From positions 1-53,049 of the IMG/VR virus record IMGVR_UViG_3300007972_000001: a stretch of 53,049 nucleotides of DNA; one strand, 5' to 3'. The position numbers and the translations under genes were made by a program. This DNA comes from a virus (taxonomy: Duplodnaviria; Caudoviricetes). Below are positions 1 to 53,049 of this stretch, piece by piece. Each line of letters opens with the position of its first letter. Positions within the stretch are counted from its first letter, which is position 1. Under the pieces are notes generated by a model that saw nothing but the letters and a program-made list of their open reading frames with translations, was not told where the DNA came from and ran no database searches.

Positions 1-363
1 ATGAAGGAGCTTCCGCCAGAAGGGCTTGATGTGAATTATTATGCAGGTTTTTTGGATGGTTGGAGAATTGCAGATGGCTGCGGTGAAAGATTAGACAGTC
101 AAAATGCAAAAGCTTTAGATTGGGCAGAAAAATACGCACCCATGTGCGGCTTAGTAGTAACAGGTAGGTCACAGTCTAAAATTATGGATACAAATATAGG
201 AAGGCAGAGTGCGCCTTTAGGCTGTGTTTACCTAAGGCCTTCAAGTGAGGTTACCTGGAAAGTAACAAAAATTGAACCTATGAAAGGACTACATCCGGTT
301 TATTGTGCCGTCGTTCCAAAAATAAAAGCCTTCACCCTTTCGGGTGGAATCTACACAGGTAAC
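1..363 (+). mobile_element. Intein in DnaB, C-terminal part with LAGLIDADG-type motif
   Basis: YYAGFLDGWRIADG (LAGLIDADG-like), block F VYCAVVP, block G FTLSGGIYTGN followed by +1 Cys at 364-366. Confidence 0.8.
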
Positions 364-732
364 TGCGTGGTTGTTTTGCTGGCTCAGTTGAGCGACGAAG
401 GTATCATTCGCTACTCGAAGGCTTTGAAAGAACACTCCAGTAATATGTGGAGTTGGATATACAACTCCGAGGCACGAGAGAGTCATCTAATCAACATTCG
501 TCAGGACAAAGCTCGAAATCAGAAATCCTTTGATTTTGTCCTACAAGAGAATTTTGAGTGCATGAGGATTGGCGACTTTGAAGGTGAAGAACTACCAAGT
601 AGCTCTCAGCCTAAAAAGAAAAAAGCAACTTGGGGCAAGAAGCCTGCCAGTAAAAGGGACAAAGCCGAGAATGAACCCGACAACAAGGTGAAAAAGGCCA
701 AGGTCAAACGTGATGACTACTACGAATTGTGA
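1..732 (+). CDS. dnaB: DnaB-like replicative helicase, C-terminal part, interrupted by an intein (5'-partial)
   Basis: After the intein end (TGN|C) the sequence CVVVLLAQLSDEGIIRYSKALKEHSSNMW...IRQDKARN matches DnaB H3/H4 motifs and the K-x-R arginine finger; Lys-rich C-terminal tail. The true start lies upstream of the window. Confidence 0.8.
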   Translation: MKELPPEGLDVNYYAGFLDGWRIADGCGERLDSQNAKALDWAEKYAPMCGLVVTGRSQSKIMDTNIGRQSAPLGCVYLRPSSEVTWKVTKIEPMKGLHPVYCAVVPKIKAFTLSGGIYTGNCVVVLLAQLSDEGIIRYSKALKEHSSNMWSWIYNSEARESHLINIRQDKARNQKSFDFVLQENFECMRIGDFEGEELPSSSQPKKKKATWGKKPASKRDKAENEPDNKVKKAKVKRDDYYEL

Positions 733-748
733 CCTGGGGAGATACGGC

Positions 749-1810
749 GTGATTGAACATCGTGGGAAAAAGGGTTGCTTAGTTGGTGGAAGCCTAATAG
801 CTACTCGATTTGGGTTCCGTATGCTGTCGGAATTATGCCCACGATCAGAAGGAACTGAAACGCCTAACGACCTTCAAGTGTATTCTCCTGTTGGCCTTGT
901 GCCAGTATCAGCAGTTCATAACACAGGTATACAACCAACGGTTCAAGTGACAACCGATATTGGCATTGTTCTAACTTGCACCCTAGATCACGGTTGGTTG
1001 GCCGATAGAGAAGGGCAGATGGGTTGGATTGAAGCCAAAGACTTGGCTTATGGTGAAGAGCTGGCTGTTGAATTGGGGGACTGGCCTCGGCACGATTCTC
1101 GCATCTTTAACGTCCCACAGAACATCGCCAACAATTACGTCAGAGAAACGGTTATATCCTCGTCAGAACTTGGTATGGATATCGATGATGACCTCCGTTT
1201 CGCCTTGCTAGGTTTAGCGTCGTTCGCCTTTCAAAATGGCTCAGGTCTAGTGCTAAAAGGTAACTCAAAAGCTTACAAAGAATGGTCTGACGTGTTTGCC
1301 ATGAAGATGCTGCGAAACAGTCGGACTAATCAATATGCCCGAAATATTTCGGGCAGTTCCGAAGTCTCGCTACCTCGTGAGTTTTCTAGGTTCTTTGTCG
1401 AAAAGATCGTAGGTAGAGGGGAGAACTCTCTTCATGCGTTGCTGTGCCAGAGTACCAGACGATCAGCCTTGGCCTGGTTAGCAGCTCTGATTAGACTTGG
1501 TTATTTAGAATTGAAACATTCGGATTGTAAAGTTCAAACTCAGGCTTTTCCTGTGCCTGTAGCGCGTATTTTGCACTTGTTGTTTCTCAGACTAGGTGTA
1601 AGAGCCGAATTAGCCATTAGCTTGGGCACAGCCAGTGTGGTTTTACCTACGTCTGTTCTGAATACCAATCTCGACAAGCGAGCTAGCCCGATAGAGAAGA
1701 CGATGGTAATCGGTGTGAGAAAAGGTGAGCCACAAATGGTCTTTGATTTGACTGTTCCCAATTCTCACAGTTTCTCTGCCTGTGGTTTAGTATCTAGGAA
1801 TAGCCTATGA
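749..1810 (+). CDS. Stand-alone intein (Hint plus degenerate LAGLIDADG) with only 9-aa and 2-aa exteins
   Basis: GGGGAG at 736-741 then in-frame GTG at 749; MIEHRGKKG|CLVGGSLI (block A, Cys at 776), TCTLDH (block B), VFDLTV (block F), GLVSRN|SL-stop (block G). Stop overlaps the next ATG (ATGA). Confidence 0.85.
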   Translation: MIEHRGKKGCLVGGSLIATRFGFRMLSELCPRSEGTETPNDLQVYSPVGLVPVSAVHNTGIQPTVQVTTDIGIVLTCTLDHGWLADREGQMGWIEAKDLAYGEELAVELGDWPRHDSRIFNVPQNIANNYVRETVISSSELGMDIDDDLRFALLGLASFAFQNGSGLVLKGNSKAYKEWSDVFAMKMLRNSRTNQYARNISGSSEVSLPREFSRFFVEKIVGRGENSLHALLCQSTRRSALAWLAALIRLGYLELKHSDCKVQTQAFPVPVARILHLLFLRLGVRAELAISLGTASVVLPTSVLNTNLDKRASPIEKTMVIGVRKGEPQMVFDLTVPNSHSFSACGLVSRNSL

Positions 1811-2061
1811 CAAATGGTGTGCTAACTCACGCAGAGCGCGCAGTTTTATCTGTGGTTAACCAACGCAGTTCCTCAATTGTTGGCAACAATTGCCATCAAG
1901 AAAAGTTTAACACTCGGGTAGTAGCTTCGCTCGCTATTCGTGGGTTGGTTCGACGCTTGGATAAAGTAGATATACTCACAATGACAGAGCTTGGTAAGCA
2001 AGTTCTCGGTGCAGCAAAATACAATGTCTTGTTAGGGGTATACACGTATGAGGTATTATAA
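1807..2061 (+). CDS. Small hypothetical protein, winged-helix-like
   Basis: ATGA-coupled ORF; LAIRGLV...LTMTELGKQVL resembles the end of a wHTH wing. Confidence 0.5.
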   Translation: MTNGVLTHAERAVLSVVNQRSSSIVGNNCHQEKFNTRVVASLAIRGLVRRLDKVDILTMTELGKQVLGAAKYNVLLGVYTYEVL

Positions 2062-2617
2062 CCCTGATGGGAGTCGAAATATGCTGACGCCTGGATACCC
2101 AAGTCGTCAGCGACCAGTTATTTTGCAGAAAGCACGAGCGGTTTCTAACCTGTCTGCAAAAGCCTTAGAAAAGCTACGAAAGAAAGCTCGTAGGGAAGAA
2201 CGTCGTATTAGAAGATGGTTGGATCAAGAGAAGATTGAAATAGATGCGGACCATTATTTGGATCTGCATGCTTCTGTGTCTGAATCGACGATGGTGAATC
2301 TCCTAAACGTAGCGTTGAGGAGTAACGCCGTCGTTGATGCTGTTCGTAAGGCAAATATTGCCCTATCTGAAAATTTGAACATGGATGACCTAAGCATTGA
2401 GTCTCCAGAAATTGTTAGGTTTACGACACTAGCTGCCCGTTTTGAGATGATGAGGGTAGTGCTAGAAAACATTAGTATTCCAGAACACCATAGAGCGCAG
2501 ATGCTTTCTAGGTACGTAGAGAGGCTGATACCCACTTCACAATTCGCGGCTCGTAAATCACCTGATCCCTTCGCTCAGGTACAAGAACAACTCAACCGGC
2601 TCGGATTGAACAAATGA
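2048..2617 (+). CDS. Hypothetical helical protein, candidate terminase small subunit
   Basis: 189 aa, basic N-terminus, ATGA-coupled to terL; assignment by position only. Confidence 0.4.
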   Translation: MRYYNPDGSRNMLTPGYPSRQRPVILQKARAVSNLSAKALEKLRKKARREERRIRRWLDQEKIEIDADHYLDLHASVSESTMVNLLNVALRSNAVVDAVRKANIALSENLNMDDLSIESPEIVRFTTLAARFEMMRVVLENISIPEHHRAQMLSRYVERLIPTSQFAARKSPDPFAQVQEQLNRLGLNK

Positions 2618-5600
2618 AATACAGAGCTAAACGCGCCACTGTCCTAGAAAACTGCTTGTCCTGCACCAAGTATTCTAGGTGCAAGTATGAAGCAAAGAAG
2701 TGGAATTTTTTGTGCCACAGGTTCCGTTCTGTTGAAGATGACCCCACACCAACGGTGACTGAACCAGAAGTTACACTCCCCAAGAAGAAGGTCAAAACAA
2801 AAGGGCTTAAAACCCTTAGAGTGCAGACTACAGATGAAGTTGACCTAGAGGCTACCGATAAAAGTGGTAAGGACTTTAGGAGGTATCTCAAGGAGCTATC
2901 AGAAAGCGATGGTGTAATCCTTGATGATCCTAGAGTAGATGACCGTGATTTTAAGCAAGCACCAAACTTTTTAGAGTGGTGTACCGGCAAGGAGTTTCTC
3001 AATACTGAACCTTTTGCTAAGCAGCTCCAACTTGGCATACAGTTCCATGCAGAGTGGTGCCCAAAGTGCTCGGACTCTGATTATGTAACAGATATACCTA
3101 TAGATGCGACGGTCGATGAAATGTTGGAGAGAATCCAACTGATGAACTACGGCAAGTGCCCTCGTTGTAAGGGAACCAGAGCCGAGTTCTTCACTGAGGG
3201 CGATCTGCCTATGTTTCAGGACATGATCGCCGTTATCGGACAGCGCGGTGGAAAGTGCGTTTCTGGAGACACTTGGGTGTTGACAGATAATGGCTTACAA
3301 CGTATGCGGCAGGTTGTAGATCAACAGACAACCACTGTTGCCAGCAATGACGGTTCTGTTCTCGACGTAACCAATTGGTGGAGCAAAGGCCAAAAACCTG
3401 TTATTGACTTGACGACTGAGATAGGTCAGATGATCACGCTGACTGGCTCTCATCCGATCTATACCTCTGTTGGGGATAAGAAGGCTAAGGATTGCATCGG
3501 GCGATACGTTCCTTTGTATGCAGGGCAAAACAAATTTCCTTCCTTTAAGCGTCGTCACAAGCTGCATCTAGACGGTGCAATTATGGCCGACAGGATCACG
3601 CAAGGTTTCGTTGAGGAAAACTTGCACAGTGACGGTCGTAAGAACCCAATGCGTGTTGGGTTATCCGATCTCATAATGACGATGGACAGGGACTTTTGGT
3701 TGAAATTCTTACGCCAAGGGTTCTTTTCTCGTTACACTCACGGTCCTGTGCTAGTTTGGCAGTTACCTTTTGCAGGGTTTGCCCGAGACATTCAAACTGT
3801 TCTCTTAAACCTCGGTGTCTTCTCTCGTATCATTAAAAAGACCATTACTGTCGAAGGTAGGATGGCTCTACGGCTGGCTAGACTATGTGGAGCTCTATCT
3901 CTCGTAAATGTTTGGATGAGTCAGACCGTCTTTAAGGATTATCAGGCCTGGTACGATACCTTTGGTGCTGGCCCTAGAAAGATTATTGAGACAAGCCTGC
4001 AAGCCATTTTAGTGGATGTCGAGCCTCATATTCCAGACCTACCCAACTCGACTCATCGCTTCATGCGAGATAGTATGGGTAACTATATCGAGCGTGTTAG
4101 GAATAGCGACATTTCTCGTTGGGAGCTGTCCTTTGTTATCCGAAAGTATATCGAGCCGCTTCGCTTCTATCTAAATCCCTTAGGGAAAATGGCGATAGAT
4201 CGCCTGTATCAGATCATAGATCCAGAGGTTGCTTGGGTTAAAGTGACCGGCGCGCGAAGTGGTCGTATGGTAGACGTTTATGATATTGAGGTGCCGCAGA
4301 CAAGACACTTCCTTGCTAATGGGTTGTGGGTTCATAACAGCGTCTCTCTTGGTCATAACATCACTTACACTGCTCACAAGTTTATCAAGCTCGGTAATCC
4401 TAGCAAATACTTTGGCTTGCCACCTACAATCTTGCATGGAAATGTAGTTGCTACTACTCACGCGCAGGCTAAGGAATCTGTGTGGGACCCAATGCTAGAG
4501 TTGATGGACGAAAGCCCTTGGTTCAGCAACTACCACGAGTTCTTGAAAGATCGCGGCGAGACTATTGGTGAGGAGCTATTCCGCATCAAGGACACATTTG
4601 CCTACTATCGGCATCGTGGCTTACAGATGGGCCCCAGCTCGCCTAATAAAAGGAACCTTCGCGGTAGGACTCGGTTCTGGGCAGCCATCGATGAGCTTGG
4701 CTGGTTCGGTGGTGATGAAGGTGCTGTCAAAACAAACGGTTCGGAAGTATATAAGGCCCTCGCTCGAAGCTTGCAGACTTTAAGGTCTCGTTCTCGTGCG
4801 CTCATACAGCAGGGCGTATATGACTTTCCGGTTGCAGGTATGTACTGTATCTCTAGCCCTAGCGACATTAATGATCCTATCATGACGCTCTATCGAGACG
4901 CCAGTAAGGTCAAGACAATGTATGCGGTGAACTACCCAACATGGGAGTTCAACCCAATGATTACTAGAGAGGACTTGTCCAGAGAGTTTGAGACGGATTT
5001 TGCTGCTGCCATGCGAGACTTTGGTGCTAGACCGCCAATGTCCACATTGCCGTTCGTGAGCAAGTACTCAGACTTTAAGGGTGTATTCAACCGGAACATA
5101 ACAAATGCCGCCGCGATCAAGCAGTTGAAGGTGATCAGCAAGGGCGGTCGCAAGATGACTGGTGCTTCTATCGACTTTATATGGCATGACGCCTCTATTG
5201 GAAAGTTGATGACGCTTGATCCAGGTTCTGTGAACAACTCCTTTGCTCTAACTGTGAGCCACATTGATCCAGAGTTGGGCATAGTCTTTGACCTACTGGC
5301 TGAGATTATCCCGCTCAAGCGCCGTGAAATCAACTTCCCTCAAATCGTCAAGCACGTTCTTGAACCCATCATTGAGAAGATGGGTATCAGAGTTATCGCT
5401 TCTGATAGGTGGCAGCACAAGCTTCTACTGCAAGGGCTTGAGGAAAAGTACGGTATTCCATATATCGAGTACAAGTGCAAGTACTCGGACTTCCTAGATT
5501 GGCGCGACGCCACTAGAGAGGAACAGTATAGCATGCCTGCTCCAGAAATGAAGCGGGATGATATTCTGGCGGTCAATAGTTCCAACTACCGTAACGCCTT

Positions 5601-5934
5601 TATGGGCAAGCCTATCTCCCACTTGATCTATCAAGCTTTGACTGTCCAAGACGTTCCCGGTAAGACGGTCGAAAAAGGAACAGACACTACCGATGACGTG
5701 TTCCGTGCTATGGTGGTTGCACACGCTCTACTCAACGAACCCGAAGTAGCAGAGTTAGTTCAAGGTGAGTTGAGGAATGGTAACTACGGTATCGGTGCAG
5801 TGGCAGGTATGTCAGGCGGCTATGGTGGCAGTTCTGTAAAAGGCCATAAGAGCGTCAATATCCCAATTGCCATTGGTGGGTCAGGCGCTCAATCTATACA
5901 GGGTAGCCGTTTAGGGGTATTAGGTGGAAAATGA
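2614..5934 (+). CDS. terL: Terminase large subunit with intein and Cys-rich N-terminal extension
   Basis: Walker A IGQRGGK|S (after splicing), LRGRT..AAIDELGW Walker B, CISSP motif III, RNase H-like nuclease LMTLDPG...SDRWQ...TDDVFRA; CxxC pairs in the N-terminus. Confidence 0.92.
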   Translation: MKYRAKRATVLENCLSCTKYSRCKYEAKKWNFLCHRFRSVEDDPTPTVTEPEVTLPKKKVKTKGLKTLRVQTTDEVDLEATDKSGKDFRRYLKELSESDGVILDDPRVDDRDFKQAPNFLEWCTGKEFLNTEPFAKQLQLGIQFHAEWCPKCSDSDYVTDIPIDATVDEMLERIQLMNYGKCPRCKGTRAEFFTEGDLPMFQDMIAVIGQRGGKCVSGDTWVLTDNGLQRMRQVVDQQTTTVASNDGSVLDVTNWWSKGQKPVIDLTTEIGQMITLTGSHPIYTSVGDKKAKDCIGRYVPLYAGQNKFPSFKRRHKLHLDGAIMADRITQGFVEENLHSDGRKNPMRVGLSDLIMTMDRDFWLKFLRQGFFSRYTHGPVLVWQLPFAGFARDIQTVLLNLGVFSRIIKKTITVEGRMALRLARLCGALSLVNVWMSQTVFKDYQAWYDTFGAGPRKIIETSLQAILVDVEPHIPDLPNSTHRFMRDSMGNYIERVRNSDISRWELSFVIRKYIEPLRFYLNPLGKMAIDRLYQIIDPEVAWVKVTGARSGRMVDVYDIEVPQTRHFLANGLWVHNSVSLGHNITYTAHKFIKLGNPSKYFGLPPTILHGNVVATTHAQAKESVWDPMLELMDESPWFSNYHEFLKDRGETIGEELFRIKDTFAYYRHRGLQMGPSSPNKRNLRGRTRFWAAIDELGWFGGDEGAVKTNGSEVYKALARSLQTLRSRSRALIQQGVYDFPVAGMYCISSPSDINDPIMTLYRDASKVKTMYAVNYPTWEFNPMITREDLSREFETDFAAAMRDFGARPPMSTLPFVSKYSDFKGVFNRNITNAAAIKQLKVISKGGRKMTGASIDFIWHDASIGKLMTLDPGSVNNSFALTVSHIDPELGIVFDLLAEIIPLKRREINFPQIVKHVLEPIIEKMGIRVIASDRWQHKLLLQGLEEKYGIPYIEYKCKYSDFLDWRDATREEQYSMPAPEMKRDDILAVNSSNYRNAFMGKPISHLIYQALTVQDVPGKTVEKGTDTTDDVFRAMVVAHALLNEPEVAELVQGELRNGNYGIGAVAGMSGGYGGSSVKGHKSVNIPIAIGGSGAQSIQGSRLGVLGGK
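3256..4338 (+). mobile_element. Intein (361 aa) inserted in the terminase Walker A motif
   Basis: GGK|CVSGDTWV (block A), LTGSH (block B), VYDIEV (block F), FLANGLWVHN|S (block G); central region has LAGLIDADG-like remnants (KFLRQGFF, ARDIQTVLLNLGVFSRI). Confidence 0.93.
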
Positions 5935-6974
5935 GTCATACCGAAGCAATAGCCGTTGGCGATCTTCATTTGGAAAAACTGTTCAAGTGGTTTGATCCAG
6001 AGCTAGCCTTAGCTTATACCTTTTCCGCTTTGGAAGCAGCCTACAAGTACGCAGTTGAGAACTCTGTCCAATTCGTGATACTATTGGGTGATATATTCGA
6101 CACAGCTACTCCAGAACAGCGGACTGTTGATAGGTTCAACCAGTTTTTGGCGACACACAATAAGGTAACCTGGTTGATTATTCGTGGCAATCATGATATC
6201 CATGACACGCACACGTCCAGCCTCATTATCTTGAAGGGCATAGATCGCCTGAATTTGATGCCTCATGTTCGAGTGTTTCTTTCACCTGAGCTATTAGACT
6301 TGGATGGCATCAAATTTCTAATGATGCCTTACCCATATCGAAAGATTGATAAGTGGTTAAAGCCCGATGAGTTTGCTGTCGTGTGCCCGCACTTAGAGTT
6401 TCGTGGAGCTCAGACCGACAATGGTTTCATCTCTAAAGATGGGGCTAAGCTGCCAAAGGGTTGTCAGATTTGGGTGAGCGGGCATCTACACACGAAGCAA
6501 GTAGTAGGTGAAAGATTATTCTACCCTGGAACTATGCTTCAACTGAATATGGTAGAAAAGCCTGAGAAATTCTTCCTACACATGACAATTGATGGTGAAA
6601 AGTTCACGCCAAAGTTTGTCCCTTACAAGACGCCATTTCAACTGTTCAATCTGGTCATTGCTACCGAGGCTGATCTGGAGAGAGTTGACGCTAGAAACCC
6701 AAAGCACCGCTATCGCCTTGTGGTGAAGAACGGCGTCAAAGTACCCTTAAAGGTTAGAAATTCTCCCTATGTTGTCATGCACGGTTATCAAAATCGTGAG
6801 GAGAAAAAGTCAGTTATTAAGGGAATGCTTCACCTAAGTAAGCAAGAACATAAGCAATTCGATGTGACCTATGGACTGAAAACCTTCCTCAAGAGCAAGG
6901 GTCACGATGCAAGTGATGTAAAAGAAGCAGTGAGCTTCGCTAGGTCACTTGCCAAATCTATTGGAGTGAGATGA
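5931..6974 (+). CDS. Mre11/SbcD/gp47-like metallophosphoesterase nuclease
   Basis: Motifs GDLH, LLGDIFD, RGNHD, PHLE, SGHLH, YPGT. Confidence 0.88.
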   Translation: MSHTEAIAVGDLHLEKLFKWFDPELALAYTFSALEAAYKYAVENSVQFVILLGDIFDTATPEQRTVDRFNQFLATHNKVTWLIIRGNHDIHDTHTSSLIILKGIDRLNLMPHVRVFLSPELLDLDGIKFLMMPYPYRKIDKWLKPDEFAVVCPHLEFRGAQTDNGFISKDGAKLPKGCQIWVSGHLHTKQVVGERLFYPGTMLQLNMVEKPEKFFLHMTIDGEKFTPKFVPYKTPFQLFNLVIATEADLERVDARNPKHRYRLVVKNGVKVPLKVRNSPYVVMHGYQNREEKKSVIKGMLHLSKQEHKQFDVTYGLKTFLKSKGHDASDVKEAVSFARSLAKSIGVR

Positions 6975-7207
6975 TAATGGCTAGACGTTCTTTACCTAAG
7001 AAACAGGTCGTTGCTCAGCTTCCATCAGAGCTAACAGATGAGCAAGTCAAAGCCGCTGTCTACGCCATGCACGACACCGTAAGCAGCACCCCATTCGATG
7101 AGTATTACAAGGGGTATGCGGAGCTTCGCCTTTCTGAGTATGGGGCCAGGTTCCGTGCTGGCTATAAAAGAATTGTGGAGATGGTCCTAGGCCATGATGA
7201 AAAATGA
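6971..7207 (+). CDS. Hypothetical protein
   Basis: ATGA-coupled at both ends within the operon. Confidence 0.6.
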   Translation: MIMARRSLPKKQVVAQLPSELTDEQVKAAVYAMHDTVSSTPFDEYYKGYAELRLSEYGARFRAGYKRIVEMVLGHDEK

Positions 7208-8214
7208 GGCTCGAAGAGTTTGTGCAGCAGGAGCTGCGAAAGCTGCCGCCTGATAGAAGCATTCGTTGGGATACCGACCGTGCGTGGATACGTTGTCCAG
7301 TTCACAATAACGGTAACGAGCGCACTGGTTCTATGCGAATCATGCTCAAGCGAGAAAATACTCCTAAAGGCGTAGTGTATCCTGGTCATATCTATTGCTG
7401 GGGTTGTGGAAAAACCCACCCTTGGGACGTTCTTGTTGAGCGTTACAAGTTGAAGAAAATAAAGCGGAGTCAGATGTACAATGACTCCGCTTATGAGGTA
7501 TTTAGCCCAGAAGATCGAGCAGCTATGCTCGGTGAAGCTCAAACAGAGCAACTCCCAGTTGATGCTGCACCTTGGCCGGTCCACATGAATTGGCGCAATA
7601 TCAATGGGCAAACGACGCACGATGTTGGTGGACTTATTTATTACGATTACGGGATTAAGCAGACACGTTGCATACTGCCAGTCAATATCCATGAAGAGAT
7701 GGTAGGCTTCGTCAAGTGTAACCTGATGCCGGTCAAAAAGGGTCGAAACTATTTCAACTCGACTGGTTCATGGTCTAGAACACAGGCCTTGTTTCCCTAC
7801 GATCACGTCAAGGAGATGCTAGATAAGAAGAGGCCTCGGATTATCTACCTCGTCGAAGGGCCAAGAGACGCACTCAATCAAGTGCAATTGGGCAAAGCCT
7901 GTCTAGCCATCCTTGGAGCAAGAAATTGGACTGATGAGAAGCGGGAGCTAGTACTTGACCTTGATCCTGATCTAGTAGTCGTTATGCTTGACCCTGACAA
8001 AGTGGGTCAATTGGGTGCTGCTAAGATTGTTAAGAGCCTCAAGCGATCGGTGCCAATCGTCAATTTCAAGTTTCCTTTGAACCCTGATGGCTCGAAGAAG
8101 ATGGATGCTTCTGATCTGACGAAAAAACAGTCCAACGGAATACACCGACGCTATCTAGATAGGCTAAAGCAAGGCGAGATAGGTAGTAAGGCCAAGAAGA
8201 GGATTGCAGCATGA
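7204..8214 (+). CDS. DNA primase (zinc-binding plus TOPRIM domains)
   Basis: CPVH...YCWGCG zinc finger; YLVEGPRDAL and MLDPD TOPRIM motifs; C-terminal KMDASD. Confidence 0.88.
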   Translation: MRLEEFVQQELRKLPPDRSIRWDTDRAWIRCPVHNNGNERTGSMRIMLKRENTPKGVVYPGHIYCWGCGKTHPWDVLVERYKLKKIKRSQMYNDSAYEVFSPEDRAAMLGEAQTEQLPVDAAPWPVHMNWRNINGQTTHDVGGLIYYDYGIKQTRCILPVNIHEEMVGFVKCNLMPVKKGRNYFNSTGSWSRTQALFPYDHVKEMLDKKRPRIIYLVEGPRDALNQVQLGKACLAILGARNWTDEKRELVLDLDPDLVVVMLDPDKVGQLGAAKIVKSLKRSVPIVNFKFPLNPDGSKKMDASDLTKKQSNGIHRRYLDRLKQGEIGSKAKKRIAA

Positions 8215-8420
8215 AACCCGACAGTCATACTTTATTCTACCTATCTATCGTACTAATGGTAGTAGCCGCTACCTTACTAGCCTTTGCTACCTTTTCTTCC
8301 CCAAAGAACCCTAGCCGTCAAATCGTCGGTCATCAGTGGTGCAAGCACCTAGCTCATTTGCCTAAATTCTTGCACCCAATATGCCTTCAAGTTGGTGTCT
8401 CGCTTGGAGACAATAAATGA
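8211..8420 (+). CDS. Small membrane-anchored hypothetical protein
   Basis: N-terminal hydrophobic helix LFYLSIVLMVVAATLLAFA; ATGA coupling. Confidence 0.55.
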   Translation: MKPDSHTLFYLSIVLMVVAATLLAFATFSSPKNPSRQIVGHQWCKHLAHLPKFLHPICLQVGVSLGDNK

Positions 8421-8638
8421 CAAAAGACCCTCATGACGATGTTAGAGTTGACTCCATAACAGAGTTGTCGTCAGTTATTTTGAAAGAAACTTCGCTTTTG
8501 TGCAAGAGACATGGCCCTGATCCTCAGATAAGGTATGTCATCTGTGCGGCCTTTGTTATGGCTGCCAAAACTCTGGAAAAGACATTTCCAGGGTTTATAG
8601 AAGGCTTGTGTTCAACTCTTCTTGGGAGAAAGGTATGA
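8417..8638 (+). CDS. Hypothetical protein
   Basis: GGAG RBS, ATGA coupling. Confidence 0.55.
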   Translation: MTKDPHDDVRVDSITELSSVILKETSLLCKRHGPDPQIRYVICAAFVMAAKTLEKTFPGFIEGLCSTLLGRKV

Positions 8639-9030
8639 ACCTTCAATCCATAATTAACTGGCTAATTAGGCTACTACAAAAGTATGCTAAACCAACAGAT
8701 TCGGAGAAGCCAATGAATATCACGCTGCAATCCCTAATCACAGCTATTAAGGTAGCTGACTCAATTCCTTGGCCAGAAATCGGCAAGGTTATTCAACAGA
8801 AATTCAATGATCCAGAAGCTGTATTGGTTACTGTCGAGGATGTAGCTTCGGCTATTGCACCGTTTGTTCCGGCAGCTTTGACTGTGGAGGAAGTGGCGGC
8901 AGTGTTGCTCATCCTCTACAAGCTTCACGTTATCACGGTTGGTCAGCCTAATCTTGATCCTAATAGTGGCATCTTTGTCACGCTGTTTGGTTCAGACGGC
9001 CAAGACCATAGCCACCCTGTATTCGTTTGA
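8635..9030 (+). CDS. Hypothetical protein (alternative start at 8713)
   Basis: ATG at 8635 overlaps the upstream stop; a second GGAG-ATG at 8713. Confidence 0.55.
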   Translation: MNLQSIINWLIRLLQKYAKPTDSEKPMNITLQSLITAIKVADSIPWPEIGKVIQQKFNDPEAVLVTVEDVASAIAPFVPAALTVEEVAAVLLILYKLHVITVGQPNLDPNSGIFVTLFGSDGQDHSHPVFV

Positions 9031-9044
9031 GATGAGGTGTAACA

Positions 9045-9914
9045 ATGGTTAGACCCAATCTATATGTGGCGTCCAAAGCCAAGTACGGAGAAACGTGGCA
9101 ATTGCTACGAGACGTGCAAGGCTGGCCCATCATCAGTACTTGGATCGATGAGTATAAGCCAGGTCAGACTGAAGACCTATCTGAGCTTTGGGACCGCTGT
9201 GTTGATGAGGCTATGAACGCTGATGCCTTGTTGGTGTACGCAGAGTCCGGAGAGACACTGAAAGGTGCTTTGGTCGAAGTTGGTGTTGCTATCGGTAGTA
9301 GTGTTCCAATTTATGCAGTTGTTCCAGACAACGTTGGCTCGTGGGTACATTATCCTTATGTCAAGCGATTTGCTTCTATAGCAGCCGCTCTAGCTTCCAT
9401 AGAAGAAGACTTTGAACTGCCTTCATACGGTGACGTTGCCGGCACCAAACTATTTGGGCCAATTCTTTCTGAGACAGACTGGTTGCCCGAGGTTCATACT
9501 ATAGATACTAAGGAGAAATTCCTTGAAGTGTATGGCAATCCAATAGAGAGTGATCCCCCAATACCTATCAATAAGCTGTACGACATTCCTCCACCAATTT
9601 GGGTAGATAGACCAGCTTCTGGTACAGCAGAAGCCATAGCAACGGCAATAGATTGGTTATACAGTGATGATTTTTTCGACAGGATGAGAATTGTCACTAG
9701 GTCCGATCTAGAGGAGCATTGCTCGTTTGTCACGCATCGATTTGATGAGCGTGGACAGTTCTCTGTCGTACCAAAGTCTAAGGAAAGCAAAGCTCTCCTA
9801 GAAAAGAGTGCCACACTCGGAGTAGATTTTGTGTGCTTTGATTCTGTATCTGATCTGGTTGCTGAACTTGGACAGCGCATCAAGGCAGCCCAGAAAAAGC
9901 ATGGTTTGATATGA
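9045..9914 (+). CDS. Nucleoside 2-deoxyribosyltransferase-like domain fused to an unknown C-terminal region
   Basis: LYVAS...IISTWID...NADALLVY...LKGALVEVGVAIG...PIYAV fits the NDT-like flavodoxin fold with the conserved Glu; GAGG RBS. Confidence 0.65.
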   Translation: MVRPNLYVASKAKYGETWQLLRDVQGWPIISTWIDEYKPGQTEDLSELWDRCVDEAMNADALLVYAESGETLKGALVEVGVAIGSSVPIYAVVPDNVGSWVHYPYVKRFASIAAALASIEEDFELPSYGDVAGTKLFGPILSETDWLPEVHTIDTKEKFLEVYGNPIESDPPIPINKLYDIPPPIWVDRPASGTAEAIATAIDWLYSDDFFDRMRIVTRSDLEEHCSFVTHRFDERGQFSVVPKSKESKALLEKSATLGVDFVCFDSVSDLVAELGQRIKAAQKKHGLI

Positions 9915-9923
9915 GGTTCAACA

Positions 9924-10244
9924 ATGCTGTACTTCATGCACACCGATAAATGGAATTTCTCCTTAGCACATGCTGATAATGATGAGGAGATAATCATCTA
10001 TGCTCGTTCTAACTTAAAAGTGTGCATAGTCAAAAATGCCGGTGCAAAAGTAGTGTGGAAAAGAGGGTATGAACCCGGCACAAGGCAGGTTTATATCTTC
10101 TTTCGAGAGGAAGGTTGGTACCCACTATATTTGACGAGCGAAACGCAAGTAGAGCCAAATGCCCGAGCTAATCCTGGAACTCTTAGAGTAGAGGATATTT
10201 ATGGAAATTTGATATGGGGTGAGGCTGCTCCAACTTGTAGGTGA
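9924..10244 (+). CDS. Hypothetical protein
   Basis: GAGG RBS, fills the gap in the operon. Confidence 0.55.
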   Translation: MLYFMHTDKWNFSLAHADNDEEIIIYARSNLKVCIVKNAGAKVVWKRGYEPGTRQVYIFFREEGWYPLYLTSETQVEPNARANPGTLRVEDIYGNLIWGEAAPTCR

Positions 10245-10248
10245 TATT

Positions 10249-10500
10249 ATGCTGGTGTACAATAGACTGGATAGTTGCCCGCGTTGTGGGTTCACTGTCT
10301 TTAATCAGCGGCAGTTTGGAATAAGCGGTGAGTATCAGTGCCCAAACTGCAATCGAACAGTTGAAGATATCGTGAAGGTGTATCGGTCAACTGAGGAAGC
10401 TCTTAAGGAGTCTGGTCTTGTCGAAGAAGATGACCAAAAAGTGGGCACACATGACAGTGGGCCACGGCAGATCAAGAGACGACAGGATAAAGACACTTGA
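10249..10500 (+). CDS. Zinc-ribbon protein
   Basis: CPRCG and CPNCN pairs; AGGTG RBS before the ATG at 10249. Confidence 0.6.
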   Translation: MLVYNRLDSCPRCGFTVFNQRQFGISGEYQCPNCNRTVEDIVKVYRSTEEALKESGLVEEDDQKVGTHDSGPRQIKRRQDKDT

Positions 10501-10867
10501 TGGCTATAACACACCCTCGATAGCTGTCCACCGCCTTCGACGAGCTGTGAAACTTTCAAAGAGAATTTGGGAGCCTTGCAATGGAAATCACAGGATAAGC
10601 CGCATCTTCCAAAAGAAGGGCCACACTGTTTTTACCAGCGATATCTTTCGTTGGGATGATCTGACAAAAGAAGGGTTTGCAGTGTTGGCTGTTAGCTCTC
10701 GCGGCCCTTACCGTTCAAGTTGGTTCAACGTGCCGATGTACGTCCTAGACTCTTGGGACCTAGATCAGTCTAAATCTTTTCTCGATTTTATCCGAAATCA
10801 ACTGTCACCGATCTCTGTGGAGAAAGCCGAAGCTATTCGATACTTTATTCGAGACTATTGTGGTTGA
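10418..10867 (+). pseudogene. Truncated or chimeric DNA adenine methyltransferase-like ORF
   Basis: DGYNTP...IWEPCNGNHRIS...GHTVFTSDI resembles the N-terminus and SAM-binding motif I of small phage MTases, but no NPPY/DPPY catalytic motif follows. Confidence 0.5.
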
Positions 10868-10877
10868 GGAGTAGCAA

Positions 10878-11441
10878 ATGCAGATGATACGCGGTCCAAA
10901 GACGATACGTGGTCCAAAGATGATTATGTCGAACGGTGAGTACTTCGACTTTGAACGTCCTGAAGATGCAAGTTTTGACATCCGAGATATCGCCCACAGC
11001 CTGTCGATGATATGTAGGTTTGGCGGTCAGTGCCCAAGCTTCTATTCCGTTGCCGAGCATAGTGTCCTAGTCAGCCGACTGGTGCCAAAACATCTCAGGA
11101 AGCAGGCCATATTGCATGACTCTCCAGAGTTTATTCTAGGTGACATGATCAAGCCGATTAAGGTTAGGATGCCAGAATACAACGATTATGAGGAAAAGTT
11201 ATGGAACATTATAGCCGATAGGTTCAACGTGCCGCGTGAGATGGATCCATTGGTCATTGAGGCAGACATCACAATGCTAGCTACCGAGCAAAAATATGTG
11301 ATGTATAATGTCGATAACTGGGAGTTCACCCGAGGAAAGGCTCCAAACGACTCTGTTAAACCTCGTTGTCTGGCACCTATGCATGCCAAGAATTTGTTTT
11401 TGATCGAGTACATCGAAATTATGAAAGAGGAGAATGCGTAA
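10878..11441 (+). CDS. HD-domain 5'-deoxynucleotidase-like hydrolase (YfbR/YfdR type)
   Basis: IRDIAHSLSMICRFGG, YSVAEHS, ILHDSPE..LGD, EAD..L..E motifs. Confidence 0.88.
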   Translation: MQMIRGPKTIRGPKMIMSNGEYFDFERPEDASFDIRDIAHSLSMICRFGGQCPSFYSVAEHSVLVSRLVPKHLRKQAILHDSPEFILGDMIKPIKVRMPEYNDYEEKLWNIIADRFNVPREMDPLVIEADITMLATEQKYVMYNVDNWEFTRGKAPNDSVKPRCLAPMHAKNLFLIEYIEIMKEENA

Positions 11442-11827
11442 TGCTCAGATACCTAATACCTCTAGTTTTGTTAGCTACACCAGCAATATGCTTAGGTGGA
11501 CACACTAGCTATGGTCAGACAACAAATGCTCAGCAACTTAACTGGACAACCCAGACTTTTACAGACTTTGACTGGGTGGGTTCTACACAATCGCCGTTGG
11601 ATAAAGCTCACGCTCTGTGCTTAACACGTAGGGTAAATGATGGCCTAATGTATTCAACCAACCCGCCTTTACCTGGGTACAGCTGGGCCTCAGGTTGGGA
11701 AAAATGCGCCAAAATAGAAGACCTTTGGGGAAAAACGGAGGCTGCTAGGCGACTCAAAGAAAGACAGGAGCAAGAAAAGCGTGACCAAGAGTTCATAGAT
11801 CAGGTCATTAAGGATAACGAGAAATGA
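11441..11827 (+). CDS. Exported hypothetical protein
   Basis: GAGGAG RBS; MLRYLIPLVLLATPAICLG is signal-peptide-like. Confidence 0.55.
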   Translation: MLRYLIPLVLLATPAICLGGHTSYGQTTNAQQLNWTTQTFTDFDWVGSTQSPLDKAHALCLTRRVNDGLMYSTNPPLPGYSWASGWEKCAKIEDLWGKTEAARRLKERQEQEKRDQEFIDQVIKDNEK

Positions 11828-12150
11828 GCCAGCCTCATCCTAAGCTCCAAGAGATTGCAAACATTATTTTGGAGCTAACTCGCTATGAGGTATCAGACGA
11901 GACAGCCCTACTGACGGCTAGAAAGATCGTCACTGCTCTAAGAGAACCAACTAACGATATGGGTGCGGCTGCTACAGTGGTAGAGGTAAATAAAAACTTG
12001 CTGTTCAACGATAATGTGGATAGTAGGAGATTAACATTGGAGCAGTTAGATAGCATTGGTTTCTTCGATTGCTTGAGTGCCAATCCAGAAAAGTGGTTTA
12101 TGCCCAACTATCGCACTATGATCGACAAGATTTTAGGAGAGAACAAGTGA
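11824..12150 (+). CDS. Hypothetical protein
   Basis: ATGA-coupled ORF with LREPT..M motif. Confidence 0.6.
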   Translation: MSQPHPKLQEIANIILELTRYEVSDETALLTARKIVTALREPTNDMGAAATVVEVNKNLLFNDNVDSRRLTLEQLDSIGFFDCLSANPEKWFMPNYRTMIDKILGENK

Positions 12151-12674
12151 CATTGCTAGTTAACCTGTACGGTGCTCCAGGAGCAGGGAAAAGCACCACC
12201 GCAGCAGGCCTATTCTTTCTCCTAAAGACGCATGGTTTTAATGCGGAGTACGTCTCTGAGTTTGCTAAAGACCTAACGTGGGAGAAGAGACACGTCACGC
12301 TAAAGTCGCAGCCGTATATTTTTGGAAAACAATTGCGGAACCTTGAGCGTCTAATAGACCAAGTAGACGTAATCGTTACTGACTCTCCACTGTTACTGTC
12401 GTCGTTCTATGGAAAAAAGTATGCCAATTATCCAGACTCCTTTTATCAATCGGTTAGAGACATATCGGCCACTTTCAATGCAAAGAACTTTGTGATAGGC
12501 AGGACAAAATCTTATAATCCAAGTGGTCGTAACCAAACAGAAGAAGAGTCAGATCAAATCGCTGAGGAGCTCTTATCGTTCTTGAGAGGAGAGAACGTAA
12601 CATATCGACTCATCAAGGGTGATAAGGATGCACCTTCAAAGATACTAAATCTTATCGAACCCGACATTAGGTAA
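12147..12674 (+). CDS. NadR/AAA_28-like P-loop nucleotide kinase
   Basis: GTG start overlapping the upstream stop after AGGAG; NLYGAPGAGKST, SEFAK, VTDSPLLLS, GRNQ. Confidence 0.8.
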   Translation: MTLLVNLYGAPGAGKSTTAAGLFFLLKTHGFNAEYVSEFAKDLTWEKRHVTLKSQPYIFGKQLRNLERLIDQVDVIVTDSPLLLSSFYGKKYANYPDSFYQSVRDISATFNAKNFVIGRTKSYNPSGRNQTEEESDQIAEELLSFLRGENVTYRLIKGDKDAPSKILNLIEPDIR

Positions 12675-12730
12675 TTTATAGCACAGAGCAATTTAGACTA
12701 GCGCCGTTTCAGCGCGCTAGGAGAAATTTA

Positions 12731-13501
12731 ATGACTATTCTCAGAGCCTACGGATGGCGTCCGGATAAGCCGTGTGTCCACGACACATACCGCACTGCAC
12801 CGCGCTTTTTGCGCGCCTTTACTCTCCCAAGCAATGTTGATCTAGAGCCTCACTTTCCAGGGGTATACGATCAAGGTCAGACTGGCTCCTGCACAGGTAA
12901 TTCCTCTGGCAGCGTTGTCGAGTTCCTTCGACTGAAACAGCGTCTTTGGGACTTTACGCCCTCCCGCCTGTTCATCTACTACAACGGTCGCGCTCTTGAA
13001 GGAACCACTGATCAAGATGCTGGTGCTGAGATTCGTGACGTTATCTCTGGCCTCTTAAAGTTTGGTGCACCTTCCGAGAAAGTGTGGGCGTTTGATCCAA
13101 GCCTGCTAACCGTCAAGCCGTATACCTCAGCCTACGAGAAGGCTAAGCTGGATCTAATCTCTGGTGCAGATCGTGTCTTGCAGACAGAGCAGGCTATCCG
13201 CTCTACCCTTGCTGGTGGTGAGCCAATTGTCTTTGGTATCACAGTTTACGAGTCCTTCGAGAGCGAAGCCGTTGCAAGCTCTGGTATTGTTCCGATGCCC
13301 GGTACTCGTGAACAATCAGTCGGTGGACACGCTATTGTGATTGTTGGTTACGATCATGCTAAGCGTATGTTCAAAATCAGAAACTCTTGGGGTAAGGGTT
13401 GGGGTCAACGCGGCTATTGCTGGCTACCGTATGACTACGTTCTTAGCCCTGATCTGGCTGACGACTTTTGGGTTTTGAACGGCATTAGGGTCGCCGCCTA
13501 A
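12731..13501 (+). CDS. Papain-like cysteine peptidase, family C1A
   Basis: DQGQTGSCTGN (oxyanion Gln and catalytic Cys), SRLFIYY, GGHAIVIVGY, IRNSWG..WG..GY. Confidence 0.95.
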   Translation: MTILRAYGWRPDKPCVHDTYRTAPRFLRAFTLPSNVDLEPHFPGVYDQGQTGSCTGNSSGSVVEFLRLKQRLWDFTPSRLFIYYNGRALEGTTDQDAGAEIRDVISGLLKFGAPSEKVWAFDPSLLTVKPYTSAYEKAKLDLISGADRVLQTEQAIRSTLAGGEPIVFGITVYESFESEAVASSGIVPMPGTREQSVGGHAIVIVGYDHAKRMFKIRNSWGKGWGQRGYCWLPYDYVLSPDLADDFWVLNGIRVAA

Positions 13502-13523
13502 ACAGTCAAATTAACCACAATAA

Positions 13524-13554
13524 AAGGCCGCAGCAAAAACTGCGGCCTTCTTTT
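13524..13554. terminator. Bidirectional intrinsic terminator
   Basis: AAGGCCGCAG-caaaaa-CTGCGGCCTT with T/A tracts, between convergent genes. Confidence 0.85.
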
Positions 13555-13577
13555 GGATTTCGCTCTCGATTTCCTGC

Positions 13578-14093
13578 TCAATCTTGCTCATTGTTCTCTC
13601 CGTTTGGGTTAAAGTACGTCAAGTAGCAATCTTTTAAGAACCTATCCTTAGGATCCAAGAAGCCATCTGTCACGACTGACATTCCAAGTAATCTACCTAA
13701 ATAACCATGATTCTTAACGGTATCGTGTGTAGAGCAAGGATCAAACAGGTCACCGTATTTCGCAGCATCTCCGACTATACAAGACCACCCATCAGGAATC
13801 ATGGCAAATACGTTTGGTTCTATCTTGTACGCTTCACAAAAGGTTTTCCTTGCCTTGGCTAAATCCTCAGGCGTGAATGGTACAGTGACTGTAATTCTGT
13901 CACCAGAGAGGTCTCGAATTTGGTTAATAGATGCGCCGTTGCGCCGAACCTCTTCTAAAGACCGTCTCATATCTCTCATCTTATTTTCAACTACCTCTGT
14001 CGGTTTCTTTGAAGTCTCGAACATTTCTCTAAGGGCTTGCAGCTTTTCGCCAGTCAGCTCCGCATCGTCCGCTAGGATCAGTATCATGGCCAT
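13578..14093 (-). CDS. Truncated paralogue of the major capsid protein
   Basis: PDGWSCIVGDAAKYGDLFDP and GYLGRLLGMSVVTDGFLDPKDRFL align with MCP PAGWSDIVGNASAWGNLFDP and GYLGRLLGMPITTDGFRDPNQRVL; GGAGA RBS. Confidence 0.9.
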   Translation of the reverse strand: MAMILILADDAELTGEKLQALREMFETSKKPTEVVENKMRDMRRSLEEVRRNGASINQIRDLSGDRITVTVPFTPEDLAKARKTFCEAYKIEPNVFAMIPDGWSCIVGDAAKYGDLFDPCSTHDTVKNHGYLGRLLGMSVVTDGFLDPKDRFLKDCYLTYFNPNGENNEQD

Positions 14094-14104
14094 TATTTGT
14101 CTCC

Positions 14105-14134
14105 AAAAGAAAAGAGGGGCATTACGCCCCTCTT
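14105..14134 (-). terminator. Intrinsic terminator fused to the RBS of the MCP paralogue
   Basis: Minus strand AAGAGGGGC-gtaat-GCCCCTCTT-TTCTTTT-GGAGA. Confidence 0.8.
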
Positions 14135-14135
14135 G

Positions 14136-14753
14136 TTACTTGTTGTGGGCTTTCATCATCTTGAGAATGCCGGAGTTGCTAGTCTTGCGCTGCACGAAGG
14201 CCCAATCGTTGGCAGTCATCGAGTCAGCGAGAGTCCTTAGCTGACTCTGCCTTGAGGAGTCTGTCAAGTCATCCCGAGACATGATATCAAAGACCATCGG
14301 GTTAACATTGTCGTCGCCGTCTGGGTCAACTTCGCCCACCGCTAGCTTAGCTCCGGGTCGATTCTTAGCGTCGATTTCCACTTGCTCGCTCGGTGACGGC
14401 ATGGCTACGTCGTGAGCTAAACGCTCCGCCTGAATACGAGTCAGCTCTTCCTTGGCTTCATCGCTATCCAACATAGCCTCTGCTTCTTCATCGCGCAGCA
14501 GCTTTAGATGACCATTGTTGATCAACTGCCGGAAGTGGAAGTTGCTGATCAGCAGCTCCTTGTCAATGATTTCACCAAGGTCGATCGGGATCCACGTTGA
14601 TGGAATAGTGATCGACTTTTTCTCGTTCGGGCCAATATCAAGTGGCACCATATAGTCAGTCTTTTTCTGGTACAGCTTGACGCCCATATTCAGAACATAC
14701 ACATGGGGGCTTTGGATGTTCTGTAGTTCAGTGACTTTAAGACCTCTAGACAT
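14136..14753 (-). CDS. Hypothetical protein
   Basis: 205 aa ORF with GAGG RBS, followed by a terminator. Confidence 0.7.
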   Translation of the reverse strand: MSRGLKVTELQNIQSPHVYVLNMGVKLYQKKTDYMVPLDIGPNEKKSITIPSTWIPIDLGEIIDKELLISNFHFRQLINNGHLKLLRDEEAEAMLDSDEAKEELTRIQAERLAHDVAMPSPSEQVEIDAKNRPGAKLAVGEVDPDGDDNVNPMVFDIMSRDDLTDSSRQSQLRTLADSMTANDWAFVQRKTSNSGILKMMKAHNK

Positions 14754-15264
14754 GTTTGTTCCTCAGTTTTTCCTGTTGAAGGTGAAGACGCCTTAATCGC
14801 GCCATGCCGATCTTGTCCAACGTTTTCTCGTCCATCGCAGCCACAGCATACACTTGCTCGGGAGAGATTTTCCCGAAATAGGCTGACAGTATCGCGTTTC
14901 GTCTAGCCTTATCTACAATCTTTTTCCTACTATCACACTTGTCCTTATTTAAGCAGTCTCCTTGTGTTGGACGTGTGACACCACACTTACTGCACCTATG
15001 ACTACCACATTTAGCATTCTCAGCGGTACTAAGTACTCGGAGCCAACATTCAATCTTTTCTCTACCGGCCTGAATGCTGTACTCCATGTTTCGATTGCTA
15101 ATGTTGAACAGGTAGGCCAAGTCAGGTCCAATTAGAGTATCCTTTAAGCCAGCGGCGATCTTCACACACTGAGTTGTGTGCCTGTCAGTACCATGGTACC
15201 AACAATGTGAGTGGTGACACTTGCCGTCAAAGGAGCTTTTTGTAATAGGACACATGTAAGGCAA
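14746..15264 (-). CDS. Cys/His-rich putative zinc-binding protein
   Basis: CP..C..CWYH..C and CSKCG..C..C clusters. Confidence 0.65.
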   Translation of the reverse strand: MPYMCPITKSSFDGKCHHSHCWYHGTDRHTTQCVKIAAGLKDTLIGPDLAYLFNISNRNMEYSIQAGREKIECWLRVLSTAENAKCGSHRCSKCGVTRPTQGDCLNKDKCDSRKKIVDKARRNAILSAYFGKISPEQVYAVAAMDEKTLDKIGMARLRRLHLQQEKLRNKHV

Positions 15265-15265
15265 C

Positions 15266-15814
15266 TCATCTACCTCCCAAGGTTTTGGTACTGTCTTCGA
15301 CTATTCTCCAAATAAGGGAGGAGTCAACACCTTTCATGCCGTTGGTGTGTTGCCACAGGCCTATTAGGGAGGCGTCTATTCGATGAGGGGGATGAGATTT
15401 TCGTCCAGTCTTGACCGTTTTGCCCCAATTATAGCAATCTTGTAGGTCAACACCTGCACGTTTGACGCTGTTCTTCCAAGTTGCTGCGAGCATGGTTTGA
15501 AACTCTATGCCGCGCCACTGAGCTAGCGTCCTGATTATGCCTGATCCGAAACTGATAATCTCGCTTTGCGCACCGTTAAATCGGCCACGAACGGCCCATC
15601 TTTCAACGGCCACAGCATTTGGTTGAAAAGTGTCAAATATATCCTGCCACGTAGACTCAAAATTTAGGGCTGATTCAGCAGCATCTACACCCTGAATGAC
15701 TGATAAGGGACAAAATAGCATAGCAGAACCAACGCAACGTATACCACGGCGCGTGTCCTCGATTAAAGCTATTGCAGAGTTCTTTGTGCCGGGGTCGTTT
15801 CCAACGGTCTTCAC
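15266..15814 (-). CDS. ruvC: RuvC-like Holliday junction resolvase
   Basis: GNDPGTKNSA, VAVERW, AATWKN, HRIDASLIG acidic RNase H-fold motifs. Confidence 0.8.
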   Translation of the reverse strand: MKTVGNDPGTKNSAIALIEDTRRGIRCVGSAMLFCPLSVIQGVDAAESALNFESTWQDIFDTFQPNAVAVERWAVRGRFNGAQSEIISFGSGIIRTLAQWRGIEFQTMLAATWKNSVKRAGVDLQDCYNWGKTVKTGRKSHPPHRIDASLIGLWQHTNGMKGVDSSLIWRIVEDSTKTLGGR

Positions 15815-15888
15815 TTAATAAATTCCGAGTACTTTGGACGCCGCAGAGGCAGTCTATTCCCCTATCTGCTTATTATTAACAGGGAGAG

Positions 15889-15917
15889 TTGAAACATCAC
15901 AACTTCAATTTTCATTG
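15889..15917 (+). promoter_or_regulatory. Candidate late promoter/operator motif TTGARRC-N9-10-TCAATTT-N3-TTG (copy 1)
   Basis: TTGAAAC-atcacaact-TCAATTT-tca-TTG in the divergent intergenic region; recurs at 31444 and 35319. Confidence 0.5.
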
Positions 15918-15942
15918 AATGTTCATACTCAGAGGGTCAAAA

Positions 15943-17565
15943 ATGGCCATAAACTTCGGCCCTAGGAGGGGTTTCAGCACGTACTTTGGGGGTCAACGTA
16001 ATGACAATCTGATTCCTCAGAATCGTGGTTTAGCTCAGCGGGCGCAGGAAAAGGTAGATCAACTTGCTAACACCGTCGGTCGCAAGACTGTCGAATCTAT
16101 TCGTGTGGATGGCCATCCTATTCGTCTTTGGAACCGTCAGCCTCGCGGTGGCATTCCCTGCTCGTGCGCTGCAAGTGACCCTAGAAGAGTGCCTGATGAA
16201 CTAAGCCCTTTAACTCCGGGCCTAGCGCCGGGTATGCCGGAAAATACGCCTAGCAATCTAGATGCCGTCTTTGACGATGCCTCGCGCAGAGTAACACCAG
16301 GTTCAGGTCTGCAATTAAAGCTTCGGAACAGCAGCGTCTTGAACATGCGAGACGAAGCCGAGGTGCCATTGCCTGAGCCAGAAATTCCTACTGCTGGCTC
16401 ACCTGAATTGGATGCTTCGCCGCTAACTGACCAAAGCGTCCACGTTGATCCAGAATTTGACGACATGATTACTGGAGACTTTGCTGATCTTTTAGGGCTA
16501 GTCTCTGGCGACGTTAAGGTGTGCGGCTTGTGCTACGGTACAGGGTTTGTTGATGGCTATCGTTACAGCGCAGGACAGCGTATCGTATTGGAAAGCCGTT
16601 GCTTAGGTACAAACACAACGATGTATCTTAACGGTGTTGATGTAGACGAGAGTGCAAAGCCCAACGTGTTCCGCTGCAATTTACCAAATCAGTTTGTAGT
16701 GTGGAAAACAGAACTTCCCGCCTTCATTGAGTGTGAAGGTATTCGTGTCATGAACAACACGGCGGATGTTACTGATGCTTTCCTAATTGAGTTTCAGCCT
16801 CTCGGCATTTCCGGCTGGTTCTCTGTGCCTGACCCTTCTTGGATTAACATGCTGGCAGGTTCATGGGTACAGTTTCGTGTTAGCCCAAGAAATGGATCAC
16901 TAGACGACGCAATTCAGGTATTCACGCATGTGGATATTGTTCTAAGGCAGCGGGATCAAATTTACGCGCAGATGCCACAGATCGAACGCATGCTGAACCT
17001 AGATAGCACGGAAGCCTTAATCAACACAGACTTTGAGATAGAACCTACTGTCTCGACCGTTTACCGAGAGTCTTTGATTGAATATCCAAGGAGAGGCTTG
17101 CTCTTTCGTATCACCAGCGTAGTGAATGCGGAAACCGCTAAGGGCATCCTATACGGCATTAAGGGTAATATGCGTGTAGTTCAGCCGATGGAAAAGACCA
17201 ATGCTATTCGTTTGGGTGAAAAGCGCGACGTTGTGCAGCGCCCCTTCAGAGGAATAGAAGCAGTCAATGATGGATTATATGCCGGACTTGATGGGGCTTT
17301 TTCGCCACCGGAAGAACACACAGTCACGTTGCCAACCTGTTTTCAAGGCACACCAGTCTTTCGCCTAGATACCTCATCTACGCTTAGGTTCAAACTTTCT
17401 TCCTCACAAAACACTGCTGTTTCCGCATTACCTTCAGCAGTGCAATCAACCTTATCTGCAATACTGACGCCGATGGAGAGTAGCTCAGGTACTACATTGT
17501 CTGGGCCGCTTTTTAACATGCTGGTGACTATGGCAGAAAAGATCACTCCGTTTGTATCAGCCTGA
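15943..17565 (+). CDS. Putative head-completion/neck virion protein
   Basis: PCSC and CGLCYGTGFVDGY motifs of the kind seen in large-myophage neck proteins; first gene of the structural block; GAGGG RBS. Confidence 0.5.
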   Translation: MAINFGPRRGFSTYFGGQRNDNLIPQNRGLAQRAQEKVDQLANTVGRKTVESIRVDGHPIRLWNRQPRGGIPCSCAASDPRRVPDELSPLTPGLAPGMPENTPSNLDAVFDDASRRVTPGSGLQLKLRNSSVLNMRDEAEVPLPEPEIPTAGSPELDASPLTDQSVHVDPEFDDMITGDFADLLGLVSGDVKVCGLCYGTGFVDGYRYSAGQRIVLESRCLGTNTTMYLNGVDVDESAKPNVFRCNLPNQFVVWKTELPAFIECEGIRVMNNTADVTDAFLIEFQPLGISGWFSVPDPSWINMLAGSWVQFRVSPRNGSLDDAIQVFTHVDIVLRQRDQIYAQMPQIERMLNLDSTEALINTDFEIEPTVSTVYRESLIEYPRRGLLFRITSVVNAETAKGILYGIKGNMRVVQPMEKTNAIRLGEKRDVVQRPFRGIEAVNDGLYAGLDGAFSPPEEHTVTLPTCFQGTPVFRLDTSSTLRFKLSSSQNTAVSALPSAVQSTLSAILTPMESSSGTTLSGPLFNMLVTMAEKITPFVSA

Positions 17566-17579
17566 TTTGGAGAGAGTCA

Positions 17580-17939
17580 ATGGCAGGGATAACTCTTCGC
17601 ATCGGCGACACGCTTAGTTGGGCAGGCACCATTTTGCTACCTAGTAGCACTTGGTACGCTCAGGCAATGGTCATGGACTCTAACGGCTTGCCAGTAACGG
17701 ACTGTCGCATTACGACAGTCCTAACTTACGTTGGCCCAGATGGCACTGTGACTGGTATGTATGACTACATGTTGACCTTAACGGCGCAGGCTTCCGATAC
17801 GGCTAATTGGCCTAACCCAGGTGTCAACGGCTCATTGTCATACCAACTGATCGTGAAGTGCTACACAGGTGGCTCACCTGTTCAAGAACAGTCGCTTGAC
17901 CCAATCCCCCTCACTATTCAAGGGAGATTGATGGTATGA
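17580..17939 (+). CDS. Beta-rich putative virion protein
   Basis: GDT...LTLTA..TANWP...YQL pattern of Ig-like/BppU-like phage proteins. Confidence 0.5.
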   Translation: MAGITLRIGDTLSWAGTILLPSSTWYAQAMVMDSNGLPVTDCRITTVLTYVGPDGTVTGMYDYMLTLTAQASDTANWPNPGVNGSLSYQLIVKCYTGGSPVQEQSLDPIPLTIQGRLMV

Positions 17940-18427
17940 GCGTAACAATTACCAGCGGCGGTCAAACTATTGGGAGTCTGCAAAGCAAAGTTGCTCCTGG
18001 CGGTGGGTCTTTGCAGAACGATGTCACGTCAACTTCCGTGACTATTTCTAGCGGGCAGACAGCTACGCAGTTAGCCCTGAGCCAGATTTGGGCGGGTGTT
18101 CCCGGACCGCAAGGGCCTGCCGGGCCTCAAGGCTTACCAGGTGCTGCTGTTGCTACTACACCCACACTCCTACAGTGGTTCTTAGGTGTTGATGGCACGG
18201 CGGTTACCTTAGCCTCGAACAATTTTAGGAAGTCTATCGGTGCACAGAACCTGCCAGTTGGTGCAGCAGTTGGCGCGCAGGCTAATACCCTAGACTGCCG
18301 CTTCAGTTCACCTTTTGTCACTAACTCTGGGCGTTTCTTCCATATTGGTCTAAAGATGCCTGTTGGTACTGCCACGGCGTCCCAGATTGTTCGAGGTGTA
18401 GCAAGCGTTGAAGGTTACTTCGAGTAA
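17936..18427 (+). CDS. Putative virion protein with a short collagen-like repeat
   Basis: GVPGPQGPAGPQGLPG Gly-X-Y run. Confidence 0.6.
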   Translation: MSVTITSGGQTIGSLQSKVAPGGGSLQNDVTSTSVTISSGQTATQLALSQIWAGVPGPQGPAGPQGLPGAAVATTPTLLQWFLGVDGTAVTLASNNFRKSIGAQNLPVGAAVGAQANTLDCRFSSPFVTNSGRFFHIGLKMPVGTATASQIVRGVASVEGYFE

Positions 18428-18438
18428 GGAGAAGAGCA

Positions 18439-18591
18439 ATGGATATCACGCTTTCTGGTGGTGATCTTGGTGGCCAAGTCATGCACGAAGATAAAGAACC
18501 TGCTTTAGGGGATATCATCGTCTATGACGATCACCAATTCCGCTACGAAGGGAATGGCTTTGCCGTCTTTATCGGCATGGTAAAGAAATGA
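18439..18591 (+). CDS. Small hypothetical protein (50 aa, absent from the ORF track)
   Basis: AAGGAG RBS then MDITLSGGDLGGQV...FIGMVKK-stop; fills the gap. Confidence 0.6.
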   Translation: MDITLSGGDLGGQVMHEDKEPALGDIIVYDDHQFRYEGNGFAVFIGMVKK

Positions 18592-18598
18592 GGACTGC

Positions 18599-19129
18599 AT
18601 GTCTGAACTGCCAAGACTTCAAGGGGATATGGATGGCCTCTGTGGGATATACTCTATCCTAAATGCCACTACCTATCTTTCACCGAGGCCGTTGGACGAT
18701 AAAGAAGAGGAGGCGCTCTTTTGGGCGCTTGCCTCCTCTATCAAGCGTTGGCCGCACGTTCTAAAGACCGGCCTAACTGTAAGAGAAATACCAAAAGCCG
18801 TGAAGACTGCATCCAAATGGTTGCAAAAGAGTAGGGGTGCTACGCTAGAGTGTTCTCTACCTTTCAAATCGAAAAAGTATGACGGTGATTGGGACAGATT
18901 CTTTGATGACTTGCACCAAAATATTGCTGATCCATTAACTGCTGCGATACTTGGATTAGTAGAGCCTTTAGAACATTGGACAGTTGCTACTGAGGTAAAG
19001 AAGCAACGGATAATGCTCAAGGACTCAATGAAAACGAAGCACATCAACCGAGAGAATGCCGGTCTAGCCGGTTCAGACAGCCGCTATATCGTTGACCCCA
19101 AAACAACGTTCATCCTAAAAAGAGGTTGA
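18599..19129 (+). CDS. Papain-fold cysteine peptidase (C39/Josephin-like)
   Basis: LQGDMDGLCGIYSILNA (Gln, Cys), EHWTV (His), LKDS (Asp) in C-H-D order. Confidence 0.65.
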   Translation: MSELPRLQGDMDGLCGIYSILNATTYLSPRPLDDKEEEALFWALASSIKRWPHVLKTGLTVREIPKAVKTASKWLQKSRGATLECSLPFKSKKYDGDWDRFFDDLHQNIADPLTAAILGLVEPLEHWTVATEVKKQRIMLKDSMKTKHINRENAGLAGSDSRYIVDPKTTFILKRG

Positions 19130-19132
19130 GCC

Positions 19133-19288
19133 ATGCCCGACACTAGCCAACTTGAAGGTAATGGACTACTACATGCTGCCGAGTTTGCCCTCAAGCGTAT
19201 GTTAAAAACTTTGCTTTGGGGCACCATTGGTACGTTATCAATGGCTCTTGGTTCAGCAGCCTCTACCCTTATTCTACCGCCAATGTGA
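19133..19288 (+). CDS. Small membrane protein (51 aa, absent from the ORF track)
   Basis: GAGG RBS; hydrophobic C-terminal half LLWGTIGTLSMALGSAASTLIL. Confidence 0.45.
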   Translation: MPDTSQLEGNGLLHAAEFALKRMLKTLLWGTIGTLSMALGSAASTLILPPM

Positions 19289-19296
19289 GGTATACC

Positions 19297-20166
19297 ATGC
19301 CCTGGACAGCCGAAGAGTTCAAATCAAAACACGCACATGATCTAACGGATGCCCAGGCGAAGAAGGCCGCGAGCATTGCCAACGCCATGCTCAATAATGG
19401 ATCCGAAGATGGCGTCGCTATTGCCACTGGTATCAAGCGCGCTAAAGAGAAGGCGTCTTCAGACACCATCACAATGGACACAGAGCTGTTCATCCGGCTG
19501 ATGGAGTTCTGTCGAGAAAACGCTGGCGATGACTTGGTGTTGCACAAGATCACCGAACGTTGCGTTGATCGTATGGGTGAAAAGTCGATGCTGACAGTCG
19601 ATGACTATCACGACCTTGTGCCAGAGGATCACGAGCAGGAAGACTCTGTCAAGGAAGAGGCTTCTACGGTAGAGATTGCTTTCTCTCCGACATGGTGGGA
19701 TAGGCAGTCTGACGAGCGCAAGCAGGATTACATCAAGCGTCATCCAGGTAGCCGTTATGCTTTCCACCACACGCTAACATCGAACGGTTGGGAACAACGT
19801 GGCAAGAACACTTATTTCCACCCAAAGAGCAAGCGTCGCTTCACTTTCAAGACACCAAAGACGCACGAACACCATATTGCTATTACTCACCCAAAGGGTG
19901 ACGTTTCAGAACACCACACGAACGCGCACGAGTATGTCCACAAGTTGGCGCGTCGCATGGCAGTTGCACCAGGAGCAGGTATTGCTAAGGCTCTATCTAA
20001 AGATAAGGGCTCTTTGCACAAAGCTACGCAGACTGACCCAAGCAAGCCTATCCCGCTGAGCAAGTTGGAGAAGCTGGCTAAGAGCGACCACGCTCTCGCT
20101 CGTCGGGCACAGATGGTTCTTAATTTGAAACGTGCCCGCGCCCGCGCTAAGGTTGGAGCAAAATAA
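19297..20166 (+). CDS. Modular His/Lys-rich putative internal head protein with YdaT-like N-terminus
   Basis: GAGG RBS; MPWT...KKAASIANAML...AIATGIKRAK is YdaT/DUF2188-like; shares modules with ORFs 29105 and 30613. Confidence 0.6.
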   Translation: MPWTAEEFKSKHAHDLTDAQAKKAASIANAMLNNGSEDGVAIATGIKRAKEKASSDTITMDTELFIRLMEFCRENAGDDLVLHKITERCVDRMGEKSMLTVDDYHDLVPEDHEQEDSVKEEASTVEIAFSPTWWDRQSDERKQDYIKRHPGSRYAFHHTLTSNGWEQRGKNTYFHPKSKRRFTFKTPKTHEHHIAITHPKGDVSEHHTNAHEYVHKLARRMAVAPGAGIAKALSKDKGSLHKATQTDPSKPIPLSKLEKLAKSDHALARRAQMVLNLKRARARAKVGAK

Positions 20167-21860
20167 TGAATACGGAATTAGCAGCACCAAACAACAATAA
20201 CTCTCCTATGCGTATCAGTGCTGGTCATCTGATCCAATTTTTAGTGCTGCTGCAACTGGCTTACAGGCGAGACGTGTCTGGTAGGCAGCTTGCTCCGCTA
20301 TTCAAAGTTGCTTGGGCGGGTTCAAAGCCGATTGCAACCAAGTACAAGCTCACTCCAAAGCCGTTCGATGCGGCTATGAAGTATGCCATTGCAGGTAAGA
20401 ACCTTGCTGACGATGATGGCATGCCTTCAGAGGACTACGATGACTTGCTGACTAGAGTACTGCATGAGGTCAACAAGTATCGTCGCAAGTGGTTAAGTGA
20501 TCCCGATCTTACCAGAGACCAGGTGATGGTCGCCAATTACGTCCTACGCATGATGACCGCCACTTCTCCAGAGTCATTGGAGAGGAACGAGCGAGGCGTC
20601 GAGTCAAAGCTGGGTATACTCGGTAACCAAAGCCTGAAGCTCTTGTACACCCCTGAGTTTGAGGATCAGGCTGAGGTGGAGGCTGATCTCCGAAAGATCG
20701 TCAAGAAGCTGACTGGTAAGAACGACCTAGTCGTCCCACAGGACGTTTTGACCAAACTTGCCACCAAGAAAGCGGCTGACGTGAAGGAGTACCGCAGACT
20801 TCGGAGCGAGGCTCTGCACTCCTTCAAGGGAGCATTGAGGGAATACGTCCGAAACTCAGGCAAGGAAGTCGTGCCCGTAAACCAAGCCCGGCGAGCCATA
20901 GAGTCGCAGGGCATAAAGATACATACCCTTCATCCAATGCTGGATAAGTTGCACATTGACGAAGAAGGCAAGCTGGCTACGTCTACAGGTAAGCGTATGC
21001 AGACGTTCCCTCAGCCCGGATCAAAATTGCAAATGAACACGGAGTATGATCCGAAGAAGGATGATACTTACGTCTACAAAACAATGGCTCCGGGTGAAGG
21101 TAAGAAGTGGCAGCAGCAGTACACGGTAGACTATCGCCAAGGAAGCACTTCGGATAGAGACGAGAAGATATACCATAGCCTAGAAAAAGAGATGCCGAAG
21201 GCTCAGACAAAGTGGCGCAAGGACCTAATGTCAAATGACGCGGGTACGCACTCTAAAGCGATGATGGCGGAGCTACTTCGTTCTCACGCTGTCCGTATCG
21301 GCACGGCTGGCAATGAAGGTCTTGGTCTAACGACACTTCAACGCAAGCATTTCTACCCACAGACAGATGGTAGCTTCAAGCTTCGCTATGCAGGTAAGAA
21401 GCAGACACGCCTAATTCACCACATTAAGCCGGATACTTCAGTCAATCGTCGCGTGGTTCAGATTGTCAAGAAGATGGCGGCGGGAAAGAAACCTAGCGAG
21501 CCTCTGTTCACTCTAAACAACAAGCGAATGACCGCAAAGCATGTCAATGATTACCTGAATGATCTAGGGTTGAGTATCAGCTCACACAAGTTCCGACACA
21601 TGAAAGCTATCGAGATTGTCAAGCACGAATTGGCAACTCGTCCTATTAAGAAGAACCCAACGATCAAGGAGGCTGAAGACTACTTCAAGAAGGTAGCAAT
21701 GAAGGTTGCCGAAGCATTAGGTCACTACGGATCAACTGGCAAGCTTTCCCCCGCTACCGCTTTGAAGTCGTACATTCCCTCAGATATAGGCCTTCAGTGG
21801 TTCAAAGACCACCATCTGCAACCGCCAAAATGGCTCACTTCGGTCAAAGGCGAGATTTGA
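20166..21860 (+). CDS. DNA topoisomerase IB-like protein with long N-terminal extension
   Basis: AVRIG, LTTL..KH, YAGKK, HKFRH, ALGH, TALKSYI give the R-K-R-H-Y catalytic set. Confidence 0.8.
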   Translation: MNTELAAPNNNNSPMRISAGHLIQFLVLLQLAYRRDVSGRQLAPLFKVAWAGSKPIATKYKLTPKPFDAAMKYAIAGKNLADDDGMPSEDYDDLLTRVLHEVNKYRRKWLSDPDLTRDQVMVANYVLRMMTATSPESLERNERGVESKLGILGNQSLKLLYTPEFEDQAEVEADLRKIVKKLTGKNDLVVPQDVLTKLATKKAADVKEYRRLRSEALHSFKGALREYVRNSGKEVVPVNQARRAIESQGIKIHTLHPMLDKLHIDEEGKLATSTGKRMQTFPQPGSKLQMNTEYDPKKDDTYVYKTMAPGEGKKWQQQYTVDYRQGSTSDRDEKIYHSLEKEMPKAQTKWRKDLMSNDAGTHSKAMMAELLRSHAVRIGTAGNEGLGLTTLQRKHFYPQTDGSFKLRYAGKKQTRLIHHIKPDTSVNRRVVQIVKKMAAGKKPSEPLFTLNNKRMTAKHVNDYLNDLGLSISSHKFRHMKAIEIVKHELATRPIKKNPTIKEAEDYFKKVAMKVAEALGHYGSTGKLSPATALKSYIPSDIGLQWFKDHHLQPPKWLTSVKGEI

Positions 21861-21872
21861 TGGGAGGCTGAT

Positions 21873-22157
21873 ATGCGTGGTGGCAGAATCATCGAGAACC
21901 TGATAGTACCGTTTCCAAACAGCAGCGAGATGGTCAGACGATTGTGGTGTATAGACAATCGCCTCGGTGAACATGCCGTTTACGCAGACCTAAATGAGGC
22001 TGAGGGTGTATCAGCTATGGATTTAATATATTGGCGTGGTAATCAGATATTCTGGACCACGTCAGACGAGACACTAAAGAACGTGCCGATTAGGAAGATC
22101 GGCTATGCCTTTGATCCGGTTAAAGCTCAACGCCCTCCGGTCAAAAACAAGTCTTAG
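21873..22157 (+). CDS. Hypothetical protein
   Basis: GGGAGG RBS. Confidence 0.65.
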   Translation: MRGGRIIENLIVPFPNSSEMVRRLWCIDNRLGEHAVYADLNEAEGVSAMDLIYWRGNQIFWTTSDETLKNVPIRKIGYAFDPVKAQRPPVKNKS

Positions 22158-22169
22158 GAGCATACTGCA

Positions 22170-23882
22170 ATGAAGAGACTAGCCCTAGCGTTGCTGTCTA
22201 CCACGTTTCTGTGTTCAGTCGCTCACGCCCAAGAAATGATACACCAACTGCCGCTGATCACCCAGATCGACGGATCAGAGTTTCTGGCTGTGGACAAGCT
22301 GTACACAGGTATCTATCGCTCCAAAAGTATCTCTTCTCACAATTTCATGAACTCTTTCATTCCAGGTATCAGCGGTAGTGTTCAAAGCACAGGCATTCCT
22401 GGTATCGACGGTGGCAAGTGGTCTATCTACAACGGTCTATCTGTTGGCTTTGATGCTAGCCCGACTTTGACCTTAACGCGCAAGATGAAGGGTTCTAGCG
22501 CGCCGACAACGGGTCCCGGTGGTGCTTACCCCTACTCTAATCTCTGGGCTTACACTGAAACAAACTATAACGACATTGGCTACGAGTGGGGCGTTGTTTC
22601 TTGGATGAACAATGCTGCTAATGCCTCAACTGGCTCCCAAAACGTATCTCTTGCGGGTACAGTAGTTAAACAAGCTTGGGGTGTAACTTCACCGACTACT
22701 GGGGCTACAGGCAACGGTACAACTGCTACGGTAACTTTTTCTGGCGGCGCCACCATCCCAGTTGGTCACACCGTTTGGGTACAAGGAATCACACCATCTA
22801 GCTATAACGGAAAATTCAAGGTTACAGCTTCTAGCCCTGGTTCAGTGACTTTCGCTAACACCACAACGTCAGCGCAGACGGTGGCAGGTACCGTTATGGA
22901 TATATCCATTGGGCCGACTTGGGCGGGAAACTTGAACTGTACCGACCAAACAGGCGAATCTGACCCAATCGCCTCGTGTATTGGTGTAGAAATCGACAAT
23001 TATTCAACGGCTGGTACTACAGATGCCAACCGTCAGCGTGTTATTGCCCAATTGGCTTCAGCGGGTGGTCACGTTGGTAACGGCCTTCTATTCACCACAA
23101 AGTCAGGAGCCGTGTTGGATAGAGCTGCTAGCTTCCCAAATGCTAATGTTGGTATAGGCTTCGACTTCTCGAACGGTAGCTTTGCTAGCCCAGTGCTTGC
23201 TTTGGCGAGCAACCAAAGCATATCTTTCGATACAGTCAACTCTACGGGTGCTTTCACTCGTTCACTATCATTCAACGGTTCTACGCTCGGTTACACTACT
23301 TCAAGCGGTAACGTGTTTTCTATCTCTGATGCAGGAGCTGTTAAGGCCTCGGCCTATACTGGAAATAGTAGCATCAACATATTCTCGGCTACGGGAACTG
23401 GGTTGTATCTTGGCTACAACGGCTCTACGCAGTGGGGTATTACCACAGGTACAGGTGGTGGTATTGGCCCGTTAGTAGACAACACTTACAATATAGGTGC
23501 TACCACTTATAGAGTTAAGACCGGATACTTTGTTAGCCTTGGTAATAGTTCGACCCCAGTCAGCAATGCTTACATCAGCAATCTGGGCAGCTTCACTTCT
23601 CCAGTGACGACTGGCTACATATCATCACTGATTGGTGGAAGCATGACGCTATCTGGTAGCCTAAGCGTTACCTCAAACGTAACGGCTTCAAGTGTGTCTA
23701 TTAGTCAACTCCAACTGACAAAACTGACTGTTGGGACGTTGCCAGCCTGTAACAGCTCTTTGGATGGAACTCTAATGTATGTGAGCGATGCTCTTTCACC
23801 TACTTATAATGCCATCGTCACCGGCGGCGGAACAGTTAAAACGACAGTCCTGTGCAACGGCACAAATTGGACCGCTCATTAA
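22170..23882 (+). CDS. Fibre/spike-like Ser/Thr/Gly-rich protein with N-terminal signal peptide
   Basis: MKRLALALLSTTFLCSVAHA signal; beta-rich body; C-terminal TVGTLPAC...YVSDA...GGG...CNGTNW module typical of phage fibres. Confidence 0.6.
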   Translation: MKRLALALLSTTFLCSVAHAQEMIHQLPLITQIDGSEFLAVDKLYTGIYRSKSISSHNFMNSFIPGISGSVQSTGIPGIDGGKWSIYNGLSVGFDASPTLTLTRKMKGSSAPTTGPGGAYPYSNLWAYTETNYNDIGYEWGVVSWMNNAANASTGSQNVSLAGTVVKQAWGVTSPTTGATGNGTTATVTFSGGATIPVGHTVWVQGITPSSYNGKFKVTASSPGSVTFANTTTSAQTVAGTVMDISIGPTWAGNLNCTDQTGESDPIASCIGVEIDNYSTAGTTDANRQRVIAQLASAGGHVGNGLLFTTKSGAVLDRAASFPNANVGIGFDFSNGSFASPVLALASNQSISFDTVNSTGAFTRSLSFNGSTLGYTTSSGNVFSISDAGAVKASAYTGNSSINIFSATGTGLYLGYNGSTQWGITTGTGGGIGPLVDNTYNIGATTYRVKTGYFVSLGNSSTPVSNAYISNLGSFTSPVTTGYISSLIGGSMTLSGSLSVTSNVTASSVSISQLQLTKLTVGTLPACNSSLDGTLMYVSDALSPTYNAIVTGGGTVKTTVLCNGTNWTAH

Positions 23883-23890
23883 GCCTCAAG

Positions 23891-23926
23891 GAAGCCTCTA
23901 ATCGCTTGGTTGGAGGCTTCTTTTTT
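23891..23926 (+). terminator. Intrinsic terminator
   Basis: GAAGCCTCTAATC-gctt-GGTTGGAGGCTTC-TTTTTT (stem includes G-U pairs). Confidence 0.8.
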
Positions 23927-24060
23927 ACCTAATTTGGCGATCAGCCGCAGAATCGTCAAATTCGACAACCAGCAATATGTTTCGTGACATGAGAGTTGTA
24001 CCGGTTCTGGTTTCAACTCTGCGGCAACAAACCCGCATAAGCTCTCAAGGAGTTGAACAA

Positions 24061-25914
24061 ATGGATCTGAGTCGCCTCAAATTCCCGATCATCGTTGCAG
24101 GCAAGAAGCCCTCCCTTGGTCCGGTCGAAATCGCGGCATTTAAGGGAAAGAACGGCAATCGTCTTATCACGAATGCTATCCCAAGCGCCTTCTCGCCCGT
24201 CTCTGGTAATCCCCTAGCTCGTCTAGAAACCGCTCGCACGGTTCGCATGGAAACGGCGGACACGGCCAATTTCGTTGGTCTGGGTCGCTGCACCAATCCG
24301 AAGTGCGGTTACTTCCTCTTTGCGCACAGCGAAGTTGCTGACAAGCTGGAAGAAGAGCTGTCCGCTGACAGCCGCACCAAGATCAACTGCGTCGTCTGCT
24401 CGACCGCCTTCACCCCAGTGATCGATCTCGATCAGCTTGTGGAGTGCATGGCTGCTGACGAGTCAGACTCCGACAATCTGCCGATTGAAGAAAACACCGA
24501 TCCAGATGAAATCCCGATGGGTGACACTGAGGAATATAAGGAAGAGAACGCTTCCGACGACGAAGACACGGACGACGCCGAAGAGGCTGAGGACGATGAA
24601 GACGGCGACGGCGATGATTCTTCCGAAGAAGACGCCTCGGCTGAGGATGATGACTCCGATGACTCCGATGACGACGAAGACTTTGATCCGGATTCCTACG
24701 ATGACGACGGTGATGACGACGCCGACGATGAAAAGTCAGAGGAAGATGCTTCGGAAGAAGATGAAGCTCTAGACGACGCCGCCGATCACGACCTTCCGGA
24801 AGACGAAGACACCGAAGAAGGTGACGACGAAAACCCGATGGGTGACGACGAAGAACACAAGGAAGAAGATGCTTCGTCTGACGAAGATGAGGACGAAGAT
24901 GAGGACGAAGATGAGGACGAAGATGATTCTGATGACTCCGAAGAGTCGGAAGAAGATGCTTCTGGTGAAGGCTGTGATGAGGGTGAGCCTCACACTGGCA
25001 CCGACGATCAGCCGAAGGACGAAAACACCGACGCTGACGAAGTCCCAATGGGCGATACTTTCGAGAAGAAGGAAGATGGTGAACTGGCTTCTGCCCGCCG
25101 TCGCTCGCTTCGCGTGAAGGAGGCTGCCAACTCGGTTCACAAGATCGATCTGGCTGCTTCGGTTGATTGGTCTAAGGGCGAAATCGACCTTGTTGCCACG
25201 ACCGTTCGCGGTGGTCCTGCCTACTATGTCATGCACAATGGCAAGCCGGTTGCTCGTCTGATCAAGGCTGAAATGGCTTCCGATCTACAGGGCCTGTTCG
25301 ATAAGGATAGCTTTGGCAATATCTTTGCCGCCGCTGCCTCGTCTGGACTCAAGGCTGATGACTCGAAGAGATTCGGTTATCGCCCGATTGTCTACAAGGT
25401 CCCAGTCAAGAAGGTTGTCGGCCAGGAAATCGCGGCTGCCACCAAACGCGCCAATGCTACGGCTGAAAAGCGCGTGACCGAAAAGGTTGACGCCATCAAG
25501 CAGGGTATCAGCATCGCTGCTGCTGGTTCGTTGAAGAACATCTGGGATGACTTCAAGAACCCAGTTCGTGACGAACTGATTGCCTCGCTGTCGCGCGTTG
25601 GTGTTGCCTCTCCGGAGATCATCATCGACAAGGCGTTCGCCGATAAGGGTAAGGAGCTGTTCCAGAACATCCTCGCCACGGCCTATGATCTCGCTGAGAA
25701 GACCCCGGCGATGCGCAACCAAATGGCCAAGATGGTCGATACGGCTCGCGCCAACGTCGGTCAGCGCACTCACGCTGACGACCTGCACCAACGTCTGACG
25801 GCTGGTTCATTCTCGATGGTTGCCTCTGGTCAGCCTACTGAAACCCGTCGTGACAACAAGGACTTCGCCTCCCGTAGCATGCAGATGCTCGGTAAGTACA
25901 TCCCAACCAAGTGA
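24061..25914 (+). CDS. Prohead core/scaffold-like protein with zinc ribbon and long acidic region
   Basis: AAGGAG RBS before the ATG at 24061; CTNPKC/CVVC; about 200 aa Asp/Glu tract; helical C-terminus; two genes upstream of the MCP. Confidence 0.7.
   Translation: MDLSRLKFPIIVAGKKPSLGPVEIAAFKGKNGNRLITNAIPSAFSPVSGNPLARLETARTVRMETADTANFVGLGRCTNPKCGYFLFAHSEVADKLEEELSADSRTKINCVVCSTAFTPVIDLDQLVECMAADESDSDNLPIEENTDPDEIPMGDTEEYKEENASDDEDTDDAEEAEDDEDGDGDDSSEEDASAEDDDSDDSDDDEDFDPDSYDDDGDDDADDEKSEEDASEEDEALDDAADHDLPEDEDTEEGDDENPMGDDEEHKEEDASSDEDEDEDEDEDEDEDDSDDSEESEEDASGEGCDEGEPHTGTDDQPKDENTDADEVPMGDTFEKKEDGELASARRRSLRVKEAANSVHKIDLAASVDWSKGEIDLVATTVRGGPAYYVMHNGKPVARLIKAEMASDLQGLFDKDSFGNIFAAAASSGLKADDSKRFGYRPIVYKVPVKKVVGQEIAAATKRANATAEKRVTEKVDAIKQGISIAAAGSLKNIWDDFKNPVRDELIASLSRVGVASPEIIIDKAFADKGKELFQNILATAYDLAEKTPAMRNQMAKMVDTARANVGQRTHADDLHQRLTAGSFSMVASGQPTETRRDNKDFASRSMQMLGKYIPTK
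24880..24927 (+). repeat. 12-bp tandem repeat GACGAAGATGAG, about 4 copies (DEDE)
   Basis: Read directly; the last copy ends in GAT. Confidence 0.9.
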
Positions 25915-25955
25915 ATTCCGTCTCTCTAGGTAACGGAAATTAAGGAGAAACCAAC

Positions 25956-26684
25956 ATGCTTCTGCTCTCAAAGTCTGAGATCGTGGCCTCTTTCGAGTTC
26001 CCGGCCAACGTCGCTGATCTCCCCAGCATCTTCGAAGGTGCTGCGCTGCAATTCACCGTCAACACCACCACGGGCGCGAACGAAGTCCTTCGTTCGGGTT
26101 CAGGCACGAGCCAGGTGTTTGCTGGTGTTGCCCTTGACCCGCTTCGCTTCGTCAGCGTTGTGGGCCTCGTCGAGTCGTACACGATCCCGGCCAACGGTAT
26201 CGTGACCCTCGTCAATCAGGCTCAGTCTGCTGGCGTCATTGGCGCTCTGTATGGCACGACCCTGCTGTCGCAGGTTGGCTCGAACCCGGTTGCGGGTACC
26301 AGCTATGTCGTCGGCACCGCTACGGTGAACGGCAACACTGTCTCGCAGCTGACCTTCAACACTGCCGATGCCGGTACGGTTGTCACCGTGCAGTATCGCG
26401 CCGTCCTTTCGTCAGCCAATTCGGCTGCTCTCTACGGCGATCAGTACAGCCGTCTGGCTCCCGATGTGACCAACACCCTCTCGGTAATCACTCATGGCCG
26501 TGTCTACACGGACGCGTTTGATCCGACTTCGGTCTGGAACACTTCGCTGCTGAAGATCACCAATGGTGGTATCTTCGCTGCTCAGTCCAGCTCGGTTACT
26601 GGCACCAACGTCAACGCGAGAATGATCCAGGCTCCGACCACGGACTTCCCGTTCCTCGGCGTTCACATCTCTGCGGCCAACTGA
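25956..26684 (+). CDS. Capsid decoration/cement-like structural protein
   Basis: Strong RBS AGGAGAAACCAAC, high-expression codon bias, VFAGVAL and G-R-V-Y-TD-x-FD pattern, immediately upstream of the MCP. Confidence 0.65.
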   Translation: MLLLSKSEIVASFEFPANVADLPSIFEGAALQFTVNTTTGANEVLRSGSGTSQVFAGVALDPLRFVSVVGLVESYTIPANGIVTLVNQAQSAGVIGALYGTTLLSQVGSNPVAGTSYVVGTATVNGNTVSQLTFNTADAGTVVTVQYRAVLSSANSAALYGDQYSRLAPDVTNTLSVITHGRVYTDAFDPTSVWNTSLLKITNGGIFAAQSSSVTGTNVNARMIQAPTTDFPFLGVHISAAN

Positions 26685-26711
26685 TCCTGAGAAACATAGG
26701 AGAAACCAAAC

Positions 26712-27812
26712 ATGCTTCAGCTTCGTTCAAAGACCCCGGGTCGCGCGATGCCCGTGCTTGCCTCGGGTCGCGCTGGCTCCAATGAGCCCTTCTTCAACAA
26801 GGCTGGGACGATCAATGCCTCGTCCCAAGCCGACCTGCTCGGCCAGATTTCGGCCATGCTCCAGGCCGTTGCCAGCCGTGAGGTCACTTTCGACCACATG
26901 GAAAACGCTGGTGTTGACACGTCGTATGGCACGGTTGCCGAACGCCGCGCTCACGTCATCGAGGCTTTCAATGACAAGTCCTCGAACAAGTGGGCCGAGC
27001 TTGGCTCGAACATTGGCGCGGTGATCTATGAAACGATCCAGCGTCAGGGTTTTATGCGCCGCTTCTTGCTGCGCGCTGACCTGCAACAGGGCAACGATCC
27101 CCGCCTGAACGTTCGCTTCCAGAACGTTACGGCGATGGTCGCTTCGGGTCCGGCCTCGTGCAACCCACGCTTCGTCAAAGAGAAGTACCTGATGCCTCCG
27201 GAGTTCTATGTCGAGGCTAACCCTCGTCTGGAACTGAAGGAAATCAACCGCGGCACTAGCGATCTGCTGGATGACGTGTTCGCCCGCGCGCAGGAACAGA
27301 TCATGGTTGCGGAAGACCGCGCCTATCTGAACATGCTCAACCAGTCGGTCGGCCTCGCCAACAACCTGCAGGTTCTCACTGGCGGTCTGACCCCGTCGAA
27401 CGTCGCCAACTTCCGCGCAGTGGTTGCTCAGTGGGGTCTGCCGACCTCTAATCTGATGATCACCCCGGCTGGTTGGTCGGATATCGTCGGTAACGCTTCG
27501 GCTTGGGGTAATCTGTTTGACCCCGTCACGCAGTACGAGATTGTCCAGACGGGCTATCTCGGTCGCCTGCTCGGCATGCCGATCACCACCGACGGCTTCC
27601 GTGACCCGAACCAGCGTGTTCTCGGCGCGAACGACGTGTTCCTGATCTCTGATCCGGTCAATCACGGCGCTTATACCGATCGTGGTCCGGTCGAAGCTAA
27701 TCCGACTGACGGCTACTATCGTGGCGAGCCATCGCGCGGCTGGTACATGGTCGAGATTCTCTCGATGGCCGTCGCCAACGTCAGGTCGTTCGTCAAGGGT
27801 CAAAGGGCTTAG
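26712..27812 (+). CDS. Major capsid protein (HK97 fold inferred)
   Basis: 366 aa, strong RBS and codon bias, position after scaffold and decoration genes, IMVAEDR spine helix and GYLGRLLGMPI motif, strong terminator downstream. Confidence 0.88.
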   Translation: MLQLRSKTPGRAMPVLASGRAGSNEPFFNKAGTINASSQADLLGQISAMLQAVASREVTFDHMENAGVDTSYGTVAERRAHVIEAFNDKSSNKWAELGSNIGAVIYETIQRQGFMRRFLLRADLQQGNDPRLNVRFQNVTAMVASGPASCNPRFVKEKYLMPPEFYVEANPRLELKEINRGTSDLLDDVFARAQEQIMVAEDRAYLNMLNQSVGLANNLQVLTGGLTPSNVANFRAVVAQWGLPTSNLMITPAGWSDIVGNASAWGNLFDPVTQYEIVQTGYLGRLLGMPITTDGFRDPNQRVLGANDVFLISDPVNHGAYTDRGPVEANPTDGYYRGEPSRGWYMVEILSMAVANVRSFVKGQRA

Positions 27813-27819
27813 TATTCAC

Positions 27820-27897
27820 AAAACATATCAACCGTTTACTTTTCGGTTGGTGTTTGCCGAGAGGGCGGCGGTGAAAGCCGCCGCCCTCTTCTAGTTT
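27820..27897 (+). terminator. Double hairpin/terminator after the MCP
   Basis: ATCAACCG...CGGTTGGT hairpin, then AGAGGGCGGCGGT-GAAA-GCCGCCGCCCTCT-TCTAGTTT. Confidence 0.8.
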
Positions 27898-27909
27898 GGG
27901 AGCAAGATC

Positions 27910-28104
27910 ATGTTCTGGTTCTGGTTCGCACTCGTCGTCACTAGCATCATCGCGACCCTAGTGTCACTGCTTGTGATCTTTGGTAATGCCATGTCTGACG
28001 CCCCAAGCGCGGGCTTCCAAGATGGTGGGACCATCGCCGTAGTGTGGGCCGTACCGATCTTGATTGCTCTTGGTGGCATACTGCAACACTTCATCGGAGG
28101 ATGA
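27910..28104 (+). CDS. Small two-helix membrane protein
   Basis: Two hydrophobic segments; GGGAG RBS right after the terminator. Confidence 0.65.
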   Translation: MFWFWFALVVTSIIATLVSLLVIFGNAMSDAPSAGFQDGGTIAVVWAVPILIALGGILQHFIGG

Positions 28105-28107
28105 GAC

Positions 28108-29094
28108 GTGAACCTTAAATTCTGCAAGTCCGGTGATCTGTTGATCGTTGCCGCCTCGGAGTGGATAGCTGCTCAAAAGTTGCTGGCCGCAGGTGACGAG
28201 GCTCGGGCCGAACAGCTCGCCAAGTCGTCCTCAGAGAAGGCCATGCGCGCCTTGTCTGACAAGAGTTTCCACATGCTGGCGCTCGCCATTCATGACCATA
28301 ATTCGCTCGTCCGCCAGCAGGAGCTGGGTGACGGCGATTTGTATGGTGACATGCAGGATGATCTGTATCGTCAGTCTAATGGTGATGGTGCTGGCGAAGT
28401 TGAAGATATCAACGATCTTTCTGATCCTACCGCTGAAGAGATGAACATCGACGCTGAGGGATCGCACCACATTGACCCTTTGTCTACCGCTCAGGTAGAA
28501 GAGTGCGATGAGCATGATGACAACGCGGGAGAGGAAGATGATGGTGGCGTAGTCGCCAGCTTCCATATTCAAGACATGGGCATTGACCCAACGTTCGACT
28601 CTGAGGCCAACCCTCAGCATAGCACTCGCCAGGGTGATCGTCCGGTCGGTGGTCCTTCGGAAATCAAGACTGAGGACGACTATGAGCCGTCTCCAGATGA
28701 TACTGCGATTGCTGATGCCTTTAGCCGCATGCGGTCTATCCCTGCCGATAGTCAGTCCATGCTGAGCGATGAACCCGGTAGAAACACGGGTGGACCAACA
28801 CCGTCAATGCTCGCCAGGGTAGAACGTCTCAACGCCAGCGTTAGGGTTGCCTCTGTGGTGTCTAAACTGCTGGCTGGTGAAAACGACAATGAGGACGAGC
28901 CGGAGTTCAAGATCGTGGACAAGCATCTCAATCCTCCGAAGAGGAGTGTTGATCCCTGCAACGGTACTAAGGTTGAGGACGCTCGTGCTGAACTGGCTGC
29001 TATCCGTCGCCGTCGTCGCGCCCGCAAGCCTAAGCCTACGATTAGTGAACGCTCGCAGGCTGCCCGAGACGCGGCTGCTGGTCGCCGTCACTAA
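28108..29094 (+). CDS. Acidic putative head protein with Arg-rich C-terminus
   Basis: GGAGG RBS, GTG start; acidic centre, IRRRRRARK tail. Confidence 0.65.
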   Translation: MNLKFCKSGDLLIVAASEWIAAQKLLAAGDEARAEQLAKSSSEKAMRALSDKSFHMLALAIHDHNSLVRQQELGDGDLYGDMQDDLYRQSNGDGAGEVEDINDLSDPTAEEMNIDAEGSHHIDPLSTAQVEECDEHDDNAGEEDDGGVVASFHIQDMGIDPTFDSEANPQHSTRQGDRPVGGPSEIKTEDDYEPSPDDTAIADAFSRMRSIPADSQSMLSDEPGRNTGGPTPSMLARVERLNASVRVASVVSKLLAGENDNEDEPEFKIVDKHLNPPKRSVDPCNGTKVEDARAELAAIRRRRRARKPKPTISERSQAARDAAAGRRH

Positions 29095-29104
29095 GGAGGA
29101 TGAG

Positions 29105-29863
29105 ATGTCTAAGGAAATAGCAGCGGCAATTCGTTGGTCTATTGGTAGTCATAAGAAACCTTATGACGCTTTGGTGGCTAAACATAAAGGACACGTGCTG
29201 CATATTACTCACAATGGAAAAGAGGGTGCATCCAGCAAATACGTTGGTTGGATTAACGGCAAGAGAGTTGGTGAACATAAGTCTAAGACCTCTCTAAAAT
29301 CAATTCTTACTAACCACGTTAACCATAAAGAAAAAGCGGCTGATGAAAACGCCAAGCTCTCAGACGCCTTCAAGAACTCTCATGGTCAGCTCCACAAGGC
29401 GCTGCACGTTGATCCAGATGAGCCGATCCCTGCTGGCAAGCTCAAGGAAGCTCTGCACAGCAAGAACCCAAAGATTCGCAAGATGGCTCTGCCCGTTGAG
29501 AACATGAAGAAGGCTAAGGAGAAAGCAATGGTTACTAAGGAACAGATCGTCGCTGCCAACCTTAAGGCGATGGAGAAGGCGGCTGTAGGTAAACCAAAAG
29601 GCTTTACCCACGTGAAACATGCCGTGTACTATTCCGGTGAACGTCACGCGAAATTCCATTCAGAGGCTTCCAAACTGGCAAAATCTTTTGGTGGAACAAG
29701 TCACAATAACAACGTGAGCAAGCCTGGAAAGTCTTCGGGCCTATACACGGTTCCGAAACAGCACAAAGCTACCTTCCGCGCTGGAATAAGTGACTTGGCC
29801 AAGAAACATGGTTTGAAGGGTGTTTCCCATGTTGTCCATCAGTACCATAAGAAGGGTGTCTAA
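29105..29863 (+). CDS. His/Lys-rich modular putative internal head protein (possible internal start at 29528)
   Basis: AAGGAGG RBS; repeated E-x-A-A motifs; shares modules with 19297 and 30613. Confidence 0.7.
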   Translation: MSKEIAAAIRWSIGSHKKPYDALVAKHKGHVLHITHNGKEGASSKYVGWINGKRVGEHKSKTSLKSILTNHVNHKEKAADENAKLSDAFKNSHGQLHKALHVDPDEPIPAGKLKEALHSKNPKIRKMALPVENMKKAKEKAMVTKEQIVAANLKAMEKAAVGKPKGFTHVKHAVYYSGERHAKFHSEASKLAKSFGGTSHNNNVSKPGKSSGLYTVPKQHKATFRAGISDLAKKHGLKGVSHVVHQYHKKGV

Positions 29864-30616
29864 GTGACTGACTCCGTTAGCGCCAACGCAGCTCAGCACA
29901 TCCAGCAGGCAGAATTTATGGAGTTTTCCATCGGTGCCTTGACGCGAGTGCTGCGTGAGGTGTACGGCGGAATTGACTCCTCAGAGAAGCCGATTGAAGT
30001 AAAGCTCTGCCCGAACAAGAACTACATCCGCAAGCTGTATCAGGTGAACGGGCCAATCAAGCCGACCAGCTTGCCGTTCATCGGATACATGCCGACGCAG
30101 TTTGAGTACGGCAGGACTGAGTTTAACCAGCAGGCCATGCGCCACCGAGGCATCAATCTCGGTCAAATGCAAAACGGCCAGGACTGGCTTATTGGTCACT
30201 TAACCCCAGTGACGATCACGGTGGATGTAGCATTCATTGGTAACAGCTACGATCAGTTCATCAAATTTAGCAAGCGATGGTTACAAAAACATCGTGATCT
30301 AACGTTTGCCATAACGGTTACTGAGACTGGTCATGATATTAGCATAAAGACTGTCGGACAAGAGTCTCTAGTTGCTCCTGATCTGCCTAGTGAAGGTGAC
30401 AACGGCGAGATGTTCATCTACGAGACTAGCCTCCAGATGAACACATACACAGGTCTGATCCAGAAACTGCCATCCGTCATTGACATTAAGGGTCAGGGTC
30501 ATATTGTGCCAACACAAGATGCAATGGACCCTGCATCACTGACTGCCTCGAAGACTCTGTATAATTTCCCCATGTTTGAGGTCAAGCTGACCAAGAACAC
30601 CAACTTGGAGCTATGA
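29864..30616 (+). CDS. Putative tail completion/terminator protein
   Basis: LPFI..., PVTITVDVAF and YETSL beta pattern plus position between head and sheath genes. Confidence 0.5.
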   Translation: MTDSVSANAAQHIQQAEFMEFSIGALTRVLREVYGGIDSSEKPIEVKLCPNKNYIRKLYQVNGPIKPTSLPFIGYMPTQFEYGRTEFNQQAMRHRGINLGQMQNGQDWLIGHLTPVTITVDVAFIGNSYDQFIKFSKRWLQKHRDLTFAITVTETGHDISIKTVGQESLVAPDLPSEGDNGEMFIYETSLQMNTYTGLIQKLPSVIDIKGQGHIVPTQDAMDPASLTASKTLYNFPMFEVKLTKNTNLEL

Positions 30617-31062
30617 AGATGGACAAGAAACAAATCGTCGCAGCCAACCTTGCGTATATGGAGAAAGCTGCAAAATGGGATGATATGTCGCAGAAGCAGC
30701 GGCAAGAGTATCTCAAAGAGCATCCACATAGTAAGCATGCTGCGGGCCACTCAACAACTGTAGAGAGACACCCTGATTATAAATACCATAAGATGCTTGC
30801 CGACAAGTTGAATAAAGCAACAGGTTCAAATTTGACTCACGAGCATATGGAACATTGGTTTGAGGGTGGGAAGCATTACAACAAAGCAGACAGAGTGGTC
30901 AAGAAGTACCTTGGTCGAGGTTTGTATCATGAGGCCTTGGCGAGGTTAGATAACGTATTGCATGCAAAGTTGCATGGAAAGAATAAGGCAAAAATTGGTG
31001 GAATCGAGTTTCATAATCTACAACATAACCGTCACCTGTTTGAGGGTCAGAAAAAGAAATGA
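30613..31062 (+). CDS. His/Lys-rich putative internal head protein
   Basis: Leader KKQIVAANLAYMEKAA shared with the internal segment of 29105; W..MS...Y.K.HP.SK module shared with 19297. Confidence 0.65.
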   Translation: MKMDKKQIVAANLAYMEKAAKWDDMSQKQRQEYLKEHPHSKHAAGHSTTVERHPDYKYHKMLADKLNKATGSNLTHEHMEHWFEGGKHYNKADRVVKKYLGRGLYHEALARLDNVLHAKLHGKNKAKIGGIEFHNLQHNRHLFEGQKKK

Positions 31063-31093
31063 CTGATTCTATCAACGTGTTGGAGTTAATTAG

Positions 31094-31441
31094 ATGAGTC
31101 TCCCAAAGACCCTAGTCATCGAACAAGTGGCAATACTGTCCTCCGAATATGGCAGGCGTGAGGCTGCTAACCAGCGCGCCGCCTACTCTGTCACGAATTT
31201 CTCCGTTCAGGAGTTATTTCTCAACCCTGGGCAGAGTTCGGCTGCTATCGCCGTGACTGGGGTTATGATCGCTGCTACAGATGGTGCCAACATGTCAGTA
31301 ACGATGACGAAGGGCTCCTCGTCAATAACCCTGGCTTTTAACCAATTGATGCAGATTTCATCAGCATTGGACTCTGTTGTTTTCACCAACAACACCGCTA
31401 CGGGTGGAGATTCCGCCCGTGTTAGGTTCATCTACGGCTAG
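31094..31441 (+). CDS. Hypothetical beta-rich virion protein
   Basis: GGAG RBS; located in the structural block. Confidence 0.6.
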   Translation: MSLPKTLVIEQVAILSSEYGRREAANQRAAYSVTNFSVQELFLNPGQSSAAIAVTGVMIAATDGANMSVTMTKGSSSITLAFNQLMQISSALDSVVFTNNTATGGDSARVRFIYG

Positions 31442-31443
31442 AA

Positions 31444-31473
31444 TTGAGGCACTTGGTGTCTCAATTTGTATTG
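31444..31473 (+). promoter_or_regulatory. Candidate late promoter/operator motif (copy 2)
   Basis: TTGAGGC-acttggtgtc-TCAATTT-gta-TTG; also an inverted repeat AATTGAGGCAC/GTGTCTCAATT; upstream of the sheath operon. Confidence 0.5.
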
Positions 31474-31494
31474 ACAGATTCAAAGGGGTTGAAA

Positions 31495-31758
31495 ATGACC
31501 TTGAAAATGCTGAACTCTACACCGTTCCCTAAGACTATCCGTAGCCATAGCGGAAACAGCGCCGTTCTTCCCGCCAAGACGGTATCTCTCGTCGATGACG
31601 AGTTCGATTGGATTATTCCGACAGGTGTGAAGATTCTGGAAAGAATCACAGACAAGCAGTTGTCTGGTCCGGTTACGCCGAGCGAAGCGCCGGTTGTGAC
31701 GGAGGAACCAGCGCCGGTTGTCATGAACCTCGTGGGTGTTGAGCCCTCCACGAAATAA
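31495..31758 (+). CDS. Small hypothetical protein upstream of the sheath
   Basis: AAGGGG RBS, ATG at 31495. Confidence 0.6.
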   Translation: MTLKMLNSTPFPKTIRSHSGNSAVLPAKTVSLVDDEFDWIIPTGVKILERITDKQLSGPVTPSEAPVVTEEPAPVVMNLVGVEPSTK

Positions 31759-31779
31759 TCAAGCCAGTAGGAGGCGATA

Positions 31780-34056
31780 TTGACTTTCCAGATCAGCCCC
31801 GGTGTATATCCGCAAATCACAGATGACAGTCAGACCGTTGCTGCGTTCCCAACTAGCATTGGGGCGCTATCATTCGGCAGCCGTCGCGGAACTCTGAAAC
31901 TCAAGTACATCACCAGCCAGCAAAACTTTCTGAACAACTTTGGCAACCCAGACGCTTCGTTTGGCTTCGGTCATTACAGCGCCTTACCATTCTTGCTCCA
32001 AAGCAGCTCGCTTTGGTGTCAGCGTGTTGTTGGCACAGGTGCTATGTACGGCCTCGGCGTATTCGTCAATAACTGGTATTACAACACTGGAGGCCTATCT
32101 GGCTTCTGGGAAGGAACCGACTATTCCTCCGTGCCACTCGGCAGTGACGTAGATAGTAGCCTGCTCAACCGAGAAGTCATTGATCTGATCTTTGACGGTC
32201 CACTTGTTGCAGGTAACACCGTCACGGTTACGATCAATAGTGTGGCTCAGGCACCAGTTGCCTTCACTGTTGATAACAATACCACGATGACTGCGATTGC
32301 CCAAGCTGCTCAGGCAGCTATGGACAACGTCGCTGTTGGTGGCTATGCCTATGTGGTGCAACGTCAGGCCAGCGGGCAGACGGCTAACCGTCGCATCGTT
32401 CGTTTAATCACTCCGAACAACTTTACCTCGACCGTCACTGCGACCGTTGGTGGTACTGGCACCAAGCCGGGCGTTTACGTCTACAACGCCCAATGGTTGT
32501 TCTTCACGCAGGCTGAGAACCCCGGTGCTTGGGGTAACAACGTCGCCGTGCAGATTTACTCCATTGATCAAGGTGTCAAGCAGCAGGTTGGCGTCTCGCT
32601 GAGCATGGCTCTTGTAACGTCTAACCAGATTTCTCTCACCATCAACGGTACGACTGTCACCCGGACATTCTCTACCGACAATAACACCACGCTGGCGGCT
32701 CTTTGCACGGCTATCCAGAGCACAACTCAATTAGCTGGATTCACTGCAACTCCAGTTAATCTGAACGCTGGTGTCAGTGCCAATAGAGAGATTATCATTA
32801 CAGCTCCGGACTCCGTGACAAACATTGCGGTGACAAACGCGGCTGTTACTGGTGGCTCTCAGCAGGCCGTTATCTCGACTAGCACTTTGGTGAACAGTGT
32901 TCCCTACAACGGAACATTCACTCTCAAAGTTGTCGAGGGGCAGAATCTTCGTATTCCGAATGAGTTCTACACCGCTTCGATGTACGACATGATCAGCGGA
33001 TTTGGCAATCAGCTCAACGTTGAGTTCCAAGTCAATCAGGGACCGACGCCGAGCGCGCGCCTGCGCCTGTACGCTAACCCCGCTCTGGCTGCAGGTGTTG
33101 TTCCGCAAGGGACCACTTCTATCAACACGGCTACGGGTGCTGGCTACTTGACGGGTGGTGCCGATGGCAATTTGCCGACCAGCGCCAACATCATCAGCGG
33201 CTGGAACGCTATGGCCGATCCAGAAACCGTCACGATCAGGATTTTGATCAATGGTGGTTACAGCACTCCGGAAGTTCAGCAGGCTATGGTCAACATTGCC
33301 TCGACCCGTCGTGACTGCTTCGCTATCATTGACATACCCAGCGATCAACAGGACTCAGCGAGTGCTGCGAATTATCGCAAGAACTCCATGAACGTCAACT
33401 CTTACTATGCTGCGGCTTACTCTCCGGATATCATGATCTTCGACCCCTACACGGGAAATCGACTGTTCGTGCCTCCGTCGGGTTATGTCGCTGCGCAGTT
33501 CGCCTACACCGACAAGAACTTTGCCGATTGGTTTGCCCCGGCGGGTCTGCGTCGAGGCGTCATCCCGAACTCTCTCGGGTTGAGGTATAACTACAACGAA
33601 GGTGATCGTGATCTGCTGTCGCAGGCTCAGGTCAACGGCATTAGGAACTACAGCGGTATCTTCCCGATTTGGGGCGAGTACACCCTGCAGTATGCCTCAT
33701 CGGCCATGTCCTCTGTGTCAGTCGTTCGACTGATCATCAGGATTGAAACGTCTGTTGTGGACACTGCTAACTACTTTGTGTTCGATCCGAACAACTCGGC
33801 CACAAGGTACAGGCTGTCGTCAACGGTCAATGACTTCTTGACTCCAATCAAGCGAGCAGGTGGTCTTTACGACTTCTTGGTTGTCTGCGATGACAGTAAT
33901 AACACACCGAACGTTGTGGATGCCAAGACGCTGATCATGGATATCTACGTGAAGCCAGTGCTGCCTGCCCTGTTCATCAGGATCAACACTCACGTGGAGA
34001 AGACTAGCGCCACGTTCACAGAGATCATCCAGATTAACTCTAATCCGACAGCTTGA
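31780..34056 (+). CDS. Contractile tail sheath protein
   Basis: SPGVY N-terminus, FLNNFGNP, RRDCFAIID, AAAYSP, VPPSG, WFAPAG..RG, SVVRL, VVCDDSNNT, IYVKP; GGAGG RBS with TTG start. Confidence 0.96.
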   Translation: MTFQISPGVYPQITDDSQTVAAFPTSIGALSFGSRRGTLKLKYITSQQNFLNNFGNPDASFGFGHYSALPFLLQSSSLWCQRVVGTGAMYGLGVFVNNWYYNTGGLSGFWEGTDYSSVPLGSDVDSSLLNREVIDLIFDGPLVAGNTVTVTINSVAQAPVAFTVDNNTTMTAIAQAAQAAMDNVAVGGYAYVVQRQASGQTANRRIVRLITPNNFTSTVTATVGGTGTKPGVYVYNAQWLFFTQAENPGAWGNNVAVQIYSIDQGVKQQVGVSLSMALVTSNQISLTINGTTVTRTFSTDNNTTLAALCTAIQSTTQLAGFTATPVNLNAGVSANREIIITAPDSVTNIAVTNAAVTGGSQQAVISTSTLVNSVPYNGTFTLKVVEGQNLRIPNEFYTASMYDMISGFGNQLNVEFQVNQGPTPSARLRLYANPALAAGVVPQGTTSINTATGAGYLTGGADGNLPTSANIISGWNAMADPETVTIRILINGGYSTPEVQQAMVNIASTRRDCFAIIDIPSDQQDSASAANYRKNSMNVNSYYAAAYSPDIMIFDPYTGNRLFVPPSGYVAAQFAYTDKNFADWFAPAGLRRGVIPNSLGLRYNYNEGDRDLLSQAQVNGIRNYSGIFPIWGEYTLQYASSAMSSVSVVRLIIRIETSVVDTANYFVFDPNNSATRYRLSSTVNDFLTPIKRAGGLYDFLVVCDDSNNTPNVVDAKTLIMDIYVKPVLPALFIRINTHVEKTSATFTEIIQINSNPTA

Positions 34057-34080
34057 TCGGTTTGAGATAGGAGAACACAA

Positions 34081-34605
34081 ATGCCTTCAATCTCGTTTGA
34101 ACAGATCCAGGCGCTGCCGGATGTACTGCTCGATGATCGATTCGAGTTGCTCATCAACCCAAAGGGTGACGGCGCTGGTAATACCGAGGCTCTCACGCTG
34201 CGCTGTCAAGGCGCAGCGATGCCGGGTTCTCAGATCGAACAGGTCCTTGTTGGCCTGTCCGGTCATCAGGTTCACTTCCGTGGCCGAAAGATTTACCCCA
34301 ACACGCTCGCCATTACTTATGTCGAGACGCACGAAGGTATCGTCATGACGACCCTTCGTCAGTGGAAGGAGTACATCGTTGGTAGTAGCTCCGGTAACGG
34401 CGCTTCTAAGCAGGATTACTCTGTCACGGCCACCCTCAATATCTTTGACGAGGGCGGCAATGTCGCTCTCTCCATCGACATTGAAGGCTTGTGGATCACT
34501 GACATTCAGGATACGCAGCTTAACGGTTCTGCCGCGCAGCCTTTCCTTGTTATGGTGACATTCAGCTATGACCGCGCCTTGCAGGATGGGGTTAGCATCA
34601 GCTAA
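34081..34605 (+). CDS. Tail tube protein (gp19-like)
   Basis: Directly after the sheath; RF....AAMPG, HFRGRK.Y, ITYVET, VTFSYD. Confidence 0.9.
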   Translation: MPSISFEQIQALPDVLLDDRFELLINPKGDGAGNTEALTLRCQGAAMPGSQIEQVLVGLSGHQVHFRGRKIYPNTLAITYVETHEGIVMTTLRQWKEYIVGSSSGNGASKQDYSVTATLNIFDEGGNVALSIDIEGLWITDIQDTQLNGSAAQPFLVMVTFSYDRALQDGVSIS

Positions 34606-34618
34606 TTAGGAGGCTGAT

Positions 34619-34864
34619 ATGCTAAAAACAAAAGTAAGAAAACCTGCAAAGTATGGCTCTAAGCTGCACCGGAAACGGATCAGCCTTTCCAAGCTTAGCA
34701 AGAGTAGGGTTAACCCTAAGCATCATCGAAAGAAGATGCAGATGCTACAAAAGGTGTATGAGCATCACGAAAAGCACCTTATACAGCATGGAAAGCCGCC
34801 GCCGCGCAGCCACACCAACACGAAGTACTTAAAGAAGCTCAGTAGGTCCCTCTTCATGAGGTGA
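34619..34864 (+). CDS. Small very basic Lys/His-rich protein
   Basis: GGAGG RBS; composition dominated by K, R and H. Confidence 0.6.
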   Translation: MLKTKVRKPAKYGSKLHRKRISLSKLSKSRVNPKHHRKKMQMLQKVYEHHEKHLIQHGKPPPRSHTNTKYLKKLSRSLFMR

Positions 34865-34888
34865 GATTTTCTGAAATCGATTGTAAAC

Positions 34889-34923
34889 AAGAGGCGTAGG
34901 GACAACTCTACGCCTCTTTCTTT
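34889..34923 (+). terminator. Intrinsic terminator fused to the RBS of the tube paralogue
   Basis: AAGAGGCGTAG-ggacaact-CTACGCCTCTT-TCTTT-GGAGA. Confidence 0.8.
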
Positions 34924-34935
34924 GGAGAAAATAGC

Positions 34936-35313
34936 ATGGATATTGAGATTATGGATCTTCCGCAGTGTGTCTGCAGGGACAAATTTGCTGTCCTAATGTC
35001 TGGGACTAGTGAAGCTACTTCCAAAACGATCAATCTGCTCACTCAGAACGTTGAAGTGTTCCGTGGCAAGTCTAGCACTACCGTCAGTCTTCACCTAGTA
35101 GAGACTACCGATTTGGAGGCAAAGAAAGCCATCGAGGAGATCAAAGGACTAAAGACGATCAACCTAAAAGTCGTTTTAATGTCTACTGAGGATGAGATGC
35201 TTGACACTATAGAAGATGGTGCCTTTTTCTACTACCATGAGTCAATCCGATTAAGTAACGAGCTTCCTATTTCTCCGCTCTTAAGGGTTGTCGTTTTACG
35301 GTCTGTAGACTAA
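34936..35313 (+). CDS. Shortened, divergent tail-tube-like protein
   Basis: IMDLPQCVCRDKFAVLM, LHLVETTD and PLLRVVVLRSVD parallel tube IQALPDVLLDDRFELLI, ITYVETHE and PFLVMVTFSYD. Confidence 0.55.
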   Translation: MDIEIMDLPQCVCRDKFAVLMSGTSEATSKTINLLTQNVEVFRGKSSTTVSLHLVETTDLEAKKAIEEIKGLKTINLKVVLMSTEDEMLDTIEDGAFFYYHESIRLSNELPISPLLRVVVLRSVD

Positions 35314-35318
35314 TGGCG

Positions 35319-35347
35319 TTGAAACCCATTAGTCTCAATTTATCTTG
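35319..35347 (+). promoter_or_regulatory. Candidate late promoter/operator motif (copy 3)
   Basis: TTGAAAC-ccattagtc-TCAATTT-atc-TTG, same spacing as copy 1. Confidence 0.5.
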
Positions 35348-35459
35348 TCAGACGGCGCGCCTTTTGTGCCGTCTGCGCCGAACCCTGTCGGCGACTTGTC
35401 TTGTTAGCGTCACCGAGATGATCCCGAGGGTGCCGTATGTCTAGCGTTAGGGGGTCGTT

Positions 35460-36014
35460 ATGCCATCCATAAGCTTTGAGGATATTGTAGGGTTAGGCGA
35501 TCCAGCGCCCGCTTGGCGATACTATTGCCAATTCCCAACAATCAACGGCTACTTTATCTCCCCACAAGCTGTCCAGCGTATAGGCCTTCCTCACGCAAGC
35601 GTAGAGGTTAATCCTACCTATATTGCCGCATGGGCAAAGAACTACCCCAAAGACGTAAGCGTTGGTCAACTTACATTCACACTCTTTGAAGACATTATAT
35701 ACTCCGCTATTCAGTATTTTATGGTGTGGAGATCATTGGTCGTCGATGACTCTGGCAATTATGGCATACCTGGTGGCCCTAACGGCTACAAGAAAGACAT
35801 CCGAGTTGACTTGTTAGATTACACTGGAACGTCAGCTCTTTCGCTGACGTACATAGGTTGTTATCCAATGGGTCCAATGGAGTACATGCTAGACAGTGAG
35901 ACCAGCCAAGTCGTCACAACGGCGGTCAATATCAGTGTGGACTCAGTAAAGATCGGTGGTCTAAACACCGACCCAATTCAGAACCCAGTAGCCGACTTTC
36001 TCGGTGGAAGTTGA
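35460..36014 (+). CDS. Second tube-fold protein (tube initiator, gp54/gp48-like)
   Basis: Same N-terminus MPSISFE as the tube; LTFTLFED, W..LV, YKKDI, GCYP, NISVD. Confidence 0.8.
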   Translation: MPSISFEDIVGLGDPAPAWRYYCQFPTINGYFISPQAVQRIGLPHASVEVNPTYIAAWAKNYPKDVSVGQLTFTLFEDIIYSAIQYFMVWRSLVVDDSGNYGIPGGPNGYKKDIRVDLLDYTGTSALSLTYIGCYPMGPMEYMLDSETSQVVTTAVNISVDSVKIGGLNTDPIQNPVADFLGGS

Positions 36015-36026
36015 TAGGAGCAAAGC

Positions 36027-37286
36027 ATGAGCAATAAAGGCGGAATGACCGTCTCGCATCTGAAGGTAGATGAGGTTGAGCGCCTCGGCCTCAAAAAGAT
36101 CGAAAAGAAGACCAAGCCTCTTTCGGGGTTGGCGGCAGAATTTGAAAAGAACAAGAGCAATACTATCCATGGCCCGATGGACCCACCGAAGCCGGAGGAT
36201 ATTCTAACTACTGGCTTCAGCGCTCCCGGCATCGAAATACCCCCGATGCCTCGTCAGCCTGTGCAGCCCAAAGAGCAAGAGAAAGAGTGGTTCAGACCGA
36301 CTGGCCTAGATCGTGGCATTCTGCCTGAACAACCAGAGAAGCCCATCTACCCAAAGACTAACCCAACGCCGGAACCTGAACCGCAGAATGAAATCAGAGA
36401 GCGTGAAACTCTGAGCGGTCGCACAGGTTATGACCGTTGGGAACCGCCGTCGAAGTCTCTGTGGTACAAGACGGACAAGCTAGAGGTTCGTCGTTTCACG
36501 ATTGACGATCTACTAGTTCTCAATCGTGGTCTGCAACACAAGAACCTAACATCCCTGATTGACGGTGTTGGTCGAACGGTGGACTACGACGTTCGTGATC
36601 TAACTATCCCAGATTTCCATCATTTGATGGTTTGGCATCGCATCTACTCATATCTCAAGACGCCCTACACTGTCCGCTGGACCAGTAAGTATGGCAATGA
36701 GAATGAAACCACTATCAAGAACACTCGCTTTATCGTCAAGGAAGTAGGCCTGACGGCTGAAGAAGCTATGGCGTGGAAGCAGCGTGGGTTTGCCCCACCA
36801 CGAGTTCGAGACTGGGAGTTCTTTGAAGAGAAGCTAGATGAGGATACTCGCTTCCTCTTCCTTCGCGCTCAGTATATCGATCTAGATGTGGTCAGTGATC
36901 GTATTGACGAGCTGCGTCGCCAGCGTGATCCAATGCCTACAGTTCGCGCTCGTATTGAGTACTTACGACAGGGTGGCACCGAACTGCTTGAAGACATTCG
37001 TGAGTTCAAGCAGGCTCTTGGTGAGTATGGTGTCACTGAGAAAATCAAGGTGGCAGATCGCTTCTTTGATCCTCAGAAATGGGTCGAAAAACTAGAGAAG
37101 AACATTGAGGAAATCAAGAACATCCAGCGCCTCAGTTCTGATTTGGACTTCTCTGAAGAAATGAATCTCCTATCTCTTGAGCTACGATCTATGAGCGAGC
37201 GAATAGAGCAAGGTGATATCATTACTCCTGACGAAGAGGAGGTCGCACTGACGTTTTCAGTTTTCAACTTGTTTCCCGGTATATGA
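36027..37286 (+). CDS. Tail/baseplate assembly chaperone (gp26-like)
   Basis: PPSKSLWY, VRRFTIDD, DLTIPDF..LM..HRIYSY motifs; position between the tube genes and the tape-measure-like genes. Confidence 0.6.
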   Translation: MSNKGGMTVSHLKVDEVERLGLKKIEKKTKPLSGLAAEFEKNKSNTIHGPMDPPKPEDILTTGFSAPGIEIPPMPRQPVQPKEQEKEWFRPTGLDRGILPEQPEKPIYPKTNPTPEPEPQNEIRERETLSGRTGYDRWEPPSKSLWYKTDKLEVRRFTIDDLLVLNRGLQHKNLTSLIDGVGRTVDYDVRDLTIPDFHHLMVWHRIYSYLKTPYTVRWTSKYGNENETTIKNTRFIVKEVGLTAEEAMAWKQRGFAPPRVRDWEFFEEKLDEDTRFLFLRAQYIDLDVVSDRIDELRRQRDPMPTVRARIEYLRQGGTELLEDIREFKQALGEYGVTEKIKVADRFFDPQKWVEKLEKNIEEIKNIQRLSSDLDFSEEMNLLSLELRSMSERIEQGDIITPDEEEVALTFSVFNLFPGI

Positions 37287-37446
37287 TGAAGAATCTCTAA
37301 ACAAGCGCGTCTACAACCTGGCAATTTACACCAGCTTGCCGATTGATATGGATCACTCACCAGCCGTTCGGATACTTTATTGGTCTACTCAGCTGGAGAA
37401 TGATAGAATCAAGCGCAAGTTGGATAACGCGGCCAGAGGGGGATGA
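37276..37446 (+). other. Start-less +1-frame ORF, candidate frameshift extension of the chaperone
   Basis: Open from 37252 to TGA at 37444-37446 (PVYDEESLNKRVYNLAIY...DNAARGG); no start codon in its 5' part; overlaps TTT CCC G at 37272-37278. Confidence 0.55.
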
Positions 37447-37449
37447 TAT

Positions 37450-40065
37450 ATGTCCAGCAGTTCTGTCGAATTTGGCACAACCTTCTTCGCGCGAGCGGAC
37501 TTTCAGGTTGAAGCCAAGAAGCAGGATAGGTATGCAACTGATATCTATTCAGGGGTCAGCGAAACGTCTTCACTGACTGGCAGACTGCTGGGCATTGTCA
37601 CTCATGGACAAAAGAAGTGGCGCAATAGAGTCATTGGCTTGGAGATGCTCTTAGTCAAGCGTCTTCACGATATTGAGAAGGCTGTCCTAGAGACGAGCAG
37701 GAGCCAATCGAATAACGGCGGCGGAGGTTTAGCAGGTATATTCGGCCAAGGCCTCTATGACATGTTGGACTCTATTCGTGAGCTCCGAAAGAAGTGGATG
37801 GGTAAGAGCGGCGTTGTTCCTGAAGAAATGATTGAGAGAAGCCCCAAGAAAGGTAGCGTGTTCTCTCGGATCAGGTCAGGTGTTAACAAGCGTCTTGGTG
37901 GTGTAGCAAAGGCAGCTAAAAGGCTTGGATCTGTAGTAGAAGCCCCACTAGCTAAGAAAGTTTTAGGTGCTATACCAAAAGGATTGTTGTCCAAAGGGCT
38001 CGGTCATATAATCCCAATGATGGGTGCATACGACCTGTTCCAAACAGTTAATGATATGCCCAAGATGATCAACAATCCAAACGTTGGTCCATCTATGTCA
38101 GAACAATTTAACGATTGGGGTGAAAAGAACCTTCCCTCGTTCATGACCTCTAAGGGGCATGAGCAATTCGCTAATTGGACTAGCGATATTGGAAAATCCG
38201 TTGAGAGCGTGTTTACCAAGGCACTTGATAGCACCTGGAAAGAAGTCAAGGCTTGGGGTCAAAACGTTTCGGACAAGACACAAGGCTTTGCACAAGACGC
38301 TGCCCTAAAGCTGCGCAAATCTGGCAAGGATATAAGCGACAGTACCCTTGATATAAAGGACAAGCTGGTAGGTGCAGTGCAGAGCGGTTTCACTTGGGTA
38401 ACGGATAATTTCGAGGCTATTAAAATGAAGATGGCTTCAGCATTGGAGCTGATGCTTGACCCTACTAGTCTTCAAGACCTTAGCACTTGGCTGAAGGAAT
38501 CGTTGCACCGATTAGCTGGCAAAATGCTAGGCGCGCTCGGGCTTGGTGGAAAACCTGGAACTAACACTCCTGGTTCTACTGGCGGTGCGACCACCCCATC
38601 GCAGAGCGGTTCGTGGTGGAGCGGAAACGGCACTCAGACTGCCAAGCAGGGAAGTTGGTGGAGTGGTGGCACAAATTCTTCTACGCCGGGGGCAACTAGC
38701 GGTAGCTACCCTATCCCTGCAGATGAGAAGGCTTTAGCTGACCACATCAAGCAGATTGCACCAAATCTGACAAATGAGCAGTGCGTGGAGCTAGCGAAAA
38801 AGTCGGTTGGGGCAGAAGGCAGTGTCTCATCGTGGCGTCGAGGTGATGATGTCATGAGCGGCAACATGAAGATTGGCACCCCTATCGCTACCTTTATGGA
38901 TCGTAGAGGAAAGCAGTCTGACAAGTACGATGGTGGAGAGGGTGTAGGTGCTCCTGGAAACAACACCACACATGCTGCCGTCTTTGCTGGCTACCAGCGA
39001 GATGAGAACGGTGGAATAACTGGTATTAAGGTGTGGGAACAGTATAAAGGCAGTGGTGGCCCTTACACGCACGTTTATGCTGTTGGTGACAAGCGCGGTG
39101 GAGAAAAATCTGCTGAGAACTACGCGGCCATCAAAGATGAGCAAGGGAACTACCTTGGCGGCAAGAATAACCCAATGACGCCGCGCGAAGAGGGAAAAGG
39201 TGGAGCCTCGGGCGGTGCAGGTGCGAGCAGCCCCTTTGACACCAAAAGCAGCTTCAGCGCAGACGATATCAAGGATATATCGTCGGAGGGTAATCCAGCT
39301 TGGTCGAGATTTGGTCAGATGGATAAGCCAGAAGGTCTGATCTTCCACCACACTGGCTCGCGCGGCGGACCCGAGAGCGTGATGGACACGTTCAAGCAGC
39401 GAAATTTCCCCGCTCAGTTCATCATGGACAGAGACGGCCAAGTGTATCGCGCTCTCCCAGATGGTATGCGGGGACAGCACATCAGACCCTCAGAGATCAA
39501 TGGGTTGAACAATAGCAATGCCTTAGGTGTAGAGGTCATCGCCAATGATGACAAGGATATTACGCCACAGCAGGTTGAAGCCAGCAAAAAGTTCTCCACG
39601 TGGGCATCGAAGAACTATGGCTTTAGTATGGACAATGTTTTCGGCCACGGTGAGATAAATCATCACAAGCAGGCCACAGAAGGTCACACTATTGTCGATG
39701 CCATCCGTCACGATCAAGGGCTTAGCTCAGAGCCGAAAGTTGGTCAGCCTTCCTTTATACCAAAGGAAGATAGGACGCTCTCTACCTTTATGGGTAGAGA
39801 CCCAAGTGTTCGAGCCATTGTTTCGCCAAAGGTTGACACGGCTCCTGCAATGGAAGATGCTCCTGCTATGCTAGACAAGCCTAGTTCGTCTGCAACACCA
39901 GCTACAACTCCCTCTGGTACTGGTAGTTCTGGATCAGTCACTACAGCGCCGACTAATTCAGACAGCAGTGGATCATCTGGCTCTGCTCCTAGCAACAAAG
40001 ACAGCGCAATGATCTATCGAGATGGATCAGGTATGAGAATATTCAATCCCTCAGAGTTTTCGTGA
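37450..40065 (+). CDS. Tape-measure-like tail protein with CHAP/Tae-type endopeptidase and Amidase_2 domains
   Basis: QCVELAK..WRRG..GTPIATF..HAAVF..VWEQY (BPSL0067/Tae-like Cys-His); LIFHHTG, QFIMDRDG, GVEV, VFGHGEI (zinc amidase); Trp-spaced helical repeats. Confidence 0.75.
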   Translation: MSSSSVEFGTTFFARADFQVEAKKQDRYATDIYSGVSETSSLTGRLLGIVTHGQKKWRNRVIGLEMLLVKRLHDIEKAVLETSRSQSNNGGGGLAGIFGQGLYDMLDSIRELRKKWMGKSGVVPEEMIERSPKKGSVFSRIRSGVNKRLGGVAKAAKRLGSVVEAPLAKKVLGAIPKGLLSKGLGHIIPMMGAYDLFQTVNDMPKMINNPNVGPSMSEQFNDWGEKNLPSFMTSKGHEQFANWTSDIGKSVESVFTKALDSTWKEVKAWGQNVSDKTQGFAQDAALKLRKSGKDISDSTLDIKDKLVGAVQSGFTWVTDNFEAIKMKMASALELMLDPTSLQDLSTWLKESLHRLAGKMLGALGLGGKPGTNTPGSTGGATTPSQSGSWWSGNGTQTAKQGSWWSGGTNSSTPGATSGSYPIPADEKALADHIKQIAPNLTNEQCVELAKKSVGAEGSVSSWRRGDDVMSGNMKIGTPIATFMDRRGKQSDKYDGGEGVGAPGNNTTHAAVFAGYQRDENGGITGIKVWEQYKGSGGPYTHVYAVGDKRGGEKSAENYAAIKDEQGNYLGGKNNPMTPREEGKGGASGGAGASSPFDTKSSFSADDIKDISSEGNPAWSRFGQMDKPEGLIFHHTGSRGGPESVMDTFKQRNFPAQFIMDRDGQVYRALPDGMRGQHIRPSEINGLNNSNALGVEVIANDDKDITPQQVEASKKFSTWASKNYGFSMDNVFGHGEINHHKQATEGHTIVDAIRHDQGLSSEPKVGQPSFIPKEDRTLSTFMGRDPSVRAIVSPKVDTAPAMEDAPAMLDKPSSSATPATTPSGTGSSGSVTTAPTNSDSSGSSGSAPSNKDSAMIYRDGSGMRIFNPSEFS

Positions 40066-40072
40066 GGCGATC

Positions 40073-42331
40073 ATGGCAGATAAGAAACCGCCTTCTGGTG
40101 GCAGCAACTCCTTTGTAGGTTCATTCCAAAATCGCATCTCTACCCTAAACAAGGTTGCTCAGGACGAGTTCGCCCTTGGGACGAGCGGTGTTGGCGGTCG
40201 TTCTCCTTTCCAGCAGTCTGGCCTTATTGCAGATGCTAGGAGTAGAGAGTCTAGACTGTTAGACCTATTCAAGAAGGCCTCCTCAAGCGCCTTCAAGGGA
40301 GCCAGTGGCGCACTCAAGGCTTCCTCTGAAAAGATCAGCACTGTTGCTACCAGCGTTAAGCAATCCGTTGACTACTATGTCCGAGCCGAAAACACATCAG
40401 ACAAGACCTTCAACCGTCTCAACCGAGCGTTAGTCAAACAGCTTGATAGTCTGGAGAAAGCTGTTAGAGGGCAAGCACGAGGTGGTGGTAGTTTTCTAGA
40501 TAGATTCCGTCCTGGTCCTGGCAATAAGAGAAGCTTCGCAAATCGGGCTATGTGGGGTCTTGGTGGTGCGTTACTAGCAGAACCTTTCACCGGTAACGAC
40601 AAGTCTGCGGGTAGCGACTACGCGGCTAGCAGTCTACAAGGTGGTGCCCTTGGTGGAATATTTGGTTGGAAAGGTGGGCTTGTCGGCGCAGGCTTAGGTG
40701 CAGGTTATGCTGCCTATCGCCGCAACAAGCACTCTATCGGAAAAACCTTTGATTGGCTCAAAGATAAATGGTCTGGTTTAACTGGCTCAGTCAAGGCTGG
40801 GTTTAACAGTGCTAGAGATGTCTACCAAGACATTAAAGAAGGGGCATCTTCTATTTGGGGGAAAGCTGGCGACGCCATGACTTCTTTTGGAGATAACCTA
40901 AAGAAGGGTATGGACAACTTGTCGGAGTACAGCTCCGACTTGAAAAAGAAGGTGACTGACAGCCTTGATTCTTTCTCCAGTGACTCTTTGGTCAAGTCTA
41001 CCCAAGGCGTTGTCACTTGGTTGATCGAGAGTTTGACCAAACGCGTTAAGGACGCCTTTAATTCTCTCTTGCAGGCTTTCGGCCTCGGTGGATCAGGCAG
41101 TGGTTCTGGAAGTGAAGGTGGATCAGGCGGAGGCGGTCTTCCCGGTGGAGCCGACTCTGCTGGTAGAGCTGGCCAAGGCTTAGGAAAAGATGTTGCGGGA
41201 GCTATGCTTGACAGTGCCAGAGCCAAGATAGGTTCTGACGCTACAGGTATTGACAGCATCGACCTTAAAATGGGTAAGATGACCGATGAGGAAAGAAAGG
41301 CCTACAAAGGTTCTGAGGAGTTTCAACATGACAAGCGGCAAGACGCTTGGCAGAATGGCAAAGCCTTTGATGACCCCTCTAGACTGAAGTGGGGTGAAGA
41401 AAAGGTTGATGCTACTCCTCATACACAGGTCGAAAAAGGGGCGTTCGTTCGTGAAAAGATCCAAAGTCAGTTAGAGACTGAGGGTGCCAAGAACGGTCTA
41501 ACGTTTGATAACCCAAGAGCTGTTGCAGCGGCCTTTGCCGGTCAAGCCCAGCAAGAGAGTAAATATAACCCAGATACGGTCCATGATAATGGGACCGGGT
41601 ATGGCATGTTTGGCCATAGACTAGACAGGAAAGATGCTCTTCTAAGCTGGCTAGATAAACAAGGTTTTGCAAAGAACAGCATGGAGGGTCAGTCTCGGTT
41701 TACCGCCCATGAGTTCTTGACAAATCCAAAGTATGCCAAGCTTCGGGAGATGGCAAAGCATTTGACGCCTGATCAAATTCCGGAGTTTACACGGGCGGTT
41801 AGAAAGATTTTTGAATCGCCTAATCCAGCACTAGCAAATGATGACAATCGAATTGCAGGTGCGCTCTCATCTTTCAAGAATGAGCCACCTAGAGAGGCTG
41901 CTAAAGGGCACTCTGATCTGCCGCAGGGACAATTGCCCTCAATGTTCGCCAATACTGGCGTTGCTGGTCAAGGTGATACCAAGTCTGCTTTTGCAGGCTT
42001 TGGTGCAGGCATTACACCTGGTACATACGGTATCAATGATGGCGCTGATACAAAATTTGGTGACCGTCAGAACTTTCCGATGATTGGTTCATTCGATGGC
42101 GATGACTCTGTTGGCGATGCTACTGCTAAAGCTGGTGGTGACGTTACCGCAGAAAGTGCTCCGGACGTAAAGAATCCAACAACGGCTGCTTCTGGATCAA
42201 GCGACACGTCAACACCTTCATCTGGCTCTCAGAGTTCTTCATCCTCTGCACCGCCGCCCAGCTTAGATAGCGTTCCTGCTCAGAACAAGGATGCTCGGCT
42301 CTGGCTGCTTAACCATACAGATATTTGTTGA
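40073..42331 (+). CDS. Tape-measure-like tail protein with phage tail lysozyme domain
   Basis: AAAFAGQAQQESKYNP, GYGMFGH, EGQSRF, FESP; glycine-zipper segment and Trp-spaced helical repeats. Confidence 0.75.
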   Translation: MADKKPPSGGSNSFVGSFQNRISTLNKVAQDEFALGTSGVGGRSPFQQSGLIADARSRESRLLDLFKKASSSAFKGASGALKASSEKISTVATSVKQSVDYYVRAENTSDKTFNRLNRALVKQLDSLEKAVRGQARGGGSFLDRFRPGPGNKRSFANRAMWGLGGALLAEPFTGNDKSAGSDYAASSLQGGALGGIFGWKGGLVGAGLGAGYAAYRRNKHSIGKTFDWLKDKWSGLTGSVKAGFNSARDVYQDIKEGASSIWGKAGDAMTSFGDNLKKGMDNLSEYSSDLKKKVTDSLDSFSSDSLVKSTQGVVTWLIESLTKRVKDAFNSLLQAFGLGGSGSGSGSEGGSGGGGLPGGADSAGRAGQGLGKDVAGAMLDSARAKIGSDATGIDSIDLKMGKMTDEERKAYKGSEEFQHDKRQDAWQNGKAFDDPSRLKWGEEKVDATPHTQVEKGAFVREKIQSQLETEGAKNGLTFDNPRAVAAAFAGQAQQESKYNPDTVHDNGTGYGMFGHRLDRKDALLSWLDKQGFAKNSMEGQSRFTAHEFLTNPKYAKLREMAKHLTPDQIPEFTRAVRKIFESPNPALANDDNRIAGALSSFKNEPPREAAKGHSDLPQGQLPSMFANTGVAGQGDTKSAFAGFGAGITPGTYGINDGADTKFGDRQNFPMIGSFDGDDSVGDATAKAGGDVTAESAPDVKNPTTAASGSSDTSTPSSGSQSSSSSAPPPSLDSVPAQNKDARLWLLNHTDIC

Positions 42332-42344
42332 TCGGAGAATAGAC

Positions 42345-43169
42345 ATGTCAACAGATGGAAACACTCTTGGCGATTTAGCAGCTTCTGGTATTGGTTCCAT
42401 TTACAATAAAGCTAGTGAGTTGGGTACTGGTCTAGTTGATGCTACAAATAAGTGGGCTGGAAAGACATTCCCTGATTGGAACACCGATACGGGTTCTCAA
42501 GACGTTTCATCTACAGAAAGCACCAAAAATATAAACTACGTCATGAGGTTGTACGACATCAACAATAGCAGTCTAAGCATCATGGCAAATGTTCCAAGAA
42601 GCTTTGATTTTCAGCTCCAAAACTCTTGGACAGACGTGTTAAGCGTTATCAGAGATGTTGCAGGTAGTACAGGGTTTGGTGGAAGTGAAGTGGCAGCCTT
42701 AAAAGGCGTACAGGCCTTCTCTGGAACAGTCCTATTGCCGCAATTCCTAACTCTACAGTGCTGGCAAGGTACGTCTCCGCTGGAGTTTCAGTTACCGATG
42801 GTGTTCAACGCTGTCAATGACCCCTTAGTAGACGTTGTTGCACCCATTAAAAAACTGATCATGATGGCTTCTCCTAACAGAGTAGGCGTTGCTCTTCATG
42901 CTCCTGGACCAACTCTGTCAGAATTGATAGATAGCAAGGGAGCTTTCAAAGGGTTAAAGCGTCTTTTGAACCTACGCATCGGCAAGAACATCAACATTCA
43001 AGGGCTGATCATCAACAGTCTACGTGTCGAGTGGGAGAACCGCTATACGTCAGATGGCTATCCAATCGCCGCTATTGCTGAGGTTGGCCTCAAGACGTAT
43101 TGGACGTATGCTCAGAATGATTACGTAAACATGTTCTTTCCAAACGTCAATGTCCAACCAAGCTCTTGA
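42345..43169 (+). CDS. Baseplate tube-fold protein
   Basis: WQGTSPLEFQLPM, LRIGK, GYPIAA.AEV pattern; baseplate position. Confidence 0.6.
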   Translation: MSTDGNTLGDLAASGIGSIYNKASELGTGLVDATNKWAGKTFPDWNTDTGSQDVSSTESTKNINYVMRLYDINNSSLSIMANVPRSFDFQLQNSWTDVLSVIRDVAGSTGFGGSEVAALKGVQAFSGTVLLPQFLTLQCWQGTSPLEFQLPMVFNAVNDPLVDVVAPIKKLIMMASPNRVGVALHAPGPTLSELIDSKGAFKGLKRLLNLRIGKNINIQGLIINSLRVEWENRYTSDGYPIAAIAEVGLKTYWTYAQNDYVNMFFPNVNVQPSS

Positions 43170-43181
43170 TTGGAGATAGCC

Positions 43182-43538
43182 ATGTCGGGTTCATCAACAA
43201 ACTATGCGGACAAATATAATAGGACCAACATTTTGGCTACTGTTTATCGAGAGAATGACGGATACGTGCTAGACGCTCTTGACCAAGAGATACTCAACCT
43301 AGTCAACAACATCACAACGTTCACCGAACACACGTTTGTTGACGGCGAGGTATTCACGACTTTGGTATACAATGCCTATGGTAACACCACAATAGCATGG
43401 TTCATTGCCTACTTTAACGGCTTCTACCACCCATTCGATTTGCAGGCTGGTATGATTATTAGGTTTCCAGCCTTATCCGACGTTGACAAGACCCTGATCA
43501 CTCAGTATACACCTGCTAGCTCTTTGATGATAATCTGA
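43182..43538 (+). CDS. Baseplate wedge LysM-like protein (gp53/tail X-like)
   Basis: AYGNTTIAWFIAYFNG..HPFDLQAGMIIRFP. Confidence 0.75.
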   Translation: MSGSSTNYADKYNRTNILATVYRENDGYVLDALDQEILNLVNNITTFTEHTFVDGEVFTTLVYNAYGNTTIAWFIAYFNGFYHPFDLQAGMIIRFPALSDVDKTLITQYTPASSLMII

Positions 43539-43546
43539 GGCTCACA

Positions 43547-45088
43547 ATGTTCCAGTTACAGAATGAGGTAAGGTGCGCCATATCTCTCGCCACTGGCGCA
43601 GGTGACGAAATACCGATTGGTCCTGGTCAAATTAGGCACCTATCTACTTTTGAAAGCAAAGACCAGCACCTTCCATCTTGCAACTTGTCGTTTGAGGACA
43701 TAACGGACACCGTTGCTCGGGCCTTATTGGCAGATGGTACCAAAATCAACGTCATGTTTGCACCAGATCAAGACGGATCGAGGCAGTATACCTTCCGTAT
43801 GTTCGGCACAAGCGGAATATCGAATACGGCTTTGGGTAGACACATTGACGTGACAGGTATTGCTGATGCCCCAAAATACTTTCGCAGCATTCAAACCAAA
43901 GCTATCAAAGGGACCGCAGCCGACGTTGCTAGGCAAATAGCTTCACAAGCAGGTTTCAAAGCAGACGTTGACTCCACCAACGATCAAATGACTTGGCTCC
44001 CATCTAACAAGGTGATGTCTCAATGGCTGAGACACATTGTTGGACACGCTTTTGCCGATGCCCAAAGCCACATGCAGCTTGCTATCACTGACATGGACGG
44101 CAGTGGTCAATGGGCCTTGCGCATGAAAAACATCACCAAAGTAGCTCAAGGTGGACACGCTGCTGTTCTTGCTAGCCTTGGTTTTTCTAATCCAGGTGAA
44201 GTTGCGCTGTATCACCATAAGATCAGCAGTAACAGTGGGTTCAATAACAACACCTATGCCTACGGTTCTGAGGTCAGCCAGCCTCAGATCAATGGTGATC
44301 TAGAGAGCTTTGAGAAAGCCCTAGTAAACTCCGCCTCTCAATTCCTGCAGATAAATTCGCAGATCAAGAACCTCGTAGGTACGTCTTTCCGAGAATGGTT
44401 GCCGCCTTCAGTGGGTAACGTTCACAAAAAGTTTGCCGAAGCTCGTAACCAAAATCGTAGGTTAGCCGCGTCTTTTAGCACAGTGGTAGATTCTCTTCCA
44501 GTTTCGTTCACCAAGTTTGGCATTTTAGACGCCATCCAGTACAACTTGGCGAACCTAGTAGGAGACGGTTTAGACCAAGCCTACAGCGGAAAGTATGTGG
44601 TGACAAGCCGTACTCGCCACTTACAAGGAACCAGATACGTTGAGAGAATCAGCGCGACTTCGCAGGGTACTAACAAAGATGGCTCCGGTGTTCTGATGAG
44701 CGGTATGGATGCTAGCTTAGGTCAAATCGTTGATACTGTTTCGGGTGTATTGAACGGTAGTGGGTTATCTCAAGTAGCAGCCGCCGTTACTCAAATAGCA
44801 GGTACTACTGCTGGTATCACAAAGCTGCTTGCAAATAAAGGTGGTTCTCCAACCACTATAACAACAGGCTTCATTATGGACATGATCGACACTGCTGTAC
44901 CAGGTGCTAGCGTGGCCGTCAATCAGTCTACCGTTAGGTCTATTAACAAAGACTTGCAGGCAGGTAAACCCTTATCAGCAGCCTCTATTAGTGCGCTTGC
45001 CTCTGACCTAACGGCGGATGGTGTCTTTCTGACAATCGGCCCAATAGTCAAACAGATCGTGACTCAACTCAATTCCAAGGTAAGATAA
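43547..45088 (+). CDS. Baseplate hub protein (gp27/gpD-like)
   Basis: LPSCNLSFED, YSGKYVVTS motifs; position before the spike. Confidence 0.65.
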   Translation: MFQLQNEVRCAISLATGAGDEIPIGPGQIRHLSTFESKDQHLPSCNLSFEDITDTVARALLADGTKINVMFAPDQDGSRQYTFRMFGTSGISNTALGRHIDVTGIADAPKYFRSIQTKAIKGTAADVARQIASQAGFKADVDSTNDQMTWLPSNKVMSQWLRHIVGHAFADAQSHMQLAITDMDGSGQWALRMKNITKVAQGGHAAVLASLGFSNPGEVALYHHKISSNSGFNNNTYAYGSEVSQPQINGDLESFEKALVNSASQFLQINSQIKNLVGTSFREWLPPSVGNVHKKFAEARNQNRRLAASFSTVVDSLPVSFTKFGILDAIQYNLANLVGDGLDQAYSGKYVVTSRTRHLQGTRYVERISATSQGTNKDGSGVLMSGMDASLGQIVDTVSGVLNGSGLSQVAAAVTQIAGTTAGITKLLANKGGSPTTITTGFIMDMIDTAVPGASVAVNQSTVRSINKDLQAGKPLSAASISALASDLTADGVFLTIGPIVKQIVTQLNSKVR

Positions 45089-45089
45089 A

Positions 45090-46100
45090 ATGCTCAGCCT
45101 AGGTCGTGATATCGAAGACGAACTCAACGAGCTGACGAACCGTAAATTCTACGGTGTTGTCGTTGACAACAATGACCCAGAGAAGTTGCAGAGGATCAAG
45201 CTTCGCATTGCAGGTCTACACGACGACTTGAAAGATGAAGACTTGCCTTGGACATTTCCATCGAACGCCAATACTCACAATAATGGCGGTGGTACTACTG
45301 GACAGCTTGGTCCTATCCCCCCTGTTGGCACAAAGCTGCATATGAAGTACCATGACGACTCTATGTACCATGGCTACTATGAGGGATCAGTCACGACGAA
45401 GGAGCAGCGCCTAAAATCTCTGACTACTGGAGATCACGGCAAAGACTACCCAAATGTCCACGGTACAGAAGACGCTAGCGGTACTTTGCATGCTATTAAC
45501 ACCAAAAGAGACACCGTTGACTATACACATGTGTCTGGTACCGGGTGGTCTATTGATGGAAGTGGTAATTTGCAGGTTAACGTAAATGGTGGCTATGACA
45601 ATAAGAATAAAGACGCCACTAAAGGAAAGTATCCGACAGGCGCTAATTTTAGAATCACCGGAAATGCTACCGTAGTGATTGATGGTGGCTTGCCCATACA
45701 GGCTACTGGGAGTGTATCTATTGTTTGCAATGGTGACGCCAGCATCGCTGCTTATGGTAACACCAGCATCTCTTGTAACGGTAACGCCGCAATATCGGCT
45801 AAAGGTAATGCCTCCGTTGCTTGTAATGGTAACGCTTCTCTGGCCGCTAAGGGTAATGCCTCTGTATCGGGAGATGGGGGTGTAACTGTTAGTGCAGGTG
45901 GCGCTCTCAATTTAGTAGGCAGTTCAATAGCTTTGTCTGCTGGTGCAATAACGAGTTCAGTCCCAATTGTCTTAGGCGGAGGCGGATCGCACTCTACTAA
46001 CAGCACTGTTGGGAACGTTAACAAACTAGACCAGCCGCAGGCTTTGACGGGCAGGTCTAGGCCGACTGCTGTAGCAGTTAACGACTCGACAACTGATTGA
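45090..46100 (+). CDS. Baseplate central spike (gp5/gpV-like)
   Basis: OB fold GVVVDNNDPEKLQRIK..LPW..PPVGT; HVSGT; 8-aa beta-helix repeats (CNGNASIA-type). Confidence 0.88.
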   Translation: MLSLGRDIEDELNELTNRKFYGVVVDNNDPEKLQRIKLRIAGLHDDLKDEDLPWTFPSNANTHNNGGGTTGQLGPIPPVGTKLHMKYHDDSMYHGYYEGSVTTKEQRLKSLTTGDHGKDYPNVHGTEDASGTLHAINTKRDTVDYTHVSGTGWSIDGSGNLQVNVNGGYDNKNKDATKGKYPTGANFRITGNATVVIDGGLPIQATGSVSIVCNGDASIAAYGNTSISCNGNAAISAKGNASVACNGNASLAAKGNASVSGDGGVTVSAGGALNLVGSSIALSAGAITSSVPIVLGGGGSHSTNSTVGNVNKLDQPQALTGRSRPTAVAVNDSTTD

Positions 46101-46110
46101 GGAAGCCACA

Positions 46111-46533
46111 ATGGCTAATCCAAACATAGTAGCCAAGTCGCTGACCTTCGACATAACTTGGCTGTCGGACATCAATACGAATTTTGAAAATAGCGTCCCA
46201 CAGACTTTGGTGTATGCTATTGAGGAAATAAACGGCCTCATCATCAACGTGCTAACCACACGTATTGGTGAAGAATGGTGGGAGCCTCTGTATGGGTCTA
46301 ATCTGCCGCTCAGAGTGTTTGACCCAATCAATGACACGACTGCTTGGTTACTACAGCACGACATTGAAGACGCTCTTGCTACTTGGGTACCCTTGATAAC
46401 GGTCGATAGGTCTAGCAGTAAGATAAAGCCTTATCCTGATCTCAAGCTTTACGATATCCAATTAGCCTATGTTGTCCCATCAATGTTCGTTAAGACGTAT
46501 TATCAATTCCAAGTCGGCCCTAACCAGGGATAA
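46111..46533 (+). CDS. Baseplate wedge gp25-like protein
   Basis: NVLTTRIGE..WEPLYGSNL...FDP...I..ALATWVP. Confidence 0.9.
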   Translation: MANPNIVAKSLTFDITWLSDINTNFENSVPQTLVYAIEEINGLIINVLTTRIGEEWWEPLYGSNLPLRVFDPINDTTAWLLQHDIEDALATWVPLITVDRSSSKIKPYPDLKLYDIQLAYVVPSMFVKTYYQFQVGPNQG

Positions 46534-46538
46534 ATGTC

Positions 46539-47990
46539 ATGACAGTTCCTACCGTCGTATTAAACCCATCCACCCCGGATTTCGACAGTATCTTGAGCCA
46601 GTTCGAGACTGCGCTATCTTCGCAAGGTGCTTGGAACAACTTGCTGACCTCAGCTACAGGTCAGACCTTGTTAAGATTCATGGCATCAGCAACCGCGCTA
46701 GAAATGGGCGCGGTTGAGAGAGCCCAGCAAGAGACTATTTTGGATACGGCCAGACTATCGAGCAGTATCCTGCGCATTGCGCGTATGCTAGGCAACCACA
46801 TTCAGCGCCGTAACCCAGGGCAGATCGATGTCACTGTCACGTTGACAGATGCTACGCTGAGTGCTTCTGGTTACAGCATTCCAGCTTACACACCGTTTGC
46901 GTTAGGTGGCATACCGCTATTCAACCGCACGGCTTTGGTATTTTTACCGGGGCAGCTATCAGTTACCTCTACTTTTTATGTGGGTTCTGTGCAGTCAGTT
47001 TCGGTTGTTAGTGATGGAACTCAGTTTCAAAATTTCCAAATTGGCCCGGCTGATTACAGCTTGAGCGATCAAGATATCTATGCCACCGTAGACGGTGAAA
47101 TTTGGAGCAAGACCACTTTGGGGTTGTGGCGGTATACGGCTTTAGATAAGGTGTTCTATGAAAACACATTACCTAATGGCCAAGTCGCAATCATGTTTGG
47201 TAATGGTATCTATGGATCGATGCCGCCTGCGGGTGCAACAATCTCGTTCAACTATGTTAGTGTTCTTCCAACGTCTGATCAAAACGTGCCTACGGGCACC
47301 AACATTACGTCGTCTATTACCGGCGTAACCGCTGTCAGCACTGGTGGGCTTTCTGGTTATCAAGATGCGTTGCCTGCTAGCTTCTACAAGATGATGGGCC
47401 CATCTATTTTTTCTGCCAACGAAAGGGCAGTTACTCGCTCTGACCACAAAGCCCTGACTCTTCAATACCCTGGAGTCATTGACTGCGTATGGCTTGGTCA
47501 AGCTGAGATAAACCCTGGTGATCTTCGTTGGATGAATGTCGTGCAGGCGACCCTGCTGACAGAGAGCCCCTGGTCAGATTTTGACTGGCAGACCTTTGTC
47601 AATTGGTATCAAACCCAGGTCGGAATGTCTACAGTCCAAGTTGTCCGAAAAGACCCTGAGTCAGTTAATCTTACTCTAGATATTTCCATATACTGCTTTA
47701 ACCGCGCATCTCTCAGCAATGTCCAACTGGCGGCTCAGCAGTTTATCACCAACTACTTCGCTAAGAAGGTTGGTTCGCTCGGTGCTAACTACCAGTTGAG
47801 TGACCTAATCAACGGCATCAAAGATGGGATCACTGACAACGAAGGATCATTGATCGACTATATCACGATCCAACAGCCAACAAATCCGATCGTTCTTCGC
47901 CCAACTCAATGGCTGAGCGTTACAAACCCGACGGTCAACATGTACTACTCGACACGCGGAAATCCCCGCGTTCTAACGATTGCGGGGTGA
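46539..47990 (+). CDS. Baseplate wedge protein (gp6/J-like)
   Basis: PDFDSI, LDTARL.SSI..IARMLG, FGNGIYG..PP, RAVTRSD. Confidence 0.9.
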   Translation: MTVPTVVLNPSTPDFDSILSQFETALSSQGAWNNLLTSATGQTLLRFMASATALEMGAVERAQQETILDTARLSSSILRIARMLGNHIQRRNPGQIDVTVTLTDATLSASGYSIPAYTPFALGGIPLFNRTALVFLPGQLSVTSTFYVGSVQSVSVVSDGTQFQNFQIGPADYSLSDQDIYATVDGEIWSKTTLGLWRYTALDKVFYENTLPNGQVAIMFGNGIYGSMPPAGATISFNYVSVLPTSDQNVPTGTNITSSITGVTAVSTGGLSGYQDALPASFYKMMGPSIFSANERAVTRSDHKALTLQYPGVIDCVWLGQAEINPGDLRWMNVVQATLLTESPWSDFDWQTFVNWYQTQVGMSTVQVVRKDPESVNLTLDISIYCFNRASLSNVQLAAQQFITNYFAKKVGSLGANYQLSDLINGIKDGITDNEGSLIDYITIQQPTNPIVLRPTQWLSVTNPTVNMYYSTRGNPRVLTIAG

Positions 47991-47994
47991 AAAT

Positions 47995-48912
47995 ATGGTT
48001 GATCCAATCTCAACCGCCGAGGAGCTTTACCCGTCAACGGACGGTATGCAGCAAGTCTCTAGAACAGAAATACCAGCGGGCTATGACCTATCTTTGCTAC
48101 TCAGCTACACGTTCAGGAATAAAGATTGGGTCCTAGCCTTCTCTGACGCCGCCAGCAATATTACCTACACCAATGCTGCTCAACAGCGTCAGCTCCTAGC
48201 TGTTAGTCGTGAACCAGAAAACGTCGATAGGTCGATCAAGATATCCCTAGCAAAGATGTTGGGCTTAGATTACCAGAGCGATTCTTTTGCTGATAAGGAC
48301 TACGATCGATTGGTAAACTTCCTTGGGGTATATAACCCACAGAAGGGACCTGATCACTTTGTCAGCTTCATGGGCTTCCTAAAGAATAGTTACATCACTT
48401 TGATTCGCTTGTGGACGAAAGATTATCAGAGTTTCTTACCGGGTATTCCTCCAGGTGAAACTACCATATTTAAGGGTGGTGATTGGTATCCAACTTCTCA
48501 CGTTGGCGTCGCATATGATCCATATGCGACGGATACTCAGCTACTAGATGCACCCCATTTGAAAGATCTCTTCTACCAAATGGCCCCAATCAATTTGGTG
48601 TTGCTGTGGGTTGGAGAAGTACTGCGTGGCGACCCGATGGGTCTGCATTTTGGCTTAGCCTCAGTAGCTTACACCAAGCTGCTAGGCAAGATCAGCCAAC
48701 CAAAGACCATATATGGGTATTATGGTACAGCCAGTTTCTTTAGGAATTACCTGTTTGGGACCATCAGTTATCCAGCATCCCAAGCGACAAATTACAACTT
48801 CCAACCTTGTATTCCACCGATCTTATTTGGAATACAGAACCCATCTATGGTCACAGAAGACGGCACCAATGTAATCACCGACACTAACCAGAACATCGAG
48901 TTCGGGTTGTAA
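47995..48912 (+). CDS. Baseplate wedge protein (gp7/I-like)
   Basis: LAKMLG, QKG, YPTSH, APINLV motifs; follows the gp6-like gene. Confidence 0.65.
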   Translation: MVDPISTAEELYPSTDGMQQVSRTEIPAGYDLSLLLSYTFRNKDWVLAFSDAASNITYTNAAQQRQLLAVSREPENVDRSIKISLAKMLGLDYQSDSFADKDYDRLVNFLGVYNPQKGPDHFVSFMGFLKNSYITLIRLWTKDYQSFLPGIPPGETTIFKGGDWYPTSHVGVAYDPYATDTQLLDAPHLKDLFYQMAPINLVLLWVGEVLRGDPMGLHFGLASVAYTKLLGKISQPKTIYGYYGTASFFRNYLFGTISYPASQATNYNFQPCIPPILFGIQNPSMVTEDGTNVITDTNQNIEFGL

Positions 48913-48937
48913 ACTCTGCATATCAAGGAGATAATAA

Positions 48938-51052
48938 ATGTCTACTACCAGTCTAGCGGGTGTAACCAACGCAGGTATTGCTGCTGCCATCGCTGCGGGT
49001 AGCAGCGGCCCTCTTGTCCAGATCGTTGGGTTCACTATCGGTCAGTCCAGCGCCGCTGATGGGGCCTACTTTGATCCCACCAATACCGCAGTAGATAACC
49101 TACAATACACGGGTACTGTCTCCCAGATGACTTATCAGGTCATCAGTGCGAATGCTGTGCTATTTAGCATTGTCTTGGATCAATCTGTCGGTAACTTTAA
49201 TGTCGGCCAAGTCGGTATCATGCAGGCTGGTGGCATTATGTTCGGCAAGCTGGTCTACGCTAACCAGACAGCCAAATTCACAGGTTCTCCGCCAGTCAGC
49301 CTAGGTAACTACCTTGTGCTGGAAGTCGTATTGGAGATGAACAACATCAGCTCAGCGTTGGACTTGAGTCTCATCCAAGCTCAGTACTCCAGCCTGCCTG
49401 AAGTTGCCACTGAGCTGTTGCTTCCTGCCGCCAACACTACACCCTACAATGCGTGGATGGTTGATAATCACACGCATCTTGGTGAGCCAACTGTTGCGCT
49501 GCGCCTCGGTAACACTTGGTATCATGTTCCGCATCATCCAAATCCGGGTGAGGCTATCTCTGAGTTTGCTACTGCTCCGACTAGCTTCTCAGCAGATTTG
49601 ACTGGTAAGGTAGTTGCTTTCAACTCTCTCACCAATTTGATTGTTCCTGCCAACTCCACAAACGTGCCAGCATTTGCACCGATCGGTGTAGCGATGAGTT
49701 CGTCGCGCGTGATCACTGTGGGTCAGATTCCAGGTACAGCCGTTGGCTTATCAGGTGCACTGACGCTGTTCACCAAATACTACGCTGATGGTGGAACCAA
49801 CGCGGGTAAGCTAACTACAACGCCAAACAGCTACCCTGTAGGCGTGGCGATCAGCACTACGGACATTTTCATTGATTGTTCGGGCGGTTTCGTCAATCTG
49901 ACCTATGACGAGTTGATTGCTTACATCAACAACCTGCAGTCGCCGTACAACATCCACTACTTAGTTGATACCAGCACGACAGTCAATCTGATCTACGGTA
50001 CAACTAACCCGACCTTTGGTGCTTACCAAGACGGTATGATGCTTGAAATCACGCCGAATAACACCAATACTAGTGCCGTTGTTCAAGTATCTGTTCCAGG
50101 GCAAGGTCTACAAACTCTTGTCCATGCCGACGGTACTCAGCCCGCTGTTGGTGAGCTTGTAGCCGGTCAAAAATTCCTAGCCGCCTATGACTCTACCCTA
50201 GCTAAAATCGTGATACTGTCAGGTCCATCTCTGGCGTTCCTAGACGCAAGGTATCCAAAGCTATCACTGCCTGCTGGTAGCAACTTTTACGTCAACGCCT
50301 CGACTGGTAACGATGCCAATCCAGGAACGCTGGCACTGCCATTTGCTACGCTACAGGGCGCAGTTAACACCATCTCCAATAACTACATGTCATTCACGGG
50401 TGTAACTCTGAACGTGGCGAATGGCACCTACGCAGGTGTGAGCTTTTCACAGTCCTTGATCCAGAAGTGGACTGTGATTGGAAACCCCTCTAACCCGAAT
50501 CTGTGCGCGGTGAACTCTCCGTCGTCATCAGCTCCAGGTCGATGCTTCCTCAGCTATGGGGTTCAGGTATCACTTAATGGGTTCAAAACGACGTCCTATT
50601 ATGAGAACATAGGGTCTACAGCTGGTGGTTATGTCACTTTGAGCAATATGATCCTAACGACACCTAGCAACTCTGGTGCTCCAGTCATAGGTTGCTATGA
50701 GGCCTCCCAAGTGTGGCTATTCAGTAACATATCCTACACTGGCACTGGAAGTTGTATGGCCTTCTTGGCCGTGACTCAAGGCTCTACTGCCAACTTTGGC
50801 TATCAGGACTACTTTGTCACCTACAACTGCTCGGTGAGCTTTTCCGGGACAAGCACTTTCTTGTATACGATTTACGTTGGACAAGCTGGGTCTATTCAAG
50901 TCACACCAGCTGTTACTACTCTGTCAGGATCTGTTACAGGCAGCAGGTACAACGTAAACTTGAATGGGAGCATCAATACCAATGGCTCTGGGGTAAACTA
51001 TTTTCCTGGAAGCTCGGCTGGTAGCACAAACACTGGTGGACAATACTCGTAA
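48938..51052 (+). CDS. Tail fibre protein
   Basis: N-terminal VTNAGIAA...VGNFNVGQVG baseplate-attachment domain; FYVNASTGNDANPGT..PFATLQGA beta-helix cap; C-terminal YFPGSSAGST..GGQY. Confidence 0.85.
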   Translation: MSTTSLAGVTNAGIAAAIAAGSSGPLVQIVGFTIGQSSAADGAYFDPTNTAVDNLQYTGTVSQMTYQVISANAVLFSIVLDQSVGNFNVGQVGIMQAGGIMFGKLVYANQTAKFTGSPPVSLGNYLVLEVVLEMNNISSALDLSLIQAQYSSLPEVATELLLPAANTTPYNAWMVDNHTHLGEPTVALRLGNTWYHVPHHPNPGEAISEFATAPTSFSADLTGKVVAFNSLTNLIVPANSTNVPAFAPIGVAMSSSRVITVGQIPGTAVGLSGALTLFTKYYADGGTNAGKLTTTPNSYPVGVAISTTDIFIDCSGGFVNLTYDELIAYINNLQSPYNIHYLVDTSTTVNLIYGTTNPTFGAYQDGMMLEITPNNTNTSAVVQVSVPGQGLQTLVHADGTQPAVGELVAGQKFLAAYDSTLAKIVILSGPSLAFLDARYPKLSLPAGSNFYVNASTGNDANPGTLALPFATLQGAVNTISNNYMSFTGVTLNVANGTYAGVSFSQSLIQKWTVIGNPSNPNLCAVNSPSSSAPGRCFLSYGVQVSLNGFKTTSYYENIGSTAGGYVTLSNMILTTPSNSGAPVIGCYEASQVWLFSNISYTGTGSCMAFLAVTQGSTANFGYQDYFVTYNCSVSFSGTSTFLYTIYVGQAGSIQVTPAVTTLSGSVTGSRYNVNLNGSINTNGSGVNYFPGSSAGSTNTGGQYS

Positions 51053-51063
51053 GGAGAACAGAC

Positions 51064-51702
51064 ATGCTATACAATGTAGCTAATTGGTATTGGTTGAACA
51101 AGGTTACTGGGGAGATATACTCGTCTGCCCAAAGAAAGATTGTACCAGCTAATGATCCAACCTATTTGGGTTGGCTCTGCTCTCCAACAAACCCAGCAGG
51201 TAACTCTCCAACAGATTGGCCCAAAGATGAGACTGGGGCTATCACCTACGCCGCATTGGATGCAGTGTTGGAGAGTGCGGGTCTACCGGCAACGGGTTTA
51301 GCTGTGTCTGCAACTCAGACCTTGCTGAACTACGCGGCTAGCAAGCAGACCTACTACCTAACGGCGCAGTACACGCTGAACATTGGCACAACCGGTTCTC
51401 CAGTAGAAGCCAGGGTGACGTTTGACGTGAACTCTCAGCTCCTTTGGATGAAGGCTATGCTGTGGGGCATGGCTAATCCAACAGCAACAACGGTGTACCA
51501 GTATCAAGACGCCGCTGGAAACAACTTTGCTCTGACTCCAACAGAGGCCAACTCTCTTGGTTCACTGGCTACAGCTTTGGACAATCAGATCGTCTTGACG
51601 TACAACCAAATCGTGGCGGCTATCAACGCTGGAACAATAACTACATCTGCACAGATTGATTCTCCACCGTCTGGGATCAATCCCTGGCCAACAGTTGGAT
51701 GA
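51064..51702 (+). CDS. Tail fibre assembly/chaperone-like protein
   Basis: YNVANWYW, YSSA, AINAGTITTSAQID; follows the fibre gene. Confidence 0.65.
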   Translation: MLYNVANWYWLNKVTGEIYSSAQRKIVPANDPTYLGWLCSPTNPAGNSPTDWPKDETGAITYAALDAVLESAGLPATGLAVSATQTLLNYAASKQTYYLTAQYTLNIGTTGSPVEARVTFDVNSQLLWMKAMLWGMANPTATTVYQYQDAAGNNFALTPTEANSLGSLATALDNQIVLTYNQIVAAINAGTITTSAQIDSPPSGINPWPTVG

Positions 51703-51709
51703 CCCACTG

Positions 51710-51752
51710 AAAAAGCGAGCCGCGCAATTTTTGAACGGCTCGCTTTTTCTTT
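51710..51752 (+). terminator. Intrinsic terminator ending the tail operon, fused to the next RBS
   Basis: AAAAAGCGAGCCG-13 nt-CGGCTCGCTTTTT-CTTT-gtc-AGGAGA. Confidence 0.8.
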
Positions 51753-51766
51753 GTCAGGAGACAATT

Positions 51767-52069
51767 ATGTTCCCAGTAGCACCAACTTCTAGCTTCACCT
51801 ACATCAAGGTTCCATGCTCGTTCGCCGCCTTCACAGATAGCATCATGGAGCACATTAGGAGTAGGAATGCAGGTAGCTTGGAGGGAGCCATAAATAGGTT
51901 GATAAGTAGGTCATTTGACGTAGAGTTTACGGATAGTCAGGCCACGTATCTACGAAGTACCCAGATAGAAGTCGATGAAGATGGACTTCTCAGTCACGTG
52001 GTATTTGCGGTTGATGCACTAGTCGATGGTGTGAAATTGGGCAAGCAATTGGAGTTCACAATAAGGTGA
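51767..52069 (+). CDS. Hypothetical 100 aa protein, possibly gp25/sheath-C-terminal fold
   Basis: AGGAG RBS; helix followed by three strands with weak resemblance to 46111. Confidence 0.5.
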   Translation: MFPVAPTSSFTYIKVPCSFAAFTDSIMEHIRSRNAGSLEGAINRLISRSFDVEFTDSQATYLRSTQIEVDEDGLLSHVVFAVDALVDGVKLGKQLEFTIR

Positions 52070-52076
52070 TCCAGAC

Positions 52077-52115
52077 AAAATAAAAGGCTGGGTTTAAAAC
52101 CCAGCCTTTTATTTT
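52077..52115. terminator. Bidirectional intrinsic terminator
   Basis: Near-perfect palindrome AAAATAAAAGGCTGGGTTT-a-AAACCCAGCCTTTTATTTT between convergent genes. Confidence 0.9.
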
Positions 52116-52366
52116 TATAGGTCGATCAATACGCCGCCTGAGTCCATCCTAGATGCTTTACTTAGTGCTTCTAGCCCCCTGCTCGTCAGTATGTAATACG
52201 ATACTCCCGTGTCCTCGTCAGTTGCTACCGTGATAAAGTTTATCGCTCTCAGGGCCTCCGCAGCCTCTTTGACCTGCACTCCCTTCACGCGGATGATGCG
52301 AAAGCTTCCACCCCGAAGCTCTTCTAGGATTTCTTTCTCCAGACGTGTTAGGACTACTCTGGCCAT
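52115..52366 (-). CDS. Small winged-helix-like protein
   Basis: GAGGG RBS; LTRLEKEILEEL...YYILTSRGLEAL. Confidence 0.6.
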   Translation of the reverse strand: MARVVLTRLEKEILEELRGGSFRIIRVKGVQVKEAAEALRAINFITVATDEDTGVSYYILTSRGLEALSKASRMDSGGVLIDL

Positions 52367-52381
52367 CGTACCCTCATACTG

Positions 52382-52409
52382 ATTGGGGCGGCTTGATTGC
52401 CGCCTCAAT
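52382..52409 (-). terminator. Hairpin after the ubiquitin-like gene
   Basis: ATTGGGGCGGC-ttgatt-GCCGCCTCAAT; no clear U tract. Confidence 0.45.
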
Positions 52410-52426
52410 TATTGTAGCGTATCCGA

Positions 52427-52822
52427 TCAGCCGCCACGGGTCTTGGCGATGGAGGACAGCGTGACACTACCCGGCAGGATCTTGTCGAGGCCGACCATCT
52501 GTCCCGCACCCTCGAAACCCTTGGCAATGCGAAAAGTCATTCCCTTGGCCCGCCCAGCCAAGTCACCGAGAATGTCCTTCAGAGAAGCCTTGGGCCCCTC
52601 ATAGCTATGCTCCATTTCACCAGCGATGGTGACCTTGATCGTGTCACCAGTCACAACCGAAGCCGCGATAGGCTCGCTCGGAACCCCTTCCGTGGGAACA
52701 GCGGTAGCCTCAGCCTCCTGCGGTGTAGTCTCAGAAGCAGCGGTCGTGGGGGTTTCCGTTGTCGGGTTCTGTTCCGACTGCGGAGTGTTCTCCTGACCGT
52801 TGTTCTCATTCTCATTCGACAT
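52427..52822 (-). CDS. Ubiquitin-like (beta-grasp) protein with acidic disordered N-terminus
   Basis: GAGG RBS; about 70 aa domain IKVTIAG...SLKDIL...LDKIL...VTLSSIAKTRGG-stop with a C-terminal diglycine. Confidence 0.7.
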   Translation of the reverse strand: MSNENENNGQENTPQSEQNPTTETPTTAASETTPQEAEATAVPTEGVPSEPIAASVVTGDTIKVTIAGEMEHSYEGPKASLKDILGDLAGRAKGMTFRIAKGFEGAGQMVGLDKILPGSVTLSSIAKTRGG

Positions 52823-52901
52823 GATTCAGTCCTCTTTGCTCTAATTACAGCCTTATCTCCACTGACTTGGCGAGCGGCTGCTCTTTCTCACCAAGAATCT
52901 C

Positions 52902-53048
52902 TTAGATGAATTTGCGGCAAGTAAAGTCCCAAGGACGAGGCTCTCTCGGAATGACGAGGTTGACCTCATTGACTTCGTGATTGCCGTTCACCCAATTCTT
53001 GAACAGCCACATTCCCATGCTTGAGGCGATGCAACACGTTTCCGCAAT
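52902..53048 (-). CDS. C-terminus of an upstream ORF, possibly ThiF/E1-like (partial)
   Basis: Translates IAETCCIASSMGMWLFKNWVNGNHEVNEVNLVIP...FI-stop; resembles the last helix and strand of ThiF-family enzymes; adjacent to the Ubl gene. Confidence 0.35.
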   Translation of the reverse strand: MAETCCIASSMGMWLFKNWVNGNHEVNEVNLVIPREPRPWDFTCRKFI

Positions 53049-53049
53049 G

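What the first reader, a model, noticed from the sequence alone, without database searches (positions are those of the whole stretch)
749..52069. Dispersed set of truncated self-mimics of virion and packaging proteins (candidate decoy or assembly-interference system)
Seen: five loci carry partial copies of this phage's own essential proteins: an MCP fragment (13578-14093, strong), a shortened tube (34936-35313, moderate), a sheath N-terminal motif (9432-9542, short), a TerL Walker-A-like extein peptide (749-1810, short) and a possible gp25-like copy (51767-52069, weak). Three sit behind a similar terminator-RBS junction. Established: capsid, tail tube and terminase are triggers of bacterial immunity (CapRel, DSR2, Avs), and the phage protein DSAD1 blocks DSR2 by competing with the tail tube. 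Inference: these are assembly-incompetent decoys that titrate immune sensors, or dominant-negative inhibitors of competing relatives.
Basis: partly seen in the sequence, partly recalled or inferred. Interest (0 to 1): 0.88.

Follow-up and report, generated by a model that had tools for sequence, protein, structure and literature searches.

The report
Stand-alone capsid A-domain protein in phage
One of the five claimed "self-mimics" is real: a small gene copied from the middle of this giant phage's own capsid protein, and it belongs to a previously undescribed set of such mini-capsid genes in related phages, while the other four claims are weak, misread or chance.

Summary
The window is a 53-kb piece of a phiRSL1/"Lupandier"-type jumbo myovirus.

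Of the five claimed self-copies:
- **MCP fragment (13578-14093, minus strand):** confirmed. BLASTP gives 39% identity over 105 aa to the phage's own major capsid protein (MCP), E 3e-21.
- **125-aa ORF (34936-35313):** weakly supported as a degenerate tube paralog. Profile E is 0.0094 among 64 proteins, and 1 of 2000 shuffles reaches its score.
- **"TerL peptide" (749-1810):** a free-standing intein. It is as similar to a Staphylococcus-phage helicase intein as to the TerL intein.
- **Sheath motif and gp25-like ORF:** chance or unsupported.

The three terminator-RBS junctions are real. A five-part decoy system is not supported.

The MCP fragment proved more interesting than claimed. It keeps only a remnant of the spine helix plus the A-domain core of the HK97 fold. 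It clusters with seven small metagenomic proteins that share the same domain boundaries.

Analogous stand-alone A-domain genes exist in cultured phages:
- Lu11 gp106 carries two tandem modules.
- Alexandravirus gp247 occurs in 43 records. It is syntenic and under purifying selection (dN/dS 0.08-0.24), yet it has highly divergent alleles.

The most likely role is a soluble capsid A-domain mimic used in a conflict or in assembly control. The function was not tested.

The parts
13578..14093 (-). 171-aa mini-MCP gene. A poorly modelled N-terminal helical part (a remnant of the MCP spine-helix region) is followed by the A-domain core, then a short unique tail.
   Evidence: BLASTP gives E 3e-21 to own MCP. 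Family alignment. AF2 with a 21-row alignment gives pLDDT 72. All best Foldseek PDB hits are HK97-fold capsid proteins or encapsulins, but weak (best 7sj5_A, E 0.025, probability 0.93).
13608..13898 (-). Codons 66-162: the confidently folded A-domain core (strand, helix, strand, two helices, strand, helix, three strands). It carries the FDP loop and the G..G..LGM..TD.F.DP block.
   Evidence: pLDDT is 84-94 per 10-residue block. pN is 0.33 against pS 0.84 for residues 96-158. Identities to own MCP are enriched at family-conserved columns: 48% against 22%, Mann-Whitney p 0.005.
14112..14134 (-). Hairpin terminator directly upstream of the mini-MCP ribosome-binding site (…CCCCTCTTTTCTTTTGGAGACAAATAATG).
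   Evidence: Short contigs of two independent public runs, 100% identical, bridge it.
13522..13551 (.). Bidirectional terminator between the mini-MCP gene and the convergent papain-like peptidase gene.
   Evidence: 13 pairs on the minus strand, 10 on the plus strand.
26712..27812 (+). Major capsid protein, the parent family of the fragment.
   Evidence: phrog_2522 at 6.8e-69. PDB 6wkk_A 'Gp27 major capsid protein' at 1.8e-15. 34-38% identity to MCPs of phiRSL1, Erwinia and Xanthomonas jumbo phages.
34936..35313 (+). 125-aa orphan ORF between two tube paralogs. Probably a degenerate, shortened tube paralog.
   Evidence: Positional argument.
34889..34918 (+). Hairpin directly upstream of the 125-aa ORF (…CGCCTCTTTCTTTGGAGAAAATAGCATG).
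   Evidence: Read.
51767..52069 (+). 100-aa orphan ORF behind the third hairpin-RBS junction. It is not gp25-like.
   Evidence: ESM Atlas feature hits of 0.92-0.96 to small clusters, some carrying RPA/RepA-type replication-initiator families (a lead only).
51711..51748 (+). Hairpin directly upstream of the 100-aa ORF (…GGCTCGCTTTTTCTTTGTCAGGAGACAATTATG).
   Evidence: Read.
749..1810 (+). Free-standing intein ORF. It has an extein-like stub of 9 aa (from GTG 749, behind GGGGAG) or 21 aa (from ATG 713), an intein running from Cys to Asn, then Ser-Leu-stop.
3256..4338 (+). Intein inside TerL (residues 215-575), inserted in the P-loop (…QRGGK|C…VHN|S…).
9432..9542 (+). Claimed sheath-like motif inside ORF 9045-9914. 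A chance match, not part of anything.
   Evidence: 6 of 14 identities, E 0.49.

Best explanation
**Shown**
- The 171-aa ORF at 13578-14093(-) is a real protein-coding gene derived from the phage's HK97-fold major capsid protein.
- It keeps only a degraded spine-helix remnant and the A-domain core. It lacks the N-arm, the E-loop and most of the P-domain.
- It is one member of a rare family of small proteins (85-171 aa) with the same domain boundaries.
- Comparable stand-alone A-domain genes occur in cultured relatives: Lu11 gp106 has two tandem modules, and Alexandravirus gp247 is found in 43 records.

**Inferred**
- Because it lacks those elements, it cannot be a lattice subunit.
- The protein is a soluble mimic of the capsid A-domain. 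It acts in trans on something that normally touches that domain.
- That target is either MCP itself, where the protein would cap or delay capsomer formation in a co-infecting relative or in the phage itself, or a host factor that senses MCP.
- It lies outside the head module, among DNA-metabolism genes and behind a terminator, and has low GC3. This fits a low-abundance accessory protein, not a structural one.
- The allele hypervariability of the Alexandravirus counterpart suggests a conflict role.

The other four 'self-mimics' are not part of this.

**My odds**
- Real, maintained, MCP-derived gene family: about 0.85.
- Trans-acting A-domain mimic in a conflict (competitor phage or host sensor): about 0.45.
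For: **Homology**
- BLASTP E 3e-21 to own MCP.
- 4 of 7 small family members hit phrog_2522, the family of the window's own MCP.
- The AF2 core has pLDDT 84-94, and the best PDB matches are all HK97-fold, though weak.

**Maintained rather than decaying**
- Synonymous sites are saturated (pS 0.82), while pN is 0.33 in residues 96-158.
- GC3 is 0.45 against 0.73 for the MCP, so the copy is old and has taken on local composition.
- Only 3-4% of 1000 neutral simulations that reach 32-39% identity keep the frame free of stops.
- Identities are enriched at family-conserved columns, p 0.005.

**Family**
- phmmer against 1.84 billion representatives gave 16 hits.
- 5 of the 7 aligned end within a few residues of the same column.
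- They form one clade with the fragment, SH-aLRT 98.9 / UFBoot 99.
- An AU test rejects an exclusive fragment plus own-MCP pairing, p 0.022.

**Recurrence**
- Lu11 gp106 has two modules, each about 44% identical to Lu11 MCP residues 242-308, and it is sister to that MCP.
- Alexandra gp247 is found with the family HMM at E 9e-9.
- Its homologues occur in 43 records, all full length and syntenic, at 37-100% identity.
- Seven pairs with dS below 1 give dN/dS of 0.08-0.24.
- The gene is far more divergent than its neighbour. For 2910A against AD1, UvsX is 99% identical and the mini gene 50%.

**Context**
- It is the last gene after a terminator in a minus-strand unit with a RuvC-like resolvase, 12.6 kb from the MCP gene.
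- The Foldseek BFVD top hit is a 287-aa protein of the same length as Lu11 gp106. It is followed by small uncharacterised proteins of PaBG and Erwinia phage Y3.
Against: - No call measures expression, virion content or binding.
- The neutral-decay simulation is only moderately strong (3-4%).
- The N-terminal half is nearly saturated (pN 0.63), and the invariant EDR motif of the spine helix is lost.
- The small-protein clade could be partly long-branch attraction. Before the small proteins were added, the fragment was sister to its own MCP at 92/98.
- Genomic context of the seven metagenomic relatives could not be retrieved, so their completeness rests on start codons and shared ends.
- The gene is absent from the nearest contigs examined. 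In 4 of 4 IMG/VR records, one of them complete, only the full MCP matched.
- The gene was also not detected in phiRSL1 or PaBG by HMM, so it is dispensable.
- The Alexandravirus gp247 clade is not shown to share origin or function with the window's gene. Its placement in the tree is weak and no neighbouring genes are shared.
- A trigger mimic would be expected to activate an MCP sensor, not block it, unless it binds as an antagonist.
Confidence: 0.5

Rival explanations
1. Five dispersed truncated copies of capsid, tube, sheath, terminase and baseplate proteins form one decoy or dominant-negative system.
For: The MCP copy is real. Three of the ORFs share a hairpin-RBS junction. The 125-aa ORF has weak tube-profile similarity.
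Against: - The sheath motif is at chance level, E 0.49.
- The gp25-like claim has no sequence support, E 29, and the ESM lead points to other families.
- The 'TerL peptide' is the stub of an intein that matches a helicase intein equally well.
- The shared junction is a terminator U-tract followed by a Shine-Dalgarno sequence, which any such junction would resemble.
- None of the ORFs shares sequence with another.
Confidence: 0.04
2. The mini-MCP serves the phage's own capsid. It is either a minor virion or procapsid accessory (for example sitting at capsomer centres or a special vertex), or a chaperone that holds MCP A-domains until assembly of a very large capsid.
For: - It keeps the most conserved MCP surface-forming motifs, the FDP loop and the G..G..LGM..TD block.
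- Lu11 gp106 lies beside a gene annotated as head-tail connector.
- Structural-gene duplication is a known trait of this phage group. Two sheath genes are described in PMC7412058 (passages read), and tube paralogs stand in tandem here.
- T4 gp24 is a capsid-protein paralog used at vertices (recalled; PDB 1yue appears among the fold hits).
Against: - The gene lies among DNA-metabolism genes, behind a terminator, 12.6 kb from the head genes.
- GC3 is 0.45, whereas the head and tail genes have 0.61-0.73.
- It is missing from close relatives, including one complete genome.
- In Alexandraviruses its alleles diverge to 37-55% while flanking genes stay at 69-99%. That is unexpected for a part that must fit a nearly invariant MCP.
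Confidence: 0.25
3. It is a functionless relic: a partial duplicate of the MCP gene that happens still to be open.
For: - It is orphan-like. Only itself was found among 43 candidates of similar length in 5.8 billion proteins.
- Its branch is very long, 1.63 against 0.17 substitutions per site.
- The N-terminal half is nearly saturated.
- 3-4% of neutral simulations stay open.
Against: - pN is well below pS in the core.
- Identities are enriched at conserved columns.
- All gaps against the MCP keep the frame.
- It has a good ribosome-binding site and its own terminators.
- It shares derived characters and a common end point with seven other small proteins.
- Analogous genes are under purifying selection in 43 cultured phages.
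Confidence: 0.1
4. For the 125-aa ORF alone: it is an unrelated orphan gene, and the tube resemblance is chance.
For: BLASTP is not significant. hhalign gives 1%. There are no PHROG or Pfam families. The AF2 pLDDT is 36. The best ESM Atlas score is 0.82, within the range of shuffled proteins.
Against: - Profile E is 0.0094 among 64 proteins, ranked directly after the two tube genes.
- Only 1 of 2000 shuffles reaches its score.
- z-scores are 1.8-3.5 against all 6 type-1 and type-2 tube proteins, but at most 0.7 against the three type-3 ones.
- It occupies the position of a third tube paralog in L004 and L007.
Confidence: 0.35

Closest known systems
T4 gp24 vertex protein (a paralog of the major capsid protein gp23)
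   Same: A phage-encoded duplicate of its own HK97-fold capsid protein. (Recalled; PDB 1yue 'T4 capsid vertex protein gp24' is among the fold matches.)
   Different: gp24 is a full-length HK97-fold subunit built into the shell at the vertices. The window's protein keeps only the A-domain core, lies outside the head module, and has codon usage unlike the structural genes.
Ccm of SaPIbov5 (a satellite-encoded capsid-protein homolog that redirects helper capsid assembly)
   Same: A homolog of a phage capsid protein used in trans to interfere with or redirect capsid assembly (abstracts of PMC8569155 and PMC5052747 seen in the listing).
   Different: Ccm is encoded by a satellite and acts on its helper phage. 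The abstract seen calls it a homolog of the phi12 capsid protein; that it is a full-length homolog that co-assembles is recalled. The gene here is phage-encoded, domain-only, and cannot co-assemble as a lattice subunit.
DSAD1, the phage inhibitor of the tail-tube sensor DSR2
   Same: A phage protein that counteracts a defence triggered by a virion protein (abstracts of PMC10981675, PMC11087589 and PMC11263360 in the listing).
   Different: Those abstracts do not describe DSAD1 as a copy of the tube protein. No sensor partner is known here, and nothing was tested.
Tai (tail assembly inhibition) systems of prophages, PICIs and P4-like satellites
   Same: Proteins encoded by mobile elements that block a virion assembly step of competing phages, with self-protection during the element's own lytic cycle (abstract of PMC11364771).
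   Different: Tai acts on tails. From what I read, it is not described as a mimic of the blocked component. The window's gene lies in a lytic-type jumbo phage contig.
Inteins in P-loops of phage ATPases, and intein-derived free-standing endonucleases such as yeast HO (for ORF 749-1810)
   Same: The ORF has Cys1, a TxxH block B, a terminal Asn, a +1 Ser and LAGLIDADG-type middle blocks. It stands next to a TerL gene with a P-loop intein and a DnaB-like gene with an intein. Phage TerL inteins are well documented (listing and passages of 10.1101/2025.01.02.630785 and PMC5050341). HO is recalled.
   Different: This intein has almost no exteins (9-21 aa and 2 aa). A search for 'free-standing intein' and four similar phrases found 0 papers.

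Membership tests
HK97-fold major capsid protein family of phiRSL1/Lupandier-type phages (phrog_2522) | Significant sequence homology to family members | tested here: met
   BLASTP E 3e-21 to own MCP. tblastn hits to the MCP genes of 52 phage records. The fragment itself has no PHROG hit at E of 0.01 or below, but 4 of 7 small relatives hit phrog_2522.
HK97-fold major capsid protein family of phiRSL1/Lupandier-type phages (phrog_2522) | Complete fold: N-arm, E-loop, P-domain with spine helix, and A-domain | tested here: not met
   The alignment covers only MCP residues about 178-320 of 366. The invariant EDR motif of the spine helix is lost. The AF2 model shows a confident A-domain core only.
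HK97-fold major capsid protein family of phiRSL1/Lupandier-type phages (phrog_2522) | Encoded in the head module with the codon usage of highly expressed structural genes | tested here: not met
   It lies 12.6 kb upstream on the other strand, next to a RuvC-like resolvase. GC3 is 0.45 against 0.73 for the MCP.
Stand-alone MCP A-domain proteins (proposed here) | Small protein (85-171 aa) whose only recognisable part is the MCP A-domain core, ending shortly after the TD.F.DP..RF block | tested here: met
   Alignment of 7 proteins, 5 of which end within a few residues of one column. One clade at 98.9/99. The AU test rejects the alternative, p 0.022.
Stand-alone MCP A-domain proteins (proposed here) | Co-occurrence with a full MCP gene in the same genome | tested here: inconclusive
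   True for the window, Lu11 and Alexandra.
Tail tube family (phrog_45 / T4 gp19-like), for ORF 34936-35313 | Profile match to tube proteins | tested here: inconclusive
   PHROGs finds 0 families. hhalign gives 1%. My own HMM gives E 0.0094 among 64 proteins, and 1 of 2000 shuffles reaches the score.
Tail tube family (phrog_45 / T4 gp19-like), for ORF 34936-35313 | Tube beta-sandwich fold | tested here: inconclusive
   AF2 single-sequence pLDDT 36. The Atlas's own model has pLDDT 0.35.
Tail sheath, for 9432-9542 | Significant similarity to the sheath N-terminus | tested here: not met
   6 of 14 identities, pairwise E 0.49. The ORF's only weak Pfam hint is Nuc_deoxyrib_tr at E 0.02.
gp25-like baseplate wedge, for 51767-52069 | Similarity to gp25-type proteins or to the window's own gp25-like gene 46111-46533 | tested here: not met
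   Best pairwise E is 29. PHROGs finds 0 families. The ESM lead points to other families.
Intein, for 749-1810 | Splicing blocks: Cys1, TxxH, C-terminal Asn, and a nucleophile at +1 | tested here: met
   Read: …KKG|CLVGG…, TLDH, …VSRN|SL. The penultimate His is replaced by Arg. Pfam Intein_splicing scores 29.6 bits, below the 35.8 cut-off.
Intein, for 749-1810 | Embedded in frame in a host protein | tested here: not met
   The ORF is bounded by stops. The N-side stub is 9-21 aa and the C-side 2 aa. The next ORF starts in another frame at 1807.
Anti-defence decoy or antagonist (DSAD1-like in role) | Binds a host sensor of the mimicked virion protein and blocks it | not testable with these tools
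   The host is unknown and no sensor is at hand.

The most novel reading that the evidence does not exclude
Jumbo phages of the phiRSL1/Lupandier supergroup have repeatedly carved the A-domain out of their own capsid protein, at least twice independently. They keep it as a fast-evolving, allele-swapping accessory gene. This would be a capsid 'self-mimic' weapon that either poisons capsomer assembly of co-infecting relatives or antagonises host sensors of the capsid protein. It would be the phage-encoded counterpart of capsid-derived restriction factors known from animal genomes (recalled: Fv1, enJS56A1).
Probability: 0.3. Interest if true: 0.85.

Novelty: new variant of a known kind. Interest (0 to 1): 0.62.

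Why it matters
Capsid proteins are now known to be major triggers of bacterial immunity, and capsid assembly is a target of inter-element warfare. A family of stand-alone capsid A-domain genes would be a new, directly testable class of phage accessory protein built from the phage's own shell protein.

These genes have three notable properties:
- They are maintained by selection.
- They arose more than once.
- They are hypervariable between otherwise near-identical cultured phages.

The counterparts in cultured phages, Lu11 gp106 and Alexandravirus gp247, make experiments possible now. The finding also corrects annotation: RefSeq labels Lu11 gp106 'major head protein', and gp247 is 'hypothetical'. 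Finally, the case shows that most short 'self-mimic' matches read by eye do not survive statistics.

Tried and rejected
- **Complex prediction** of own MCP (13-row alignment) with the fragment (21-row alignment): the verdict was 'no answer', score 0.01. It carries no weight either way.
- **AF2 of the 125-aa ORF** without an alignment: pLDDT 36, so no fold search was made with it.
- **ESM Atlas for the 125-aa ORF:** best score 0.82, within the noise range.
- **Megablast of window 26000-34000** against 50,697 phage records: no match.
- **The search for related loci with the fragment** in IMG/VR: 32 pattern matches, none confirmed.
- **Genomic context of the small relatives:**
  - P0016 in IMG/VR found nothing.
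  - P0016 and then A5 in JGI metagenomes found nothing. That used both metagenome scans.
- **Profile search with A4** in the 5.8-billion-protein set gave only 5 proteins, one of them new.
- **P0011 and P0015** are repetitive, low-complexity proteins. I set them aside as false positives.
- **P0008 and P0013** are cut-off full MCPs. They were left out of the small-protein set.
- **P0012** was replaced in the trees by its fuller cluster mate P0019.
- **Shared neighbours:** none were found between the window's locus and the Alexandra, Lu11 or other loci.
- **Sequencing runs:** no RNA holder is listed. Four runs labelled marine metagenome hold 10 short contigs, all identical to the window. Uncovered parts mean nothing.
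- **Literature:** searches for a described truncated-MCP paralog or decoy found nothing relevant. The passages read in the PaBG paper mention sheath duplication but no MCP-derived small gene. I found no virion proteome covering gp247.
- **Considered and dropped:**
  - The fragment as a recent lineage-specific duplicate. One search suggested it, but reject it once the small proteins are included.
  - The 81-aa and 125-aa ORFs as two halves of a split tube gene. Neither BLASTP nor tblastn supports this.

Full report
**What the window is.** The 53,049-base window is the whole record held for this genome. It has no terminal repeat and no tRNA genes.

Its genes mark it as part of a jumbo-type myovirus:
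- A DnaB-like helicase 3' end that contains an intein (1-732).
- TerL with an intein in the P-loop (2614-5934).
- Nucleotide-metabolism genes and a RuvC-like resolvase.
- A type IB topoisomerase-like gene.
- The MCP (26712-27812; phrog_2522 at 6.8e-69).
- Sheath and two tube paralogs, tape-measure-like proteins and baseplate genes.

The MCP is only 34-38% identical to those of phiRSL1 and of Erwinia, Xanthomonas, Rhizobium and Pseudomonas jumbo phages. It is 48% identical to the nearest IMG/VR contigs. Four public runs labelled marine metagenome hold short contigs identical to the window. Two of these contigs bridge the start of the fragment gene and its upstream hairpin, so that junction is not an assembly artefact.

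**The five claims.** I translated 64 ORFs and ran an all-versus-all BLASTP.

1. **MCP fragment.** The fragment-MCP pair stands out at 39% over 105 aa, E 3e-21.
2. **TerL-like ORF.** ORF 710-1810 matches TerL only through its intein: 28% over 82 aa at E 5e-4, and 41% over 34 aa.
   - The ORF reads …IEHRGKKG|CLVGG … TLDH … VSRN|SL-stop. This is an intein with a stub of 9 aa (from GTG 749, behind GGGGAG) or 21 aa (from ATG 713), and a two-residue C-side.
   - The stub resembles the TerL P-loop (VIGQRGGK|C).
   - The same ORF matches the intein of a Staphylococcus-phage UvsW helicase at 31% over 130 aa, including GVIEH/GIIEH in the extein.
   - It is therefore a generic P-loop-type intein without a host gene, not a copy of TerL.
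3. **Sheath motif.** It has 6 identities in 14 residues, E 0.49.
4. **gp25-like ORF.** The 100-aa ORF has no similarity to the window's gp25-like gene 46111-46533 (phrog_261 and phrog_43), with E 29. The protein-language-model search points at small replication-initiator-like clusters with scores of 0.92-0.96. That is a lead only.
5. **125-aa ORF.** It is an orphan. BLASTP, hhalign, PHROGs and Pfam give nothing significant, and it did not fold. Three observations nonetheless point to the tube family:
   - A profile of six tube sequences ranks it directly after the two tube genes, at E 0.0094 among 64 proteins. It aligns as two collinear segments that include the family's FRG…VET motif.
   - Only 1 of 2000 shuffles reaches its score.
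   - It lies between tube paralogs, where two related contigs carry a third tube paralog.
   
   I rate it a probable degenerate tube paralog, at about 0.65.

**Anatomy of the MCP fragment.**
- Aligned with 14 MCPs, residues about 29-160 are collinear with MCP residues about 178-320. This is the spine-helix region and the A-domain.
- There is no counterpart of the N-arm, the E-loop, the first P-domain strands or the last 45 residues.
- AF2 with a 21-row alignment gives a confident core at residues 66-162 (pLDDT 84-94 per block) and a poorly defined helical N-terminus.
- All the best PDB matches are HK97-fold capsid proteins or encapsulins, but they are weak. The best is the lambda MCP 7sj5_A at E 0.025 and probability 0.93.

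**Is it maintained?**
- Synonymous sites against the MCP are saturated (pS 0.82).
- GC3 has fallen from 0.73 to 0.45, so the copy is old.
- pN is 0.33 in residues 96-158 but 0.63 in residues 29-95.
- Identities to the MCP are concentrated at family-conserved columns: 48% in the most conserved class against 22% in the least conserved, p 0.005.
- In neutral simulations to the same divergence, 3-4% of 1000 sequences stay free of stops, and this ignores indels.
- The gene has a GGAG site 8 bases before its ATG, and a terminator on each side.

**It is not alone.**
- At similar length, the word-indexed search found only the fragment itself.
- Exhaustive phmmer against 1.84 billion representatives gave 16 hits:
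  - the fragment itself;
  - six full MCPs;
  - two cut-off MCPs;
  - two repetitive false positives;
  - six small proteins of 85-129 aa.
- These small proteins start with their own N-termini and share the block of about 75 aa that matches the MCP. Five of the seven aligned end within a few residues of one column, just after TD.F.DP..RF.
- They are singletons on contigs of 1-49 kb.
- In a 91-column tree they form one clade with the fragment (98.9/99). That clade is nested in the MCP subclade that holds the window's own MCP.
- An AU test rejects the exclusive fragment plus own-MCP grouping, p 0.022. That grouping was what the smaller tree had shown.
- Long-branch attraction cannot be excluded. 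However, the clade shares derived residues (D for the MCPs' N after IVG; RF for RV or KV) and a common end point.

**Counterparts in cultured phages.**
- The tblastn searches with two of the small proteins showed two matching places only in Lu11.
- The family HMM finds two modules inside Lu11 gp106, a 287-aa protein.
  - Each module is about 44% identical to Lu11 MCP residues 242-308.
  - gp106 is unique to Lu11 among 50,697 records.
  - It is sister to the Lu11 MCP, away from the small-protein clade. This indicates an independent origin.
- The same HMM finds gp247 of Erwinia phage Alexandra, a 142-aa protein, at E 9e-9. In PaBG and phiRSL1 it finds only the MCP.
- gp247 homologues occur in 43 records. 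All are full length and all lie just downstream of the UvsX-like recombinase gene, at 37-100% identity.
- I compared nine of these phages:
  - The seven pairs with unsaturated dS give dN/dS of 0.08-0.24.
  - The gene is far more divergent than its upstream neighbour. For 2910A against AD1, UvsX is 99% identical with dS 0.16, while the mini gene is 50% identical with dS 1.45.
  - That contrast points to replacement by divergent alleles rather than in-place drift.
- Foldseek against BFVD puts a 287-aa protein first (E 6e-6), the same length as Lu11 gp106. Small uncharacterised proteins of PaBG and Erwinia phage Y3 follow.

**Interpretation.**
- Established: this is a maintained gene family derived from the MCP A-domain, and it recurs in this phage supergroup.
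- Inferred: how it acts. It lacks the elements that lock subunits into the lattice, yet it keeps the family's most conserved A-domain motifs.
- The simplest mechanism is a soluble mimic that competes for whatever binds that domain: neighbouring MCP subunits in a capsomer, or a host protein that recognises MCP.
- Its location, the insulating terminator, its low GC3 and its patchy distribution argue against a stoichiometric structural role.
- The allele turnover in Alexandraviruses suggests a conflict.
- A role in the phage's own assembly remains a serious rival.

**Novelty.**
- I found no description of such genes (searches; passages of the PaBG paper).
- RefSeq calls Lu11 gp106 'major head protein' and calls gp247 'hypothetical'.

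**Verdict.** The finding as written, a five-part decoy system, is not supported. Its one strong element is real, and it leads to a modestly novel, testable family.

Noticed in passing
window 749-1810 (+): An intein with essentially no host protein. The N-side stub is 9-21 aa and ends in a P-loop-like RGKKG. The C-side is Ser-Leu-stop. Splicing residues are mostly intact (Cys1, TLDH, terminal Asn, +1 Ser), with Arg in place of the penultimate His. It lies between an intein-bearing DnaB-like gene and an intein-bearing TerL. It may be an intein-derived free-standing homing endonuclease or the remnant of a deleted ATPase gene.
   Followed up: partly
window 1-732 (+) and 2614-5934 (+): Two more inteins. 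One is in the DnaB-like helicase (…GGIYTGN|C…; the C-extein matches phage DnaB-like helicases). The other is in the TerL P-loop (residues 215-575). That makes three Hint-type elements within 6 kb.
   Followed up: partly
window 20166-21860 (+): A 564-aa protein with a eukaryotic-type DNA topoisomerase I catalytic core (PF01028 at 3.4e-18; phrog_23460).
   Followed up: no
window 34081-36014; L004 9196-10606; L007 5744-7616: Tandem tube paralogs. The window has two, with the 125-aa ORF between them. Contigs L004 and L007 have three in a row (173, 210 and 224 aa). L003 has two.
   Followed up: partly
window 34619-34864 (+): An 81-aa ORF, extremely rich in Lys, Arg and His, between the tube gene and the hairpin. 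It has no family match. It could be a real basic protein or a spurious ORF.
   Followed up: no
window 19216-20166, 28847-29863, 30613-31062: Three ORFs share a short domain: 37% over 61 aa at E 9e-6, 43% over 28 aa at E 3e-4, and 72% over 18 aa. There are no Pfam or PHROG hits. This may be a repeated decoration or Ig-like module.
   Followed up: no
window 36027-37286 vs 31780-34056: The ORF after the second tube paralog has a 73-aa stretch 26% identical to sheath residues 526-598 (pairwise E 2e-5).
   Followed up: no
window-wide: GC3 separates the head and tail genes (MCP 0.73, head protein 25956-26684 0.71, tube 0.63, sheath 0.61) from the rest (about 0.39-0.55). The three ORFs behind hairpin junctions have low values (0.45-0.50).
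   Followed up: partly
L024 5478-6341 (Lu11 gp106, NC_017972.1 77477-78340): RefSeq annotates this gene as 'major head protein', but it is a 287-aa tandem of two A-domain-core modules. The real MCP is gp065.
   Followed up: yes
L030-L038 (Alexandravirus-type phages, downstream of the UvsX-like recombinase gene): This is a hypervariable accessory spot. gp247 alleles fall to 37% identity, and the next gene is also replaced in some phages (16-32% identity, or a different length), while UvsX stays at 69-99%.
   Followed up: partly
window 12731-13501 (+): A papain-family cysteine peptidase (PF00112 at 2.7e-12) convergent with the mini-MCP gene. It is a possible prohead or other protease lying outside the head module.
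   Followed up: no

Follow-up and report, generated by a model that had tools for sequence, protein, structure and literature searches.

Inteins are defined by their residence in host proteins, and their spread to new places has been inferred mostly from phylogenies. In the homing cycle model of Goddard and Burt, degenerate inteins that no longer home are reportedly one of the stages. The closest known parallels to an intein gene standing on its own are the yeast HO and WHO genes. These are described as independently expressed, extein-less, intein-derived genes that have kept Hint-like and LAGLIDADG regions, with WHO elements placed next to, not within, their related gene (PMC7282813). According to the same paper, HO and WHO are active nucleases with a C-terminal zinc-finger domain, in which intein motif G is absent (PMC7282813). 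Extein-less intein genes are described only for HO/WHO in the literature searched, although supplements might list others.

Phage terminases provide a second point of reference. A study of actinophages reports 'extein switching', in which a terminase intein reached Cas4 through a shared nucleotide-binding-site sequence (bioRxiv 10.1101/2025.01.02.630785). The sequence through which terminase P-loop inteins jump between genes is given there as short, comprising 10 bases 5' and 2 bases 3'. The same study mentions that the endonuclease genes of some actinophage inteins lie antisense or in another frame. As presented in PMC2677866, 'fractured genes' consist of split inteins with a free-standing endonuclease gene between the halves. 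Here we describe an intein gene without exteins in a marine tailed phage. The window analysed is positions 1-53,049 of IMG/VR record IMGVR_UViG_3300007972_000001.

Anatomy of the stand-alone gene

Positions 776-1801 of the plus strand encode a 342-aa intein of the Hint plus LAGLIDADG type, which forms a gene of its own. The ORF, 749-1810, specifies a product of 353 aa made up of a 9-codon N-terminal flank, the intein and Ser-Leu, followed by the stop codon. Cys1 is encoded at 776-778, residues 78-81 of the product (TLDH; 980-991) correspond to the block B TxxH, and D333 is the block F Asp. Residues 349-353 read S-R-N-S-L, with the terminal Asn, N351, at 1799-1801, Ser+1, S352, at 1802-1804 and the TGA stop at 1808-1810. 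In total, six of the seven canonical splicing residues are retained, and the chemistry of splicing (Cys1, TxxH, Asp, Asn and Ser+1) is formally present. The sequence-only reading of this region had described a 342-aa intein with these residues, flanked only by (V/M)IEHRGKKG and SL-stop; both statements are borne out by the sequence, and the fold by AlphaFold2 and Foldseek.

The Hint N-lobe, with blocks A and B, occupies 776-1104 (N-block HMM E 1.8e-30, the HMM having been seeded from the stand-alone sequence itself). The C-lobe, at 1685-1801, contains blocks F and G (VFDLTVPNSHSF, then CGLVSRN) and is matched by the C-block HMM with E 5e-11. Between them, alignment A2, the structural model and Foldseek delimit a degenerate LAGLIDADG-type endonuclease domain (1103-1686). 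AlphaFold2 models both Hint lobes with pLDDT >90 (90-97 for the N-lobe). The best PDB matches in Foldseek are endonuclease-bearing inteins (7qst, E 3e-11; 7qsu, TMq 0.64), and PI-PfuI, PI-SceI and the PhoVMA/TliVMA inteins are also among the matches. The predicted fold of the 776-1801 product is that of an intein.

The reading frame is open from 692 and offers candidate starts at GTG 710, ATG 713 and GTG 749; only translation starting upstream of 776 includes Cys1. An SD-like GGGGAG (736-741, plus strand) lies 7 nt before GTG 749, that is, at -13 to -8. Of the window's 49 other ORFs, 31 were counted with an SD-like tetramer that begins between -14 and -6. The placement of GGGGAG thus matches SD usage in the phage's other ORFs, which makes GTG 749 a well-placed start, and translation probably begins there. 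Should GTG 710 or ATG 713 initiate, the N-terminal flank would reach a maximum of 22 aa. At the other end, AGGA (1796-1799, plus strand), composed of the Arg codon AGG and the first base of the Asn codon, is a predicted SD for the next gene, ORF84. It lies 7 nt before ATG 1807, at -11, a common SD position in this phage. The C-terminal stub (Ser+1, Leu and TGA; 1802-1810, plus strand) ends in a stop codon that overlaps the ORF84 start as ATGA (1807-1810). An RBS of its own and coupling to the next gene, both noted earlier, are therefore evident as predicted features. The coding signal is confined to the intein frame (0.063 vs -0.64 and -0.69 in other frames). An endonuclease gene lying antisense or in another frame inside the intein was considered and dropped, only short ORFs of at most 73 aa being present.

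Compared with the intein that resides in the terminase large subunit (TerL) of the same phage, the splicing motifs score poorly. TIGR01445 gives 13.2 bits for the stand-alone intein vs 36.8 for the TerL intein (cut-off 24.5), and TIGR01443 gives 12.3 vs 25 (cut-off 15.6). The resident intein thus exceeds both NCBIfam cut-offs, whereas the stand-alone one stays below the curated cut-offs, including that of Pfam PF14890 (29.6 bits vs 35.8; 12.4 bits on 1721-1801 in the C-lobe). The penultimate residue is Arg350 (1796-1798), where His is usual, and its AGG codon forms part of the putative RBS of the next gene. A set of 290 host-embedded inteins has His at the penultimate position in 257 members, Ser in 25, Lys in 3, Gly and Ala in 2 each and Arg in 1; His is a usual, not an obligatory, intein feature at this position. 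In the same set, 289 inteins end in Asn and 288 are followed by S, T or C at +1. The low TIGR01445 and TIGR01443 scores, together with the replacement of His by Arg, are signs that the constraint on splicing has relaxed relative to the resident TerL intein. No in-frame host protein surrounds the intein, whose flanks measure 9 (at most 22) and 2 residues. Since it joins no host protein, the product is by definition derived from an intein and does not count as one functionally.

The nuclease domain is degenerate. Its LAGLIDADG motifs are LRFALLGLASFAFQNGSG (motif 1; 1193-1246) and LAWLAALIRLGY (motif 2; 1469-1504), and the corresponding helices can be recognised at residues 149-162 and 237-249. 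Alignment A2, with 24 host-embedded inteins, and the model place Asn163 and Leu251 at the catalytic positions, both acids being absent. This agrees with the sequence-only reading, which had pointed out the penultimate Arg and the missing acidic residues. The second half of the domain shows the helix-strand-strand-helix-strand-strand order (pLDDT 75-88); the first half is poorly modelled (pLDDT 32-52). No PF14528 match was found in the stand-alone ORF, and the resident TerL intein scores 14.2 bits with LAGLIDADG_3, below the cut-off. Because both catalytic acids are replaced, the stand-alone product is most likely unable to cut DNA or to drive homing.

Gene neighbourhood, the terL-like stub and relatives

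The genes around the intein lie on the same, plus strand. Upstream is the 3' part of a DnaB-like helicase gene (1-732; phrog_19, E 6.2e-7), cut by the window edge. Roughly its first 120 residues form the C-terminal part of an intein of its own (...GGIYTGN, then CVVVLLAQLS, a junction read from the translation); the C-end of that intein is not detected by the C-block HMM made here. The dnaB C-extein, which has DnaB homologues in 46 of 80 related phage loci, ends with TGA at 730-732, and GTG 749 lies 16 nt beyond this stop. Downstream, the translationally coupled ORF84 (1807-2061; ATG 1807-1809) is followed by ORF189 (2048-2617), directly upstream of terL. Neither has a family match or a homologue in the 80 related loci. 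The terL gene itself (2614-5934; phrog_17415, E 4.2e-162) contains the resident intein (3256-4338; PF14890, 36.4 bits), which begins with Cys after VIGQRGGK and ends in HN before SV.

In 42 of the 80 related loci dnaB precedes terL on the same strand, the two genes being a median of 853 nt apart. The gap here is 1,881 nt, of which the intein ORF takes up 1,062 nt. Because the dnaB-terL order is conserved, and the gap is about 1 kb longer, approximately the length of the intein ORF, the stand-alone intein is, from the comparison of these loci, an insertion into a conserved gene order. None of the 80 related loci has an extein-less intein gene like 749-1810, so that the syntenic counterpart which the sequence-only reading had proposed to look for did not turn up. 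Nor was any trace of TerL exteins found in 600-775 or 1802-2613 at E<0.1, by tblastn or by profile. TerL inteins occur in related loci at two insertion points, between GK and S (L042, L083 and L084) and between GQR and SGK (L038, L043, L059 and L079). In others (L018, L032, L033/L034, L053 and L056), terL is broken into two ORFs, the first closing and the second opening with an intein half. Two other ways of providing the intein with exteins were rejected. Frameshifting from dnaB at the G-AAA-AAG run (690-696) would shift to -1, the intein frame is +1, and no signal was seen; as for ORF84 being a shifted C-extein, TAG at 1801-1803 closes its frame just before its ATG.

The nine codons of the N-terminal stub, (M/V)IEHRGKKG (749-775, plus strand), recall the terL P-loop. 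Positions 749-772 are identical to terL 3232-3255 at 16 of 24 bases, in register with Cys1 of the resident intein. Among approximately 106,000 window positions on both strands, this is the best match, tied with one other site. The latter, at 2205 in ORF189, is a Lys/Arg/Glu-rich stretch, and its match was judged compositional. Half of the eight differing bases are synonymous third-position changes (in the codons for V, I, R and G), as expected of a former terL coding sequence. In BLASTP the flank plus block A matches the TerL intein region with E 3e-5, and the C-ends of the two inteins agree at 14 of 34 positions. Judged by these matches, chance does not account for the likeness between the stub and the TerL P-loop.

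The sequence-only reading had taken the stub for a Walker A mimic, a proposal that holds for the resemblance and finds no support for the function. Measured against a working P-loop, the 9 codons contain at least three replacements and one extra codon, and the hypothetical spliced 11-mer would not retain the GK[ST] of Walker A. Given this loss, and the register with the TerL insertion point, the stub is more simply explained as what is left of a terminase P-loop intein's homing site, or of co-converted extein. The "Walker A mimic" is then better read as ancestry rather than function.

The body of the intein gives a less clear indication of its source. A search of 1.84 billion representatives returned 157 proteins at E<=0.001; among the 150 matches listed, most of the best-scoring stretches align to the Hint N-lobe. 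The best of them reach 37% identity over about 100 aa and are located in a wide variety of host proteins. The body shares only 15-22% identity with the 24 other inteins of alignment A2, TerL P-loop inteins included, and is not demonstrably closest to TerL inteins. In a tree of 92 splicing domains (145 columns), the stand-alone copy falls, with weak support, outside the TerL P-loop intein clade that holds the resident one. Holding it within that clade is nevertheless allowed by the AU test (p-AU 0.49; log-likelihood 0.28 above the free tree). A TerL-intein origin is thus neither shown nor rejected by the tree.

Closer relatives were not encountered. Among phage records, the stand-alone ORF matched only three Staphylococcus-phage helicase inteins, with 31% of the query covered, and no relatives of it were found in the collections of viral contigs and metagenome contigs. 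A search for proteins of near length returned only the ORF itself, and a profile search the ORF and two longer proteins. The viral contigs contained 0 matches to a degenerate DNA pattern built for stub plus Cys. With the TerL C-extein as query, no close relatives of the phage were found in viral or metagenome contigs, and the DNA of 1-8000 had no match in phage records. Atlas clusters of 330-456-aa proteins, some of them all viral, contain members with both LAGLIDADG_3 and Intein_splicing; these may be gene fragments.

Origin and competing explanations

With modest confidence, we read ORF 749-1810 as a terminase P-loop intein copy that is ectopic, has no exteins, carries a dead nuclease and is probably a passenger. 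Either ectopic (mis-)homing or illegitimate recombination would have carried the intein into the short interval separating dnaB from the next small gene. On its 5' side it may have brought along, or landed in, some 27 bases like the terL P-loop; on the 3' side, little beyond the Ser+1 codon. The Val codon of the stub would now serve as the GTG start behind a good RBS, and the last two intein codons, AGG AAT, as the RBS of the gene that follows, its ATG sharing bases with the stop. Self-splicing or cleavage at the ends could free the intein and an 11-mer; as there are no exteins to rejoin, such reactions would be without purpose. Since a dead nuclease cannot move itself, the move would predate the decay of the nuclease or have used another mechanism. 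As a passenger, the gene would be a selfish relic whose decay is still to come, not a phage tool. Several observations weigh against this. A useless 1-kb gene should vanish fast from a phage, so that the intact, coupled ORF, with its well-placed SD and coding signal, counts against a passenger. In addition, drift of the stub, if real, predicts stop codons in the body; their absence hints at selection, unless the stub was always an imperfect pseudo-target. The confidently modelled Hint lobes and the six retained splicing residues count on the same side, and so do best hits of the body in hosts other than terminases and a 3' junction that no independent contig covers.

Domestication, in which an extein-less, nuclease-dead Hint-LAGLIDADG protein is selected for a job of its own, is the rather unlikely alternative that these observations bring to mind. 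The 353-codon ORF is intact, with an SD at optimal distance, ATGA coupling and a coding signal in the correct frame alone. The Hint lobes are well formed, the second LAGLIDADG half is modelled with confidence, and Walker A has gone from the stub, yet the body has no stop. HO and WHO show that extein-less intein genes may have a function (PMC7282813), and the Atlas clusters with LAGLIDADG_3 and Intein_splicing provide a lead only. However, every one of the favouring features is equally expected of a recent insertion. Evidence of conservation is missing, no homologue having been found in the collections searched and none of the 80 related loci having such a gene; the model of the DNA-binding saddle is poor in its first half, and the splicing motifs are under the curated cut-offs. 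By analogy with LAGLIDADG proteins in which binding outlived cleavage, and with yeast HO, an intein that became a cellular gene, the most plausible job would be sequence-specific DNA binding, for instance to competitors' intein-free terL P-loop or to a site in the phage's own genome, and a nuclease-dead DNA binder is possible from the sequence. That the phage has made the intein its own gene in just this sense, as a selected binder of the terL P-loop homing site or other DNA, seems to us improbable. Such a binder might shield or mark DNA from incoming homing endonucleases, or hinder competitors' intein-free terL. For two other functions proposed from the sequence, a generator of a P-loop mimic peptide and a Hint-based protein ligase, nothing was found in support. 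Nor was there support for a sink for homing endonucleases that target terL; the site already holds the intein and hence offers no cleavable target.

The remaining explanations concern the start of the gene, its history and its reality. Public gene callers begin at ATG 821 (P0001, 329 aa), as does the Atlas record, and ATG is the usual start codon of the phage. The gene might then be an N-terminally truncated relic, having lost Cys1 and block A and unable to splice, with 749-820 untranslated. This, too, is improbable: ATG 821 has no preceding SD-like motif, unlike GTG 749, and the 24 upstream codons are open, in frame and encode a still recognisable block A (CLVGGSLIATRFG), modelled with pLDDT >90, while many database inteins align from Cys1 on. 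Decay in situ of a second terminase-like or P-loop gene, recently pseudogenised so that only its intein was left, could account for a stub homologous to the terL P-loop, and phages often undergo deletion. It is very unlikely, as it needs two independent deletions, with end points no further than 27 and 6 bases from the intein, that spared start, SD and stop. Moreover, TerL exteins are untraceable on either side, the dnaB stop and the ORF84 ATG adjoin the gene closely, and 42 related loci show dnaB followed by terL with no second terminase. Free-standing endonucleases are known to serve endonuclease-less introns, an arrangement called collaborative homing. By analogy, a free copy could act in trans to mobilise the terL intein, which itself seems to carry a degenerate nuclease, there being no significant LAGLIDADG_3 match, both elements being related to one terL site. 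Without the two catalytic acids and a PF14528 match in the free copy, this is less credible still. Least probable of all is a chimeric join that placed a foreign intein fragment between dnaB and ORF84, the assembly error raised by the sequence-only reading. The record is indeed a metagenome assembly, estimated to be 26% complete, and the 3' junction has no independent contig, 1531-2081 being uncovered by the short, low-depth contigs. Conversely, a 164-base contig from a public marine metagenome run, which may be the source sample, equals 685-848 letter for letter across the 5' junction, and a second contig, with the same proviso, spans 1305-1530. GC content and codon signal are as in the neighbouring genes, and a chimera is not expected to yield both an SD with start on its 5' side and an ATGA overlap on its 3' side.

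If it is a stray terminase intein copy, as seems most likely, the ORF is a rare snapshot of intein movement. It looks like a landing outside a host protein, together with a scrap of the terminase nucleotide-binding site, and would thus represent a concrete intermediate, or a dead end, of the proposed route by which inteins jump through shared P-loop sequence. The question is raised whether an extein-less, nuclease-dead intein persists in a compact phage genome through its youth or has acquired a use. In the latter case, a selected binder would be a bacterial-virus counterpart of HO/WHO and a third way for inteins to persist. Viral metagenomes may hold more such cases, given that the ORF is truncated by gene callers and escapes curated models.

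Comparison with known systems

With HO and WHO, the phage ORF shares the extein-less state, a predicted SD and start of its own and tiny flanks; the likeness is one of gene organisation and implies no sequence relationship. It differs in that it keeps Cys1 and motif G, ends 2 residues after the latter and has neither a zinc finger nor catalytic acids. The 'fractured genes' are another unusual intein-related arrangement in environmental phage-like DNA, and split terL genes also occur in the related loci. In contrast, the stand-alone ORF is a contiguous intein with no split host gene around it. As in the degenerate inteins of the homing cycle, its nuclease motifs have decayed and its splicing domain is recognisable. 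There, however, the splicing domain is preserved by the need for the host protein, and here there is no host protein.

The terminase P-loop inteins have the same class 1 Cys1...Asn/Ser organisation, a Hint domain with an inserted LAGLIDADG-type domain and Walker A-like flanks, and their clade is compatible with the stand-alone copy in the AU test. Unlike them, the stand-alone copy has no terminase, only 9 and 2 flanking residues, 15-22% identity, a penultimate Arg, sub-threshold motif scores and splicing that is not needed for phage life. The extein switching of actinophages comes close to the proposed origin, since in both a terminase P-loop intein would relocate through a short similar sequence at the insertion point. 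The difference is in the landing, which in extein switching is in frame within a functional host protein and here is outside any.

Reading frame and start signals of the intein ORF

The feature is real and unusual. Its reading frame is open from position 692 to the TGA at 1808-1810 and, read from the GTG at 749, specifies a 353-residue product whose sequence bears out the intein anatomy first claimed for it. Cys1 (776-778, plus strand) follows a stub of nine codons, (M/V)IEHRGKKG (749-775); block B (TLDH) occupies residues 78-81, the block F Asp is D333, and the C-terminus reads Ser-Arg-Asn, then Ser-Leu-stop. An SD-like GGGGAG (736-741, plus strand) lies 7 nt upstream of GTG 749, in keeping with the proposed ribosome-binding site. 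This is the phage's normal start signal: an SD-like tetramer beginning between -14 and -6 precedes 31 of the window's 49 other ORFs. The proposed coupling to the next gene is also found, the stop codon overlapping the ATG of ORF84 (1807-2061) in the tetranucleotide ATGA.

Public gene calls place the start at ATG 821, giving a 329-residue protein. GTG 749 would be the preferred start codon, because ATG 821 has no SD upstream, while the 24 codons preceding it are open, still encode block A and, starting at Cys1, can be aligned to many inteins. Alternative starts at GTG 710 or ATG 713 would extend the N-flank to as many as 22 residues. A -1 frameshift at the end of dnaB, where G-AAA-AAG (690-696) resembles a -1 slippery heptamer, was rejected since such a shift misses the intein frame. 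The penultimate Arg codon, AGG, and the A after it form an AGGA 7 nt upstream of the ORF84 ATG, the usual SD position in the window. Because removal of 749-1806 would bring GGGGAG to 7 nt ahead of that same ATG, the intein ORF may have separated an SD from the start codon it served, and a new SD may then have arisen within the last codons of the intein.

A 164-base contig from a public run spans 685-848 without mismatch and a second public contig covers 1305-1530; both may derive from the window's own source sample, and neither reaches the 3' junction. Four public marine metagenome runs contain short contigs identical to the window, which is the entire linear IMG/VR record of 53,049 bases (completeness estimate 26%). 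It encodes a DnaB-like helicase, a large terminase, a Toprim primase-like protein, a calcineurin-like phosphoesterase, a type IB topoisomerase-like protein, a tail sheath, tail lysozymes and a tail fibre, and by this gene content is part of a contractile-tailed phage genome. One protein of 564 residues (20166-21860) has a match to PF01028, the catalytic core of eukaryotic-type topoisomerase I (E 3.4e-18), which is uncommon among phages. Phage records, viral contigs and metagenome contigs yielded no close relative of the phage, and its terminase shares at most 40-41% identity with any other terminase of the protein collection.

Likeness to the terminase site and gene order

The stub DNA (749-772) is identical at 16 of 24 bases to terL 3232-3255, the 24 bases directly before the Cys codon of the resident TerL intein (3256-4338). 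Of the eight mismatched bases, four are silent changes at third codon positions. Over all window positions on both strands, the score is equalled at just one other site, in ORF189; with the stub's upstream bases included, this site (2196-2228, 21/33) is the window's second-best match. It lies in a Lys/Arg/Glu-rich part and is probably compositional. Among 73,890 stop-free 8-mers, self counted, the pairing of VIEHRGKK with VIGQRGGK is within the top eight, and BLASTP aligns the two inteins over flank plus block A (E 3e-5) and at their C-ends (E 0.001). On the 3' side, likeness to terL ends after the Ser+1 codon. From these DNA, 8-mer and BLASTP matches, the stub's resemblance to the Walker A site is real and in register with an intein insertion point, and is best read as ancestry or a homing-site relic. 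The sequence-only reading was right about the likeness; its further idea of mimicry finds no support, because the present stub has no GK[ST] signature.

HMMER, run exhaustively against 1.84 billion representatives, returned 157 proteins at E<=0.001, of which only three, the ORF itself included, reached 1e-10; the best foreign match (E 1.3e-14) has 27% identity. Within the 150 listed proteins, the stretch that scores best mostly covers the N-terminal Hint block and sits in long proteins of varied kinds. The closest of 290 other inteins, excised from the HMMER matches and related loci, matches at 37% across 100 residues. A tree of 92 splicing domains (145 columns) groups the resident TerL intein with TerL P-loop inteins (SH-aLRT 91). 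The free tree places the stand-alone copy outside that clade, in a neighbouring, weakly supported group. Constraining it into the clade is not rejected (p-AU 0.49) and gives a likelihood slightly above that of the free tree. The tree is thus compatible with a terminase origin, without proving it.

Eighty related loci (27-45% identity) were obtained from the terminase family alignment, and the ORFs of these loci and of the window, 4,387 from stop to stop, were scanned with splicing-block HMMs. The window's ORF is the sole one that is nearly all intein, so that none of the 80 loci carries such a gene; the remaining matches lie within long ORFs or where split terL halves end. A DnaB homologue was matched in 46 loci, upstream of terL on the same strand in 42 (median gap 853 nt, range 422-6,572) and downstream in four. 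The gap in the window is 1,881 nt, 1,062 of it intein ORF. ORF84 and ORF189 (2048-2617) have no homologues among the 80 loci. Because the nearly-all-intein ORF is unique to the window, the gap is longer and no trace of terminase exteins was found next to it, the ORF is, on this comparison, an insertion into a conserved dnaB-terL neighbourhood. The same lack of exteins and conserved order led us to reject the remainder of a decayed gene.

The DnaB-like helicase gene (1-732) has an intein of its own, its junction (...FTLSGGIYTGN/CVVVLLAQLS) read from the translation; the C-block HMM missed it, and its N-part falls outside the window. Once it is counted, there are three intein-type elements within 4.4 kb.

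Splicing blocks, nuclease and possible function

The stand-alone copy falls below the curated cut-off with the Pfam splicing model (29.6 bits against 35.8), TIGR01445 (13.2 against 24.5) and TIGR01443 (12.3 against 15.6); the resident TerL intein exceeds both TIGR cut-offs (36.8 and 25 bits). The penultimate residue is non-His in 33 of the 290 host-embedded inteins and Arg in one, so this Arg, rare yet known, does not alone rule splicing out.

The AlphaFold2 prediction, for which 24 host-embedded inteins were aligned, reaches a mean pLDDT of 72 and a pTM of 0.72. Both Hint lobes exceed pLDDT 90; in the central domain the second half (75-88) is ordered helix-strand-strand-helix-strand-strand, and the first half scores 32-52. 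Top Foldseek PDB matches are endonuclease-bearing inteins (PhoVMA, 3e-11; TliVMA, TMq 0.64; PI-PfuI; PI-SceI). Both LAGLIDADG helices are recognisable in alignment and model, with Asn163 and Leu251 at the catalytic-acid positions, as the reported loss of acids had implied, and PF14528 gives no match in the ORF. LAGLIDADG enzymes no longer cleave when their catalytic acids are lost. The endonuclease of the resident TerL intein also seems degenerate (LAGLIDADG_3 14.2 bits, below cut-off), its motif-2 region, FWLKFLRQGFFSRYTHG, being without the usual acids.

We lean slightly towards regarding the intein ORF as a passenger: it is an orphan absent from all 80 related loci, with a presumably dead nuclease whose first half is poorly modelled and with weakened splicing motifs. 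Domestication, the retention of the ORF by the phage for some function, we consider rather unlikely; in its favour, the frame is intact, a good SD and translational coupling can be read from the sequence, the coding signal is confined to the right frame and the Hint lobes are predicted to be well formed. It can be added that the stub seems drifted, yet the body has no stop; this argument fails if the stub was a pseudo-target site and never a working P-loop. The particular functions suggested earlier, among them a protein ligase and an endonuclease sink, are unsupported, although the product may be a nuclease-dead DNA binder.

Comparison with known inteins

Yeast HO and WHO are known examples of intein genes without exteins (PMC7282813); beyond these, no other free-standing inteins were found in the literature searched. 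Rarity is tempered by Atlas clusters of 330-456-residue proteins, some wholly viral, part of whose members carry LAGLIDADG_3 and Intein_splicing; they may be fragments or further extein-less inteins. A preprint on actinophage inteins reports terminase inteins jumping to Cas4 via shared nucleotide-binding-site sequence, as well as non-canonical endonuclease arrangements, in passages that describe no extein-less inteins (10.1101/2025.01.02.630785). Among the related loci, L083 has a single 2,036-residue ORF (11957-18064) with three inteins, the second and third abutting (...GLVVHN/CQIGESLIPT) so that the +1 residue of one is Cys1 of the next. In six others (L018, L032, L033, L034, L053 and L056) terL is split in two ORFs (~7.5-10 kb, locus coordinates) lying ~0.4-1.2 kb apart, the first ending with an intein N-block and the second opening with a C-block, which resembles the 'fractured gene' or split-intein arrangement.
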